Of a stretch of 64,000 bases of DNA, positions 1 to 64,000 are shown one piece after another. This stretch comes from Octopus sinensis. Lineage: Eukaryota. Numbering within the stretch: the stretch's first letter is position 1; every line of letters starts with the position of its first letter. Under the pieces are notes generated by a model. That model worked only from the letters and a program-made list of their open reading frames with translations, did no database searches and was not told the origin of the DNA. Where the stretch lies: NCBI RefSeq assembly GCF_006345805.1, contig NC_043006.1:43896001-43960000 (forward strand). The letters run 5' to 3'. A program made the translations under genes and the position numbers.

Positions 1-135
1 GGTGTTAGGAAGAGCACCCAGCCGTAAAAACAGAGAACGAAGCATGATACAGTCTTCTGTCTAGCCAGCTCCTGTCAAACCATCCAGCCCATGCCGGCAT
101 AGAAAGCAGATGTTAAATGATGATGATGATGATGG
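1..135 (+). mobile_element. SINE family C 3' part (GGTGTTAGGAAGGGCATCCAGC ... (GAT)n tail)
   Basis: Recurrent family. Other copies lie at about 10850-11060(-), 31790-32035(-), 38985-39258(+), 40290-40500(+), 44635-44780(+) and 45945-46330(-). Confidence 0.75.
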
Positions 136-559
136 ACCCTTTGATTTCTATTTAACTGGATCTCCATAGCCATTCAATGTATATAAAAAAAAAATTCTAC
201 TTTATTTTCATAGTGAAGTATTATTAAGAATCGTATAAAAAAGTATTAATTAATTTTGTGCACTGTCCAAGTATAAACAATTTGTTGCACATAAATTTTA
301 ACAACAAAATTTTATATGACCTCCCAAAGGCCATCTGGACCCTGGTTGATTGACTATCCTTCTCTCCAGCAACAATTCATCTTATGCTTACCTTAACTTT
401 TGTTACCAATTTTCTGTAGAAACACACCCACTATATTTCAATTAATTTTGGAAATTATGATAAAGGACATATTAAAATAAATTTGCTGGTAATAATAAGC
501 TGATGTTTGGAATATAAATTAAGCCTGGAATTTTAAAGAGAAATTTTAATTTAGATCAC

Positions 560-820
560 TTAACTCTTTTAGCATTTAAAATGGCTACATTGGGTCAAAA
601 TACTCTTCCACTTTTATGTTCAAACTGGCCAGATTCAGCCTTTCACACCTACACTACAATGTCATTCTAAAAATAAACAATCACTCATTGAAATCTCAAA
701 GCTGTGAGATAAGGCACAATTAATTCAGAACAAAGTGAATAAATAAGTATTACACCATCATCATCATCATTTAATGTCTGCTTTCCATACAGGCATTTGA
801 CAGAATAATCTGAGTGCCAT
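560..820 (+). mobile_element. piggyBac-type MITE, interrupted by a SINE tail
   Basis: Family body sequence, with a (CAT)n SINE end inserted at about 756-795. Confidence 0.6.
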
Positions 821-1024
821 GTTTTTATACCATAAAAACAGGGGCAATTTTGGGGTAGTTTGGCATCAAAAAGATGAAACAAAGAACTTCCTTCATTGTG
901 TGCAAGGACTAAGGATCAGAACAAGTCATCAACAAGCAAATTCAGTCAAGTAGAGTAATTTTTTTTTGTTTTCCTTTTTCTATTAAGAGTTACTTCTCTA
1001 ATAGCAATTTCAAATTTTGCCACA

Positions 1025-1225
1025 AGGTCAGCAATTTCGGGGTGGGGGTGGCGGATACAATTACATTAACCCCAGTGCTCAACTGGTACTTTATTTTATC
1101 GCCCCTGAAAGGATGAAAGACAAAGACGACCTCGGCAGAATTTGAACTCAGAACGTGAAGACAGACAAAATACCGGTAATCATTTTGCCTGGTGTGCTAA
1201 TGATTCTGCTAGCTCACCGCCTTCC
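1025..1225 (-). mobile_element. SINE family B (about 230 bp; GAGCTGGCAGAA head, GAGTTCAAAT B-box)
   Basis: Recurrent family. Other copies lie at about 10481-10650(-), 13255-13620(-, duplicated), 22030-22220(+), 23655-24130(+), 44900-45120(+), 52682-52830(+) and 53780-54000(-). Confidence 0.8.
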
Positions 1226-1409
1226 CCTAACATCTGTATTATTATCAATGCTCTGTACAAAAGCATAAAGGTTACAAATTCATGCTTTCATTTAAAGAAG
1301 AAAAAAATTATCAGGAAATCATTCATCATCAAGTAATGGATTGACAAAATTCATAGACAGTCAGACAAAATGCCTTCTAGTATTTACTTGTGTCCTCCCA
1401 CGTTCTGAA

Positions 1410-1638
1410 TTAACCCTTTAGTATTCAGACCAGCCATATTTGATCCAAATGTGCCACCTGCTTTGTGTCCTAGCCAGCCAGATCCAGCCTATCACACCCA
1501 CCCTTCAATGTCATTCGAAAAATACACAGTCATGTCGTCAAAATTTCAAAGCTGTTAAGTTAACGCATGATTGATTAGAAACAACATGGATGGAAAAGCA
1601 TTATACTCGACAGAATAATCTGAATGCAAAAAGGTTCA
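1410..1638 (+). mobile_element. piggyBac-type MITE, same family
   Basis: TTAACCCTTTAGTATTCAG ... TGAATGCAAAAAGGTTCA. Confidence 0.7.
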
Positions 1639-1912
1639 ATCTCTCTGAGGTCAACGTTTGCCCTTCATTTTTCAGGGGTTAACAGAAAAATGAAGTACCA
1701 GTCAAACACTGCAAGCTTTTGGCCCCATGCTTATATCAGAAATTACTATTACTACTACTACAAGTGAAATTCCACAATGGAATGAAATGTGGGTGGGGAG
1801 AGAAGGCAGGTGGCTAAAATATATAAAATATGAGAAGAATAAAAATATGTGATTGTATATGCCTGCTGTGTGCAAACGTGCATGATGAGTGATGTGTGTG
1901 TCATAGGCTGTA

Positions 1913-1975
<63 letters not shown>

Positions 1976-3116
1976 GTGGGGAGAGAGAGCATAGATGCCT
2001 ATGTACATACATCACTATGCAAATACAGCAATAAATATTTTTGCCTCTATGAATAAATAAATAATCAAAGCAGCCACACATTTGCATGCAAGAACGCCCC
2101 CATCACGCATACACACTCCAGCGCAAGCATGTGCATATGTGCATGCAGAGAGAATTGAAGAGATATACATTCTTTCAAAAAAAAAAACAAATAAATAATA
2201 ATCACCATATTTATTATTACTACTACTACTACTACCATTTATAAATGGCACACCTGTGTAACACATACACACACACAGAGGAAATTAAATTATGCGCAGA
2301 CATTGTTGACGACACATAAATATAATGCACGCATACACATGCATACAGATGCCAAATTAAATTCATATACATCAAAAGAAAATATATATGTCTGAATATA
2401 TGAGTGCAGAGATATATGAATGCAGAGATATATGAATGCATCTCTGCATGCATACACACCTACACATGTACACGCACACACACAAGCACACACATGCACT
2501 TACAGAAAATACACGAGTCCATACACACCTACACATGCACTTACAGAAAATATACGAGTCAAGGAAAAAGTATATTTGAAAAACATTAAACAATAGCTGA
2601 TATAAATGTGCATACAAAAAACATCAACTGCACAGTTAACAGTGCAACATAGCCAACTGGTGAAATATGATGCATAACATCAGTCTTGCAAATTTCTTTG
2701 TGTTTCCTTATTCGTTTTGTGTTTTACTTTTAAATTCCAACAAGGTAAGAAAAAAATATTATTAGGAAATAAATTAAAAAGTAAAATGAGGAAGAAGAAG
2801 AAGAAAAAAACCTGCAGACATAGAGAGAGAGAGACAAGGAAACAGGAGAATGTGGAGTTGTATTAGGTCTGGATGGGGGTAATTATCATCACCATAAGAC
2901 ATCACATCTGAAAAACCACCATCACAGTATGAATATGTGTGAGTGCAGGGGGGGAGGGAGAGAGAAAGAGAGAGACAGACAGACAGATAGATAGGAATAG
3001 AGAAAGACAGACAAGCAGGCACTCAGCAAAGAGCCATAGACAGGAAGAAACAGGGAGTGGGGTGATAGAGTGGCAGGATTCTCAAGAAAAAAAAATTCTT
3101 TAAAAAGTGATAAAAA

Positions 3117-3128
3117 TAAATGATGATG

Positions 3129-3163
<35 letters not shown>

Positions 3164-3180
3164 AACAATAATAATAATAA

Positions 3181-3212
<32 letters not shown>

Positions 3213-3222
3213 TAATAATAAC

Positions 3223-3267
<45 letters not shown>

Positions 3268-3268
3268 T
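3117..3268. repeat. (AAT)n microsatellite
   Basis: Directly visible. Confidence 0.95.
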
Positions 3269-4010
3269 GAAGAATATGTTTCAACATTAAAAAACATTTG
3301 CGGATGCACAGTAACTTTCATTTTCTTTCTCCACCCCCACCCCACCCCAATTTTGCCTTTTTTTAATATATATATATATATATTCTAATAAATGTTCTTT
3401 GCCAGTTTTTGTTAATTTAATAATAACTGCAACCTACAACACGGAATGTCATGAAGAAGTCATAGATAGTAATAAAGCCAACAAGAGATGTTAATGCATT
3501 ATAATAAATATACAAGAAAAGTTATCAGAAAAAAAGATATTACAATATAGTGCTTGTTTGCATGTGTACACACACACATACACACACACGCACGCACACA
3601 TATATATATATATATATATGCAGACATGGTTGTGTAGATATGAGTTTACTTTGTAACAATATGATTTCAGGTTCTAGTGCACTTTAGACAAGTGTCTTCT
3701 ATAATAGACTTAGGCTGATCAATGCCTTGTGAGTGGAACTAGTAGATAGAAACTGTGCTTTAACTTGTCATGTACACATGTACACACACACACACACACA
3801 CACATCGTTTAAATAATTATTTACATATTTAGTTTTCTATGTTCACGTGTGTTAGACGGAGTTTGGTGAAATATTCGTGGCTGGATGCCTTTCCTGTCAC
3901 CGATCCTCACCTGCAAGGTAGTATTCCCCCCCCTGCACAAACATGGATCCACAGAAGATTAGAAATAAGCAACATTACTTGTACGACAAGACAAGGAGAC
4001 GCCTTTAACA

Positions 4011-4416
4011 CTACTCTTTTACTTGTTTCAGTCATTTGATTGCAGCCATGATGGAGCACCACCTTTAGTCAAAGAAATCGACCCCAGGGCTTATTCTTTG
4101 TAAGCCTAGTACTTTTTCTATCAGTCTCTTTGCCGAACTGCTAAATTACGGGGACATAAACACACCAGCATCGGTTGTCAAGCGATGTTGGGGGAACAAA
4201 CACAGACACACAAGCATACATATACACACACACACACACACAAATACATATATACAACAGATTTCTTTCAGTTTCCATCTACCAAATCCACTCACAAGGC
4301 TTTGGTCGGCCTGAGGTTATAGTAGAAGACACTTGCCCAAAGTGTCATGCAGTGGGACTGAACTCGGAACCATGCAGTTGGTAAGAAAGCTACTTACCAC
4401 ACAGCTACTCCTGCAC
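4011..4416 (-). mobile_element. tRNA-derived SINE, family A (about 400-500 bp, internal CA/TG tract)
   Basis: Reverse complement starts GCAGGAGTAGCTGTGTGGTAAG..GGTTCCGAGTTCAGTCCC; near-identical copies recur across the window. Confidence 0.85.
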
Positions 4417-5584
4417 ACAATTTCAAGACAATAAGTCTCATACACGATGGGCTTCTTACAGTTTCCCTCTACCATATCCATGCACAAGGATTTAGTTCCT
4501 GGGATTACAGTAGACGATACATGTTCAAAGTACCATGCAGTGGTACTGAACTCAAAACAACATAGATGGGTAGCAAACTTCTTAAATATACACCATGCAT
4601 TCATCTATACCGTGTGTGTGTGTGTGTATGTGTGTGTAAACATATGTGCATGCCTGTGAACATGTACACATATGCGTTTACTTTCGACATACCTTCACAG
4701 GACACAATTTGAGCGATTGATCTGCCATGCTTATGTCCTCTCTAAGCGATGCACCCTATGGCCCAGTAGGTTTTGTATGAAGACAAGTGAAATTGTTTTT
4801 AAAAATGCCTTACTTAAAAAACAAGGGCTGCTGAAGGAGGGGCATTCTGCTGTACATACCACCCCAATATACATCTAACTGATACCAGCAAGGAGAAAGC
4901 AGACATAAAACAATGTTGGTTATGATAAGAATGTACACAGACATACATGCACCTTTACGTGTGTGTATGTGTGTGAATTACATATATAACATTATTTATA
5001 TATGACATATATAGAGAGAATAATTTATACACACACACACACACAAATTTTGATGATGAATTCTCTTAACACAATATGTGTATAGATCATATTCAAAAGA
5101 AAATAGAAAAGTCTAAAAAGAAAAATATTTTTAAAAAAATAATGAACCAACACAACAATAAAATATTAAAAAATAGTTTGATAATGTTTATATAAGAGAC
5201 TTAGGGCAAATATGTTTATTAATGTTGTCAGAAATTATAATTAAAAAAAAACTAAACAAAAAATAATTATAGCAACAATGAAGAAATGAGAAAGTGGAAG
5301 AAGAATGGTATTAAGTAGAGAAATTCTTGAAATGGAATCTCTAACAATATGACCAAGTGTGAGCAGCAAGTGGCACCATTGAATGGCAGCTCATGTTAAA
5401 TAAAGGAAACTAGGAATGGAAGAAGAAAAACCCAAACACTTAAAAGACAAATGGAGAAGTGTGTGCGTGCAGGAGCATGTCTGCATGTGTTTGTGTGTGT
5501 GTGTCTGTATGTGTTTGGTGTGTGAGCGTACATGCTGCTGTGTGCATGTGTGTGCTGCCTGGATGGAAAGCAATGGGAAAATAA

Positions 5585-5625
5585 ACAGGCTCACCTATTG
5601 AAAACACAATAGATTAGGGATTAAC
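5585..5625 (-). other. Candidate recursive splice site (AG|GT, zero-length exon)
   Basis: The minus strand reads CTAATCTATTGTGTTTTCAATAG|GTGAGC, with the junction at 5595/5594. Confidence 0.35.
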
Positions 5626-7066
5626 AAATTATTCACAACAATAAACAGCAAGGGTATGAAAAAAAACAACAAACAATATCAAAAACCTAAAGCTATAGAA
5701 TTATACAACCAGAAACACTTGTTAATAAAAGAGACCCTTTTTACTAAGGAAACAACATGTGTTGCATTGGGTTTACAGTTTTATGTCTAAAGGCGATTAG
5801 CTTACTGGTTAGGGTATTTAACTCATAATCATAAGGTCATGACTTCGATTCCTGGCAATACATTGTATCCTTGAGCAAGACACCACCTTTCACATTGCTC
5901 CAGTATAGCTAAGTGGCAAAATTGTGTTGTACCAGTAATACAAAAGGGCCAGCCTTGTCACATTCTACTATGTCATGCTGAATTTCCCTGTGAAATACAT
6001 TAAGGGTAAGCATGTCTGTAGAGTGCTCATCCACTTGCAAGTATATTATACAAGCAGGCTGTTCCATTTATTGGATCAACTAAACTAGAATGTTCATTAT
6101 GGTAACAAATGGAACACCAGTTTTTTTTTGTTTATTTTTTTTTTTAAATGTAGTTTAATTTTTGTTTAGTCCAAGATCAGCCCTGACTAAAAGAGCAAAT
6201 TTACAGATATTCCAACTATGACCATCCCATCTGGCTTTTCATTTTTTAAACCTATAACTAGAAATACAATGGCCAAGGAGTCCTTCTTGTTTTTGATGTC
6301 AGCAGAATCAGGAGAAAATTTAGCTGTTGTTTTTTTTTTTTAGCAGGTCAAGCAACCATATTACAGTTCCATCTTATAGCTTGAGTTTTATTAAGTTAAC
6401 AGAGTAGGGGACAAAGCTACTGTAAAAATGACAAGAAACAGATGATAATAATGATGAGTGGTGGTGGTGGTGGTGGTGGTGGTGGTGGCAGCAGCAAGGT
6501 TGATGATGATGGAAGTGGTGGAAAGGTGGTGAGGCTGTTGATGATGATGATGATGATTTCTGGCAGACAAAAGGCTGCACAGGTATCTGAAGTTTATTTA
6601 AACTGCTCAAATCTCTAAGAGGGGGTACCACAAATTTAATCAACCACCTTATTCCCACTCAAATCATATGTATTTTATCAGCCCAAGACAGAACCGAAAG
6701 GCAGAACTAACTTGGGTAAAATTTCAACAGAAAATGTTCGTTTAATAAGTATGATCCCTGAAGAGACCACCAACATTGAATACAGCACAATGTTCTGCAA
6801 CGTACAATTTACAGGGAAGCAAAAGTGATGCGATTAGAGGACGAAGGTTTCTAAATCTGCTTTGGCATAGAAGAGAGTGTGTAATGACAATGAGAATGAC
6901 AACATTGGTTTTTGTGTGTATGTGTGAGTGTGTGTGTGTATGTGCATGCGTGCGTATGCACGCACATGCGTATGTACTATTTGTTTATTCAAAATCTGAG
7001 AGGTTTGTGCATCTTGTTTAACTTCAAAACCAATTAAAATACACATGCATATGCATGTACATTACA

Positions 7067-7105
<39 letters not shown>

Positions 7106-7213
7106 TTTGTCTGTTTGTCTGTCCATAAACTTAACTCTGGTTTTGGTTGTAATGCCTTCAGTGACTGATCTGTTGATACTAAAGTTCTATAGTCAACTAG
7201 CAAACACTTTTAC

Positions 7214-7221
7214 CATTCATT
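7214..7221 (-). CDS. Candidate 8-nt microexon AATGAATG
   Basis: TCACCTTCATTTCCTTTAG acceptor and ATG|GTAAAA donor, which is weaker. Confidence 0.25.
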
Positions 7222-7386
7222 CTAAAGGAAATGAAGGTGACCCTGAGGGGGGGGGGGACCCACAAAATAGTTAAAAATACATTCAGAAGAAATATAAAAC
7301 AAAAAAGTACAAATATGAGTATATAATGGATTTCAGGCACTCTTGTGAAGAGATCAAGCACTGATCAAACACCATAAGAAAGAGCA

Positions 7387-7426
<40 letters not shown>

Positions 7427-8005
7427 TGTGTATGTGTGTGTGTGTGTGTGTAAATAGCTATTAATATATAAAGCAATCAGCAAAGTGATAAAAATATTTA
7501 GTACGAGATTTTCCATTCAGAGAGATTAATTTCAAAACAATAGTAACTGAGAATTCTAGCTAAAGAAACAAAAGTCAGAGGTAGCAGAACCCCCTTTTAT
7601 CTCCTGAAACATTCAAGTCAGCAGCTATACTATTCTCTCGGGAATCTGGTGGCTAAGAACCGAGATAAAGGTCAGCAAAGTGCAGTCGAAAATGGTAACC
7701 TCACAAAAAGCTTTTCTTGCACCCTGGCTTATTCTGCATCGACTAAGTGGAGATACATCAACGGAATATTTTGCTGCTATTTTTATTACAGCTGCCAAGA
7801 AACCAATGCTTTTAGCCATCATGTGAGATACCATGACACTGAATATGTGATGCAAGAAGAATACGTATCTAGCCAGAAAGAGCAAGTACATTTCAGTATT
7901 AAATGGCTCAAATTAAATGTGTGTGTGTGATATATGATTATATTATATATTAATATATAAACATAATACAGTGTATGTGAGAGAGAGTCAGAGCACATGT
8001 GTGTG

Positions 8006-8036
<31 letters not shown>

Positions 8037-8930
8037 AGACAGCTGCTTCTAGTGTCCAAGAATTTCAGTTTCTTGCTGATGGAGTGGTTACTCAATGTTG
8101 ATGGCATTGATGACTAAGACAGCCAATCCTTTCTACAGCAGAAACAAGAACAAAGACAACAATGGATGTTCAGTAGCAGGTGGTTATTGTTGTTGTTGTT
8201 GCATCTTAGATCTGTTATGATTTTCTTCAACTTTCCTTTTACATTTTATTACAAAAAGGTCGGTTCTAGCAGTAATAGAAGATATGTCAGTTGGAACAAT
8301 TTGGAACAGTTGTAGGCTTAAATTTTAACACATATATTTTGTCTTAATTCCAGCCGTTTTGAGGTATGACTTTAGCTGGTATTTTTGCAACAGCAGAAAG
8401 GAGATCCTCAAAGCCTTATCCCAATAGTTAACTCACTGAAAAGAGGATTTGATAAGGAAGTCTATCCTTTCGTTTAAGCACATGTCCTGACTATCATATT
8501 CAGTGTTACATGATGGTGGATACTATGCTTTCATTGTTGGCTTCTCGGACAGCTTTCTTGCACATGTAGTTTTCCCATCTGATGGTCTAGCGTTTTGATG
8601 ACCCGATGAAAAAGCTGTATGTGTTTCACAAGCATATAATAATGTATGAGATGATGACAGGTTGATAAACCAACAGTTTGATAAATGTACATCATAGCAT
8701 CAATATGCAAATGATGATGATGCTCTACATCTCTCTCTGTCTCTCTGTGTCTGTGTGTGTGTGTGTCTCTCTCTCTCTCTCTCTCACCCACACACACCAA
8801 GTACATCAGATATCTATCAACTATTTTCTTTTGACTTTGCAGTGAATAAATATCATGAAGGCCAAAATCATAACACAACCTGCTCAGATTTCAACGTCAT
8901 CATCATCTGACAAACACATACATACACATA

Positions 8931-8964
<34 letters not shown>

Positions 8965-8980
8965 TATATATAATATATAT

Positions 8981-9012
<32 letters not shown>

Positions 9013-9740
9013 ATATATATATATATAATATATATATATATATATTATACGTAATAGGTTTTATATCATATATATAAAAGATAATATATTCTATTATATA
9101 ATATATACAATAGATATTTTATATAATATTAACTGACATATATATGCAACAGATATATGTTACATATGTGTGTGATATTTCCTGAGTGCTGGTTATGATA
9201 GAAAGACTTGTAAATATAGTGGCTGTGAAAGAGCTTAGATAGAGAAAACACTTTCACGCACAAGTCCTGAATTCATATCAAGGGTTCAATTTTGTTTTGC
9301 GTCTTTAAATAAGTCACTTCATTTTTGATATAGAGGTAGATTTGAATGTTAGTAGTTGTTCCTGCCAATTCTAATATAAGTCTTTTTTTTTTTTTATGGT
9401 AATGATAGCTCATCACCCTACAGAATAGATTTATTTTAAGATGAATAATGAACTAAAAAGACCAAAAGAATAAATCTGAAATAACCAGCCATCAAGCAAC
9501 AAATAAAGATACAAAAAAATCTAGCCATAGGTGTGAAAAAAAGTTATCATTGGGAAAAAAAAAAAAAAAGGAACTTGACTAAAATCGTTTCCTGTGCTAA
9601 AATATTTAATCTAGTGCAGTCATCACAGAAAGGAAAAATTCTTAAATAGTGTCAAACCAAATCCTTATATAACCCAGCTTCATACAGTCACTTATAAACA
9701 CTTATAATATCTCTTCAATACACATATATATATATGTTTC

Positions 9741-10480
9741 GGATCTTTTCTATTCTGAAGCCAGTTTTTTCAAATTTTTCCTACTGAACCAAACAATTTG
9801 AAACTTCGTATACTGGTAGAATGTGTCAAAAGTAAACTTAATTGTAAACCAGAATGAAAACGGAATTGTAACTTCTAAGTTTAACGTTGTTTAATAATTA
9901 GAATTTTAACCAATGATATTCCGTCATTCGGCTTTATTTTATTTACTCCGTCTCGACCACCAATTTCGTGACGTATTAAACATCTTGACAGACTTCCCTC
10001 GTCATAAAATCGCTTCCTCTTAGTCTCTTTCGCTCTCATTACTTATGTAAAAAAATAAAAGTTTTTTACGGAAATCGACGGAAAACTTGTGCTACGACAA
10101 GCGAAACTTCGCCGAAATTTAATATTAAAAAAGCAAAGAGCTGGCAGAAACGTTAGCACGCCGGGCGAAATGCGTAGCCGTATTTCGTCTGCCATTACGT
10201 TCTGTGTTTGTTTACAGTTTTCCGAACGTTAGTACGTCACAAAAGCGCTTTCTACGTCACACTAATAGAATGCAGTCAAGTTTTACACATGAAAACAAAC
10301 AATCTGATTGGTTAAAATTCGCAGTTTTAATCTACGATTAAAGTCATAAAATAGATTTTTCTCAAATAAACTAGTTCCAACCTGTGTCTTGTTTTGCTAG
10401 ACTCTATCAGCATACGAAGTTTCAGATTATTTAGTTAAGTAGAAAGATCTGTGGTCCTGGCTTCAGAATTGAAAAGATCC
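9741..10480. mobile_element. Non-autonomous Mutator (MULE)-like DNA transposon
   Basis: Terminal inverted repeats GGATCTTTTC(T/A)ATTCTGAAGCCAG, with arms remaining similar for about 170 bp. Perfect 9-bp TSD ATATGTTTC at 9732-9740 and 10481-10489. Confidence 0.85.
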
Positions 10481-10650
10481 ATATGTTTCTTTATTACCCA
10501 CAAGGGGCTAAACATAGAGGGGACAAACAAGGACAGACAAACGGATTAAGTCGATTACATCGACCCCAGTGCGTAACTGGTACTTAATTTATCGACCCCG
10601 AAAGGATGAAAGGCAAAGTCGACCTCGACAGAATTTGAACTCAGAACGTA
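10481..10650 (-). mobile_element. SINE family B, 5'-truncated, low divergence
   Basis: Begins at TACGTTCTG in SINE orientation; its tail is the target site of the Mutator-like element. Confidence 0.85.
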
Positions 10651-10698
<48 letters not shown>

Positions 10699-11713
10699 AA
10701 CATATATACATACATATATATATATATACATATATATATATTAATAATCATTTATAATTTAATGCCCACGTCTAACACTGGTATGGATTAGACAATGGAA
10801 GGTGGGATGTCAGCATGAGTGAACTGGGTATAAGAGGTCAGCAAGTTGGTCATTCAATCCTCATCATCATTGAAAGGCTGTTCTCCATGCCAGCATGTGT
10901 TGGATGGTTTGACAGGAGTTGGCAAATCAGAGAGCTACACCAGGTTCTAGTTATCTGCTTTGGTATAGTTTCTATGACTGGATGCCCTTCCTAATGCCAA
11001 CCACTTTATAGCGTATTGGTTGCCTAGTATGTGGCACCAGCACTGGTGTTTTATACATGACCCCAGTATGGGCGCTTTATAGACACACACATATATTAAT
11101 ATAATATACATGCACACACATACACACTCACACATACATTCAATATAATATAATATATATGATGATGATAAGATCCTACTACAAAATTAAATTAATGCTA
11201 AAAAAAGAATACAAAGATGTGGTGGAATGGATCATACAAAGGTTATCAACAACATGAAGAGAATAAGGCCTGAATAGAAATGGATGGGAAGTCATCACAG
11301 TTTAGATTAAAGAAGAAAAACAAAAAACAGAAGATAACAATTAGCAATTTCACCAAGATTTTTGTAAAATTAATGCTGCAATATATTCACATCTAAACAT
11401 CTTATAATGAATTTTAATTAATTTCATTTCTTCAAAAATATTAAATAAATTTCAAAAGGAAAAATGGAAATAATAATTTTTGTAAATCTAAGATTAGATT
11501 AAAAAAAAAAAAAATCAAAAAAAAATTTTTTTTTTTTTTAAGCAGAAAATGTTTATGTGCAGAAGCAAGTACTCTGGACTTGCAGACACCACAGTCAGTT
11601 TAGAAAGGGGATTCTTAGTATCTTTCCTCCTGCTGTGATCTTCCTCCTCATCTCTGCCAGTTCCTTTATATTCCACTCTCCTTTTCTTTGAAGCATGGTT
11701 TGAAATTCCTTAC

Positions 11714-11721
11714 TGTGATCT
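11714..11721 (-). CDS. Candidate 8-nt microexon AGATCACA
   Basis: Long acceptor TTTGTTTCTTTGTCTCCTATCTTGCTGTTTCATGCTAG containing TGC motifs, and GTAAGG donor. Not frame-preserving on its own. Confidence 0.4.
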
Positions 11722-12247
11722 CTAGCATGAAACAGCAAGATAGGAGACAAAGAAACAAACTATCAGCACATACCATCACACGGCACATCAGACCCCTATC
11801 TCCTGAAGGACTAACAGAGGGTACGGGGTGTGTTGTAACATTCCTCTGATGTGTATGGTGGATGTGTACCATTGATTGACAAGATAAATCCACTTCTGGC
11901 TTTGTTTAGGAATCACCACTAAATTACATGATTCAGTCATAATTAAGGAATCTCAAGAAAAATGTGTGCCTGCGTATAGATAAGTATATGACGTCACGTG
12001 CATTTCAGTTGTGAGCAATGCATGCAACGGGCTCTGTGTGAGCATGGACAGGTGATCGTGTGCATACACATGTATGCATGCATGTGTGTGTGTGTATTTG
12101 CATGAGAGTGCTTTCTTATTAAAGACAGTACGTTTGTTTTCGCATCAACGACTACATGCACTGGTGTGGTGTTCACATGTTTTTATGTATGTGTACGCAT
12201 TGAAATACAGCTGATTTGTCTGTGTATAACAAGAACGTATGTGTGTC

Positions 12248-12291
<44 letters not shown>

Positions 12292-12574
12292 CGAATGTAC
12301 GCTAGTGTATGGTGAATGTAATGACTGCACATGCGTTTGTGTGTTCCTGTATGCAAGGATGCGTATGCACACATGTAGGGGAGGGAGAGAATAGTCCCCA
12401 GAGTACAAAACTACTGGCAATGAATTTGAGCAAGATTACAACAAAGATGGTGTCTGCTGATTGGAAGCCCAGATCAATAGTCAGTCGGAGATCAGAGCAC
12501 TAAGCAACTAATATACAACTTGAAAGGACTTAATAACATTTGGTTGCCGTTCTTTTCCTTTTGCCAAATGCTAT

Positions 12575-12730
12575 CTTTACAGTGCAGTAGGCCTGCTGTC
12601 TTTTGCAGGTCAACCAATGAAGGGAATCTGGTGGAGACCCATTCCATCAGCTTCACATTCTTCAAGACTGAAAAAGCAATTTAACTGGCAAAACATCATT
12701 CCCTTTCATCATAGCCTGCATGATCTAAAC
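12575..12730 (+). mobile_element. Possible very decayed Penelope-like GIY-YIG endonuclease remnant
   Basis: Frameshifted pieces GQ..., GDPFHQLH, KSNL..KH and FHHSLHDL resemble GETGRRLGDRF.EH...LPVA.HFN...HSL.DL. Weak. Confidence 0.25.
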
Positions 12731-13663
12731 CCACTTTATCACCCATATCCCCCACCAACTCCACCATTAACACAACTTTCTCTGTTCCCACCACCACCAA
12801 CACCTGGTTATTTGGATAGCCCTCCTGATCTGCCCCCACTTTATCACTTTTATCACACTGCTCCTCATATCAGCCTTCTCTGATCCAGCCCATTCCCCCA
12901 CCTTCATTCCAATACCAACCATTCTCATCACTGTATTCTCCCGATCCACTTCTGTCTTATACCAACAACCCCCAATTCCAGCCTTCTCAGACTTATATAT
13001 TCAAACCTCCCACAATACTACACGTCCTGACCCATCGCTATTATTACTCTTTGCACTGTTAACTCTCTTTCACTCAACCCCCTCCTTCCTTATTCATTTC
13101 AGATGGCTGACACCTCTCCTTTGCAAATGTCTTTTTTCATAATCCAGAAGAAACAAATAAAATGAAAATTTTTTTAAAGCCCAATAATGAAAGATGCATT
13201 TTTTTTTAACCAAAATGACACAAACTGTAATTAATTGTTTCAAATTTTGGCACAAAACTATCAATTTTAGGAGGAGGTTAGCCAATTACATCGACCTCAA
13301 AAGGATGAAAGGCAAAGTTGATCTCAGTGGAATTTGAACTCAGAATGAAGAAAATGCTAGAATTAATGCCACTAATCATCTTCTCCAACATGCTAATGAT
13401 TTCACCAGTTTGCAACTTTATAATGGCTTCAAATTTTGGCATGAAGGAAAGAAGTCAGTTGATTAAATCAACACCAGTGCTCAACTGGTACATCAACCTT
13501 AAAAGAACGAAAGGCAAAGCTGACTTCTGCTGAATTTGAACTCAGGACATTAAAGAGCCAAAAGGAATGTTGCTAAGCATTCTGTCTAATAGGCTGACAA
13601 TTCTGCCAGCTTGCTGCTTAAATATTTTGCTGCTGTGCTACATAGCTACAACAAACTTTTATA

Positions 13664-13895
13664 ATGTCTGGACACGGCAAAGGAAGTAAAGCAAAACTTA
13701 AGAGCAGGACTTGCTTATCTCTTGCTTGTCTATAATTCTATAATTGGCCACATCCATCATCTTCTCTGTAAGTTAAACAATGGCAAAAATATTGGCGCTA
13801 AAACCCCAGCTTACCTTGCCACTGTAACAGAATATTTGGCTGAGGTGTCGGAATTGGCAAGGAATGCTGCCATGACAACAAATAAAACAAATTGT
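13664..13895 (+). pseudogene. H2A: Decayed, 3'-truncated histone H2A pseudogene
   Basis: ATG at 13664 gives MSGHGKGSKAKLKSRTCLSLACL*F. After a frameshift it reads IGHIHHLLCKLNNGKNIGAKTPAYLATVTEYL-AEVSELARNAA, collinear with canonical H2A (GRIHRLLRKGNY..VGAGAPVYLAAV.EYLAAEVLELAGNAA). It carries a stop codon and indels. Confidence 0.85.
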
Positions 13896-15555
13896 AATGA
13901 ATGGAAGACCACAAACAAAGCTAACGGATGTCTTTGCCTGGAATGGCACAAACCATTTCAAAGAAACAGCATTCAGAGGCACATCTGTGCCGCTGCTGCT
14001 GCAACTCCCATTATATGGTCAGATGGTTAAGAATTTTACTCCACCATTTTAAGTGCCACAAAGGGCAATTTGGGCCAAGTGTTTCCCAACATAACCTTGG
14101 TACCACTTAAGCCTTGTGAGTGAAATTGCAAAGAGAGAAGCTATGCAGATGCTCCAAAGAGCTGTACATGTCCTTGTGCTAAGTGATGGAGTTAATCCCT
14201 TGCTCAGTTTCACACCACTTGATCCTTCAATGCTTTTAGTGGAACCCACCATCCTGCCGCATTGAGATCAGTTCTCAAGTCAGGGAATAAATCTAAACAT
14301 CTTCACACCTCTGCTTCTAATTGGTAGCTTTCTTGTGTCATGTCCCATCACACAATATTACAAAGATCTTGAAAGAGCCCTAAGGTGTTGATCATTCTAC
14401 TTAAGTTTAGCCATTGTAAAGAACCACTCCAATTTATAAAGGCCAACTCCATTAGATACTGCAAAAAAACCAGTCCGTTTATATTTTCCATGCCCCTCCT
14501 CACTAAATCCCAATAGCTGTTAATAAAGCAGCAGAAAATAAATGATACTTATCATTAAATAAAAGGAGCATGGTTTCCAATTAATCTTTTCTTCATTTTT
14601 GCTTGTTTTTTTTCTTTTATTTTTTAAATAAAAAAAAAACATTTCTCTTGAAAGGTTTCAAAATTACTTTGGCAGAAATCACTCAGAGAAGAAGAAAAAT
14701 ATATATAAATGTATAAAAGCAAAGAAATTAATTCCTACATTGTCGATATCTCGATGGAAACATTTATATTGAAAATTAATATTTCAGGAGTACTGAGCCG
14801 AGAGTAAACATTCTCATAGCCATCGGGTAAAAGTCAGAGATACATATACGTATACACATACACAGAAAAGTTATATAAATTGTAAGCAGAGCAGCATTAA
14901 ATGTGATCAAGAGGAATAAATTGGTAATTTTTTATAAAGAAGGAAAATGATCCTAGTCCCATTTTACAGTGAGTATTTCTGCCTAATTCTCTTTTGTGTT
15001 TGTCAATAAAGCATAGCACCATTGAAGTCAGCCATGTATTTTGTTGCCACCCAGCTATTTGCTGAATACCAGATTAGAAGAATGCAACAAAGCGCAATAC
15101 TCTCTCTCTATCTCTCTCTCACTCTGTGCTATGCATATTTTTAATCAAAAGATGAGAGTGTTGTGCATTGCACTTGTGTAAATTTACAGCCAATTAAGGC
15201 ACACACACACATAGTCTTATGTATATACTCTCATCCTTTGATTGAATACACACACATATACACAAATATACTGTACATGCATGCTTGTGAAAAGGTATTT
15301 AAAACAGTAATTAGAGAGAGAGAGAGGGAGAGAGGGAGAGGGAGAGAGAGATAGAGAAAGAGCGTGTGTGTGTGTGAGAGAGCGCACGGGCACGGCTGTG
15401 CTTGTATATGGTGAATGCATGTGTTAAACATTATCAGAAACCTTGCGGAAGAAAAGCAAAACACACTTTACATTCAAAGTGAATTCAGTTTGAAGCCAGT
15501 GGCGTCTCAACAAACTATATTCAGATAAGTTATAAATATACACCTGAAATATCAC

Positions 15556-15576
15556 CTACAAGTAGTTTGTGATGAA
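15556..15576 (-). CDS. Candidate alternative terminal exon FITNYL*
   Basis: TCTTTTGTTGCTGTATGGTTTCCCAG acceptor, phase 0, TAG stop. Confidence 0.25.
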   Translation of the reverse strand, partial: FITNYL

Positions 15577-15761
15577 CTGGGAAACCATACAGCAACAAAA
15601 GACAGTGTATGTGTGTGTGTGTGTGTGCGGAGGGGGTGTAGCTGTATGATTATGGGTGGGGTGGGTGTGTTGTTTTGCTTATTAGATTAATAGAACGTAT
15701 CTATCAGTCTCATTAATTCTGAAGAGAATTACAAATTCCCAACCCAATAAACTTGTAAGAT

Positions 15762-15794
15762 TTACAGAGAACTCTCTAGAAAAATTGAGTATAC
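15762..15794 (-). CDS. Candidate terminal exon VYSIFLESSL* (class I PDZ-ligand-like end)
   Basis: TTGTCTCTTGTGTGTGCAG acceptor; phase 0 matches the 15972/15978 donors; TAA stop at 15762-15764. Confidence 0.4.
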   Translation of the reverse strand, partial: VYSIFLESSL

Positions 15795-15971
15795 CTGCAC
15801 ACACAAGAGACAATACTTGAGAAAGAAAAGAAAAAAAAACCAGAAAAGAGAGAGAGAGAGAGAGAAAATGTCAAAACTATTATATGTTTCAAACAGAAGA
15901 AAGAAATGGCGATGAGCAGCAAAGACAAGACAGTGACAATAATGAAATGAGAATTTGCAAGATTTCTTTAC

Positions 15972-16096
15972 CTTTACCCGCCGGTTCACCAGTGTATTTT
16001 CCTCATTATCATTTCTCTCGCGTTCTTTATCTCGGCAATTATTTTCAGAGGGATGTGCAATGTTTTTCACACCTGGCAGGTCAGAAGATAATGCGT
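15972..16096 (-). CDS. Internal coding exon of an unidentified minus-strand gene: (D)ALSSDLPGVKNIAHPSENNCRDKERERNDNEENTLVNRR(VK)
   Basis: Strong acceptor TTTTTTTTGTCTTTGCAG. The frame is open (phase 1 in, phase 0 out), the sequence is non-repetitive and CpG-containing, and tandem donors GTAAAG/GTAAAG follow 15978 and 15972. Product not recognised. Confidence 0.7.
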
Positions 16097-16189
16097 CTGC
16101 AAAGACAAAAAAAACAAAAACAAATGAACATCAACACATTTAGAAGCCTTCATGAAGTCATATATAGTTATTAATACATACGTACATAC

Positions 16190-16193
16190 AAGC

Positions 16194-16225
<32 letters not shown>

Positions 16226-16433
16226 TATACATACCTATATATACACACATATATATATATACATATATATACACATATATATATATACACACACACATAT
16301 ATATACCCATATATATATACACACACACATATATATATATACCTATATATATACACCACATATATATATACCTATATATATATATACCCATATATATATA
16401 CCCATATATATATATATACACATATATATATAT

Positions 16434-16466
<33 letters not shown>

Positions 16467-16493
16467 CCCATATATATATATACACACACCCAC

Positions 16494-16566
<73 letters not shown>

Positions 16567-16585
16567 CGTACATATACATATATGA
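16190..16585. repeat. Compound (TA)n/(CA)n microsatellite just upstream of the 16096 acceptor
   Basis: Directly visible; source of several spurious YI/HT ORFs. Confidence 0.95.
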
Positions 16586-17155
16586 GAGCAACAAGGATAT
16601 ACAAAGTTTGAACTGTGAGGCAATAAATTCTGGTCAGAACATATCTTAACTTTTCCAATTTTTCTTTTCTATCCTAAGCAAAGTTTTCTCTATTTTTATA
16701 ACATTTCCCAAAATTTAATTACAACAAGAAAATTGTTAGCTAAATTGGAATACTGATGGAGTTAAATGGATCTACAGCAATAGTGAAGAACAAAAGACAA
16801 CATGGCCATCGGTTGAGATAGAAATGGAGGGGTGGAGTGTCAGATGTGTGCAGCAGGAGAGCGGAGATCTAATAACTGTCATGGTAGCTGTCTTAGATAT
16901 AAAACTACAAAGAGATTGCGGGGAACATACAACAAAACTAACATTATGGCTCTGGAAATTCCCCTCTATTTACTATAGACAATTACTCTTGCTTCCTCGC
17001 TAGTTCTCTCTCAGTGTCTCTCAAACGTTACTAAGACAATATTCTAGTTGAGCAGCTGCCAGAAAAGCGTTTCAAACATGCAATAAATAATTCATGTCAC
17101 CTATTTTTAGTAGAAATATCAAATTCAGATTTATTAGTTCACAAGATTTAAATGC

Positions 17156-17187
<32 letters not shown>

Positions 17188-17435
17188 TATACACACACAA
17201 TGCTAACAATGATACAGATAATAACAACATCAACAATAATACTAATAACAATAATTTCTTTTTGAGCAACAAAAATAATAATAATGACTTGTTTTGAACT
17301 ACAATAACAAAAAAAAGAATACAACAAAGTTAAACTTAAAAAAAAAGGAAAAAAGACAAAAAGAAAAATACAGAGGCTGCGATTCAGAAAATATATTTTA
17401 TGGAGGTTGAAAGGTATTCAAGACACTCCCCACCC

Positions 17436-17493
<58 letters not shown>

Positions 17494-17495
17494 TT
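17436..17495. repeat. Palindromic (AAT)n(ATT)n microsatellite
   Basis: An AAT run abuts its own reverse complement. Confidence 0.9.
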
Positions 17496-17734
17496 AAAAA
17501 GGTAAAAGTTTAAAAATTAAAATAAAAGCATCAACATCATTCAATAATTTTTCTGTTTATTTTACCATGCAGACAGAGTTGCGTGAGTGGGTTTGAATTT
17601 TTTTTTTTTTTTTTTTGTTAAGCAAAGAAAAAACAAAATTCCTTCAAAGAAATTCAAAAGAAGCTGAGGTGAAGCAATGGGTCACAAACAGAAATACATC
17701 AGAAATGTTGATATGCACCAGCCATGCACCTTAC

Positions 17735-17743
17735 CACTGGCCA
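17735..17743 (-). CDS. Candidate 9-nt microexon TGGCCAGTG (x-A-S-D in phase 1)
   Basis: TCTTCCTCCGTATCTTTGTATCTTGTAG acceptor and GTAAGG donor, with TGCATG at intron +7. The terminal G completes a GAC (Asp) codon with the AC that starts the 16096 exon. Confidence 0.65.
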
Positions 17744-18420
17744 CTACAAGATACAAAGATACGGAGGAAGACTACAACTAACTACACATGGACATCATAA
17801 TGCAATGATCAGTGACCAATTAGAAAAGGAGGTTCTTTTTTCGGTTTGTATGCATCTGTGATATTGCTCGCAGGCCATTTGTAACATCCACAGTTCACAA
17901 CAGGGAGTGTTACAAACAAATGGCATAGATAATACTTTTGATTGATTTTTTTTCTTTTTCTTAAAGAGACAAAACCGTTTTCACTTTTGAATTTAAATTA
18001 GTTTTTCCAGTAAAAAAGAACTTTACAAAGAAGGTTTTCAGATAATCTTAACCCTAACAGTTAGGAATATTATTTTACAACTTGTAATATAACAAAGAGC
18101 TAAACTATTTAACAAAGCAAGGAGGAGGTAGCTGGGCCTGTAGAAGACAAAGCATGAAATAAACTTCAATACGTTGATACCTCATTAAATAAGGTGAGAT
18201 CAAACTAAAAGGCCAAGTAAAAGACAAGGTGGTATCAAGATAAAATATCAAAGATCAATCATCATCATCAACATCATTTTAACCTCCGCTTTTCCATGCT
18301 TGCATGGGTTGGACAGAGTTTACTGAGGCGGGTTTTCTACAGCTCAATGCCCTTTTTGTTTCCAAAAACAGTAATATTTCACTCCCACCACCACCACAGC
18401 CCTAATCAACAGAATGCTTT

Positions 18421-18660
18421 TACTCTTTACACTTTCTCATTTACTCTTTTACTTCTTTCAGTCATTTGACTGCAGCCATGCTGGAGCACCGCTTTCAGTC
18501 GAACAAACCAGCCCCAGGACTTATTCTTTGTAAGTTTAGTACTTATTCTATCAGTTTCTTTTGCCAAACCGCTAAGTTACGGGGACGTAAACACACCAGC
18601 ATCAGTTGTCAAGCGATGTTGGGGGGACAAACACAGACAGACAAAAAAACACACACACAC

Positions 18661-18731
<71 letters not shown>

Positions 18732-18879
18732 GGCTTCTTCAGTTTCTGTCCACCAAATCCACTCACAAGGTTTTGGTCGGCCCGAGGCTATAGTAGAAGA
18801 CAAGTGCCACACAGTGGGACTGAACCCGGAACCATGTGGCTGGTAAGCAAGCTACTTACCACACAGCCACCCCTGTGCC
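18421..18879 (-). mobile_element. SINE family A
   Basis: Full-length homologue of 4011-4416. Confidence 0.85.
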
Positions 18880-18981
18880 TACAGAACATTCGAAATGAAT
18901 GACACTGCTTGTATGATGGTGACACTCATTTACAACTATCCCGTGATGTTAAGTCAAAGTAACACAAAAACGCACATTTAT

Positions 18982-19027
<46 letters not shown>

Positions 19028-19057
19028 ATACACACGCACTCAAACCCACAATCACAC

Positions 19058-19165
19058 CTGCAGAAAGTATTTTGACATAATGAGATACCATTCGGCGCTG
19101 ACCCAGTATGAAGAATTTGCCAACTCATAGGAATCGGGATATATGTTTGGAAATGTTGATTCACC
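19058..19165 (-). CDS. Candidate 108-nt cassette exon (phase 0: GESTFPNIYPDSYELANSSYWVSAEWYLIMSKYFLQ)
   Basis: GTTGATATGTCTTCAG acceptor and CAG|GTGTGA donor. Length is a multiple of 3, two frames are open, and the sequence is complex and CpG-containing between microsatellites. Confidence 0.45.
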
Positions 19166-19583
19166 CTGAAGACATATCAACAGGTGTAACAAATATAATG
19201 TAAGAGAAACGGAACAGGTTCAATCCCAGCTGGTAGTTTTTATTCCAGACATTTTCTTCTCTTTGCTTGTTGTTTAATCAAATGTAAACTGCAACATCCT
19301 ATTAAACCAATCATTGTTCATTGCTACCTGAAATTGTTAAGACCAGCATGAAGATAATGATCCCTTACACATCAAAGAGATGTATCTATTTCTCAGAGTG
19401 AATCACATAGATACACACACGCTCACTCTTACCCTCTCTGTCTCTCCCCTCCCATATACATACACACACACACAGAATATGTACATACATACATTACATA
19501 CATACATTACATACATACATTACATACATACATACATACATTACATACATACATACATTACACACACACATAGAATACGTACA

Positions 19584-19614
<31 letters not shown>

Positions 19615-20001
19615 CATTACATACATACATACATACATAAGAATGTACATGAATGGATGAGAATACAATGTATGCACATGTGCATTTGAGTAAAAATAGT
19701 TGTTGGTATATGACTTTGAACACGAGGGAAACCTATTCTTTATCTATTTTCTATTTATCTGTTGCAAAAACTAGATTACACAGTGAACACTGACTGTATA
19801 TAAGCATGTACGATTATGCACACACACACACACTCATACAACAGAGCTGTACATCATTACATAGGCACAGATAAAACAAAGAAATTTATGAGTGAATGCA
19901 TGTTTGTGTGAGTGTGGTGTGTGTGTGTGTATGCATGAGTATATAGAGCAGGGTATATGTATGATCACAGTCTCGTTCTTTGACATCCATTTTAACAAGC
20001 T

Positions 20002-20114
20002 TCACTGAGGAATCATGCGTAACAATATAGCAATGAAGCAGAGTGGTTTAGTTAGCTGAGTGAGTGAGTTGGAAGCTAGAAACAGCCTCCTCTTGAAACG
20101 TATCTGCGACTCTC
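20002..20114 (-). CDS. Candidate exon after a strong acceptor (phase 1: GESQIRFKRRLFLASNSLTQLTKPLCFIAILLRMIPQ*)
   Basis: TTTTCCTTTTCTTTTATGTTTAG acceptor. There is no strong donor, so the 3' extent is uncertain. Confidence 0.3.
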
Positions 20115-20370
20115 CTAAACATAAAAGAAAAGGAAAACTGCAGTTGATGACAACAGCTACCCAGAGAATAAACGAATCGCTAGCTTCAAACAGGATTTTA
20201 ACAAGTGTTCTTCTGGTGAGTGAATGTGTGAGGTTTAATATTTTAGCCGTAACCCAGGTCTTCTTTTGACATATATCAAATCATGCTTTTAAATTCAAAA
20301 TTTTCAGCAAAATTCTACTATTTCAAAGAAGTTTTATAGCAGTTACATCTCCGCAACACTAGATGCTGAC

Positions 20371-20387
20371 CTGGAATTCCTCGCGCA
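20371..20387 (-). CDS. Candidate 17-nt exon TGCGCGAGGAATTCCAG (x-REEFQ)
   Basis: TATTTGCAG acceptor, CAG|GTCAGC donor, CpG-rich. Confidence 0.25.
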
Positions 20388-21259
20388 CTGCAAATATCTC
20401 AAGTTATTTATTGCATTGGCAATGCATGAGTGACACTACAACACATCTTTGTTCCTGATTCTAAGAGCCTAAGCCATTACAAACACATTATTGCTTCTAA
20501 TACACATGTAAAGGCAGTGAGCTGGGAGAAATGTTGGAACACCGGAAAATACATTTTGCAGTATTTCTTTTCACTCATCGCATTCTGGGTTCCAATTCCA
20601 CTGCGGCCAACTTTGCCATTCTTCCTTTTACTGTTAATAAAATAAGTAACAGTTAGGGGACAGTGGGGTCAATATAATCAATTTACTCCCCTCCCCTACA
20701 ATTCTTGACCTCGTGCAAAAATTAGAAAGAAAAAATACATAATGAGGAACAAATAGACAAAACAGCTGAGCAACCGATTGAACACCTTATAGTATTTCCT
20801 TCAATTTTGAGTTACAATCACATAAGTATATTCCTTTGCCATGCCTTTAAGTTTCATAATATGAGTAGAACAACTTAATCAAAAATACATCACTCCTACA
20901 AATTTGTAGCATTGCACCAATATAAGGATCAATTTTAAGAAAAAAAATATTATTTCTAACCCACAAAAAGACACACAAAAAAACACATAAAACAGTATTT
21001 TCTGGCTTCAACTGTTTAAGACTGGGAATGTTCTGACTGGGAAAAGAGAGACGGGCATTTGTAAACTCCAAGAAATAGGTCAATCCCCCATGAAGGAGAT
21101 TTGTCAATAAAAGAGATTTATCTTTGGTCTTTTAACCGAAATCTTTAGAGAAGCACATTGCTTTTAGGTGATTACTTAAAAAATAGAAAGGAGGTAAAAC
21201 AATGGTGCATATGTGTATATATAGATATATACATATGTATTTATATATATATACATATG

Positions 21260-21310
<51 letters not shown>

Positions 21311-21323
21311 TATATATATATAA

Positions 21324-21359
<36 letters not shown>

Positions 21360-21486
21360 GTATATATATATATGTGTGTGTGTGTGTGTATACACACACA
21401 CATATAAGCATTTAATGCAGCATTTGTTAAAACTTGCGCCTCCTGTATTGTCTTCTTTTTATGCTCGTTGCCCTCTTAATATTTAT

Positions 21487-21521
<35 letters not shown>

Positions 21522-22316
21522 CATACACACACAAACACATACATACATATATATATACATATGTGTGTATGGGAGCAGTAACCACGTGCCTATGTGTGTA
21601 TGTTAACACACATGCACAACATACACACGCATTATATTCGTCAATTTATATGCATGTAAATATGTACACTATGTAATGTGTATATATTGATATGTGTGTG
21701 TGTGTGTGTGTGTGTGAAATATCATTTAGTGAATATGGGAGTTACATGTGAGCTTGGATACTACTGTAATCAGATGGGCCTCTGTAATGTACCATGCACA
21801 ATCTGGCAACTGTTTGGATTCAAATAACAAAGCTAGTCAATGAGAGAATGCAATTATTTTCCTTTTCTTTAAAAAAGTGAACTGAAGGAGCCAGAGTTTA
21901 TCTCATTAAATGCTCTCACTGGGCACTGAATCAGGTCAGTTTTTAGCAAAGATTCATACATTAAATAAATTAGCCTTAGCTAAGTGTTTACTGTACACTG
22001 ATCCTAATGTACAACAAACACTGTATGTTTTTGCTGACAGTATTTCGTCTGCCGCTACGTTCCGAGTTCAAATTCTGCCGAGGTTGACTTTGCCTTTCAT
22101 TCTTTTCGGGGTCGGTTAAATAAGTACCAGTTACACACTGGGGTCGATGCAATTGACTTAATCCCTTTGTCTGTGCTTGTTTGTCCTCTCTATGTTTAGC
22201 CCCCTGTCGGCAATAAAGAAATATATACAGAGAGAACTGCCTCCAAAGAGTAACAGACTTTCTCGAAAATTCTCCACAAATTTTCCAATGGTGTGTGTGA
22301 AGTTTTTTTTTTTCTC

Positions 22317-22350
<34 letters not shown>

Positions 22351-22991
22351 TTCGTATAAAAATGTTTCTCTCTTCTTTTCACCAGCTTTATAATGGTTAT
22401 GTCCAGACAAGCCTTATATCAATAATAATAATAATAATGAGTCATTAAATATTCAAGAAATTACAGAGACAGGCTATTTGCATATCACATATATCATTTG
22501 ATTTGGGTTGCAATTAAGATTAGAATTGTTATCAAATTTATGGAAATATATAGGAAAGCAAGAGAGATATTTAATGAAAAAGTGACACAACAAAATCAGT
22601 ATTTTAAGTAGTTTGGACTAAATAATAAACAATGTTGAAGGTAAACATAGTTGTTAATGATAAACGTTTCAATCGATGTGTCTGAGATGAACATGGTATT
22701 GGAGCACCTGACTAAACAGATTACAGTGTTTCCTTTAATTTTAAGTTCAAATACCGACAAAGTCAAGCACACCTTTTGATAAGAGGTACAAGGACAATAA
22801 TTCATCCTGAATTATGGGGAATCAGTTGAGGAAGTGCACGGTGAAGGAGACATGAGGTGTAAAATGAAGCTGGGGGATTCTGGTTGTTTCACAGGCAATA
22901 AAAGCTTGTCATCTGTTCAGTATTTCTCACTTCTTAATACTGGTAGCAACATCCATTTCAAGTACTGTTACCCGGGCCTTTCTTTCACGCA

Positions 22992-23220
22992 TTAATCCTT
23001 TGGCATTCAAACCAGCCATATCCGGCCCAAATATTCTAGCCATTTTATGGTCGAACTGACCAGATCAGGCCTCTCATACTAACCCTACAATGTCATTCTA
23101 AAAAATTAACAATCGCATCATCAAAATTTCAAAGTTACAAGATAATGCATGGTTAATTCAAAACAATGTGAAAAAATAATCATCACATTTGACAGAGCAA
23201 TCTGGATACTGAAGGGTTAA
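22992..23220 (+). mobile_element. About 230-bp TTAA-CCCTTT piggyBac-type MITE (uninterrupted copy)
   Basis: TTAATCCTTTGGCATTCA ... GAAGGGTTAA; the family recurs at least 8 times in the window. Confidence 0.75.
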
Positions 23221-23654
23221 GAACACAGTTGGGGGGCTTGTCTTTTGGAGTTCTAAGCTGGTTGCTAATTCCCAGATTTACATCTCTTTCTTCCATGACT
23301 GATAAATTTTCCGTTTTTATTGGCGGTGGTGCAAGTAATTTTGAAGTCATCCTGTGTTTATAAAACTATGCTAAGCTACCAGTGTCAAAAAGTAAGAAAA
23401 GCAACAACTTGAAATACAGAACAATCGACAACCTTTTATTACTCGTGAGATAACCAAATTCCCCAATTTCATTTCACACCTTTAGAATCTTTTACATTCT
23501 GAGTTCAAGTTTCTGCCAAGGTCAACTTCTCCTGCTTCTAGAGCTAATAAAATAAGTAGCAGTCAAATATTTAACCATTCTCTTCCACAAAAAAACAACA
23601 ATGTGTGTGGTGATGTATCTAAGAGATGACTATTATTAATATTTTAAGGCGGCA

Positions 23655-24130
23655 AAGGCAGCAAGCTGAATCATTAGCATGCCAGGTAAAACACTTAGCA
23701 GGATTTAGTTCATCTTTAGGCTCTGAGTTCAAAATCTGCCAAGCTCAGCTTTGCTGTTCATCTTTATGGGTCAATAAAATAAGTATCAGTTGCATGCTGG
23801 GGATTGATCTATTCGACTGGCCCTCTCCCTAAAAATTTAGGGCCTTGTGCCGAGAGTAGAAAAGAACAAAATAAGTACCAGTTGCATACTGGGGTTAATC
23901 TAATCGACTGCCCCCTGCCCCCAAAAAATTTAGGATCTTGTGCCTAGAGTAGAAAAGAATAAAATAAGTACCAGTTGCATACTGCTGACAATCTAATCAA
24001 CTAGCCCCTCCCCAAAAATTTAGGGCCTTGTGCCTAGAGTAGAAAAGAACAAAATAAGTACCAGTTGAGCACTGGGGGTCAACTAGCTCCTGCTCCCAAA
24101 ATTGCTGGCTTGGTTCCAATATTTGAAAGC
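23655..24130 (+). mobile_element. SINE family B with the 3' about 90 bp tandemly repeated 3-4 times
   Basis: The unit AAAATAAGTACCAGTTGCATACTG...GAGTAGAAAAGAA starts at about 23776, 23868, 23961 and 24051. Confidence 0.8.
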
Positions 24131-24468
24131 AATATTTTAGCAGATGCCATGACATAGCTATCTGTATTTACTCTTTTAATTATCATATTTTCTTCCCAGA
24201 TGCAAAACTCCTCCTACATCAATATTAGCAGTGGAAGCATGGATATTTGATGATTTCCCATACTTGTATGACACTGAGGATTCAACCACATCTAAACCAT
24301 TACATAAGTTACAGTTATTGTTACTACTGCAAAGTACTGTTTTTTAACTATGGTTTATGCAGGGTTTTTTTCCTTTCCTTCCTTTGTCAATTAAATACGA
24401 TGAGTAAATGACAGACACTGCAATAAAAATGTTCTACTTCATTAGACACATATCCATACATAGCCCAA

Positions 24469-24503
<35 letters not shown>

Positions 24504-25399
24504 AGCTCCCATCCTTCCATCCCTTCCTCAGCAAAATAAATCCTCAATAGCCCGAGTTAATGAGAAATGCAGTCTGCATGATAAAGCATTTAGATAACTG
24601 CGATTGTTGTTTATCTTCATTATAATTTGTTGCATCAACTTGCAGTGTTGACTGAACAATGCAAACCTGGGTTTTAATGCAAAAAAAAAAAAAAAAAAAA
24701 AAAAAAGAAAGAAACACCCTACCCTGTCTCTGGAATAGATAAATGTGTAAATGTGTGCACAACTCTATATAGAATCAAAACCATGCATATAATGGTAACT
24801 AAGTCTAAAAATTGATTGGCTGAGAAGTTAACTTGGTTGATTTATTTCTCATCAATTTGAGGCTATGGAAAGTAATCTATATGAAAGCAGAAAACGCTGT
24901 CGATATTAACATAAGCAAATATGAAGTTTGATTTGAGAGAGAAATAACAAAGAACAAAACTAAACGCCTCATTGTGTTTAGCACTGTCCTTCTAACATCT
25001 GAATGAAGGGTGCAAGGCATAATGGTTAGAGGGTGTGGCTTATGTTCATAAGGCTGTGAGTTCAATTTCGAACCCTATTAAATCCAGTTTAATAAGTCTG
25101 AGTTTATTCAAAAACATAATCAAGTCAGCAGTTCTACATACTGGGTAAATACACTGACAAATTAACATGAAAATGGATAAGAAATATATAAACATGTACC
25201 AAGCATTGTATATGACATTATCTAGATGCATGGCTTAGTGGTTAGGGCGCTGGGTTTGTGATCAAAAGAGTGTCATTTCAATTCTTGGACCAAGCAATGC
25301 ATAGTGCTCTTGAGGAAAACACTTCATTTCATGTTGCTCCAGTCCACTCAGCTGGCAAAAATGAGTAATCCTGCGATGAACTGGTGTCCTATCCAGGAG

Positions 25400-25457
<58 letters not shown>

Positions 25458-25542
25458 AATATATATAAATATATATGCCAAAAAACACGAAACCAGCCTT
25501 ATGAATCTATGCAACTTGGGAAGGAGCTTTATCCTTTACTTT

Positions 25543-25869
25543 TAGACTGGGTCTAAAAATATTGGCTGCCAGGGGACTAAGGGGGCCCACCCACAACTAC
25601 AAGATGGTCCACCCGCAACTACAAGGGGGCTCACTCACAGCTAGAATGCTGTCATTTTTTTTTTGTTTTTTGTTAAAAGTATTCTTTCCAACTGTCTACA
25701 AACACAGCCAGGCTGAAATAATGCATTCTTCCAGGAGTAAATAAAAATATTCTCAAACTTGAGGGGATGGGCCCCTTAGATACTAACATGGGCCCCCATA
25801 TATGGATTCTAATGGTGCAGGGGCCCACTTGCCATCAGGCAAGCTGGCAACCTGGCCAGTCCACCACTG
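25543..25869. mobile_element. Degenerate MITE (CAGTGGCGGACTGG-type end)
   Basis: Right end GGCCAGTCCACCACTG; left end partial (AGACTGGG); internal 22-bp tandem units. Confidence 0.35.
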
Positions 25870-26615
25870 GTTACAATCATATGGGACATACATGTACGGA
25901 CTGACAAGGTGATCAAAATCAAACTGTCCAGATATGGTCATCAAAGAGTAGAAAGAAAATGACCGAAAACAGCCGCCAACATCTTCAACCTTTCAGACCA
26001 AAACATTGCTCAAAAGAGGTTGGGGAAAAGCCAAAGTACAAGGATCTTGAAATTGAAATAAGCAGGGTATGGGACAGGAACATAAGAACAGCACCAAGTA
26101 TGGTATAAAAAGAAAAAAAATATGAATAAAAACATATAAAGTAAACCAGGGCTTCCAAGCTTAAAAGTTGGCCATGTGGGACACAGCCGGCATCCTATAT
26201 GAAATAGTTTCAACTGAAACAGCACACTCTCTTACATAATGTGCAACCTCGACAATAAACAAACAATGAACTAGCACAGCTCATGCAACACATACTCTTA
26301 CATAATCAATGTCTGGCACTGTAACACAAGCAACTCACACAGCTCACATTGTATACAGTTGATACACATTAATAATATAATACAACTCACACAGGATATG
26401 CCCAGCGCAAGCACTGCCAGTCCATGACTAAACCAAACACAGCACATATGATCGCATAAAACCAGTCACACGCCATTTATGAAACACAAACACTCCCCAA
26501 TAAAATAATAATGCAACCCAGAGAATATATGCGCTAAGCAATCACTATCTGGCACTAAAAGCTAATCGTAATAATAATAATAATAACAATAATAATAATA
26601 ATAATAATAATAATA
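25870..26615 (+). mobile_element. 3' fragment of an RLE-type non-LTR retrotransposon (R4/Dong-like)
   Basis: With frameshifts it translates to TIIWDIHVRTDKVIK..NCPDMVIKE...SDQNIAQKE..EKPKYKDLEIEISRVW, the RPD/D...KY restriction-like endonuclease motif. A 3' UTR and a (TAA)n tract follow. Confidence 0.75.
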
Positions 26616-26754
26616 CAACTTATACAATATATATAATGCAAGACTGATGTAGCATCATTTTTATATTCCCAAGAGGACAATACTGTCCATACTGCACATA
26701 TACATAGCTCAGGGATGCAGCGATTTACCTGGTGATGGTGCAGCAGAAACTTAC

Positions 26755-26760
26755 AAACAA
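26755..26760 (-). CDS. Candidate 6-nt microexon TTGTTT
   Basis: ATTTTCAACAG acceptor and GTAAGT donor. The upstream intron is (CAT)n/(CAC)n microsatellite, so the pyrimidine tract is short. Confidence 0.4.
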
Positions 26761-26771
26761 CTGTTGAAAAT

Positions 26772-27050
26772 ATGATGATGATGATGATGATGATGAAGAT
26801 AGTGACAATGGTGGTGATGATGATGATGATGATGGTGATGATGATTGTGGTTGTGATGATGATGGTGATGATGATGATTGTGGTGGTGGTGGTGGTGGTG
26901 GTGGTGGTGGTGGTGGTGGTGGTGGTGATGACGATGATGGTGGTGGTGGTGATGGTGATGATGATGGTGGTGGTGGTGATGATGATGATGACAATGATGA
27001 TGATGATATCAGTGACGGCAATGATGACACTATCAACAACAACAACATCA
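26772..27050. repeat. Compound (GAT)n/(GGT)n microsatellite
   Basis: Directly visible. Confidence 0.95.
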
Positions 27051-28085
27051 GATCTTGTAACCCATACAATTGTCTAAATTTGTAAAAGCAACCAAGTAAT
27101 GCTAGCATGGAAAAGCAAAAGAAGGAATTTAAAAACAAACAAACACTCAAACAAACAACAACAACAAAGAAAACAAACAAACAAACAACCAAACAGAAAC
27201 AAAAACAAAAACAAATCAAATAAAACTACAGCACACAAATTAATTTCAGCAATATTTGACAAGTAATTGCCAAGATAATTTCAGTTTTGAAAGTTTCATC
27301 TTGGCTAATAGCAGTTCAAAACTAACATCCATTAGTCAACAGTAATAGACAATTAGGAACCACATTAATTTGGAGAATTCTTCACACATTTTATTAAAAT
27401 TAAAATAATTTTCAAATAAAGCATAGAGTAAGGCAAAAATTTTATCATTTTAATGTCTCTTTCTTTTTGTTTTGGGCTTTTTTTTTACTGTCTTTGTTTC
27501 ATTCATTTTTGTTGTTTTTGCTTCTTCTTCCTTTTTTGCTTTTGTTGTGTTTGTTTTGTTTTGTTTTGTTTTTCAATTCAATTCAGTTCAATATAAGTTT
27601 TTTAATAATATATTTCGAAAAATTTGATAGATTAATTTCTTGGGTAATAATAACTGTTTTCAATCACTTTATATTAAATTGAGAAATTATTTTCAGATAT
27701 TAATAAGTCTTTAATCTTTATTAATTCATCCTACATGGCCATCATCATCATCATCATTATGATTATTATTATTATATTATTATTATTATTATTATTATCA
27801 TCATTATTTCTAGATTTCATGCTTTATGTAAATGTCAAACATGAGAAAACAGTTAACAATCATAAGCAAATGGTCGTCTTCAGAAACAGTGAGAAGAAAT
27901 CAATACAACACCAACATATTTCTTTGTTTAAGTCTCGTTAAAAAAAAATGCGGAGCGAGAAAAAAAACAGAAAAGTTCACAGCCCCTACAGCTCTGATTT
28001 ATTAAAGGAGCAAAGAGTTCATAATTTTTTTTTTTTTTAAATCACCCCACTCCCTCTAAACTATTAAAAAAAATAGAACTTAAAA

Positions 28086-28116
<31 letters not shown>

Positions 28117-28264
28117 TAAAAAAACAAAAAAAAAATGGAAGCTCCATACATTGTTGCTAGGAAAAAAGAAATACTCGAGATCAATTTATCAATTAAATAG
28201 AAATTCAATAATAAAATAACAATTTATGTATCAGGTTTTCCATGCAAGTATAGACAAGATTGGT

Positions 28265-28625
28265 CAGTGATGTTATTATTGGCCATGGTGGTGGTGGTGG
28301 TGGTGGTGGTGGTGGTGGTGGTCATGGTGGCAGCAATACTGTGATAATATTGTTTGTAATGGTGTTTAACACTGTTGCAATTCATGTTATTGTTGGCATA
28401 CCGCTGTGGATGACGATGATGATGATGATGCACTGTACTTACTGATGTTGTTGTTGTTGATATCGTTGTTATTGCTATTAGCGTTATTGATATCATTGCC
28501 GTACATTGTCTTTGCCAATGTAATTGTTAATGTTGCTATTGTTAACGATACGTGTGATTGTAAATGTTATTGATGATGATGATGATGATGATGAATTTGT
28601 TATCAATATTGCTATTATTACTAAG

Positions 28626-28682
<57 letters not shown>

Positions 28683-28830
28683 GTCGTTGTTGCCTTTGTT
28701 GTTATTGTCATCGGAGTCATTGTTATTGCTGCTGGTATTGATGTTGTTGCAAGGATTATTAATATTGATGTTGATGCCATTGTTGTTAGTGTTATTGTTA
28801 CCACTGTTATCATACTTGCTGCTGCTGTTG
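28265..28830. repeat. Degenerate trinucleotide tract (GGT, GAT, TTA, GTT)
   Basis: Directly visible; source of the poly-I/L/N ORFs. Confidence 0.9.
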
Positions 28831-29385
28831 CTGCAAACAGACACATACAGTCCACTCTTATCAGTCAGGTTTTTCCTTGACAACAGCCAGCGGAATAGAA
28901 AGGAGATTCTCCTCTAAATCCTCAGCTCATCAGATAGTGTTCTTGCTGTAAGGGGCCCAGCAGGGGAAATACACAGAATTTGCAGAGGAGTGTTTAGAGT
29001 GCAGAGTTAAACCTATCCAAGAGTGGAACCACATCTATAGAGCTCGATATGTTTCCATGTCTTTTGTAAGAGAAACTGTATGGTTCCCAAAAAATCAGAA
29101 TAGAACATTTAAAAGGAGTGCAATTTTGAACCACTGTTTCACCATCACCCTTTTTGGCTGTTCAACCAAAGCTATAATCAAAGGCATTCTAACTACCATT
29201 ACACCACTTATTTTTGGACACAGTATAACTTAAGCTATAGCCTCCAAAGCATCCTTCTTTTCTAAGATGATAGGGTGTGATCTGAGAGAGATTTACCAGC
29301 TATTTCTAGCAGCTTGACCAACTTCATAAAGGCTCTTTCATTTGTTTTACTAATCCAATGTTAGTTGGAAATGAGTTTTAATATA

Positions 29386-29668
29386 TTAACTGCCATGCAT
29401 GCCATAGGCGGTTCATCGCAAACTTTATACAAATGCCATATGCACCACTGGTGGTACAGTTTCATAATTTGAGAAAATATTTTATTCTGTATCTTTGACA
29501 CGGTTTCGAGGAAATTTAAATAACACGAGCGCAAAATATTAAAGTTTAATTATGAAATATTGCAAAAATGCAATAAAATTACATTTCCTCATAATTTAAC
29601 AATATGTAGTGTGACCAACAATACTTGGTACCCACCAGTGAGTTCCAGTAACAGGCCATGGCAGTTAA
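29386..29668. mobile_element. TTAA-flanked (piggyBac-type) MITE
   Basis: TTAA-CTGCCATG ... CATGGCAG-TTAA, plus subterminal inverted segments CACTGGTGGTAC / GTACCCACCAGTG. Confidence 0.7.
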
Positions 29669-29736
29669 CACATTAAATAGATAGACCCACGGCTCTAATT
29701 TTGGGGATCGCTATAGATTTCCCTTTGTTTGCTTAC

Positions 29737-29771
29737 AGGGTGCAGGCTTTCTCTTATCACTGATTTAGTCT
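29737..29771 (-). CDS. Candidate 35-nt exon (x-TKSVIRESLHP)
   Basis: GCTTTACACTCTTTCAATAG acceptor and GTAAGC donor; only one frame is open (phase 1 to phase 0). Confidence 0.3.
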
Positions 29772-30798
29772 CTATTGAAAGAGTGTAAAGCAACTGGACA
29801 CTGCGAATGCCAAGGATGGTACCTAGTTACAATTTTATGTTGTGTGCTGATAGATGTATAGCGCCATGTTAGCAGTAGATTAATGCTTATAAAAGAGTTA
29901 GCATGTTATTCCGAACTGGATGGTGGAGAGGAGAAGAAGTTAGTTGCAGTTATATGGTTATAAAACAACTGGTTGCTGTCCGATCAAACGCCACTGAATC
30001 ATGTTGCTATTTATGTGAGTGGCAGTAAAAGAGTACTAGCAGTAGAGCCAAGAGGCAAACTGATATCAACTATGCTGGCAAAATAACTGAAGAAAGAAAG
30101 CTCCCATATGTACAGTAAATAAATGAGAATGATGACGACGGTGGTGGTGGTGGTGGTGACGATGATGACGATGGTGGCGATGATGATGATGATGATAAAA
30201 ATTGTAACAGCAACAATAAGGATTGAAGAGAAATGATGAGAATGAATATTACTTTGATGTGGAGATTAACATGCTACGAATCCTGCATCTTTCACACAAA
30301 AGAGAAGAAGAGACTAAAGAATAAAAGTTCAGAATACACTACAGCTGATGTTCAGCCGAAAGAGAGGAGGAGGGCAGGGGAGAAGAGGAGGAGGAAGAGA
30401 GAGACAGAGACAGAGAGAGAGAGAGAGAGAGAGGGTGATGTGGAGTGATGGAGAAGCATTAAGTTTAGAGGAAATAAATAATGATAGTTGTTGAAGACAA
30501 TAGAAGACGTGATCTAATAATGGCAATGACATAAAAGGGAGATGGTTGTTGCGAGTGGGTTGGAAGGAAACCGAAGACAGCAGTAGCAACAGTATAAAGA
30601 GGTAAGTAAAGATGTAAGTTAGAATATTAATAGACAAGAATTGCTACAGTAATGGACAGCAACAACAGTAAATAAAAGTTATTATATAGCTAGGGACAGC
30701 CATCGATACAGAGAGGTAATCAATATCAACAATGTAGCAGCATAACAAATAAAAGCTGTGGGATGGAAAATAAAAACATGGAAGAGTGTATGTATATA

Positions 30799-30839
<41 letters not shown>

Positions 30840-31576
30840 TTGTATATATGTGTGTGTGTGTATATATATGCATGTGTGTATATATATATATATTCTGATT
30901 TGGGTTGTTCTTCTTGTTGTTTTTGTTTGCTGATTGAATGTAGCATACTAAAGAGGAAAGAGAAGTGCTCTGGTCTGAATTTGGTTTCCAAAAGTGGACA
31001 TCTGGAAAGTTTTGAAAGCTCCAATTTGATGTGGTGGAGAGTTTTAATATGATAATTGTAAATCATTTCATTTTATGTTGTTATTTCCAACAGACACAAC
31101 TGCTATCATCGCCATCACCACATGATAAGCACTGAGGTAAATTAAACTGGAAATTCGGCTTCACATGTGTCCTGAGTATGGGGAGTTTTCATAATTAGAT
31201 ATCATTTCAAGTGATGTCAAGAATTAGGCTCATATATATATATCTATATTCGAACTACATAATTTGTGATATGGGGTTTAATATGCTTTGCTGAAAGGCA
31301 GTAGTACTCAGCAAAAAGCAATTTTATGTGGTAGCTCTGATGAAATATGGTTTTGTAGGAGTTAAGAGTTTCTGTAAACCAGTGTGTAAATAAGAAAATA
31401 AAGGGAACTTAGTGGCTACAAAGCAATTGATATATTTCACAGCTTATTAAGTACGATATAAAATTGTCTGAAAAAACGCCACCTCCGTCAACGGTCAACA
31501 CATTGTGTCCTCACTTTGTCTCTTTTACCATTCTGCACAAGAACAATCACTACTCTTGTTAGTTTGACAACTCTAC

Positions 31577-32072
31577 TTAACCCTTAAGCTTTTAAACCGG
31601 TTGTACCCAACCCGAATATTCTACTTGTTTTAAGTTCAAACCAGCCAAATCCAGCTACTCGTGTTTACCTTACAATGTTATTCTAAAAGTAAACAGTGGC
31701 ATCATTCAAAATTATAAAGCTACAAGATAATGAATGCATGATTAATTGAAAACAACGTGATTAAATAAGCATTACATTTGGTAAAGTAGTCATCATCATC
31801 ATTTAATGTCCATTTTCCATGTTGGCATGGATTGGATGATTTGACAGGAGCTGGCCAACTGCCGAGTCGTCCAGACTCCAATTGTCTGTTGGAGCATGGT
31901 TTCTATAGCCCGATGCCCTTCCTAACACCAACCACTTTACAGCATGTGCTGGGTGGTTTTTATATGCCACCAGCATGGGTGGATTTACACAGCACTGGCA
32001 TGAGTGCAATGTATGTGGCACCAACACATGCAAAGGACAAACCTGTACATAATCTGAATGCTAAAGGGCTAA
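31577..32072 (+). mobile_element. piggyBac-type MITE interrupted by an antisense SINE (about 31790-32035)
   Basis: TTAACCCTT start and AATCTGAATGCTAAAGGGCTAA end. Confidence 0.7.
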
Positions 32073-32188
32073 ACTTGACTTGATGCTTTCACTGTCCTTC
32101 CTTTCACACATTCCCATTGTAGTTCTCCCCACTGCATTCTCACTAAATACATTTTTCTTAAATATGGTCAAGAGTAAGGTCACATTTC

Positions 32189-32447
32189 CAGTACTATGGA
32201 TATGTGATAAGAACGTCACAGGAGAGGACGGCAAGGCAGATTCTTCAAGCCAAACCAACCAGTAAAAAACCTGGGAGTAGACCAAGATCCAAACAGTTCA
32301 GTAATATCCATAGTTTCAGTTGGTCATACTTGAGAATCCAGCAGGAAAGTGTAATGAGGGTTGTTTTTGATAGGACCCTACCTACGGCTCTACCTACAAG
32401 AACTTCCCAGGAATAGTGGATGGTGAAAATGGATGGAATGATAGATA
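32189..32447 (+). mobile_element. 3' end of an RTE-clade LINE
   Basis: YYGYVIRTSQERTARQILQAKPTSKKPGSRPRSK...SWSYLRIQ...LPTRTSQE* matches the RTE ORF2 C-terminus pattern (GHV.R...R.P.GRPR.RW), followed by a GGAT-rich tail. Confidence 0.7.
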
Positions 32448-32834
32448 GGGAAAGGGGTTTTGCTGGTAGCTTTCACAGATTTTCTGATACTAATGAGATT
32501 GAAGCTGTTTAACATTCCCCCTTAAATCATTGCTAGTCAAAGATTTAAAGAAAGACACATGCATGGAGGGAATTCTACATAGCTAGTGATCTATGGGTTA
32601 GTGCATTTACTGAGGGTGATGAGAGGAGGAGAGACAAATGAATTGAGTGTGTTTGAGTAAACATGGCACAAGACCAGGCAGCTCCAAAGAGCAGAGTCCA
32701 TTGTAACAGTGATAGAAAAAACAGGGAGGAGACAATACACTTGTGCGCCAGAAAGGTTAGACTGGCTGGCCAACCTGAGGCTTGCTTGATACTTTCTTGA
32801 AGTATTGTGCTTAATTTCAAAATAAAATTGTTTG

Positions 32835-33185
32835 TGGAGTAAAGATTATTTGCCAACATAACATGGCAGTCCTGGTTTAGGACAAATGTTGCTGTAATTT
32901 ACCACCAAGAGACATTGTGTCCAGCTGACTATAAGACACGGTCTGTGTCCTTATATTTTTGAACAAAGGAATCTAGCACCTCCACTCAGCCCAAAACAAT
33001 ATCTGTGTGTCGAGATTTCCGGGTTATTTCGCAATACACAGATATTGTTTTGGGCAAAGTGGGGGTGCTAGATTCCCTTGTTCAAAAATATAAGGACACA
33101 GATCATGTCTCCTGGGACTAAATTACAACAACATTCATCCTAAACCAGGACTGCCATGTTATGTTGGCAAATAATCTTTACTCCA
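32835..33185. mobile_element. Fold-back (palindromic) element, probably a MITE
   Basis: Outer arms 32835-32901 / 33119-33185 match at 64 of 67 nt. Inner arms 32942-33008 / 33036-33102 match at 63 of 67 nt. Loop of about 27 nt. Confidence 0.85.
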
Positions 33186-33359
33186 AAGTACTGTTACTGA
33201 ATGAATATCTCTCCTTGTGAGATTTACAAAATTGTTTGTGTAAAACATTTGTTTCAAAATAAATTAAAAATTTATAAGTGGCAATACAGCAATAGGCTAC
33301 AATTTTATAATTTTAAACAAACAAAATGTATGAAACATTCATGATTCTGCAATTTTGAC

Positions 33360-33716
33360 TATTACTCTTTTACTTGTTTCAGTCATTTGACTGTGGCCAT
33401 GCTGGAGCACCGCCTTTAGTTGAGCAAATCAACCTCTGGACTTATGCCGAACCGCTAAGTTACGGAGACATAAGCACACCAGCATCGGTTGTCGGGGAGA
33501 CAAACAGACAGACAGACAAACATACACACACACACATATACGTATATATATACGACGTGAGTCTTTCAGTTTCTGTCTCTCAAATCCACTCACAAGGTTT
33601 TGGTCGGCCCAAGGCTATAGTAGAAAACACTTGCCCAAGGTGCCACGCAGTGGGACTGAACCCGGAACCATGTGGTTGGTAAGCAAGCTACTTACCACAC
33701 AGCCACTCCTACGCTT
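33360..33716 (-). mobile_element. SINE family A (internal deletion)
   Basis: Homologous to the other copies. Confidence 0.85.
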
Positions 33717-34266
33717 ATATTAGTGCATAAAGTATACAAACAGCCACCAAAAAACTTTCTGAGATGAAAGTGGCCCACAATGTAATTCGAGTTGGCTAGA
33801 CCTGGGTTAGAATGTGTCTGTGAGTGTCTTAACACTAATCTATCAAGTGGCCTGTCTCAAGGTGCAGTCTAGAAAATTACTGTGTTTGTTGTGTAACTGT
33901 TGCACCATCCCAGGTATGAAAGTAGGACTTCACACAACTGAGCTTTGAAATTTTAAAATGAATATCAACCATTCCAACCAATCTAACAGCATTGGACTGT
34001 TCCCTTTCCTCAAGCTTACTAATTAGAAAAAAACAGTTTAAGACAAAAAGGAAGAAATAGGGATGAGATTGGAAAGAAAACAGACATGGAAACAATATAT
34101 GATGAAAGAGAATTCTTGTTCTATATTGGCTCCCATTCATACACCAGTCTAACACATAGAGAAGATCAAAGCAATAATCTGAAGAGAATGGAGTCAAGTG
34201 ATAAGAGATAACAGATTGAGGAATAAGGGATGTCGAAATCCGTAATCAAGTAAATATATAATTGTA

Positions 34267-34429
34267 CAGGCACAGATGTGGCTGTGTGCTAAGAAGCTTG
34301 CTTCCCAACCATATGGTTCCAGGTTCAGTCCTACTGCATGGAACCATGGGCAAGTGTCTTCTATTATAGAGTCGGGCCAGCCAAAACTTTGTGAGTGAAT
34401 TAGGAAGACAGAAACTGAAAGAAACCCAT

Positions 34430-34478
<49 letters not shown>

Positions 34479-34708
34479 TGTGTGTGCGTCCCCGCTCCAC
34501 ATCACAACTTGACAACAAGTGTTGGTGTATTTAGGTCCCCCGTAAATTAGTGGTTCAGTAAAAGAGACCGACAGAATAAGTATTAGGCTTTAAAAAAAAA
34601 TAATAAATCCTGGGGCCAATTTGTTCGGCTAAAACTCCTTCAAAGTAGTGCTCCAGCATGGCCACAGTCAAATGACTGAAACAAGTAAAAGAGTAAAAAG
34701 AGTGAAAG
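34267..34708 (+). mobile_element. SINE family A
   Basis: Homologous to the other copies; AAGAGT tail. Confidence 0.85.
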
Positions 34709-35728
34709 AAAATACATATATAACAACCAGAAAAGTCCTCGAGTATTAATTATAAAAGATGGCTATGCAAAAATGGCACTGGCTGGGCCTGTACTTGTGT
34801 GTGACATATGGTGAAACAGCTACACCCTTCCCAGAGAACTTGTCTCTGTTTGCAGTCTGAAGATTTTCTTTAGATTGTAAACAGAGACAAATTAGATGTA
34901 GGTTAATTGGAATTCAATTAGATTTTGACCTGACACTGTGTACTCCAGCAACATCATGCAATGTTGACTAATGTCTAAAACAACCCAATAAAACACTTTA
35001 TATGAAATGATATTCAAAAGAGGTTTCTTTAATCATTAAACATTATCAGTCTGACACACAATAAAGAGAGTGTGTGTGTGTGTGTGTGTTCGTTTGTTTT
35101 GTGTGTGTGTGTGTGTGTGTTTTCCCCTGATATGACTGAAATGAAAATGTCAGAAGTTAATAAAATGTGGCTAAATCTAAGTTTGGTCTTATTTCCTAAT
35201 CTATAGCAAGTGAGATATTAAAAAGTAACTTTCACACCATTCCAATACACTGACCTGTTTAGTGAATAAGAATAATTCCTATTTACCGAATATGTTTTCT
35301 TGTCAAATGACACAAAAATAATAATAATAATAACGATGATAATAATAATAATAAGAAGAAGAAGAAAAATAATAAAAATAATGATAAACAGTAATTAAAA
35401 AATATATAAACTAATTCAATATTTTAAAGATTATGATACGTTGGGGAAAAAAAGATGTTTGCACTTTTAATCATTTCAAAACAGAACTGCTTTGATAGCA
35501 ATTATTTATGAAGACACAGAAGAAAACAATAAATGAAAGAAATTTAACTAACAGCTTCCAAAACTGTGCAGCTTTGAGGTGCAGATAAATAGTATAAAGT
35601 ATAAATCAAACCACACTGGCTAATTCAATAGTGTTTCTATGACTGAAGAAAGCCAACACACACTGCCTTCAAAGAACACAAAATATAGCAGCACCAATTT
35701 AATGCTTACAACCAACAATTAATGGAAC

Positions 35729-35845
35729 TCAATACAAAAAGCCATTAATGTTCTGTCTTTGCAATTCATCTACATTGAAAAGCTTTTCATATGTGCAGCC
35801 CAATGCAAAGAACAAGTTTAGCTGCTGAAGTCTACGCATTTCTTC
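35729..35845 (-). CDS. Candidate alternative terminal or poison exon EEMRRLQQLNLFFALGCTYEKLFNVDELQRQNINGFLY*
   Basis: TTTGTTCGGTTGCTTTGCAG acceptor. Only phase 0 is open (38 codons); the other two frames stop within 10 codons. Confidence 0.3.
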   Translation of the reverse strand, partial: EEMRRLQQLNLFFALGCTYEKLFNVDELQRQNINGFLY

Positions 35846-35962
35846 CTGCAAAGCAACCGAACAAATAGTCTTGGTAATTATATTTTTAAATTAGAAGAAC
35901 AAAGAAATTCAAAGAAAATTTAGAAAATATCCCTAAAGCGTTTGCAGCAGAAAGAATAATAG

Positions 35963-35995
<33 letters not shown>

Positions 35996-37481
35996 GGAAA
36001 GAAAAAGAAATTCCACATTGCAAAAGAAGACAAGAAAGGATTGTTTGAGTAAACTATCTCTTAGGGAAATTAACAATGAATTAGTTACAAGTCAACATCT
36101 GATGTTATTTATTCACGTAAAATCCATGTGAGCATGCATGTGTGCACGTGCATGCACATACATGTGTACACATCCACGTGCGCATGCATGTGTACAAGTG
36201 TGTGTGGGAGAGACTACATATGTATGTCTATGCACACTTTATAGTCAATGTACGATATTCCAACCCTTTTGCAGTGACATCATCAAAACTGAATACCCAG
36301 GCCTTTTAGCCACTCATTCACTCATACTCTTGCTTATTGGGACTGGGGTTATCCCAGGTTAGTGGTCCCAGAAGCAGCCAGTGCCCCCCATCACTGGCAG
36401 CCCTGTGTCAGCCCTTCTGTACACTCCAAGATGTTGGACAAAGAACAACAGATGTATATAGACAGAGAAAGTATTAGTTTTGTCTCTACATCAAATAAAT
36501 AAAAAGATTCTGGCAGAAGAAGGACAGCTCTGACTTCTTCTAGTCTTACGTTGAAGAGATCATATCGTTAGCTTAACGAGGAATTAGTCTGAAATTAGTC
36601 TCAGCGAATTAGATGATGATTGTGTTGAGTCTTCTGAGAGCAATAACTATTCATATGGAGATTTTATCAATATCTTTAGAGAAAGAAATAGAAAAGGAAA
36701 TGAAATAAAAGAGATGGAATCATAAAAGGACATAATAAATGAACACTCCATGTTGAATGAATATAAAAATATTGTGTGTAAGATATTTGTAAGAAGCTGA
36801 AGGAAAGTAAACATAATGGACTACATGATTAGAACGTAGTTTAATGACGGACGTAGATAGAAACTGTCATCTGATTTCACAATTAGTACTTGATGCTTTG
36901 TCTATCAATGTTCTGCCAGGACACTAATGATGAGAACTGTCCAGAAACTAGAAGCATGCAATACATCATAGTCCATTAACAAAAACACCAACAGATTCTT
37001 CAATATAGTCCTTGCAAACAAACAAAAAAAAAGTAAAGAAAAAGAAAGGAAGAAAAAGAAAACACATACACACACATACATCTATAGAAAAGGCAAAGTG
37101 AATTTCTAGACATCAATAAAAAGAGAAAAAAAGAAGAAAAAAAAGGAATGAGAGCTGAGAGTAATGATAAAATATGTAAGATGTTGATGCTGCTACAAGT
37201 TAAAGTGAAATATAACAAATGTCAACATGAAGGAAAAAAGAACACTTGTCAGGAATAATTATTCTTCAATTATGAGAAAAGAATTATATGAAAAGGAAAG
37301 ATGAAGAAAGATGAAAGATATTAATAATGGCTTTTTATTTCCTTCTGTCTTTACTTGAGCCAATTCATCACAAATGGTAACAATAGAAAATATTTAGATA
37401 TTAACGGAAGCCAATGAGGCTATATTTTTCCTCAAACAATACATGGTGGAGGACTGCTTTCTCTCTAGCCAGACACTTACT

Positions 37482-37496
37482 TGTTTGGGCTCTACC
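37482..37496 (-). CDS. Candidate 15-nt microexon GTAGAGCCCAAACAA (VEPKQ in phase 0, or G-RAQT in phase 1)
   Basis: CCCTTCATCTGTTTCTCAG acceptor followed 15 nt later by the consensus donor GTAAGT; length is a multiple of 3. Confidence 0.65.
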
Positions 37497-37560
37497 TGAG
37501 AAACAGATGAAGGGCTATAACTGAACATCTGTTGACATTTACAGCTGACATTTATATTGA

Positions 37561-37616
<56 letters not shown>

Positions 37617-38255
37617 ATATATATATATATATATATATATCATTCACTCCACTTATGTGTGTATGCATATATATATAATGTACATATAACAATAAATATG
37701 ATGATCATCATCATCATCGTTTAATGCCTACCTCCCATGCTAGCATGGGTGGGATATATATATATATATATATATATTTGCATGTTTGTTTTTATTTGTA
37801 TAAATATATATTTATATATGTGTGTGTGTGTGTGTTTCATTATACAAACATACATCATGTTGCCATGGTTAATTTAGTCTTTCACACCAAAGTCAACAGC
37901 TTTCATCTTTCCAGGGTTGATAAATACAACTCAGGGCATGGACGAGTGGAAACATCAGAGAGTTGAAAGAGACGCTGTACAAGTACCCTTTGCTCCAGTT
38001 CTAAGCAATCTCGATCCAAACCCTGCAGGTGACTTGCATGGGTAGCAGACTTAATCCATTGTTTGGATTAACACTACCACCTAAACACTTGAGTGCCTTT
38101 AGTAGAATCCATTCATGCTGCAGGCAATTGGAATAGGTCTCCAGTTTGAGAACGACTTGCTTCCTGCGAGTCCTGGAGGCCCTGTAAACGGTCATTGACA
38201 CTGCTCTTCCTTCACTGAGTAAGGGATTTATTTAGGTGCAAGCATGGTTGTGCAG

Positions 38256-38854
38256 TTAACCCTTTAGCATTTAGACCAGACATATCCAGCCCCAAATATT
38301 CTTTGTTTTATGTTCAATTCAACCAAACCTGGCTTCTCACACCTACCCTACAATGCAATTTTGGAGATATACAATTACATCATTGAAATCTCAAGTCTTC
38401 AAAATAAATTTAAAACAATGGCGTAGGAGTGGCTGTGTGGTAAGTAGCTTGCTTACCAACCACATGGTTCCGGGTTCAGTCCCACTGCGTGGTACCTAGG
38501 GCAAGTGTCTTCTACTATAGCCTTGAGCTGACCAAAGCTTTGTGAGTGGATTTGGCAGACGGAAACTGAAAGAAGCCTGTCGTATATGTGTGTGTGTATG
38601 TATACGTTTGTGTGCCTGTGTTTGTCCTCCCAACATCGCTTGACAACCAATGCTGGTGTGTTACGTCCCATAACTTAGCAGTTTGGCAAAAGAGACTGAT
38701 AGAATAAGTATTAGGTTTACAAAGAATAAGTCCTGGGATCGATTTGCTTGACTAAAGGCGGTGCTCCAGCAAGGCCACAGTCAAATGACTGGAACAAGTA
38801 AAACAGTAAATATTCGTTACATTTGACAGAGTAACCTGAATGCTAAAGGGTTAA
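38256..38854 (+). mobile_element. piggyBac-type MITE interrupted by a full tRNA-SINE (about 38420-38810)
   Basis: TTAACCCTTTAGCATT ... TGAATGCTAAAGGGTTAA. Confidence 0.75.
38420..38810 (+). mobile_element. SINE family A
   Basis: GGCGTAGGAGTGGCTGTGTGGTAAGTAGC head. Confidence 0.85.
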
Positions 38855-38967
38855 GAAGTTAATTTCTCAACCATGTTGTTTTGGGTTCAGTCTCACTGTT
38901 CAGCACCCGGGTAAAAGGCTCTAAAGGATTATAAAGTTATAGACATGCGCTCAAAATACCAACAGCT

Positions 38968-39426
38968 TTAACCCTTCAGCATTCATGCGTTTGAGAAGAA
39001 GACACATCAGGCCAAGCAAAATTGCAGTTGTGACAGATACCGATGTCGTGCAAATGGCACCTGTGCCAGTGGGTTGTAAAAGCACCTGTAACACTCCCAG
39101 AGTGATTGGCGTTAGGAAGGGCATCCAGCCGTAGAAAGCCATGCCAAATCAGACTGGAGCCTGGCAAAGCCTTCCAAAGTGCCAACTTAATCAAACCATC
39201 CAACTTATGCCAGCATGGACAACGGACGTTAAACAATGATGATGATGATGATGATGATTACTCTGTTAAATGTAATGCTTATTTATTCACATTGTTTTGA
39301 ATTAACTCTGCATTATCTCATAGTTTCAAGATTACATTGATTAAATCTTTAAATTATTTCAGCTTTAAAAATGGGTAGGTAAAATATTTGGGCCTGGTAT
39401 GGCCAGTTTAAATGCTAAAGAGTTGA
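38968..39426 (-). mobile_element. piggyBac-type MITE (reverse) interrupted by a SINE (about 38985-39258)
   Basis: TTAACCCTTCAGCATTCA, then the SINE with a (GAT)n tail, then the remainder of the reversed MITE. Confidence 0.7.
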
Positions 39427-39927
39427 ACCAGACAAAAATAAGGCAAATCTGAACAAACACACACACAAACAAAAAAAAAATGCAATAAATATGCAAAAGA
39501 TTCAGTAAATATTAGCATATTCAAATAATGGCTACTTAACAGAGTTCTTTGGTGCAAATCAGTTTAGAAAAATCTCATTCTTCGATTAAATTCAAAACAA
39601 GAATTTTATGTTATTACAGTTCCAGCTTAAGCTTCCAGAAATCATTTCACTATAATTATGTATTAAATGGGATAAGTTGCATTTTTTTTTGTTTTGTTGT
39701 TGTTCTCCTTCAGAATCTATTTTTGGTGATGTTTAGCTTTGTCCTGCTCTTACGTTCACCACTACCAATACTTACTGGGTTGTCACTAACCACACACGCA
39801 TGGACGTACACGTGGACTTGTACGTACAGGCACACAACATACACAGTGTGAACGGAGGCTCTAAAGTGATAGCGACAAGGCAATTCTCATCAGTTCATCT
39901 CGTTAGTTTCATCTGTACAGTCTACAC

Positions 39928-39987
39928 CTGCCAATGTGTGGTACACCTGCTGCCAACAGAGGGAGATGGGGGGAAGTCTTGCACTCA
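39928..39987 (-). CDS. Candidate 60-nt phase-1 cassette exon (V)SARLPPISLCWQQVYHTLA(G)
   Basis: TCTGTGTGTCTGTAG acceptor, open frame, weak G|GTGTAG donor. Confidence 0.25.
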
Positions 39988-40577
39988 CTACAGACACACA
40001 GACATCAACAAATGACAACCGCAGCCTGTTACAAAAGCCAAATAGAGAAAGCAACAAAAAGAAAACAAAAACAAGCAACACCAACATCATCATTATCATC
40101 ATCTGCACAGTCTGCAACCCTATGATGTGACTCTAGCTTGATGTTGAATTTTATCATCTGCCTCACTCTGTTGAGTTCTTATTTTTATATGTTTAAAATT
40201 AAATTCAAAATTAGGATGTTATGTGTAATTAACATGAAATTGGAAAAAGTAATAATCATAATTATTGAACTAGTGTACCGTAATGACCTGTCTTGCAAGT
40301 TACTTGGTGAATTGAGGGCACCATATAAAAAGCATTCCGTACATTCTGTAAAATGGTTGGTGCGAGGAAGAGCATCCAGCCATAGAAATAATGCCAAAGC
40401 AGACCGTGAAGCTTGGCACAGTCCTATGACTTGCCAGCTCCTGTCAAAATACACAACCCATACCAGCATGGACGTTAAACATTAAATGGTGGTGGTCATG
40501 GTGATGATGATGATGACAATGTTGATGATGGTGGTGGTGGTAGAGATGATGAAGAGGATGACAGTGAAGTCAAAACT

Positions 40578-40870
40578 GGTGGCTGGAGCAGCAGACTCAC
40601 AGTCAAGGGATCGCAGGTTCAAATTTCAGACCAGTCGATGTGTGTGTTTATGAGCAAAACACCTAAGTTTCACGCAGCTCTGGCAGAAGGTAATGACGAA
40701 CCTCTGCTGACTATTTCGCCACAACTTTCTCTCACTCTTTCCTTTTGCATCTAGCAGCTCACCTGCGACGGACCGGCGTCCCATCCAGGCAGGGAACCCT
40801 ATATGTCAATGAAACTGGGAAACCGGCCCTTATGAGCCAAGCATGACTCGAGAAGGAACAAACAATAAAC
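40578..40870 (+). mobile_element. tRNA-derived SINE, family D
   Basis: GGATCGCAGGTTCAAAT B-box-like head and CTGCGACGGACCGGCGTCCCATCCAGG body. Related fragments lie at about 4680-4910(-), 5790-6110(+) and 25225-25400(+). Confidence 0.65.
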
Positions 40871-41239
40871 ATTAAAACAAGTGATGTAGTTAAACTACAA
40901 AATGCAACTGACAATTCTATAATAAAAAGGGGGAAAGAAAGAAAATACCAACTGTTTGTACTTATAATGGTCAAACATCCAACTCTTTACACAACAACTG
41001 GTCACCTACACGACTTAAGGTAACTGACACTAACTGCCAAGGTTACAAATTCCAGCTTATACAAAGATTGAGAGATTGTTCTATGATGATGATGGATAGA
41101 GTGGCAATGAGAGGCTGAGATGAGTCATGGCACAAAATTAGTGGTAACAAAAATCATAATTACACTGAGATGTAATGATATTTACAGCAAGAAAATGCTG
41201 TAGAAGTAAAGCAACGAATAAATCACAAATGATGGCAGT

Positions 41240-41640
41240 GGTATAGCTGTGGGGTTAAGAAGCTTTCTCTGCAACCACATGGTATCAGGTTCAGTCTCAC
41301 TGTGTGGAACCTTGGCCAAATGTCTTCTGCTATAGCCTCAGGCCAACCAATCCATTGTGAGTGAATTAGGTAGATGGAAACTGTGTAGAAGCCCATCATG
41401 TGTGTGTGGGTGTGTGCACGCGTTCACATGCTTTATGTTTATGTTTGTCCCACCACCACTTGACAGTTGGTGCTGGTTTATGTCCCTGTGACTTAGCAGT
41501 TCAGCAAAAGAGACTGACAGAGTAAGTGCCAGGCTTTAAAAAGCACTGAGATTGATTTGTATGACTACAAACTCTCCTAGGCAGTGCTCCAGTATGGTCA
41601 TAGTCCAATGACTGAAATGGCTGAAAGACAAAACAAACAA
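41240..41640 (+). mobile_element. SINE family A (diverged)
   Basis: Homologous head, body and tail. Confidence 0.75.
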
Positions 41641-42062
41641 TACAGCAATTTTTAGTATCATTATACTGTTGAGTCACCATATACCTGAAGCAACTGAAAA
41701 TACAGCACAAGCACATACATTAATTGTGTGTATGCACACACATACATAAACCTATTCTTCCCTTATAGCTATTTGATGGTCTTAAGATTAAACGCAAATT
41801 TATCTGTAAACGTTTCAACAACAGAAATGCATAAAGATGTTAATGGGATCTCTGAGAATGGTAACCAACTGTTAGTTTTATAGAAAGATATTGTTGTGGC
41901 AAGACTTTCTTACAATGACTGTATAGTTAGATCAGTGGTTCTCAGCCAGGATCCATATGGCCCCTAAGGGCTCATATAATATTTTTAGGGGGCTACGTAC
42001 CGAAATAACAAATTGGGGATCCACAAATAGTATTTCAAGGGCCTCTGAAAAAATTTTGCTTT

Positions 42063-42228
42063 GAGCAGGAGAGGTTGTGTGGTAAGTAGCTTGCTTACCA
42101 ACCACATGGTTCTGGGTTTATTCCCACTACGTGGCACTTTGAGCAAGTGTCTTCTACTATAGCCTCGGGCCGACCAAAGCCTTGTGAGTGGATTTGGTAG
42201 ACGGAAACTGAAAGAAGCCTGTTGTACA

Positions 42229-42259
<31 letters not shown>

Positions 42260-42315
42260 TGTGTGTTGTGTGTGTGTGTGGTGTGTGTGTGTGGTGTGTG
42301 TGTGTGTGTGTGTGT

Positions 42316-42365
<50 letters not shown>

Positions 42366-42575
42366 TGTCTGTCTGTCTGTCTGTCCCCCAACATCACTTG
42401 ACAACCGATGCTGGCATATTTACATCCCCGTAACTTAGCGGTTCGGCAAAAGAGACCAATAGAAGAAGTACTAGGCTTACAAAGAATAAATCCTGGGGTC
42501 GATTTGCTTGACTACAGGTGGTGCTCCAGCATGGCCGCAGTCAAATGACCGAAAGTAAAAGAGTAAAAGAAAAAA
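42063..42575 (+). mobile_element. SINE family A nested in the hAT MITE
   Basis: Homologous; expanded (TG)n tract. Confidence 0.85.
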
Positions 42576-42712
42576 AGTGTATGTATGTGTTGGTATATAT
42601 TAAAAGAAACAGCTAAGTTTCTTCCTCTAACAGCTAACATACTTGAAACTACACAAGTTAATGTGTGAAAAACCGAATAGGAATTTTCAAAGAAGTTTCT
42701 ATAAAACTAATT

Positions 42713-42931
42713 TTTACCCCTTCAGCATTCAGATTTCTTGGTCAAATGTATTGCTTATCTATTCACATTGACATGAATTAGTCATACATTACCTTGTAGC
42801 TTTGAAATTTCAATGATGTGATTATTTATTTTCAGAATGACATTGTAAGAGGCCAGATCTGACCAGTTTGAATATAAAACAGGTAGAATATTTTGGCCAG
42901 ATATCACTGGTTTAAATACTTAAGGGTTTAA
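42713..42931 (-). mobile_element. piggyBac-type MITE nested in the hAT MITE
   Basis: Reverse-orientation copy of the same 230-bp family. Confidence 0.7.
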
Positions 42932-44899
42932 ATGTCAAATAGCTACAATGGTCCACCAGAATAAAATAATAATCAAAGGGGTTCATCAGTAAACAATGCT
43001 TGAGAACCCCTGGGTTAGATGGAGGACAAAAGAAAGAGACAAAGGTTAGTAAAATATTGAGTGAGTGGTTAGATATATGAAAACTCTGAGTAATGGATAA
43101 ATGTTCCCCCCTCTTCCACTCTCAACACAGACATGCACTAATCATTCACATCTGTTTTTAGCCAGAAAGAATCTCCAATAAGGTGGGTAATAAGATTGCA
43201 AGAAAAAAAAATGTAACACAGCTCTGAGGTAACAACCAGGATAATTATGGACATCTCTGGTAAACATTCTAAGAGCAATTAGGCAACTACTTGTTCATCA
43301 TTACTATTGTCATCTTGATAGAAGCAGATGGGTGAGAGAGCCATGTTGTAATAGCTGCTAAAGAAGTGGGGGTGGACGTGTTCATGCGTGCATGTGGCTT
43401 GCAAATTCGGTCTCAAATTAATAAGAAACCTGATTTGTTTTTTATTTAGGATAATTTAAAAAATAATGAACATTCTTATTCTTAGAAACTCATTAACTAC
43501 ACATAATGATAGATCAACATGCCAGGTACGGATGGATGTGGATGGATGAAGGAACATGTGTGGATCCACTTGTTGAAATATGAAGGTGCATGACAGTGCA
43601 AGCGTTTGCATGTGTGTATGTTTCAAAGTATGATCAAAGACAGAAGAGAAAAGGAGTAAAGGATGTATCGATTAGAGAATGGATGCGGGTAGGAACTTAT
43701 GTATCAATACATGTGTTTCTGAGCGTGTCAATGAATATTTTACATGTTACTGTGCAGACCCAGAATTCATTGAACAAATCCAGTTATTTGAAGTATCATA
43801 ACTTTTCAATCATGAAGCACTTGAAGCACAAAATTTTCAAGCGCATTATAAATCAGTATATTTTTAAGAAATGTTTAGGAACAAACCTACAAATCTTCCT
43901 CTGTGGTCATAAAAATGTATGACTACTCTTCTAATCTATGTTTGATAGAGCAAGATGGTTAACTTCAAAATATATAGTTGACATTTTAAAAATATCAAAA
44001 GATTTACTGAAAAAGATTGGGTGGTTACATTTTGCAAGTGAAGTAATTTCTTAGAAGCTCCCTTGCTATTTCAGCTATGGATGCATAGATGTGGTGCCAG
44101 GGTCAAAAGGAGGAATGTATGAATATGGTCATAAAGTGTAAAACAGATGGGTCACCTCACAAGAAATTTCAAATGAAACATCTTTTGTGAAGTTTCTACC
44201 AGTAGTAATGCTGGTTTATGAATCACACTGAAAGGTCAAACAAGTGAGTTTGTATAGAGATGAGATGAGAGAGTAAGACAGTGTAGGTAGTGATTCTTTG
44301 AAAATGGGTAAAATGATGGTGGAGAGTCAAACTAAAACAACAGGACAACAAGAAAATTACATCTATCCACATTCATCACAGATTCATTCATCACTGACCC
44401 AGGATAACATGGTATGCTCAATTGTGAATCATGTTAATCTTATCACAAATTGATCTGTGATAACATGGGTCAGCAATTAGTCAAAGATTCTGATGTTCTG
44501 ATGTTTCTCAGTTACTTTTATTTGGGGTCAATGTAATTGACTAGCCTGTGCCCCCAAAATTTCAAGCCTTGTGCCTATAATAGAAAGGATTATTATTATT
44601 ATTATTATCATTATTATTATTATTATTATTATTATGAGTGGTTGGTGTTAGGAAGGGCATCCAGCTGTAAAAATCCTGCCAAAACAGTCAAAGAAGTCTG
44701 GTGCAGGCTTTGGCCTGGCCGTCTCTTGTGGTACCATCCCACCCAGGCTAGCATAGAACACAGACGTTAAACAATGATAATATGAAAACTCACAGCTTAT
44801 TTTGCTGGGTATGATGGAAGCTGTCAGCTGTCCACAGCCAGCAGACTGAGGTGACACTTGTTTATCATTATTATTTTCATTATTATTATTATTATTATT

Positions 44900-45120
44900 T
44901 AAGGTGGTGAGCTGGCAGAATCACCAGCACGCTGGGCAAAATGCTTAGCAGTATTTCGTCTGTCTTTACATTCTGAGTTCAAATTCCGGCAAGGTTGATT
45001 TCGCCTTTCATCCTTTCGGGGACAATAAATTAAGTAGCAGTTGTGTACTGGGCTCGATCTAATCGACTGCTCTTGCTTCCCCCAAATTTCAGGCCTTGTG
45101 CCTATAGTAGACAGGGTTAT
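44900..45120 (+). mobile_element. SINE family B
   Basis: GGTGGTGAGCTGGCAGAA head, full body. Confidence 0.8.
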
Positions 45121-45159
45121 TATTATTACTATTATTATTATTATTTACTGATGATATTC

Positions 45160-45538
45160 TTTATTCTTTACTTGTTTCAGTCATTTCACTGCAGCCATGC
45201 TGGAGCACCACCGTTAGTTGAATCAAATCGACCCCAGGACTTATTCTTTGTAAGCCTAGTACTTATTCTATCGGTCTCTTTTGCTGAACTGTTAAGTTAC
45301 CGGGACATAGACAAGCCAACATCGGATGTCAAGTGATGGTGGGGTAGACAAACACAGACACATAAGCACATATAAGACAGGCTTCTTTCAGTTTCCATCT
45401 ACCAAGTCCACTCACACGGTTTCGGTTGGTCTGAGGCTGTAGCAGAAGACACTTGCGCAAGGTGCCACGCAGTGGGACTGAACCCAAAACCATGTGGCTG
45501 GTAAGCAAGCTTCTTACCACACAGCCACTCCTGTACCT
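45160..45538 (-). mobile_element. SINE family A
   Basis: Homologous to the other copies. Confidence 0.85.
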
Positions 45539-48500
45539 AATTATATAATCATTAAACACACCTGTTTTCAGTTTATGTTATACGCATATTTAGACACAGG
45601 ATTCTCCTACCAAGCATCTCTGACATAAGCAGCAATCTGCAGAACACTTTAATACAGCTGGGTTTGAAATGCTGTGCTCAAATGAAGATGTTTCAACAGT
45701 TTTAAAGATCAGAGAGAAATGGAAGTGTGCAAGATACTGTTTACTTTCCATTATAGATGCTATTCAGTAATGCTATTTTCCAAAGTTTATCTAATAATCG
45801 CTTCAGAACATAAAATGCGGTCTAGAAAACTCACAGCATTAACAAAATGCTATCAATGAAGGTTTAATAATAATACGAAGAAGAATGATAATATTAATAC
45901 TAATAATAATAATAATGAAGACGAAGAAAATATAAGGATTCTGTCATGATTTAAATGCTACTTGTGAATGCCAAAGCTATAGGTAGTAGCACTGGTGTGT
46001 GTGTGTGTATGTATGTGTATGCATGTGTTTCAGTGTATGTGTGTATGTATGTATGTGCACGCACATGCATGTGTATCATCATCCTCATCATCACAGATAC
46101 TGTCGAACTCCCCAACCGATGCCAGAATGGGTTGCAGAGTTTGACTGGAACCAGCAAGCTGCAAGGCTGCACCAATCTCCTCTATCAGTTTCAGCAAGGT
46201 CTTTGCAGTTGGATGCCCTTCCTAATGCCAACCACTTTACAATGTATACTATCTACTTCTCCCCCCCCCCCCATTCCACTGGCATTAGTGAGGTTGCCAG
46301 GGAACTTGCAAGACAGGAAAAGCACAAAAAAAAAAGAAAAAGAAAAAGCACCTCTGACTAAGTGAGAGGAGGAGGGTTAGAAGGAGGAAGGTGAGTTAGA
46401 GAGAGAGGGGGTTAGAGGGAGGAAGTGGCTTTGTGCTAAATGTTTGTAGGTTAATATAATAGAGAGACGAGTACAGGTGTCTTGTTATAGTGGAGATATG
46501 CGTAAAAACTTTCATTGATATTATAAAAAATTAGCTCACTTGGTGAAATACCTTAATAGCAATCGCCTCTTAATTGATTTCATAGCTTTCAAATGGCTAT
46601 TGGCTCACTATCACTGATGAAGTGAGAGCGTGACAAGAAACTAGATATGAAATTCATCCGGGAAGGAAAACCAAGCTAAGATAATTAATTTTATTATTGT
46701 ATTTTTGATTATTTTAAATATTCAGAAATATCAAACAATATTTAGAAATCCTCACTGAAAGCTGATGCTCCAGCATGACCGCAGCCAAGTGATCGAAACA
46801 AATACAAGAATAAAAAAATACATGAATAGATAGTAGAGAAGATTCTTGAAACCTGCAGCTGACAACGTCTCATGTGATAATGGCAATGATAAAATGGATT
46901 CAGACCTGTGATAACACAGGATTATCTATCCTCTCATAAGATGCAACACTGTAAAAACCTTGCAATGACTTGCACAACATGTGAAAATCCAAGGTTGCCA
47001 ATGGAACATGAGAGCAAAAAGATTGCAAATGTCAAGATGAAGTTGTATATAAACTGAATGAATGATTAAAGTGCCAAATGAGATGCATTGTGACATTTAT
47101 TAGTCATCTTTCATTGTGGGGGTTGATGTCACTAGGGTGAACTTTGCCTTTCAGCATTCCAAGATTGATAGAGAATCGGTTTAGGGCAGTGGACTGGCAG
47201 AAGTATTAGAGCAACCAGATGGGACGTTTCATGGCATTTGTTCTGGGTCTTTGGAATGAGACAATTGGATGTATGGCTGTTTGGACACTGGTGATTTGGC
47301 ACAATGACTGGACGTTTGGCCTGTTTTGGTGATAGTGCTTTTTGGCACTAGAGGCACACACTCATGCACACATGCATGTACACACACACACGCACACACA
47401 CACACACACAAGTGCATGCAGAAATAAACGCATAGAGAGACAGGGGTGAGACAAAAAAGGAGTGGAGAAGAGAGAGGAGAAACAGGGTGAGAGAGGGAGA
47501 GAAGTGAAAGCCGGTGAATGGGTGAGAGAAGAATAGCGGTGAGAGAGACAAGGACAAGAGAGGGGGAGAGGGACGAGAGAGGGATGGGGAGGTGAGGGGA
47601 AGGAGAAGAGAGGAGATTAGGGAGGGATGGAATATAGGCATGGGGCAGGAGGGTCAGTTGGAGGAGAGAGGGCATGGGGGTGAAGCTTCAAAAAGGTTTA
47701 ATGCCAAATAAGACCACATTAAATCAGCAACACTGAAGAGATGGGGCCAAAACATCTCATATGTCTGCCTCTGAGTTCAGGGCTCAAAAATGTTGCTATG
47801 GTCTACTTGGATGTAAGGTTTAGTTTATCACCCCTGCTTTAACACCATCAACTATGTATGGCAGGGACAGGGGTCCGTACATAAACCCAAACCACGTACA
47901 CATGGACAGAAAGAAAGAGAGAGATTCATATAAGATTACTATCATTCGGTAAAGTACTCAATACATGCTATAACAGAGAGTTTGGAGATTGAGTTCTTTG
48001 ACTGAATCAGCCATTTCAAATTCCTCAGAGAACCTTCATCGAGAGCACAATATTACCGAAATGGAGCTGTATCTAGGTTTATATACAAATATTCAAATTA
48101 GCAAGGTGGGGAGGGATAAAAAGAAAATTCTCTAAAACCAATTTGTAACAGTAATATTTCACTTGTATTTTTTAACCTAATGGAATTACGGGAGAAGCAA
48201 GACAGTGCCATGCGACTTTAAAAAAAAGTGGTTGATATTCAAATTATACTTGAAAGCCATAAAGGAAATTAGAAATTATTTCAGAAATAGATCTTTAGCA
48301 AAAAAATAATTGAATATATTCTAAAAATTGATTGAGTGATATTGTTGTAGTGATTCTTTTTTTTTTTTTTGGCATTTTTTGTTCTTCATAGAGAAGGGAA
48401 GATAACCTCAGTTAAACTTTATAGTGAGATACAAGTGTAATACAAGAATTAATTAGTAATGTAAAATACAAACATATTTTCCAAGCAGAACACATAACAC

Positions 48501-48633
48501 CAGTCTAGATTTTGCTCTCTTACCTTTCAAACATATAATGAGTATAAGTATGTATGATTGTGAGTGTATGTATATATGTGTGCCTGTGTATGTATATGTA
48601 TATATATATGCGTGTGTGTGTGTGTGTATATGT

Positions 48634-48683
<50 letters not shown>

Positions 48684-49039
48684 TTTCCATAAACACACAC
48701 ATACTCAACAGCATGCACATGTGCATACACAGAGGTGTGAAAGAGAGGGAGAGAGGTAGAGAGAGAAGAAGGTAATTCTAGTTGCACATTGTTCTGCATA
48801 GATGCTGTATGGTTTGGTTAGATAGAAGAAAAGATAGAGAAACAGGAACTGTGTTAGTGGTGTGTTAGAAGATATAAGACGTGGTTACACTTTATTTAAA
48901 GGCTGTATAAATTAAGTATTTGGTCTGAGTGTAGAGTCCCAAGAGAAATGAAGACATAAGATTCTTCTCCAATAGAATATAGCTGAAATTATATATACAT
49001 GCATATATAAATACATTCATACACCACACACATACTCAA

Positions 49040-49089
<50 letters not shown>

Positions 49090-49682
49090 TACACACACAC
49101 ACTAAGCAGTCCCAGACAGCATTCCGATATCTTGAACACCACCCACCCTCCTGGCTTTTGAGACAAAAGACTTGATAATACAAGCTGATAACAGACCAAA
49201 GAAAAGCAGAACATGTTTTCAACCAGTAAAATGCTACACAAACAAACAAACAAACCCTTCTCCCGCTCCATTCTCCCCCATCTGCACCTACAGGCATGCA
49301 CACACACCCACCCACCCCCACCCCATCCAGCAATTTCTTGGTCTTCTACGCCATCACCTACACACGAAATATAATGTATGTATGGAGGATTAGAAATTTC
49401 ATGAAGAGAATCTTTAAATAGACCTGTTAATACATCAATAGAGGGAGTAGCGGTGGCAGTAAGAGTTAGGTGAGGTGAGGAATTAATACGGGGGGGGGGG
49501 CATTTCTAAATAACAGTAAATCAGGCATACAAACACACATACATACATACATACATACATATGTGTACACACACATATATATAGATATAAATACATATAT
49601 ATATACATGCATGTGCATATACATATGTATATGCATATATTTATATGTACACATACATAATATAGCTTTATATGCGTGTGTC

Positions 49683-49727
<45 letters not shown>

Positions 49728-51129
49728 CATAATACACACATACACAATATGCAGTATAGCAATGAATATGACAGCGAATAGAAAACTTCAAAGAAAGTTG
49801 GGGGTTTTTTTTTTGTCTCTTTATTTTTATTTTTTTGTGGGAGTCATTTCTCTTCACACCTTCCACATTCTAGAGATCCCAAGTTGGTTGGTTGGTTGGT
49901 GAAACTTGTCGAAACATAAGCAACGGTGCTTAGCTATACAGAGTGTAAGAACCATTTCGGTAGTTAAGAATATATAGAAGATATGAGATTCCAGCTCCAG
50001 TATGCAGATACCATATAAAGTCTCAAACTAACTTCATGGACAAATCTTAGTCGGAATCAACATCCTGCCATTAACAGCTATATTGCACATTAGCTCATAT
50101 TTAATGTGGACAGGGAAAGAGAAGGGGGTAGATGGAGGGGACAAGTAATAGAGATGGAGTTACAGGAGAGCGGGACAGACAAATGGACAGATGGAAAAAG
50201 ATATAAAGGAGAAGAGAATAAGGAAAGGAAATTAGAAAAAGGAGAAATGAGGGGAGAGAGAGCGAGAGAAATAGAGTATGTGTAGAGAGAGAAGGGGAGT
50301 AATATAGTCCGAAAGAAAATGAAGAGAGATTGGGTGTCGGAAAGAGGAGAAGTGGGACAAAAGACATTGGAAAAAATATAAAAGAGAGCGAGAAGGAAAA
50401 CGAGAGATCTAGATAAGAAAGTCATAGTGAAAAGAGATAAAGAAATCTAGATAACAAACAAGGGAAAGAAAGATTAAAAAGAGAGAGAGCGGAGGAGAGA
50501 TAAAGGGAGAAAGGATAAAAGATTGAGTATTAAATTGCATAAGAAACAGATATGTAAGAACAAGAAAAGTCAGTCTCTGTTAAAATCTATTCAATAATAT
50601 AGCATTTTATTCATTTTACAATAATAATACTTCTTGATGATCTAACTCAGCAAGAAAAATATGTTACATTCTGAACAGGTGGAAGTAGGTTCAAATCTAG
50701 CCTACATACAGGTTTCACACAATTTGAATATATTCAACTACAGTTTATTGGACAACGGTGGGGGCGGAAGACAGACAGAGAGAAGCTATGAGACTAAAGA
50801 CTAACTACATTTGCAATATAATGTATTTGAAGTAATTTTATATATAGGGAGAGTTTATGAAAAAAACAAAAGACAAAGACAGGTGGTACACAAAACAAAC
50901 AAATGTATTAGTATAACACTCATGAATAGAAAAAGTCTTTTACATTTCAAGCCTATGCTCTTCTACAGAAAGGGACACAGAAAAAACAAGGAGAAAAAAA
51001 TGTGTGTAGTGGCTAACGATCTATCATAGATCGCAGATGAGAATTGAGGCCAGTAAAAGACAGGCATGGTCTGTCACAGACTGTGCACACAAAAAGGCCA
51101 TTGCCATATATATATATATATATATATTC

Positions 51130-51275
51130 ACCCATACATACATACATGCACCCATAGATATCTAAACATACATACATATATATACACCCATACATACATA
51201 CATGCACCCATAGATATCTAAACATACATACATATATATACACCCATAGATATCTAAACATACATACATACATAT
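51130..51275. repeat. About 56-bp minisatellite, about 2.5 copies
   Basis: The unit CCCATACATACATACATGCACCCATAGATATCTAAACATACATACATATATATACA is repeated. Confidence 0.8.
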
Positions 51276-51299
51276 ACACACACACACATATATGTACAT

Positions 51300-51344
<45 letters not shown>

Positions 51345-51520
51345 TAGACACACACACACACACAGACACACACACACACACATATATATATACACACATA
51401 TACAGGCATATATACATGCATACATAAATGTGTATATATAAACACACACATATACATATATATATATAGACACACGCATATACAAACACACACATACATA
51501 TATACAGACACACACATATA

Positions 51521-51551
<31 letters not shown>

Positions 51552-52903
51552 CAGCTAAATTAGTACCAAAATCAGAGTGTTGACAAATCATAAAGGCGTG
51601 TGTCAGTCATCCAATGAGTGAAATTCTATGGAGAAAAGCCAAAAATCATTTCCTTTGAAGTAAAATCTCTCACACAGAGCTATAAATCTGTTCATTTATT
51701 CATTAACTAACTACAAAACAATTCTTGTCTAAGCCAAGCAAATTACCAGGTAAATGCAAAGCCCATGTACATACGTGTTACATGTGTGTGTGTGTATATG
51801 TGTTGTATGTATACACTCTCATTGCTGAGCTGTTTAGTGCCATTTTGGTCCTTTTCCCTCAAAAGCACCAATTCTATTCTGATTGTATCAAGTTGTATTT
51901 TGGTTTGATTTGATATGCCTGATTTTATAATTATCCCTTTGTTTCGAGACACAGATGAAGCTGAAATTGGCAGCATCACTATCTGATTTGAACACGGACA
52001 ACAATAACAAGTGGTTTATTTCTGTAAAACTATTCAGACGCAAATAAACCTCACAACAATTCTATTTGGCTGTAATAAGTCTTTATAATCCCTTTGGCTG
52101 CAGCAGAAAATTTGTATCATTAACATATAAATTCAATGTCATCTATTGATAAGTGAGTTAGTTATATGCAAGGGTTATTTTTGCCATAGACGGATCACAG
52201 ATTAGCTGGCAAATAGACAACAGATAAAAGACCTTCAAATATTTCTTTCTTTCATCGCTAATAAAATTCAAATTTTTCCTCGCCACCGTCGACATCATTA
52301 TCACCACCGTCATTGTTGTCGTCATCATTTCTATTAAATTCTCCATCTTCAGCAAACATCATATCATCACCACCATCATCATCTCATTCAAAATTATGTT
52401 GATTAGATTCATAATTTTTATGTTGCTGATTTTAATATATATATATATATGAGCACATTTTACTTATTATAAAATATCCAACTTTTTAAAATTAATAAGT
52501 GTTTGACTTTTTTTTTTTTAATTAAATTAAATTTCTAGGTGAGTTCCCTCGCATTAAACAAAACAAATTAGGTAGAAGTGATCTGAAAAATGATGATTAC
52601 AATATAAAAAAAATTACTCCTCATTCTCCATATTTTAACCATAAAATTAAATAGAAATAGTTTTAATATTTACTGAATATAAGGCAGTGAGTTGGCAGAA
52701 TTGTTAACACACTGGGCAAAATGCTTAGTGCCATTTTCTCTGTTTTTATGTTCTGAGTTCAAATTCTATCAAGGTTGACTTTGCCTTTCATCCTTTCATA
52801 GTTGATAAAATAAGTACAGGTCATCAACTTATGACCACATTGTTTCCAACTGACTGGTTGTAAGTCAATTTCATTGTAAGTCAGCCTGTAGGCCTACATA
52901 GAA

Positions 52904-53136
52904 TTATTTACATTAGACGGATATTTGTCCGCATCTTGTTTGTTGTTAACACAATGTTTCGGCTGATATACCCTCCAGCTTTCTTCAGGTGTCTTGGGGG
53001 AAATTTCGAACCTGGGTTCTCATTCTTAAGGTATTTTTCGATGTTATTATTATTATAATTACTATTATTATTCCAGTCACTGCCTAGAATCGAACTCAGA
53101 ATCTTGTGGTTAGTAGTCTGCACTCTTAACCACGTC
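52904..53136 (-). mobile_element. tRNA-headed SINE with Penelope-like tail (left copy of the inverted pair)
   Basis: Reverse complement has A/B-box-like GTGGTTAAG and GAGTTCGATTC, an (AAT)n linker and the CTGAAGAA..CAGCCGAAAC tail. Confidence 0.75.
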
Positions 53137-53139
53137 TTA

Positions 53140-53193
53140 TGCGTAGTGATTAAGAGCACGGGCTACTAAACCCAAGATTCCAAGTTCGATTCC

Positions 53194-53224
<31 letters not shown>

Positions 53225-53395
53225 TATCAAAAAATACTTTAGGAACAAGAACCCAGGTTTAAAATTTCCCCTCAAGATGAAGGCTGGAGGATATATCAGC
53301 TGAAACGTGTTAACAACAAACAAGATGAGGACAAATAGCCGTCAAATGTAAATGATGTAAACATAATTCCTCATCTCTTAAATATAAAACTCTAC
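53140..53395 (+). mobile_element. tRNA-headed SINE with Penelope-like tail (right copy)
   Basis: GCGTAGTGATTAAGAGC...AAGTTCGATTCC, (AAT)n, and the same tail; roughly 80 percent similar to the left copy by eye. Confidence 0.75.
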
Positions 53396-54623
53396 ATAGC
53401 TTTGTTTTATATTTTTACATTCTTAAGGTACATTCTCAGGTAAAAGTCACACACAGCATTCTGTATTATACTATTATACTGACATTAGTCAAAAATTTCA
53501 GAGTCTCAAGCAGTTGTCTTATAAACATCTGTGGGTTAATTTCTAAGAAATTAAACCCATTAGATTTCAACTGGATTAGTTATTATTGCTGCCGGGAGCA
53601 GGCATGCCAATCGTCGTAAAGGTGATTGGTCATAAATCAGACAGGTCATAAGTCGATGACGACTTGTACCAGTCAAGAACTGAGGTCAAACTAATCAACT
53701 TACGTCCCTAACCTGAAATTGCTGGCCTTATGACAAAAATTGAAACCAAAATATCCTGAGTTCAAATTTTTGGCATAACTTTCTTTTCTGCTCTAGGCAC
53801 AAGGCTCGAAATTTTTTTGGGGGGTGGGGGCCGGTCGATTAGATCAACCCCTAGTTCACAACTGGCACTTAATTTATCAACCCCGAGAGGATGAAAGGTA
53901 AAGTCGACTTGAACGGAATTTGAACTCAGAACATAAAGACAGAAGAAATGCCGCTAAGCGTTTCACCCGGCATGCTAACATTTCTGCCAGCATGCCGCCT
54001 TCTTGGCATAACTTTCACTTAACAGTTTGCTCTCTTCAGAAAAGATGTCAATGAAACAAATAATACTGTCAGATATTCTTAGCCATGCCAAGTGGGACGC
54101 AGGTTAGAAAACATGACACTAAGGGCAACGAGTTTCTAGTTGATTACATACACTATGTTGCTGAGAATGACAGAAGCGCTCTAAGACAGAAGTAACACTT
54201 TGCTAAAGATAATGGTGGTTGTGATAATCAGGTGGATACCAGTCTGTAGAGATAGATTAGCTAACTAACACAAGCAAAATAATATCAATCACCTTAAAGT
54301 AACCAAAGAACAATACTTGTGAACTCTTGATCTTAGAAGGGTGTAGTCTGATATCTTGACCGTGCAGTCAATCGGCCAACCTGTTTAAACCGTCTACAAT
54401 TAATGTAAGACCATTGGAACTAATTAAGATGTAATGTAACCAGTTCTATTCTATAGCAGGACCTTATCACCCATATACATCTTGATACCAATTTGAAAGG
54501 GAAATAACAAGATTTCAGATTCCCTTGATGGCTACAATAAGGGTGGGAGGGGGGAAAAGAATTTGAATCTAATTCTCAAACTGCTCAATTTCAAAAGGAG
54601 ATAAATTAGATACAGTTCTATAT

Positions 54624-54659
<36 letters not shown>

Positions 54660-54779
54660 CATGCATACACATACACACACAGAGTCATTCAAGGTTCTTA
54701 TCTTCATGCTCCTAAATATTATAGTAAATGGCAGAGAGATATTAAAGCGACAGCGAGAATGAAATATCAAAAAGCATGC

Positions 54780-54912
54780 ATCAATGATGCTGATGATCAT
54801 GATGATACTCATGACGACAAGAATGATGACGATGATGTGAGAGCGGATGAAAGAGACAACAATGGTAATGGTGTCTATTGTGATGGTAATAGTAATAATA
54901 ATCTAGGCAGTC

Positions 54913-54944
<32 letters not shown>

Positions 54945-55052
54945 GGTGGTGGTGGTGGTGATGGTGATGATGATGATGGTGGTGGTGGTGGTGGTGATGA
55001 TGATGCGGCTGCCACTGATGGTGAAGATATTGTGGTGGTGGTGGTGGTGGTG
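54780..55052. repeat. (GAT)n/(GGT)n compound microsatellite
   Basis: Directly visible. Confidence 0.9.
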
Positions 55053-55962
55053 GAGTACAGTGTTGCTAGAAATGTTAAAGCACTGGACAAGAGGAAAGAG
55101 AAACATGTTATCTCCAAATAAAACACACTTCAGAGAATGGTTTGGAAATCATTTCCATAGTAACAAATGCACAAAGAGATGCGGAAGCCTTATCAACTGG
55201 GAACAAACTATAACTAGCAAGTTAAACAAAACGAAATTTTTTTTCCCCCATCTTTTTGTTCTGTTTTAGGGATTTTTTTTTTTTTTAGCTTTTAGTCTTT
55301 TATTTATTCATCCCCCACCCCCCAACCTCCTATTTTAACATCTAATTTGTAACTATGAAATGACATCATATAAAATGAAGACCAATAATGTAAGAAACAA
55401 ACGGTGCCTGCAGACGAGAGAGAACTTAACATGGTACTATATAGTTAACTTATAGGAAGCTGCAGAGTCTACAACAAAACTATTATGAAAATAATTCCCT
55501 GACTAACTTGGTATAATAGATACAAGAATTCTCTTATTTTCTCTTCCAGTCCAGTTTTTCTCACAGATATAGTAATTTTTTTTTTCTTTTTTTTGATTCT
55601 TCTTGCTATTTGTTGTATATATTTTTTTTTCCCTTTTTTGTTCTTTAACATTTACAACTTTGTTTTTTTTTTTTTTTTGAGGTTGTTCTTTTGTTGTTGA
55701 ATGAAAATTTTCATTTTAATTAACTAAATATGATTGAGTCATGAAAAAAAAAAAATTAAATTAAGAATTTTTTTTTTTTTTTAAACATGATATAATTTCA
55801 TCAGCTGATATTAACAAAAATCAACCCACAAAATGTTGCTTTTGTTTCCTATTTTTGTTTGTTGTATTTGTGTGTGTGTGTGTGTGTGTGTTGCACTTAC
55901 GCATCATTGTGTATAGATGTGTCTATATACATTAATTTTACATTTTTATTATGCGTGTGTGT

Positions 55963-56003
<41 letters not shown>

Positions 56004-58052
56004 CACACACACACACACAAATATATACATATATTTATATATGCATGCATATACATATGCATTCATACACATATGTACATGCACACACACACATTTGTGT
56101 ATGTGTATCTGCATGTGTTTCCATGTATAGTCACATGTATTCATGAAAGCAAGAGAGAGAGAGAGAGAGAGAGAGAGGCAATAGTGAAGCCACAGATTTA
56201 AGAACAAGACAATAACAAAGGAAAGAATTTTCAAGTACAGGTTCTAGAATATCTTCCAATAGAAAACTCAGAATTATCAGATTGCTGCCCGATTTCTCGA
56301 GGAAGGGTAACACGCACAATCAGAAGTAGAGAAGAGCATACAAGTGAATGCTTATAAGAGAGAAAAAGGAAGAGAAAGAGATTCAATAAGCCAGTGGTCT
56401 TTACTAAATAATGACTTCACATTAGATAAATGTAGCATGGGAGATAGCCAAGGGTTACCGTTACTGGCGCTATCCTCTATTTAACCATCATGTAATTGTA
56501 TTGCCATAATAGAGGGCCTTCTTGCTAATTATCACCTCAATAGCAGCTTCTTCAGTAGCAAAATGGTAGCAATGGAAACCATTTAACTACTTAGATTGCT
56601 TTTATATTCCGAACAGATTTCAAAGAATGAAAAACCATTATGTATGTCTATGTGTGTGTGTGTTTGTAGGGCGACACACATAATATGTGTGTGTGTATGT
56701 GTGTCAATGTATAGAGGGAAATAATTCATACACATCCTTTCAGATATTCCATATACACATGTGTGTATACACATACAGTATAAATCCACTATAAATGTAG
56801 TCGTGTAGATACATACATACACACACACACATAATGAAAATCCATGATATAAATTTCCAATATACATACACTACTGTGTGTGCACACAGACACACGCATA
56901 TACACACATAAGCACATATGTCTCACGCATATGCACGTATCATACACAAGTTCTGTGTATGTGTGTACATACATATGTACATATATATATAAATACAAGT
57001 ATATGTATATATATGCATGTGTAATGCATACACACATACATATAAATCAATGAATTGTCTTCTCTATAATCACTCAATCTGCTTCATGCCGCAGCTAAAT
57101 CTTTCTTCAGAAACAGTCCAGTATCTTCAAAACGATAACCATAAACTGAGAGATCTAAATCCTGCGATAGCATTCCAACAAATAAAGATGGGATCGGTTA
57201 AAGTCACAGATTTTGTTGAACAGTTAAGCCCAACCCAGTACAACACAATAAGCTGCATATCTTATATTCCTTCTTGTTGTTTTTTTTTGTTTTGTTTTTT
57301 TGTTATTAAGGTATGGGTCAGCTCTGGTCAACAAAACTTAGGATCAAAAGCATTCTAGTACTGACCATTTGGCTTTCACCAGGCAAAGCATGTGCAGGAC
57401 TACTTTATTCCATACATCATCCTTTTACAAGATATTAAGATGTGAATGGAAAGAGATTTGGCTTCTCTTTCTACTTAGTCAATCAACCATGTAGAGGTTC
57501 ACTCAGTTTCTAACACCTTTCATATCTGCTTATCTATGGCACAGAATTTAAAGTTCCTCTGTGCGTATCACATCATCATCATCATTTTACACCTATTTTA
57601 CATGCAGGCATAGCTTCAATGAGTAATCACAATCCAAGTCAGTTATGTGCCCTCTTGGATGAATTGGGTGCTATGTCTCACTAAAACATTCAACAGCTGA
57701 TATAATTTCAGTGGTCAGGTGTTTTTCCCATCACTGGCCACCTTACAAAGTCCACTATGTTCATTCTTTTGTGTAGCCAGCATTAGAGAGGTTGCTCTAC
57801 TGCCAGCAACACTAAAAAGATATCACTACACTATGTTGCCTTCATTCATTTGTTCACCATCAGGGATGAGAATGCCTGTCTTACCCCTAGAAAGTATGAA
57901 GAGTCTTCCCTATATTGTTTAACTCATTCAATCTTTTTGTTTTTGTCCTTTTTTTTCTGCAAACAATTAGATGAGAAGAGACAGTCATCGAAAAAAGAGT
58001 AACAAAAGAGAATCTGAGTAACAGGAAAGAGAGTGGAGAAAATAGAGAGCGG

Positions 58053-58111
<59 letters not shown>

Positions 58112-58226
58112 GACATTTGAATGGTAAGGAGAATAAACATACCAAGTCTGGTGAGGTATAGAGAGACTGACAGGAGGGGAAACAGGAGAAATGAAAAAGG
58201 GGTCATGTGTTGTGTGTGTGTGTGTG

Positions 58227-58262
<36 letters not shown>

Positions 58263-60827
58263 TGCATGCATGAGTCTGCAAGTGTCAATGAGGATTGCAA
58301 AATCAATAAGTAAAGCGCCGAACAAAAAATGCCCACCCACCCCTCCTGTGTTCTTTAGTTACATCCATGGTACGTCCCTTTACACACTCATCCATAAGAC
58401 AAATACCTAACAAAATGTCAAAGCCCATATAATCAGCTAAAAATTCATGAAGACAACATCGTTGAAGATCAGTGACTTTACCTCCCCCTCCTCCCCTCCC
58501 TATCACACACACACGACTACCTAAGTCACTTTCAAACTCTTAAAATATTTATAACGACAGGCAATTTGACAGATGTATTGAAGCAACATAGTGCTTCCCA
58601 ATAAGGGGGAAAGAACTTTTTTGTTTTTGTTTTATTAAATTTGCAGACATAGCAAACAAAAAAAAATCATTTTTTTTTCTTTTAATGAACTAAATCCAAA
58701 ATACAAATTTATTTAAACAAATTCAATATAATTGTGTGGAATTAAAATAAGAGTGTGTTAATGTCCTGAACTAAATTCCACAGATACAGTGATTTAAAGT
58801 GAAAGCGAAGTAATTTGACATCAACAATTTAATGAAAATTTAACATGTCGAAAACAGTGGCATACCGAAAACAAAAAAGTGTTGAGGTGGTGTAAACACA
58901 GAACTCAACAAAAAAGAGAACAAGATATGAAAATAGAATTGGATAATTCACGAAGTTTAAGAAGAGACAGAAAAAAAAAGCAAACAAAAATTAATTCTAA
59001 TAATTTAATAATTCATTACCAAATTTAAAAGGTCAAACAAAGATAGTAAAAGAAATCTCAAGTGATAAAAATTAGTTAGCTATACACAAACACACAAACA
59101 CACTTTGCTGTCTAGATTATCATATTTTCTAATTTGCTCTCAATTAGAAATATACTTATAATAATTTCATCTTCTTGGAAATCTAATCAGCTGACAATGA
59201 GTAATAATTAAAGACAAAAGAGTGTCAACAGGGGCAGGGGGGGGACAGGGGAGCAGTACTAATTTACTAAACTTACACTAGTAATGTTATTAAGAAAAGT
59301 AAATGGGAAAAATTTACACAATTCGAAAATTCAAACCTTAATGAGGAACTCAAGAAGAAGCAGAGAAAGAATTAAAAAAAAAAGTTTCATGCTCAGGTAT
59401 TGCGTTATTAGTCACCATTACCGATATAGGTGCAAAAATTATTTTACTGCTTTGAAACTAACAAAGTGAGATCAATTGTTACAACACCTGAGCAACACCA
59501 GACTAGGATGGTCGATGGTCACTTTTAATGCTTAAACCATTTAGTGGCAAATGTGTTGGTACTTCATTAGGTTAATCAATATGATAGTATTGATATCTAA
59601 TTAGTTCAGTGAGTTTGATGTAAATACCTGATTTGGACAAATAGTGTTATGCTAGTACTTGATTACATTATCAGGTGAATAATTACTAACAGGTGAGTTA
59701 GTGTGATGTTAGCCCCATCGTTAGGGTCAGTTGGTTTATTGGTAATATTGGTGTCTGTCAACTAATGAAGTTGGTAGATGAAATGTTAATATTTGATTTG
59801 GTATTAATACCCGATTAGATCGCTTGGTAAATAGGGTTAGTACCTACTTAAATCATTATAGAACTAACGATAATACTTCTTTTTTTTTACATGTAAGTAA
59901 AATGAATGACTAAAAATGTGGAGGCAATTTCATTTGTTCTACATGTGTTCATGCCCAACTGAATGAAGTTTTCACTGACATATATATGGGAGGGAGCTTT
60001 AGTAGGTATGGGGGCTCTGAAAGGGGTCTCAGGGAGTAATGTACTGCCTTCCTGAGCTAGTTTTCCACCACATTTCTTAAAAATCGTGGTACCACTCATG
60101 TCTAGAAACTGAGGTTGGGGGTAAGCAAAGGCATGCTCCCCGTAGAAAATCCATCTCCAAAAAGCCTCATGATAGCAAGGGAGAATGGACACCAGCCAAC
60201 CTAAAGGTTGGGGTGGGCTGCACATGCCTGCCTCAGTTGCTATGGCATTGAGGTAGATCCCCGTTAATGGGGACAAAACCCAGATTTAAAACACTGGATG
60301 ATGATTATGCTTTATTGATATACCATAAGAAGAAGACTGACATACAACAAACCACAACCTTAGAGCAGCAACCATTTATAAATTGAGAAACTTTCAGCAA
60401 AATATTGATAAGTAATTTCATATTTTAGTACTCAAGTGGGTCTAGTAGCTGAGTACTGGCATAGCCAATAGACATTAAAGTTGAATCAGAGGTGAAGTAG
60501 TGTCTATTCATATATTAGTAGCTTGAAGGAAGGGTAACAATACATACTCACAAGGTCTAGCAAATCACTGTTTTACAACATCAGAAATTGTCGAATTGAT
60601 AATTGCAAACAGTTTTTCCACAAGGCATTAAACTATGACAATAATTTAGCTACCATAAGAACAATGCCAATTATATATATATATTTCTTAGTTCCCATCC
60701 AGGTTTCTCTATTGGAAACAAATCTGAAATATTCATGTAGAATTATAATGATAAATTTTTTTGCCTCTTCTGCAGTTTAACTTCTAAAAGTTCGATGTTC
60801 CTGTTGCTCGTTTATTGTTTTCTTTTA

Positions 60828-61212
60828 TTCTTTTACTTGTTTCAGTCATTTGACAGTGGCTATGCTGGAGCACCGCCTTAAAGGATTTTAGTCAAAAGAA
60901 ATCAATGCCAGTACTTATTCTTAGTAAGTATAGTACTTATTCTATCAGTAGCTTTTGTAGAATCACTAAGTTACAGGGATATAAACACAACATTGGTTGT
61001 CAAGCGATGGTAGGGGGACAAACACAGACACAAACACCTACACACATATACAACAGGCTTCTTTCAGTTTCCATCTACCAAATCCACTCACATGGTTTTG
61101 GTCAGTTTAAGGCTAGAGTAAAAGACACTTGACCAAGGTGCTATACAGTGGGACTGAACACAGAACCATGTGGTTGGGGAGCAAGCCTCCCATCACACAG
61201 CCATGCCTGTGC
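60828..61212 (-). mobile_element. SINE family A
   Basis: Homologous to the other copies. Confidence 0.8.
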
Positions 61213-63914
61213 CTTAGCATTCTTTGATTTTCTAAAATCTTTTAGTCAAGAGAGAAAGGAAGAGCACACAAGTTTTTACAAGGCCTCTAAGACTGGCAGG
61301 AAGGAGAGGAAGATGCATCATTATACCAAAGAGCTGGGGTTGAAATGCACGCAATACACTAAAAGGTGAACTACACCAGGGTACCAAGTGGTGATGCTAA
61401 ACCAGGCACCAGATTAAGTCTAACATCTTGTTACTGTTCAATTGTAATTACACCATATACTGCCAGTGTCAACAGCTATCATAGTGTTGACAGTACTACA
61501 CAGAACCTAGTACTCAATATACTATCAATATTAAACCCATATAGTATTCCATCATTATAAATCTAGAATTAACACAGCAACATATGTAGTAATATACTAT
61601 TCAAAGTCAATACTAATACAGCATATTGTACAGTAATAGACCTCTGCTAGCATATCACATTCTGCCTTGTATAGCATTATATCATATATTATATTATATG
61701 CAACATATACCACTGCATCTTGTATAATAGCAATATATTATACATAGCCAGTCCAACAATGCTTCTTTTATATTGAATTAGTACCAAAATCTAACAGTTC
61801 CTGATATGATATTGTTACCCATACAGATATCACAAAGGCATAACTGCATATTATATAGTGATAAGCTTCTGCGAGCACATATTGTACGGTCCATAGTACT
61901 ATATTATATACTGCTAATGGCAACATATAATACTGCACCTTGTATAATAGAAGCATATTACATAAATAACCAGTCTAATAATGCATCTTTTATATTCAAT
62001 TAGTAGCAAAAATCTAACGCTGTTCCTGATATAATAGTGTGCATAATATAATACAGAAAACACCATAGCCAGTAAAGTATTGGACATGACACAACAACCT
62101 CTCTAAGACTGAAGACTGTTGTAGCATAGTAAACAATGTGTTGTGACAATTTAATAATGTGACTACAACAGGCTAAATATGACATAAAAACCCAAAAGAG
62201 TAGATTATGTAATTCTTTCTAAGTGACATATAGTGTCTATTATAGTTCATTCAGTCTAAGCAAGTAGAAATAATAGTTTTCAGAAATGATAACGCGGGGA
62301 CAGAGAGAAGACAATGAAAGTTGTAATTTTCTTTCGCTACCAATGAGAATGGCAACAGTAAAAATAAATATTTCCTTTACACATAACTTCTAGTATTGAA
62401 AAACTAACAATAAATATGTGCTTGCAAAATGAAAGATTCTCAAGGGAAGGAATTGCTAAGTTATTTATATCTAATTTTGGGTTAGAACTTTTCTATCTTG
62501 AAGCTTATTGAGGGATAAGTAGAGTTTTTATTTATTTTATTTTTATTTTATTTTTTGTTGGGTTTTTTTTTTCCTTTGTTGTCTTCAGTTTTATCTGATC
62601 TTTGAAAATATTTCTCCAAAACAAGAAGTAAAAGTAGTTTGTTCATGCACTATATATATGTGTGTGTGTATGTAAGTATGTGTGTGTGTGTGTGCATGTG
62701 TAGTGTGAAAAGTTATTGATAGCAGGAATACATGAGCAATTTATGACCTCTGTTCAATGCAAGTAACAAGAAGTAGAAAAATATATAATAAACTAAATGA
62801 GAGGAATACACAACATAAACCAGAATATCAGAAATATATTATACACAATTATATCAGATTAGCAAATCACAAAAGCTAAAGAAGAAACTTAATACTATTA
62901 CACATTCACACAAGGTTATTTTGAATTATTCATTGTTAAGACACTACTACACCTGCCAAATTCTAAATGAATTGTGTTAAATCCTACAATGAACATGATA
63001 ATATTGATTACAAGAGAAATAAGACTATCAGATATGGAAAAATCCACCTAATCTGAGTTTGCTTTTTCCTTCTTTTTTTCTTTCTTTTTTTTTTTGTTAA
63101 TGGAACTAATGCTCTAAGAGAAACCCCATGCTTACATGTTGCCATGTTATAGAGTTAGAAGAATATTCTTTTAACAGAGATGCTGCAAGTTCAATACAGG
63201 TTTGCAACTAGTAGAGCATGCAATTCCATAAAAGGAGATCAGTTAGGTACCCTCTTGCTGAAGGGTACCCAGTCAAATAAAAGCAGTAATAAAGCACCAG
63301 AGAAAACATTTAACACAAACTGCTTTGAACCCAGTCATGCCTCAACAAATGTATATATATCCAGAGAAGATATAGCTATGTGGTTAAGAAACTCACTTCG
63401 CCACCTCATGGCATGGGAATGTGTCTTCTATTATAGCCCCGGGCCAATCAATAGATCATTTATCTTTGCTACATTACTGCTGTTGTATGCACCAGCGTTC
63501 CTTAGGTGTTTTCTGATTTACCTTAATGCCTTGCCTGAGATTGAACTCAGAACCTCTAGGTGCATTAACTAGAACCTTTATCCACTATGCTTTGCCTGTA
63601 GGCAGTGTTAAGAGTGAATTCTTAAGGCTTATAAGCCTCCGTTGATGTCTTATGCCAATTGGATATATCTATATTTCTGAAATAAGGAACATTACTGCCA
63701 TCTCAATTGCAGCTCTACTGAATTTGATAATACATGAAAAGAATTTAATTCTAAGAGTATTTGTCAAAGATTCCTACAGACTACCTCTGTTATCCAAAAC
63801 TCTACTCAATACCAATAAATATCCTAACAGTCTGTTCAGGGTTAACCAAGGCTCACAAAATAATGCTGATGTCTTCAAATGTTGGAGCACCACAGTCGAC
63901 AAGCTCAGAGAATA

Positions 63915-64000
63915 CTAACCCTTTAGCATTTAAAGCAGCCATATTTGGGCAAAATATCTTATCTGTTTCATGTTTAAACCAACTGTATCTAGACTTGTGT
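63915..64000 (+). mobile_element. piggyBac-type MITE, cut by the window end
   Basis: CTAACCCTTTAGCATTTAAAGCAGCCATATT family 5' end. Confidence 0.6.

Follow-up and report, generated by a model that had tools for sequence, protein, structure and literature searches.

Does the minus strand of this octopus DNA carry a cluster of microexons? In the window analyzed here, the whole 64,000-nt stretch of Octopus sinensis DNA, five sites between positions 7214 and 37496 were originally predicted to form a strand-biased microexon array in one large, unidentified neural gene, spliced by the SRRM3/4 (eMIC) programme. Here, the gene, the individual sites, and the frequency of such sites on both strands are considered in turn.

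A coding exon of a GCK-IV kinase gene

Bases 15972 to 16096 on the minus strand encode residues 554–595 of the O. sinensis protein XP_029641826.1 (P0001) with 100% identity, and an Argonauta hians protein matched the same exon at 78%. The exon is 125 nt long and supplies 42 codons, with one nucleotide taken from the upstream exon; its product, read directly from the sequence, is DALSSDLPGVKNIAHPSENNCRDKERERNDNEENTLVNRRVK. This is a real coding exon of the octopus misshapen/TNIK/MINK1/MAP4K4 gene, and the gene itself is the annotated octopus orthologue of that group, a GCK-IV Ste20 kinase transcribed from the minus strand. The original prediction was right that the exon at 16096 is genuine and is preceded by a phase-1 intron, and that a single, very large octopus gene on the minus strand covers this region (835 kb, with 100% identity at the exon). 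The exon matched O. sinensis misshapen-like kinase 1/TNIK at 100%; the gene that the prediction took to be unidentified was already annotated as the misshapen/TNIK/MINK1/MAP4K4 orthologue.

Precomputed Pfam annotation of the orthologue gave PF00069/PF07714 (Pkinase) and PF00780 (CNH), and in XP_029641826.1 a disordered linker separates the kinase domain at the N terminus from the CNH domain at the C terminus. The exon is located mid-protein in the linker (residues 554–595 of 1088). Of the two placements suggested earlier, a combinatorially spliced linker agreed with the cassettes of the annotated isoforms, but a C-terminal region did not agree with this position.

The exon is flanked by a phase-1 intron upstream and a phase-0 intron downstream, with PWM scores of 8.3 for the acceptor and 7.3 for the donor. 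Its 3′ end carries tandem donors, GTAAAG-GTAAAG, at 15966–15977 of the minus strand. The first (15977–15972) had been assigned to the exon, but the annotated proteins use the second (15971–15966; RVK followed by gtaaag), which adds VK. The true donor is therefore at 15971, 6 nt further downstream. As delimited by tblastn and a repeat survey, the window contains part of the upstream intron at 16097–64000 on the minus strand (at least 47.9 kb), in which SINE-like repeats and microsatellites are abundant. Part of the downstream intron, also placed by tblastn, occupies 1–15971 on the same strand (at least 16 kb). The whole gene ranges over 835 kb in O. sinensis, for ~1100 codons, and over 959 kb in A. 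hians; among the models of O. sinensis, A. hians, O. bimaculoides, and O. vulgaris, the range is 281–959 kb.

Searches of the window by tblastn with full-length isoforms and every cassette returned no other exon of the gene, only microsatellite noise, and first or terminal exons specific to O. bimaculoides were likewise absent from it. A chimeric query made of 11 long or well-flanked ORFs recovered this one exon and nothing else coding in the window. Pfam gave no match for 10 window ORFs, and Rfam found no structured RNAs in the window. An ORF at 13665–14027 appeared histone-H2A-like by eye, an impression that was dropped when Pfam came back blank.

The five sites and the annotated isoforms

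All five minus-strand sites are present with the predicted lengths of 15, 6, 9, 8, and 8 nt (m15, m6, m9, m8a, and m8b). The 15-nt site at 37481–37495, tttctcag-GTAGAGCCCAAACAA-gtaagt, showed an acceptor score of 8.5 and a donor score of 8.8 (GTAAGT) and is open in phase 1. It is the only candidate with splice sites as strong as those of the real exon. Upstream of it there is no UGC and, for 80 nt, no YURAY branch point; an AG lies at 19 nt and a (GA)26 microsatellite at ~70 nt. In the other four candidates, the acceptor is weak (PWM −0.1 to 4.1). The lowest score, −0.1, belongs to m6 at 26755–26760 (attttcaacag-TTGTTT-gtaagt), where the margin of a (TCA)n microsatellite makes up the apparent pyrimidine tract. 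The 9-nt site at 17735–17743 combined a good donor (9.3) with a weak acceptor (1.4), and it has an AG 28 nt upstream and no UGC. Both 8-nt pieces lie in the phase-0 downstream intron and shift the reading frame. One of them, m8a at 11714–11721 (acceptor 1.7), is preceded by three UGC motifs. The other, m8b at 7214–7221, would create a stop codon on inclusion (AAT GAA TG+A), since the next exon begins with an Asn codon (AAY).

Joined to the exon in phase 1, the 15-, 6-, and 9-nt pieces read GRAQT-IV-LAS-DALSSDLPGVK as had been predicted, and all sub-combinations are open too. Open reading across such short pieces, whose lengths are multiples of three, is nearly automatic.

Next, we compared these pieces with 16 isoforms read from O. 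sinensis, O. bimaculoides, O. vulgaris, and A. hians (15 of the 25 cluster members were listed). The linker separating the kinase domain from the CNH domain is disordered and alternatively spliced. Alignment of the 16 isoforms showed linker cassettes of 13, 20, 22, and 16 aa and one 3-aa difference, together with a further 22-aa cassette nearer the C terminus, where the sequence aligns with the CNH domain. The GRAQT, IV, and LAS pieces occurred in none of the 16 isoforms of the four octopod species; nor did any of the 16 show residues inserted before DALSS (which follows ...HAEST or ...MVIHE) or at the junction of RVK with NKTE. The smallest annotated linker difference was the 3-aa one (YRQ). 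It was considered as an annotated microexon and rejected: in other species, genomic ORFs (P0022, P0024) have the exon beginning with YRQAV, so the simplest account is an alternative acceptor at a distance of 9 nt. A 12-nt difference was observed between two transcripts in another species. We infer that the five candidate sites are not spliced in vivo.

Site frequency and the competing explanations

For counting, a site was defined by an AG whose 20 preceding nt are at least 65% pyrimidine (the value of the weakest site in the original prediction), a spacing of 3–15 nt, and a GTAAR donor, and distinct donors were scored. Across the window, the minus strand had 18 such sites and the plus strand had 16. 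No comparable plus-strand site had been seen by eye outside SINEs; however, 12 of the 16 were outside repeats, for example at 27814–27827, 28934–28947, and 53428–53439. Within the span 7214–37496, 11 sites were on the minus strand and seven on the plus strand. The difference between strands gave P = 0.15–0.43 against a 50:50 ratio and 0.39–0.69 against a composition-adjusted ratio; the sites are not significantly strand-biased.

Acceptor-donor pairs numbered 23 on the minus strand and 16 on the plus strand, compared with 14.9 ± 4.1 and 11.9 ± 3.8, respectively, in dinucleotide shuffles. When the 3–15 nt spacing was compared with 79 other 13-nt distance bins, each donor being counted once, the minus-strand Poisson P was 0.10–0.18. 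The strict pattern YYYYYYNYAG, 3–15 nt, GTAA matched three times (one minus, two plus) against 3.5 ± 1.7 expected, and lengths that are multiples of three were at chance level (9 of 22 minus-strand sites). Uncollapsed minus-strand pairs, in which several acceptors share a donor, showed a modest excess (23 versus about 14 in shuffles and other bins), which was 9 versus 3–3.7 at the strictest tract threshold; a looser PWM definition gave 22 versus 12.5 ± 3.5 on this strand. This raw excess was mostly gone once several AGs sharing one donor were counted once, and at stricter thresholds the minus strand had a small, non-significant excess. Plus-strand or shuffled-sequence counts as high as these had been named beforehand as evidence against the array, and similar numbers are essentially what both comparisons returned.

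The sense strand differs from the antisense strand in composition. The minus strand contained 22160 T versus 19052 A, and it had 88 pyrimidine runs of 12 nt or longer versus 47 on the plus strand (P = 5e-4). Acceptor-like PWM matches numbered 59 versus 34, and donor-like matches 244 versus 273. A T- and pyrimidine-rich sense strand yields more acceptor-like sites, and the small excess of minus-strand sites at stricter thresholds tracks the two-fold excess of polypyrimidine runs on the same strand.

We consider it highly probable (about 0.86) that the five apparent microexons are chance splice-like motifs in two giant introns and that the span is ordinary intron plus one real exon. The span 7214–37496 comprises parts of two giant introns and the single real 125-nt exon of the misshapen/TNIK/MINK1/MAP4K4 gene, and on this explanation each candidate would be a pyrimidine-rich AG placed beside GTAAR by chance. 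Such pairs arise on both strands of AT-rich DNA (~35% G+C), roughly one per 3.5–4 kb on each. What looked like strand bias probably came partly from the T- and pyrimidine-rich sense strand and partly from an incomplete by-eye scan of the plus strand. Because only the 15972–16096 exon is real, the finding is an ordinary one.

It is improbable that one or two of the sites whose lengths are multiples of three are true unannotated alternative microexons of the misshapen/TNIK linker. The site at 37481–37495 would be the likeliest, followed by that at 17735–17743, and inclusion would insert GRAQT(N/I/M) or (V/L/M)AS before DALSS. Both sites can be read through in phase 1, as required, and the intron that holds them adjoins an annotated 22-aa cassette of the alternatively spliced linker; very short exons also readily escape annotation. 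The m15 splice sites equal those of the real exon; however, a pair of that strength is expected by chance 0.12–0.15 times per window strand, and this site has an AG only 19 nt upstream and lacks UGC and YURAY. The m9 acceptor is weak, neither piece occurred in any of the 16 isoforms, and overall neither the number of sites nor the share of lengths divisible by three was raised. Some plausibility comes from the mammalian orthologue, in which one linker exon is 9 bp long and a microexon has been studied in neurons (PMC8203206; PMC13174390). A more specific version, that m15 and possibly m9 are SRRM-independent microexons and cephalopod counterparts of the very small exons in the linker of mammalian MAP4K4, is a little more doubtful still; as part of it, such a microexon would have originated independently in the giant intron beside the annotated cassette exon.

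Least likely of all, the sites could be non-coding elements, either recursive-splicing sites or decoy pseudo-exons that serve the stepwise removal of introns of at least 48 kb, or poison exons triggering NMD; the very long introns of an 835-kb gene, the AG directly followed by GT at 37495 (cag/GTAGAG), and the stop codons that the 8-nt pieces would bring agree with this, but the site counts are at chance level. Recursive splicing in particular was rejected: known recursive splice sites and RS-exons share the giant-intron setting and the AG directly before GT, yet the regenerated donor GTAGAG is poor, and AG/GTRAG juxtaposed to a pyrimidine tract was not enriched on the sense strand (one sense site, at 5594, versus two antisense, and none of the five candidates).

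Relation to known systems and implications

The octopus gene shares the layout of kinase, linker, and CNH domain with the GCK-IV genes, namely Drosophila msn, C. elegans mig-15, and vertebrate MAP4K4, TNIK, and MINK1. Its introns are enormous in octopods (835–959 kb gene range); because the octopus gene is an annotated member, there is no gene-level difference from GCK-IV. The misshapen/MAP4K4 family is important in neurons, and to this extent the predicted neural protein stands. Both the octopus linker and that of mammalian MAP4K4 contain several alternative modules or cassettes. In MAP4K4, nine alternatively spliced linker modules lie between exons 14 and 30, and the 9-bp exon 21 is a true linker microexon in mammals (PMC8203206).

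In comparison with eMIC (SRRM3/4, Srrm234) microexons, the three candidates m15, m6, and m9 are alike in size (6–15 nt), in length divisible by three, and in preserving the frame. They are alike in placement as well, in the disordered linker of a signalling protein acting in neurons. The published eMIC signature consists of UGC near the 3′ splice site, a long AG-exclusion zone, a UCUC-rich tract, and a strong branch point (PMC8797185, PMC13174390). However, UGC was absent within 60 nt of m15, m6, and m9, being found only at the frame-shifting m8a. The AG-exclusion zones were short at m15 (19 nt) and m9 (28 nt), CUAAY branch points were absent near m15 and m6, and there was only one UCUC. When the length and frame criterion of 3–27 nt and a multiple of three was applied, three of the five sites were open in phase 1, and the other two, 8 nt long, shift the frame, one of them creating a stop. 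An eMIC array is at odds with the chance-level counts, the 16 isoforms lacking the pieces, the two frame-breaking sites, and the missing cis-signature at the remaining three.

The finding serves mainly as a calibration. A pyrimidine-rich AG followed within 15 nt by GTAAR recurs every few kilobases on both strands of AT-rich, intron-dominated genomes, and junction reads or conservation are needed before such motifs can nominate microexons. The perceived strand bias reflects the real but mundane pyrimidine-rich sense strand of introns; such skew can hint at the direction of transcription, and here the hint was correct. If an octopus microexon were confirmed in the kinase linker, it would be a modest addition to a family that already has many isoforms.

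An annotated GCK-IV kinase gene and its exon

The exon peptide, used as a protein query, matched O. sinensis isoforms of 'TRAF2 and NCK-interacting protein kinase / misshapen-like kinase 1' with 100% identity and Argonauta hians misshapen-like kinase 1 with 78% identity. A second, word-indexed protein search listed neither P0001 (XP_029641826.1) nor the protein P0002 although its query lies wholly within the P0001 cluster, and its negatives are therefore non-exhaustive. Using tblastn, residues 554-595 of the 1088-aa protein were placed at 16096-15972 on the minus strand, and neither other parts of the protein nor its alternative cassettes were found in the window. The gene encodes Pkinase and CNH domains, and its range is 835 kb in O. 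sinensis, compared to 959 kb in A. hians. Therefore, the window consists of a single exon of a GCK-IV Ste20 kinase gene, flanked by at least 47.9 kb of the upstream intron and at least 16 kb of the downstream intron, and both gene and exon are already in the annotation. The original prediction was right about the strand of its sites, the large gene, and the exon at 16096, but the gene is not unidentified, and the region is not C-terminal.

The exon (15972-16096) is 125 nt long, and its upstream intron is in phase 1, as had been deduced. It is closed by tandem GTAAAG|GTAAAG donors, 6 nt apart (15966-15977, minus strand), of which the distal copy (15971-15966), adding VK, is the real donor used by all annotated isoforms, so that the exon ends in ...NRRVK. 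Use of the proximal copy would cause an in-frame loss of two residues. The surrounding 64 kb is AT-rich (G+C ~35%), with dense microsatellites (78 TRF rows) and numerous SINE-like repeats of ~400 bp in both orientations. The long non-repetitive ORFs of the window gave no Pfam match, and an Rfam search of the window gave no match. Separately, a 93-bp unit repeated 3.2 times in tandem (85% matches) was observed at 23776-24067 on the plus strand, within a locally repeated element (23660-24077), and most likely belongs to a SINE or satellite-like repeat.

Candidate microexons and the linker isoforms

Five minus-strand microexons had been proposed, here named by length, and all five are present: m15 (37481-37495), m6 (26755-26760), m9 (17735-17743), m8a (11714-11721), and m8b (7214-7221; 8 nt, as is m8a). 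With a splice-site PWM that scored the real exon at 8.3 (acceptor) and 7.3 (donor), they scored 8.5 and 8.8, -0.1 and 4.1, 1.4 and 9.3, 1.7 and 6.1, and 4.1 and 4.0, respectively. The phase-1 join of m15, m6, and m9, whose lengths are multiples of three, to the real exon indeed gives GRAQT-IV-LAS-DALSS..., open in every sub-combination; this openness carries little weight because stops seldom fall in pieces of 2-5 codons. As 0.12-0.15 pairs of m15 strength within 3-15 nt are expected per window strand, one such pair is unremarkable. Furthermore, m15 has an AG 19 nt upstream and no YURAY within 80 nt, and the 'tract' of m6 is supplied by a (TCA)n microsatellite. Both 8-nt sites fall within an intron of phase 0, so that including either would cause a frameshift, with m8b reading AAT GAA TGA.

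We aligned 16 isoforms from O. sinensis, O. bimaculoides, O. vulgaris, and A. hians. Cassettes of 13 aa (YKSYLSDSRHYPY), 20 aa, 22 aa, and 16 aa vary in the linker that separates the kinase and CNH domains, confirming that the linker is alternatively spliced, and a further 22-aa cassette is located C-terminally, where the sequences align with the CNH domain. The 22-aa linker cassette, ATPARN...HAEST, sits immediately upstream of the window's exon. All isoforms containing this exon pass from ...HAEST (...HADSS in Argonauta) or ...MVIHE directly to DALSS or its Argonauta equivalent, and NKTE comes straight after RVK in each of them. A 3-aa YRQ difference would most simply reflect an alternative acceptor, since genomic ORFs of other species start the exon at YRQAV. 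GRAQT, IV, or LAS occurred in none of the 16 isoforms from the four octopods. This absence is strong but not complete, because 15 of the 25 members of the isoform cluster were covered.

Also on the minus strand, an open segment of 154 nt (40763-40916) has a CAG|gtgagc donor and a long pyrimidine tract (..ttccccctttttattatag|), and is the top-scoring exon-like interval of the window apart from the real exon. Being 3n+1 in length, it would shift the frame if included, and a protein search found no homologue. It could be a cryptic exon, a poison exon, or chance.

Site counts and strand composition

Sites were counted under a definition set at the weakest proposed example (an AG whose preceding 20 nt are at least 65% pyrimidine, then 3-15 nt, then GTAAG/GTAAA). 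The window contained 23 acceptor-donor pairs on the minus and 16 on the plus strand, compared to 14.9±4.1 and 11.9±3.8 in block-wise dinucleotide shuffles. Several minus-strand pairs are alternative AGs sharing one donor, and one count per donor gave 18 sites on the minus and 16 on the plus strand. Of the plus-strand sites, 12 fall outside repeats (e.g., 27814-27827, 28934-28947, and 53428-53439), and the statement that this strand holds no comparable site is therefore incorrect. When the real acceptor-like and donor-like sites were kept and 3-15 nt was compared with 79 other 13-nt spacings, P was 0.10-0.18 (minus) and 0.15-0.77 (plus). Across tract thresholds, minus:plus counts were 18:16, 11:6, and 6:2, with no significant strand difference at any of them (P = 0.15-0.43 against 50:50; P = 0.39-0.69 against a composition-adjusted ratio). 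A strict-tract pattern search with an independent tool yielded 3 matches (1 minus, 2 plus) against 3.5±1.7 expected. With a generic splice-site PWM, 9 of 22 minus-strand sites had 3n lengths. A looser PWM definition showed a minus-strand first-bin excess (22 vs 12.5±3.5), which we regard as unestablished; 6 of the 22 sites are repeat copies, and stricter thresholds abolish it.

The minus strand, which is the transcribed sense strand, looks richer in sites because it has more T than A (22160 vs 19052), more pyrimidine runs, and more acceptor-like PWM hits (59 vs 34 on the plus strand). Runs of at least 12 nt numbered 88 on the minus and 47 on the plus strand (P = 5e-4), and three of the window's four 16-kb quarters show this asymmetry; runs of at least 15 nt numbered 44 and 18. 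Donor-like hits were equal (244 minus, 273 plus). A exceeded T on the plus strand in 27 of 32 two-kilobase bins, and (GA)n/(AG)n microsatellites were more numerous than (CT)n on this strand, with six arrays to one. Introns of animal genes are known to be T-rich on the sense strand.

Linker splicing and an alternative first exon in the family

Neural eMIC microexons carry a UGC near the 3' splice site, together with a long AG-exclusion zone, a tract rich in UCUC, and a branch point that is strong (PMC8797185, PMC13174390), whereas m15, m6, and m9 have no UGC within 60 nt. Thus, with counts near chance, absence from 16 isoforms, no UGC at the 3n sites, and frameshifts from the 8-nt sites, the proposed microexons are not borne out on present evidence; the five sites are real strings, not a real feature. 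The general picture does fit the GCK-IV family. In mammalian MAP4K4, nine modules of the disordered linker undergo alternative splicing, one being a 9-bp exon encoding GEV (PMC8203206), and a Map4k4 microexon serves as an example in an SRRM4 study (PMC13174390). Two otherwise identical Logan transcript fragments of the orthologue (P0025 and P0026) differ by an insertion of 4 aa, YKVN (12 nt), immediately ahead of the CNH domain, which is micro-scale alternative splicing of the family's linker in another lineage. These parallels raise the prior for tiny octopus linker exons somewhere, and give no support to the five particular sites.

The O. bimaculoides annotation presents the orthologue as two genes (P0005, P0007-P0009, P0014, and P0016): 'MAP4K4-like', the N-terminal half, ends just past the HAEST exon, and 'mig-15-like' is the C-terminal half. 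The DALSS exon is in none of these listed models, so that the annotation of this part of the gene is poor in that species. A conserved alternative first exon, located in the downstream intron beyond the window and absent from the window itself, produces an isoform that lacks the kinase and comprises the linker and CNH domain (P0007, P0018, and P0019). It reads MVIDEEDEDVFYYYKIVGNYYYCMLE|NKTEV in O. bimaculoides, MVIDEEEDDIFYYYKIVGNYYYCMLE|NKSEA in a Logan transcript, and ..FKFYRIVDNYYYMLVE|NKSEN in the bivalve Tegillarca granosa. The 'mig-15-like' model of O. bimaculoides may therefore stem from a genuine internal promoter that molluscs have conserved, and not from the mis-splitting of one gene.
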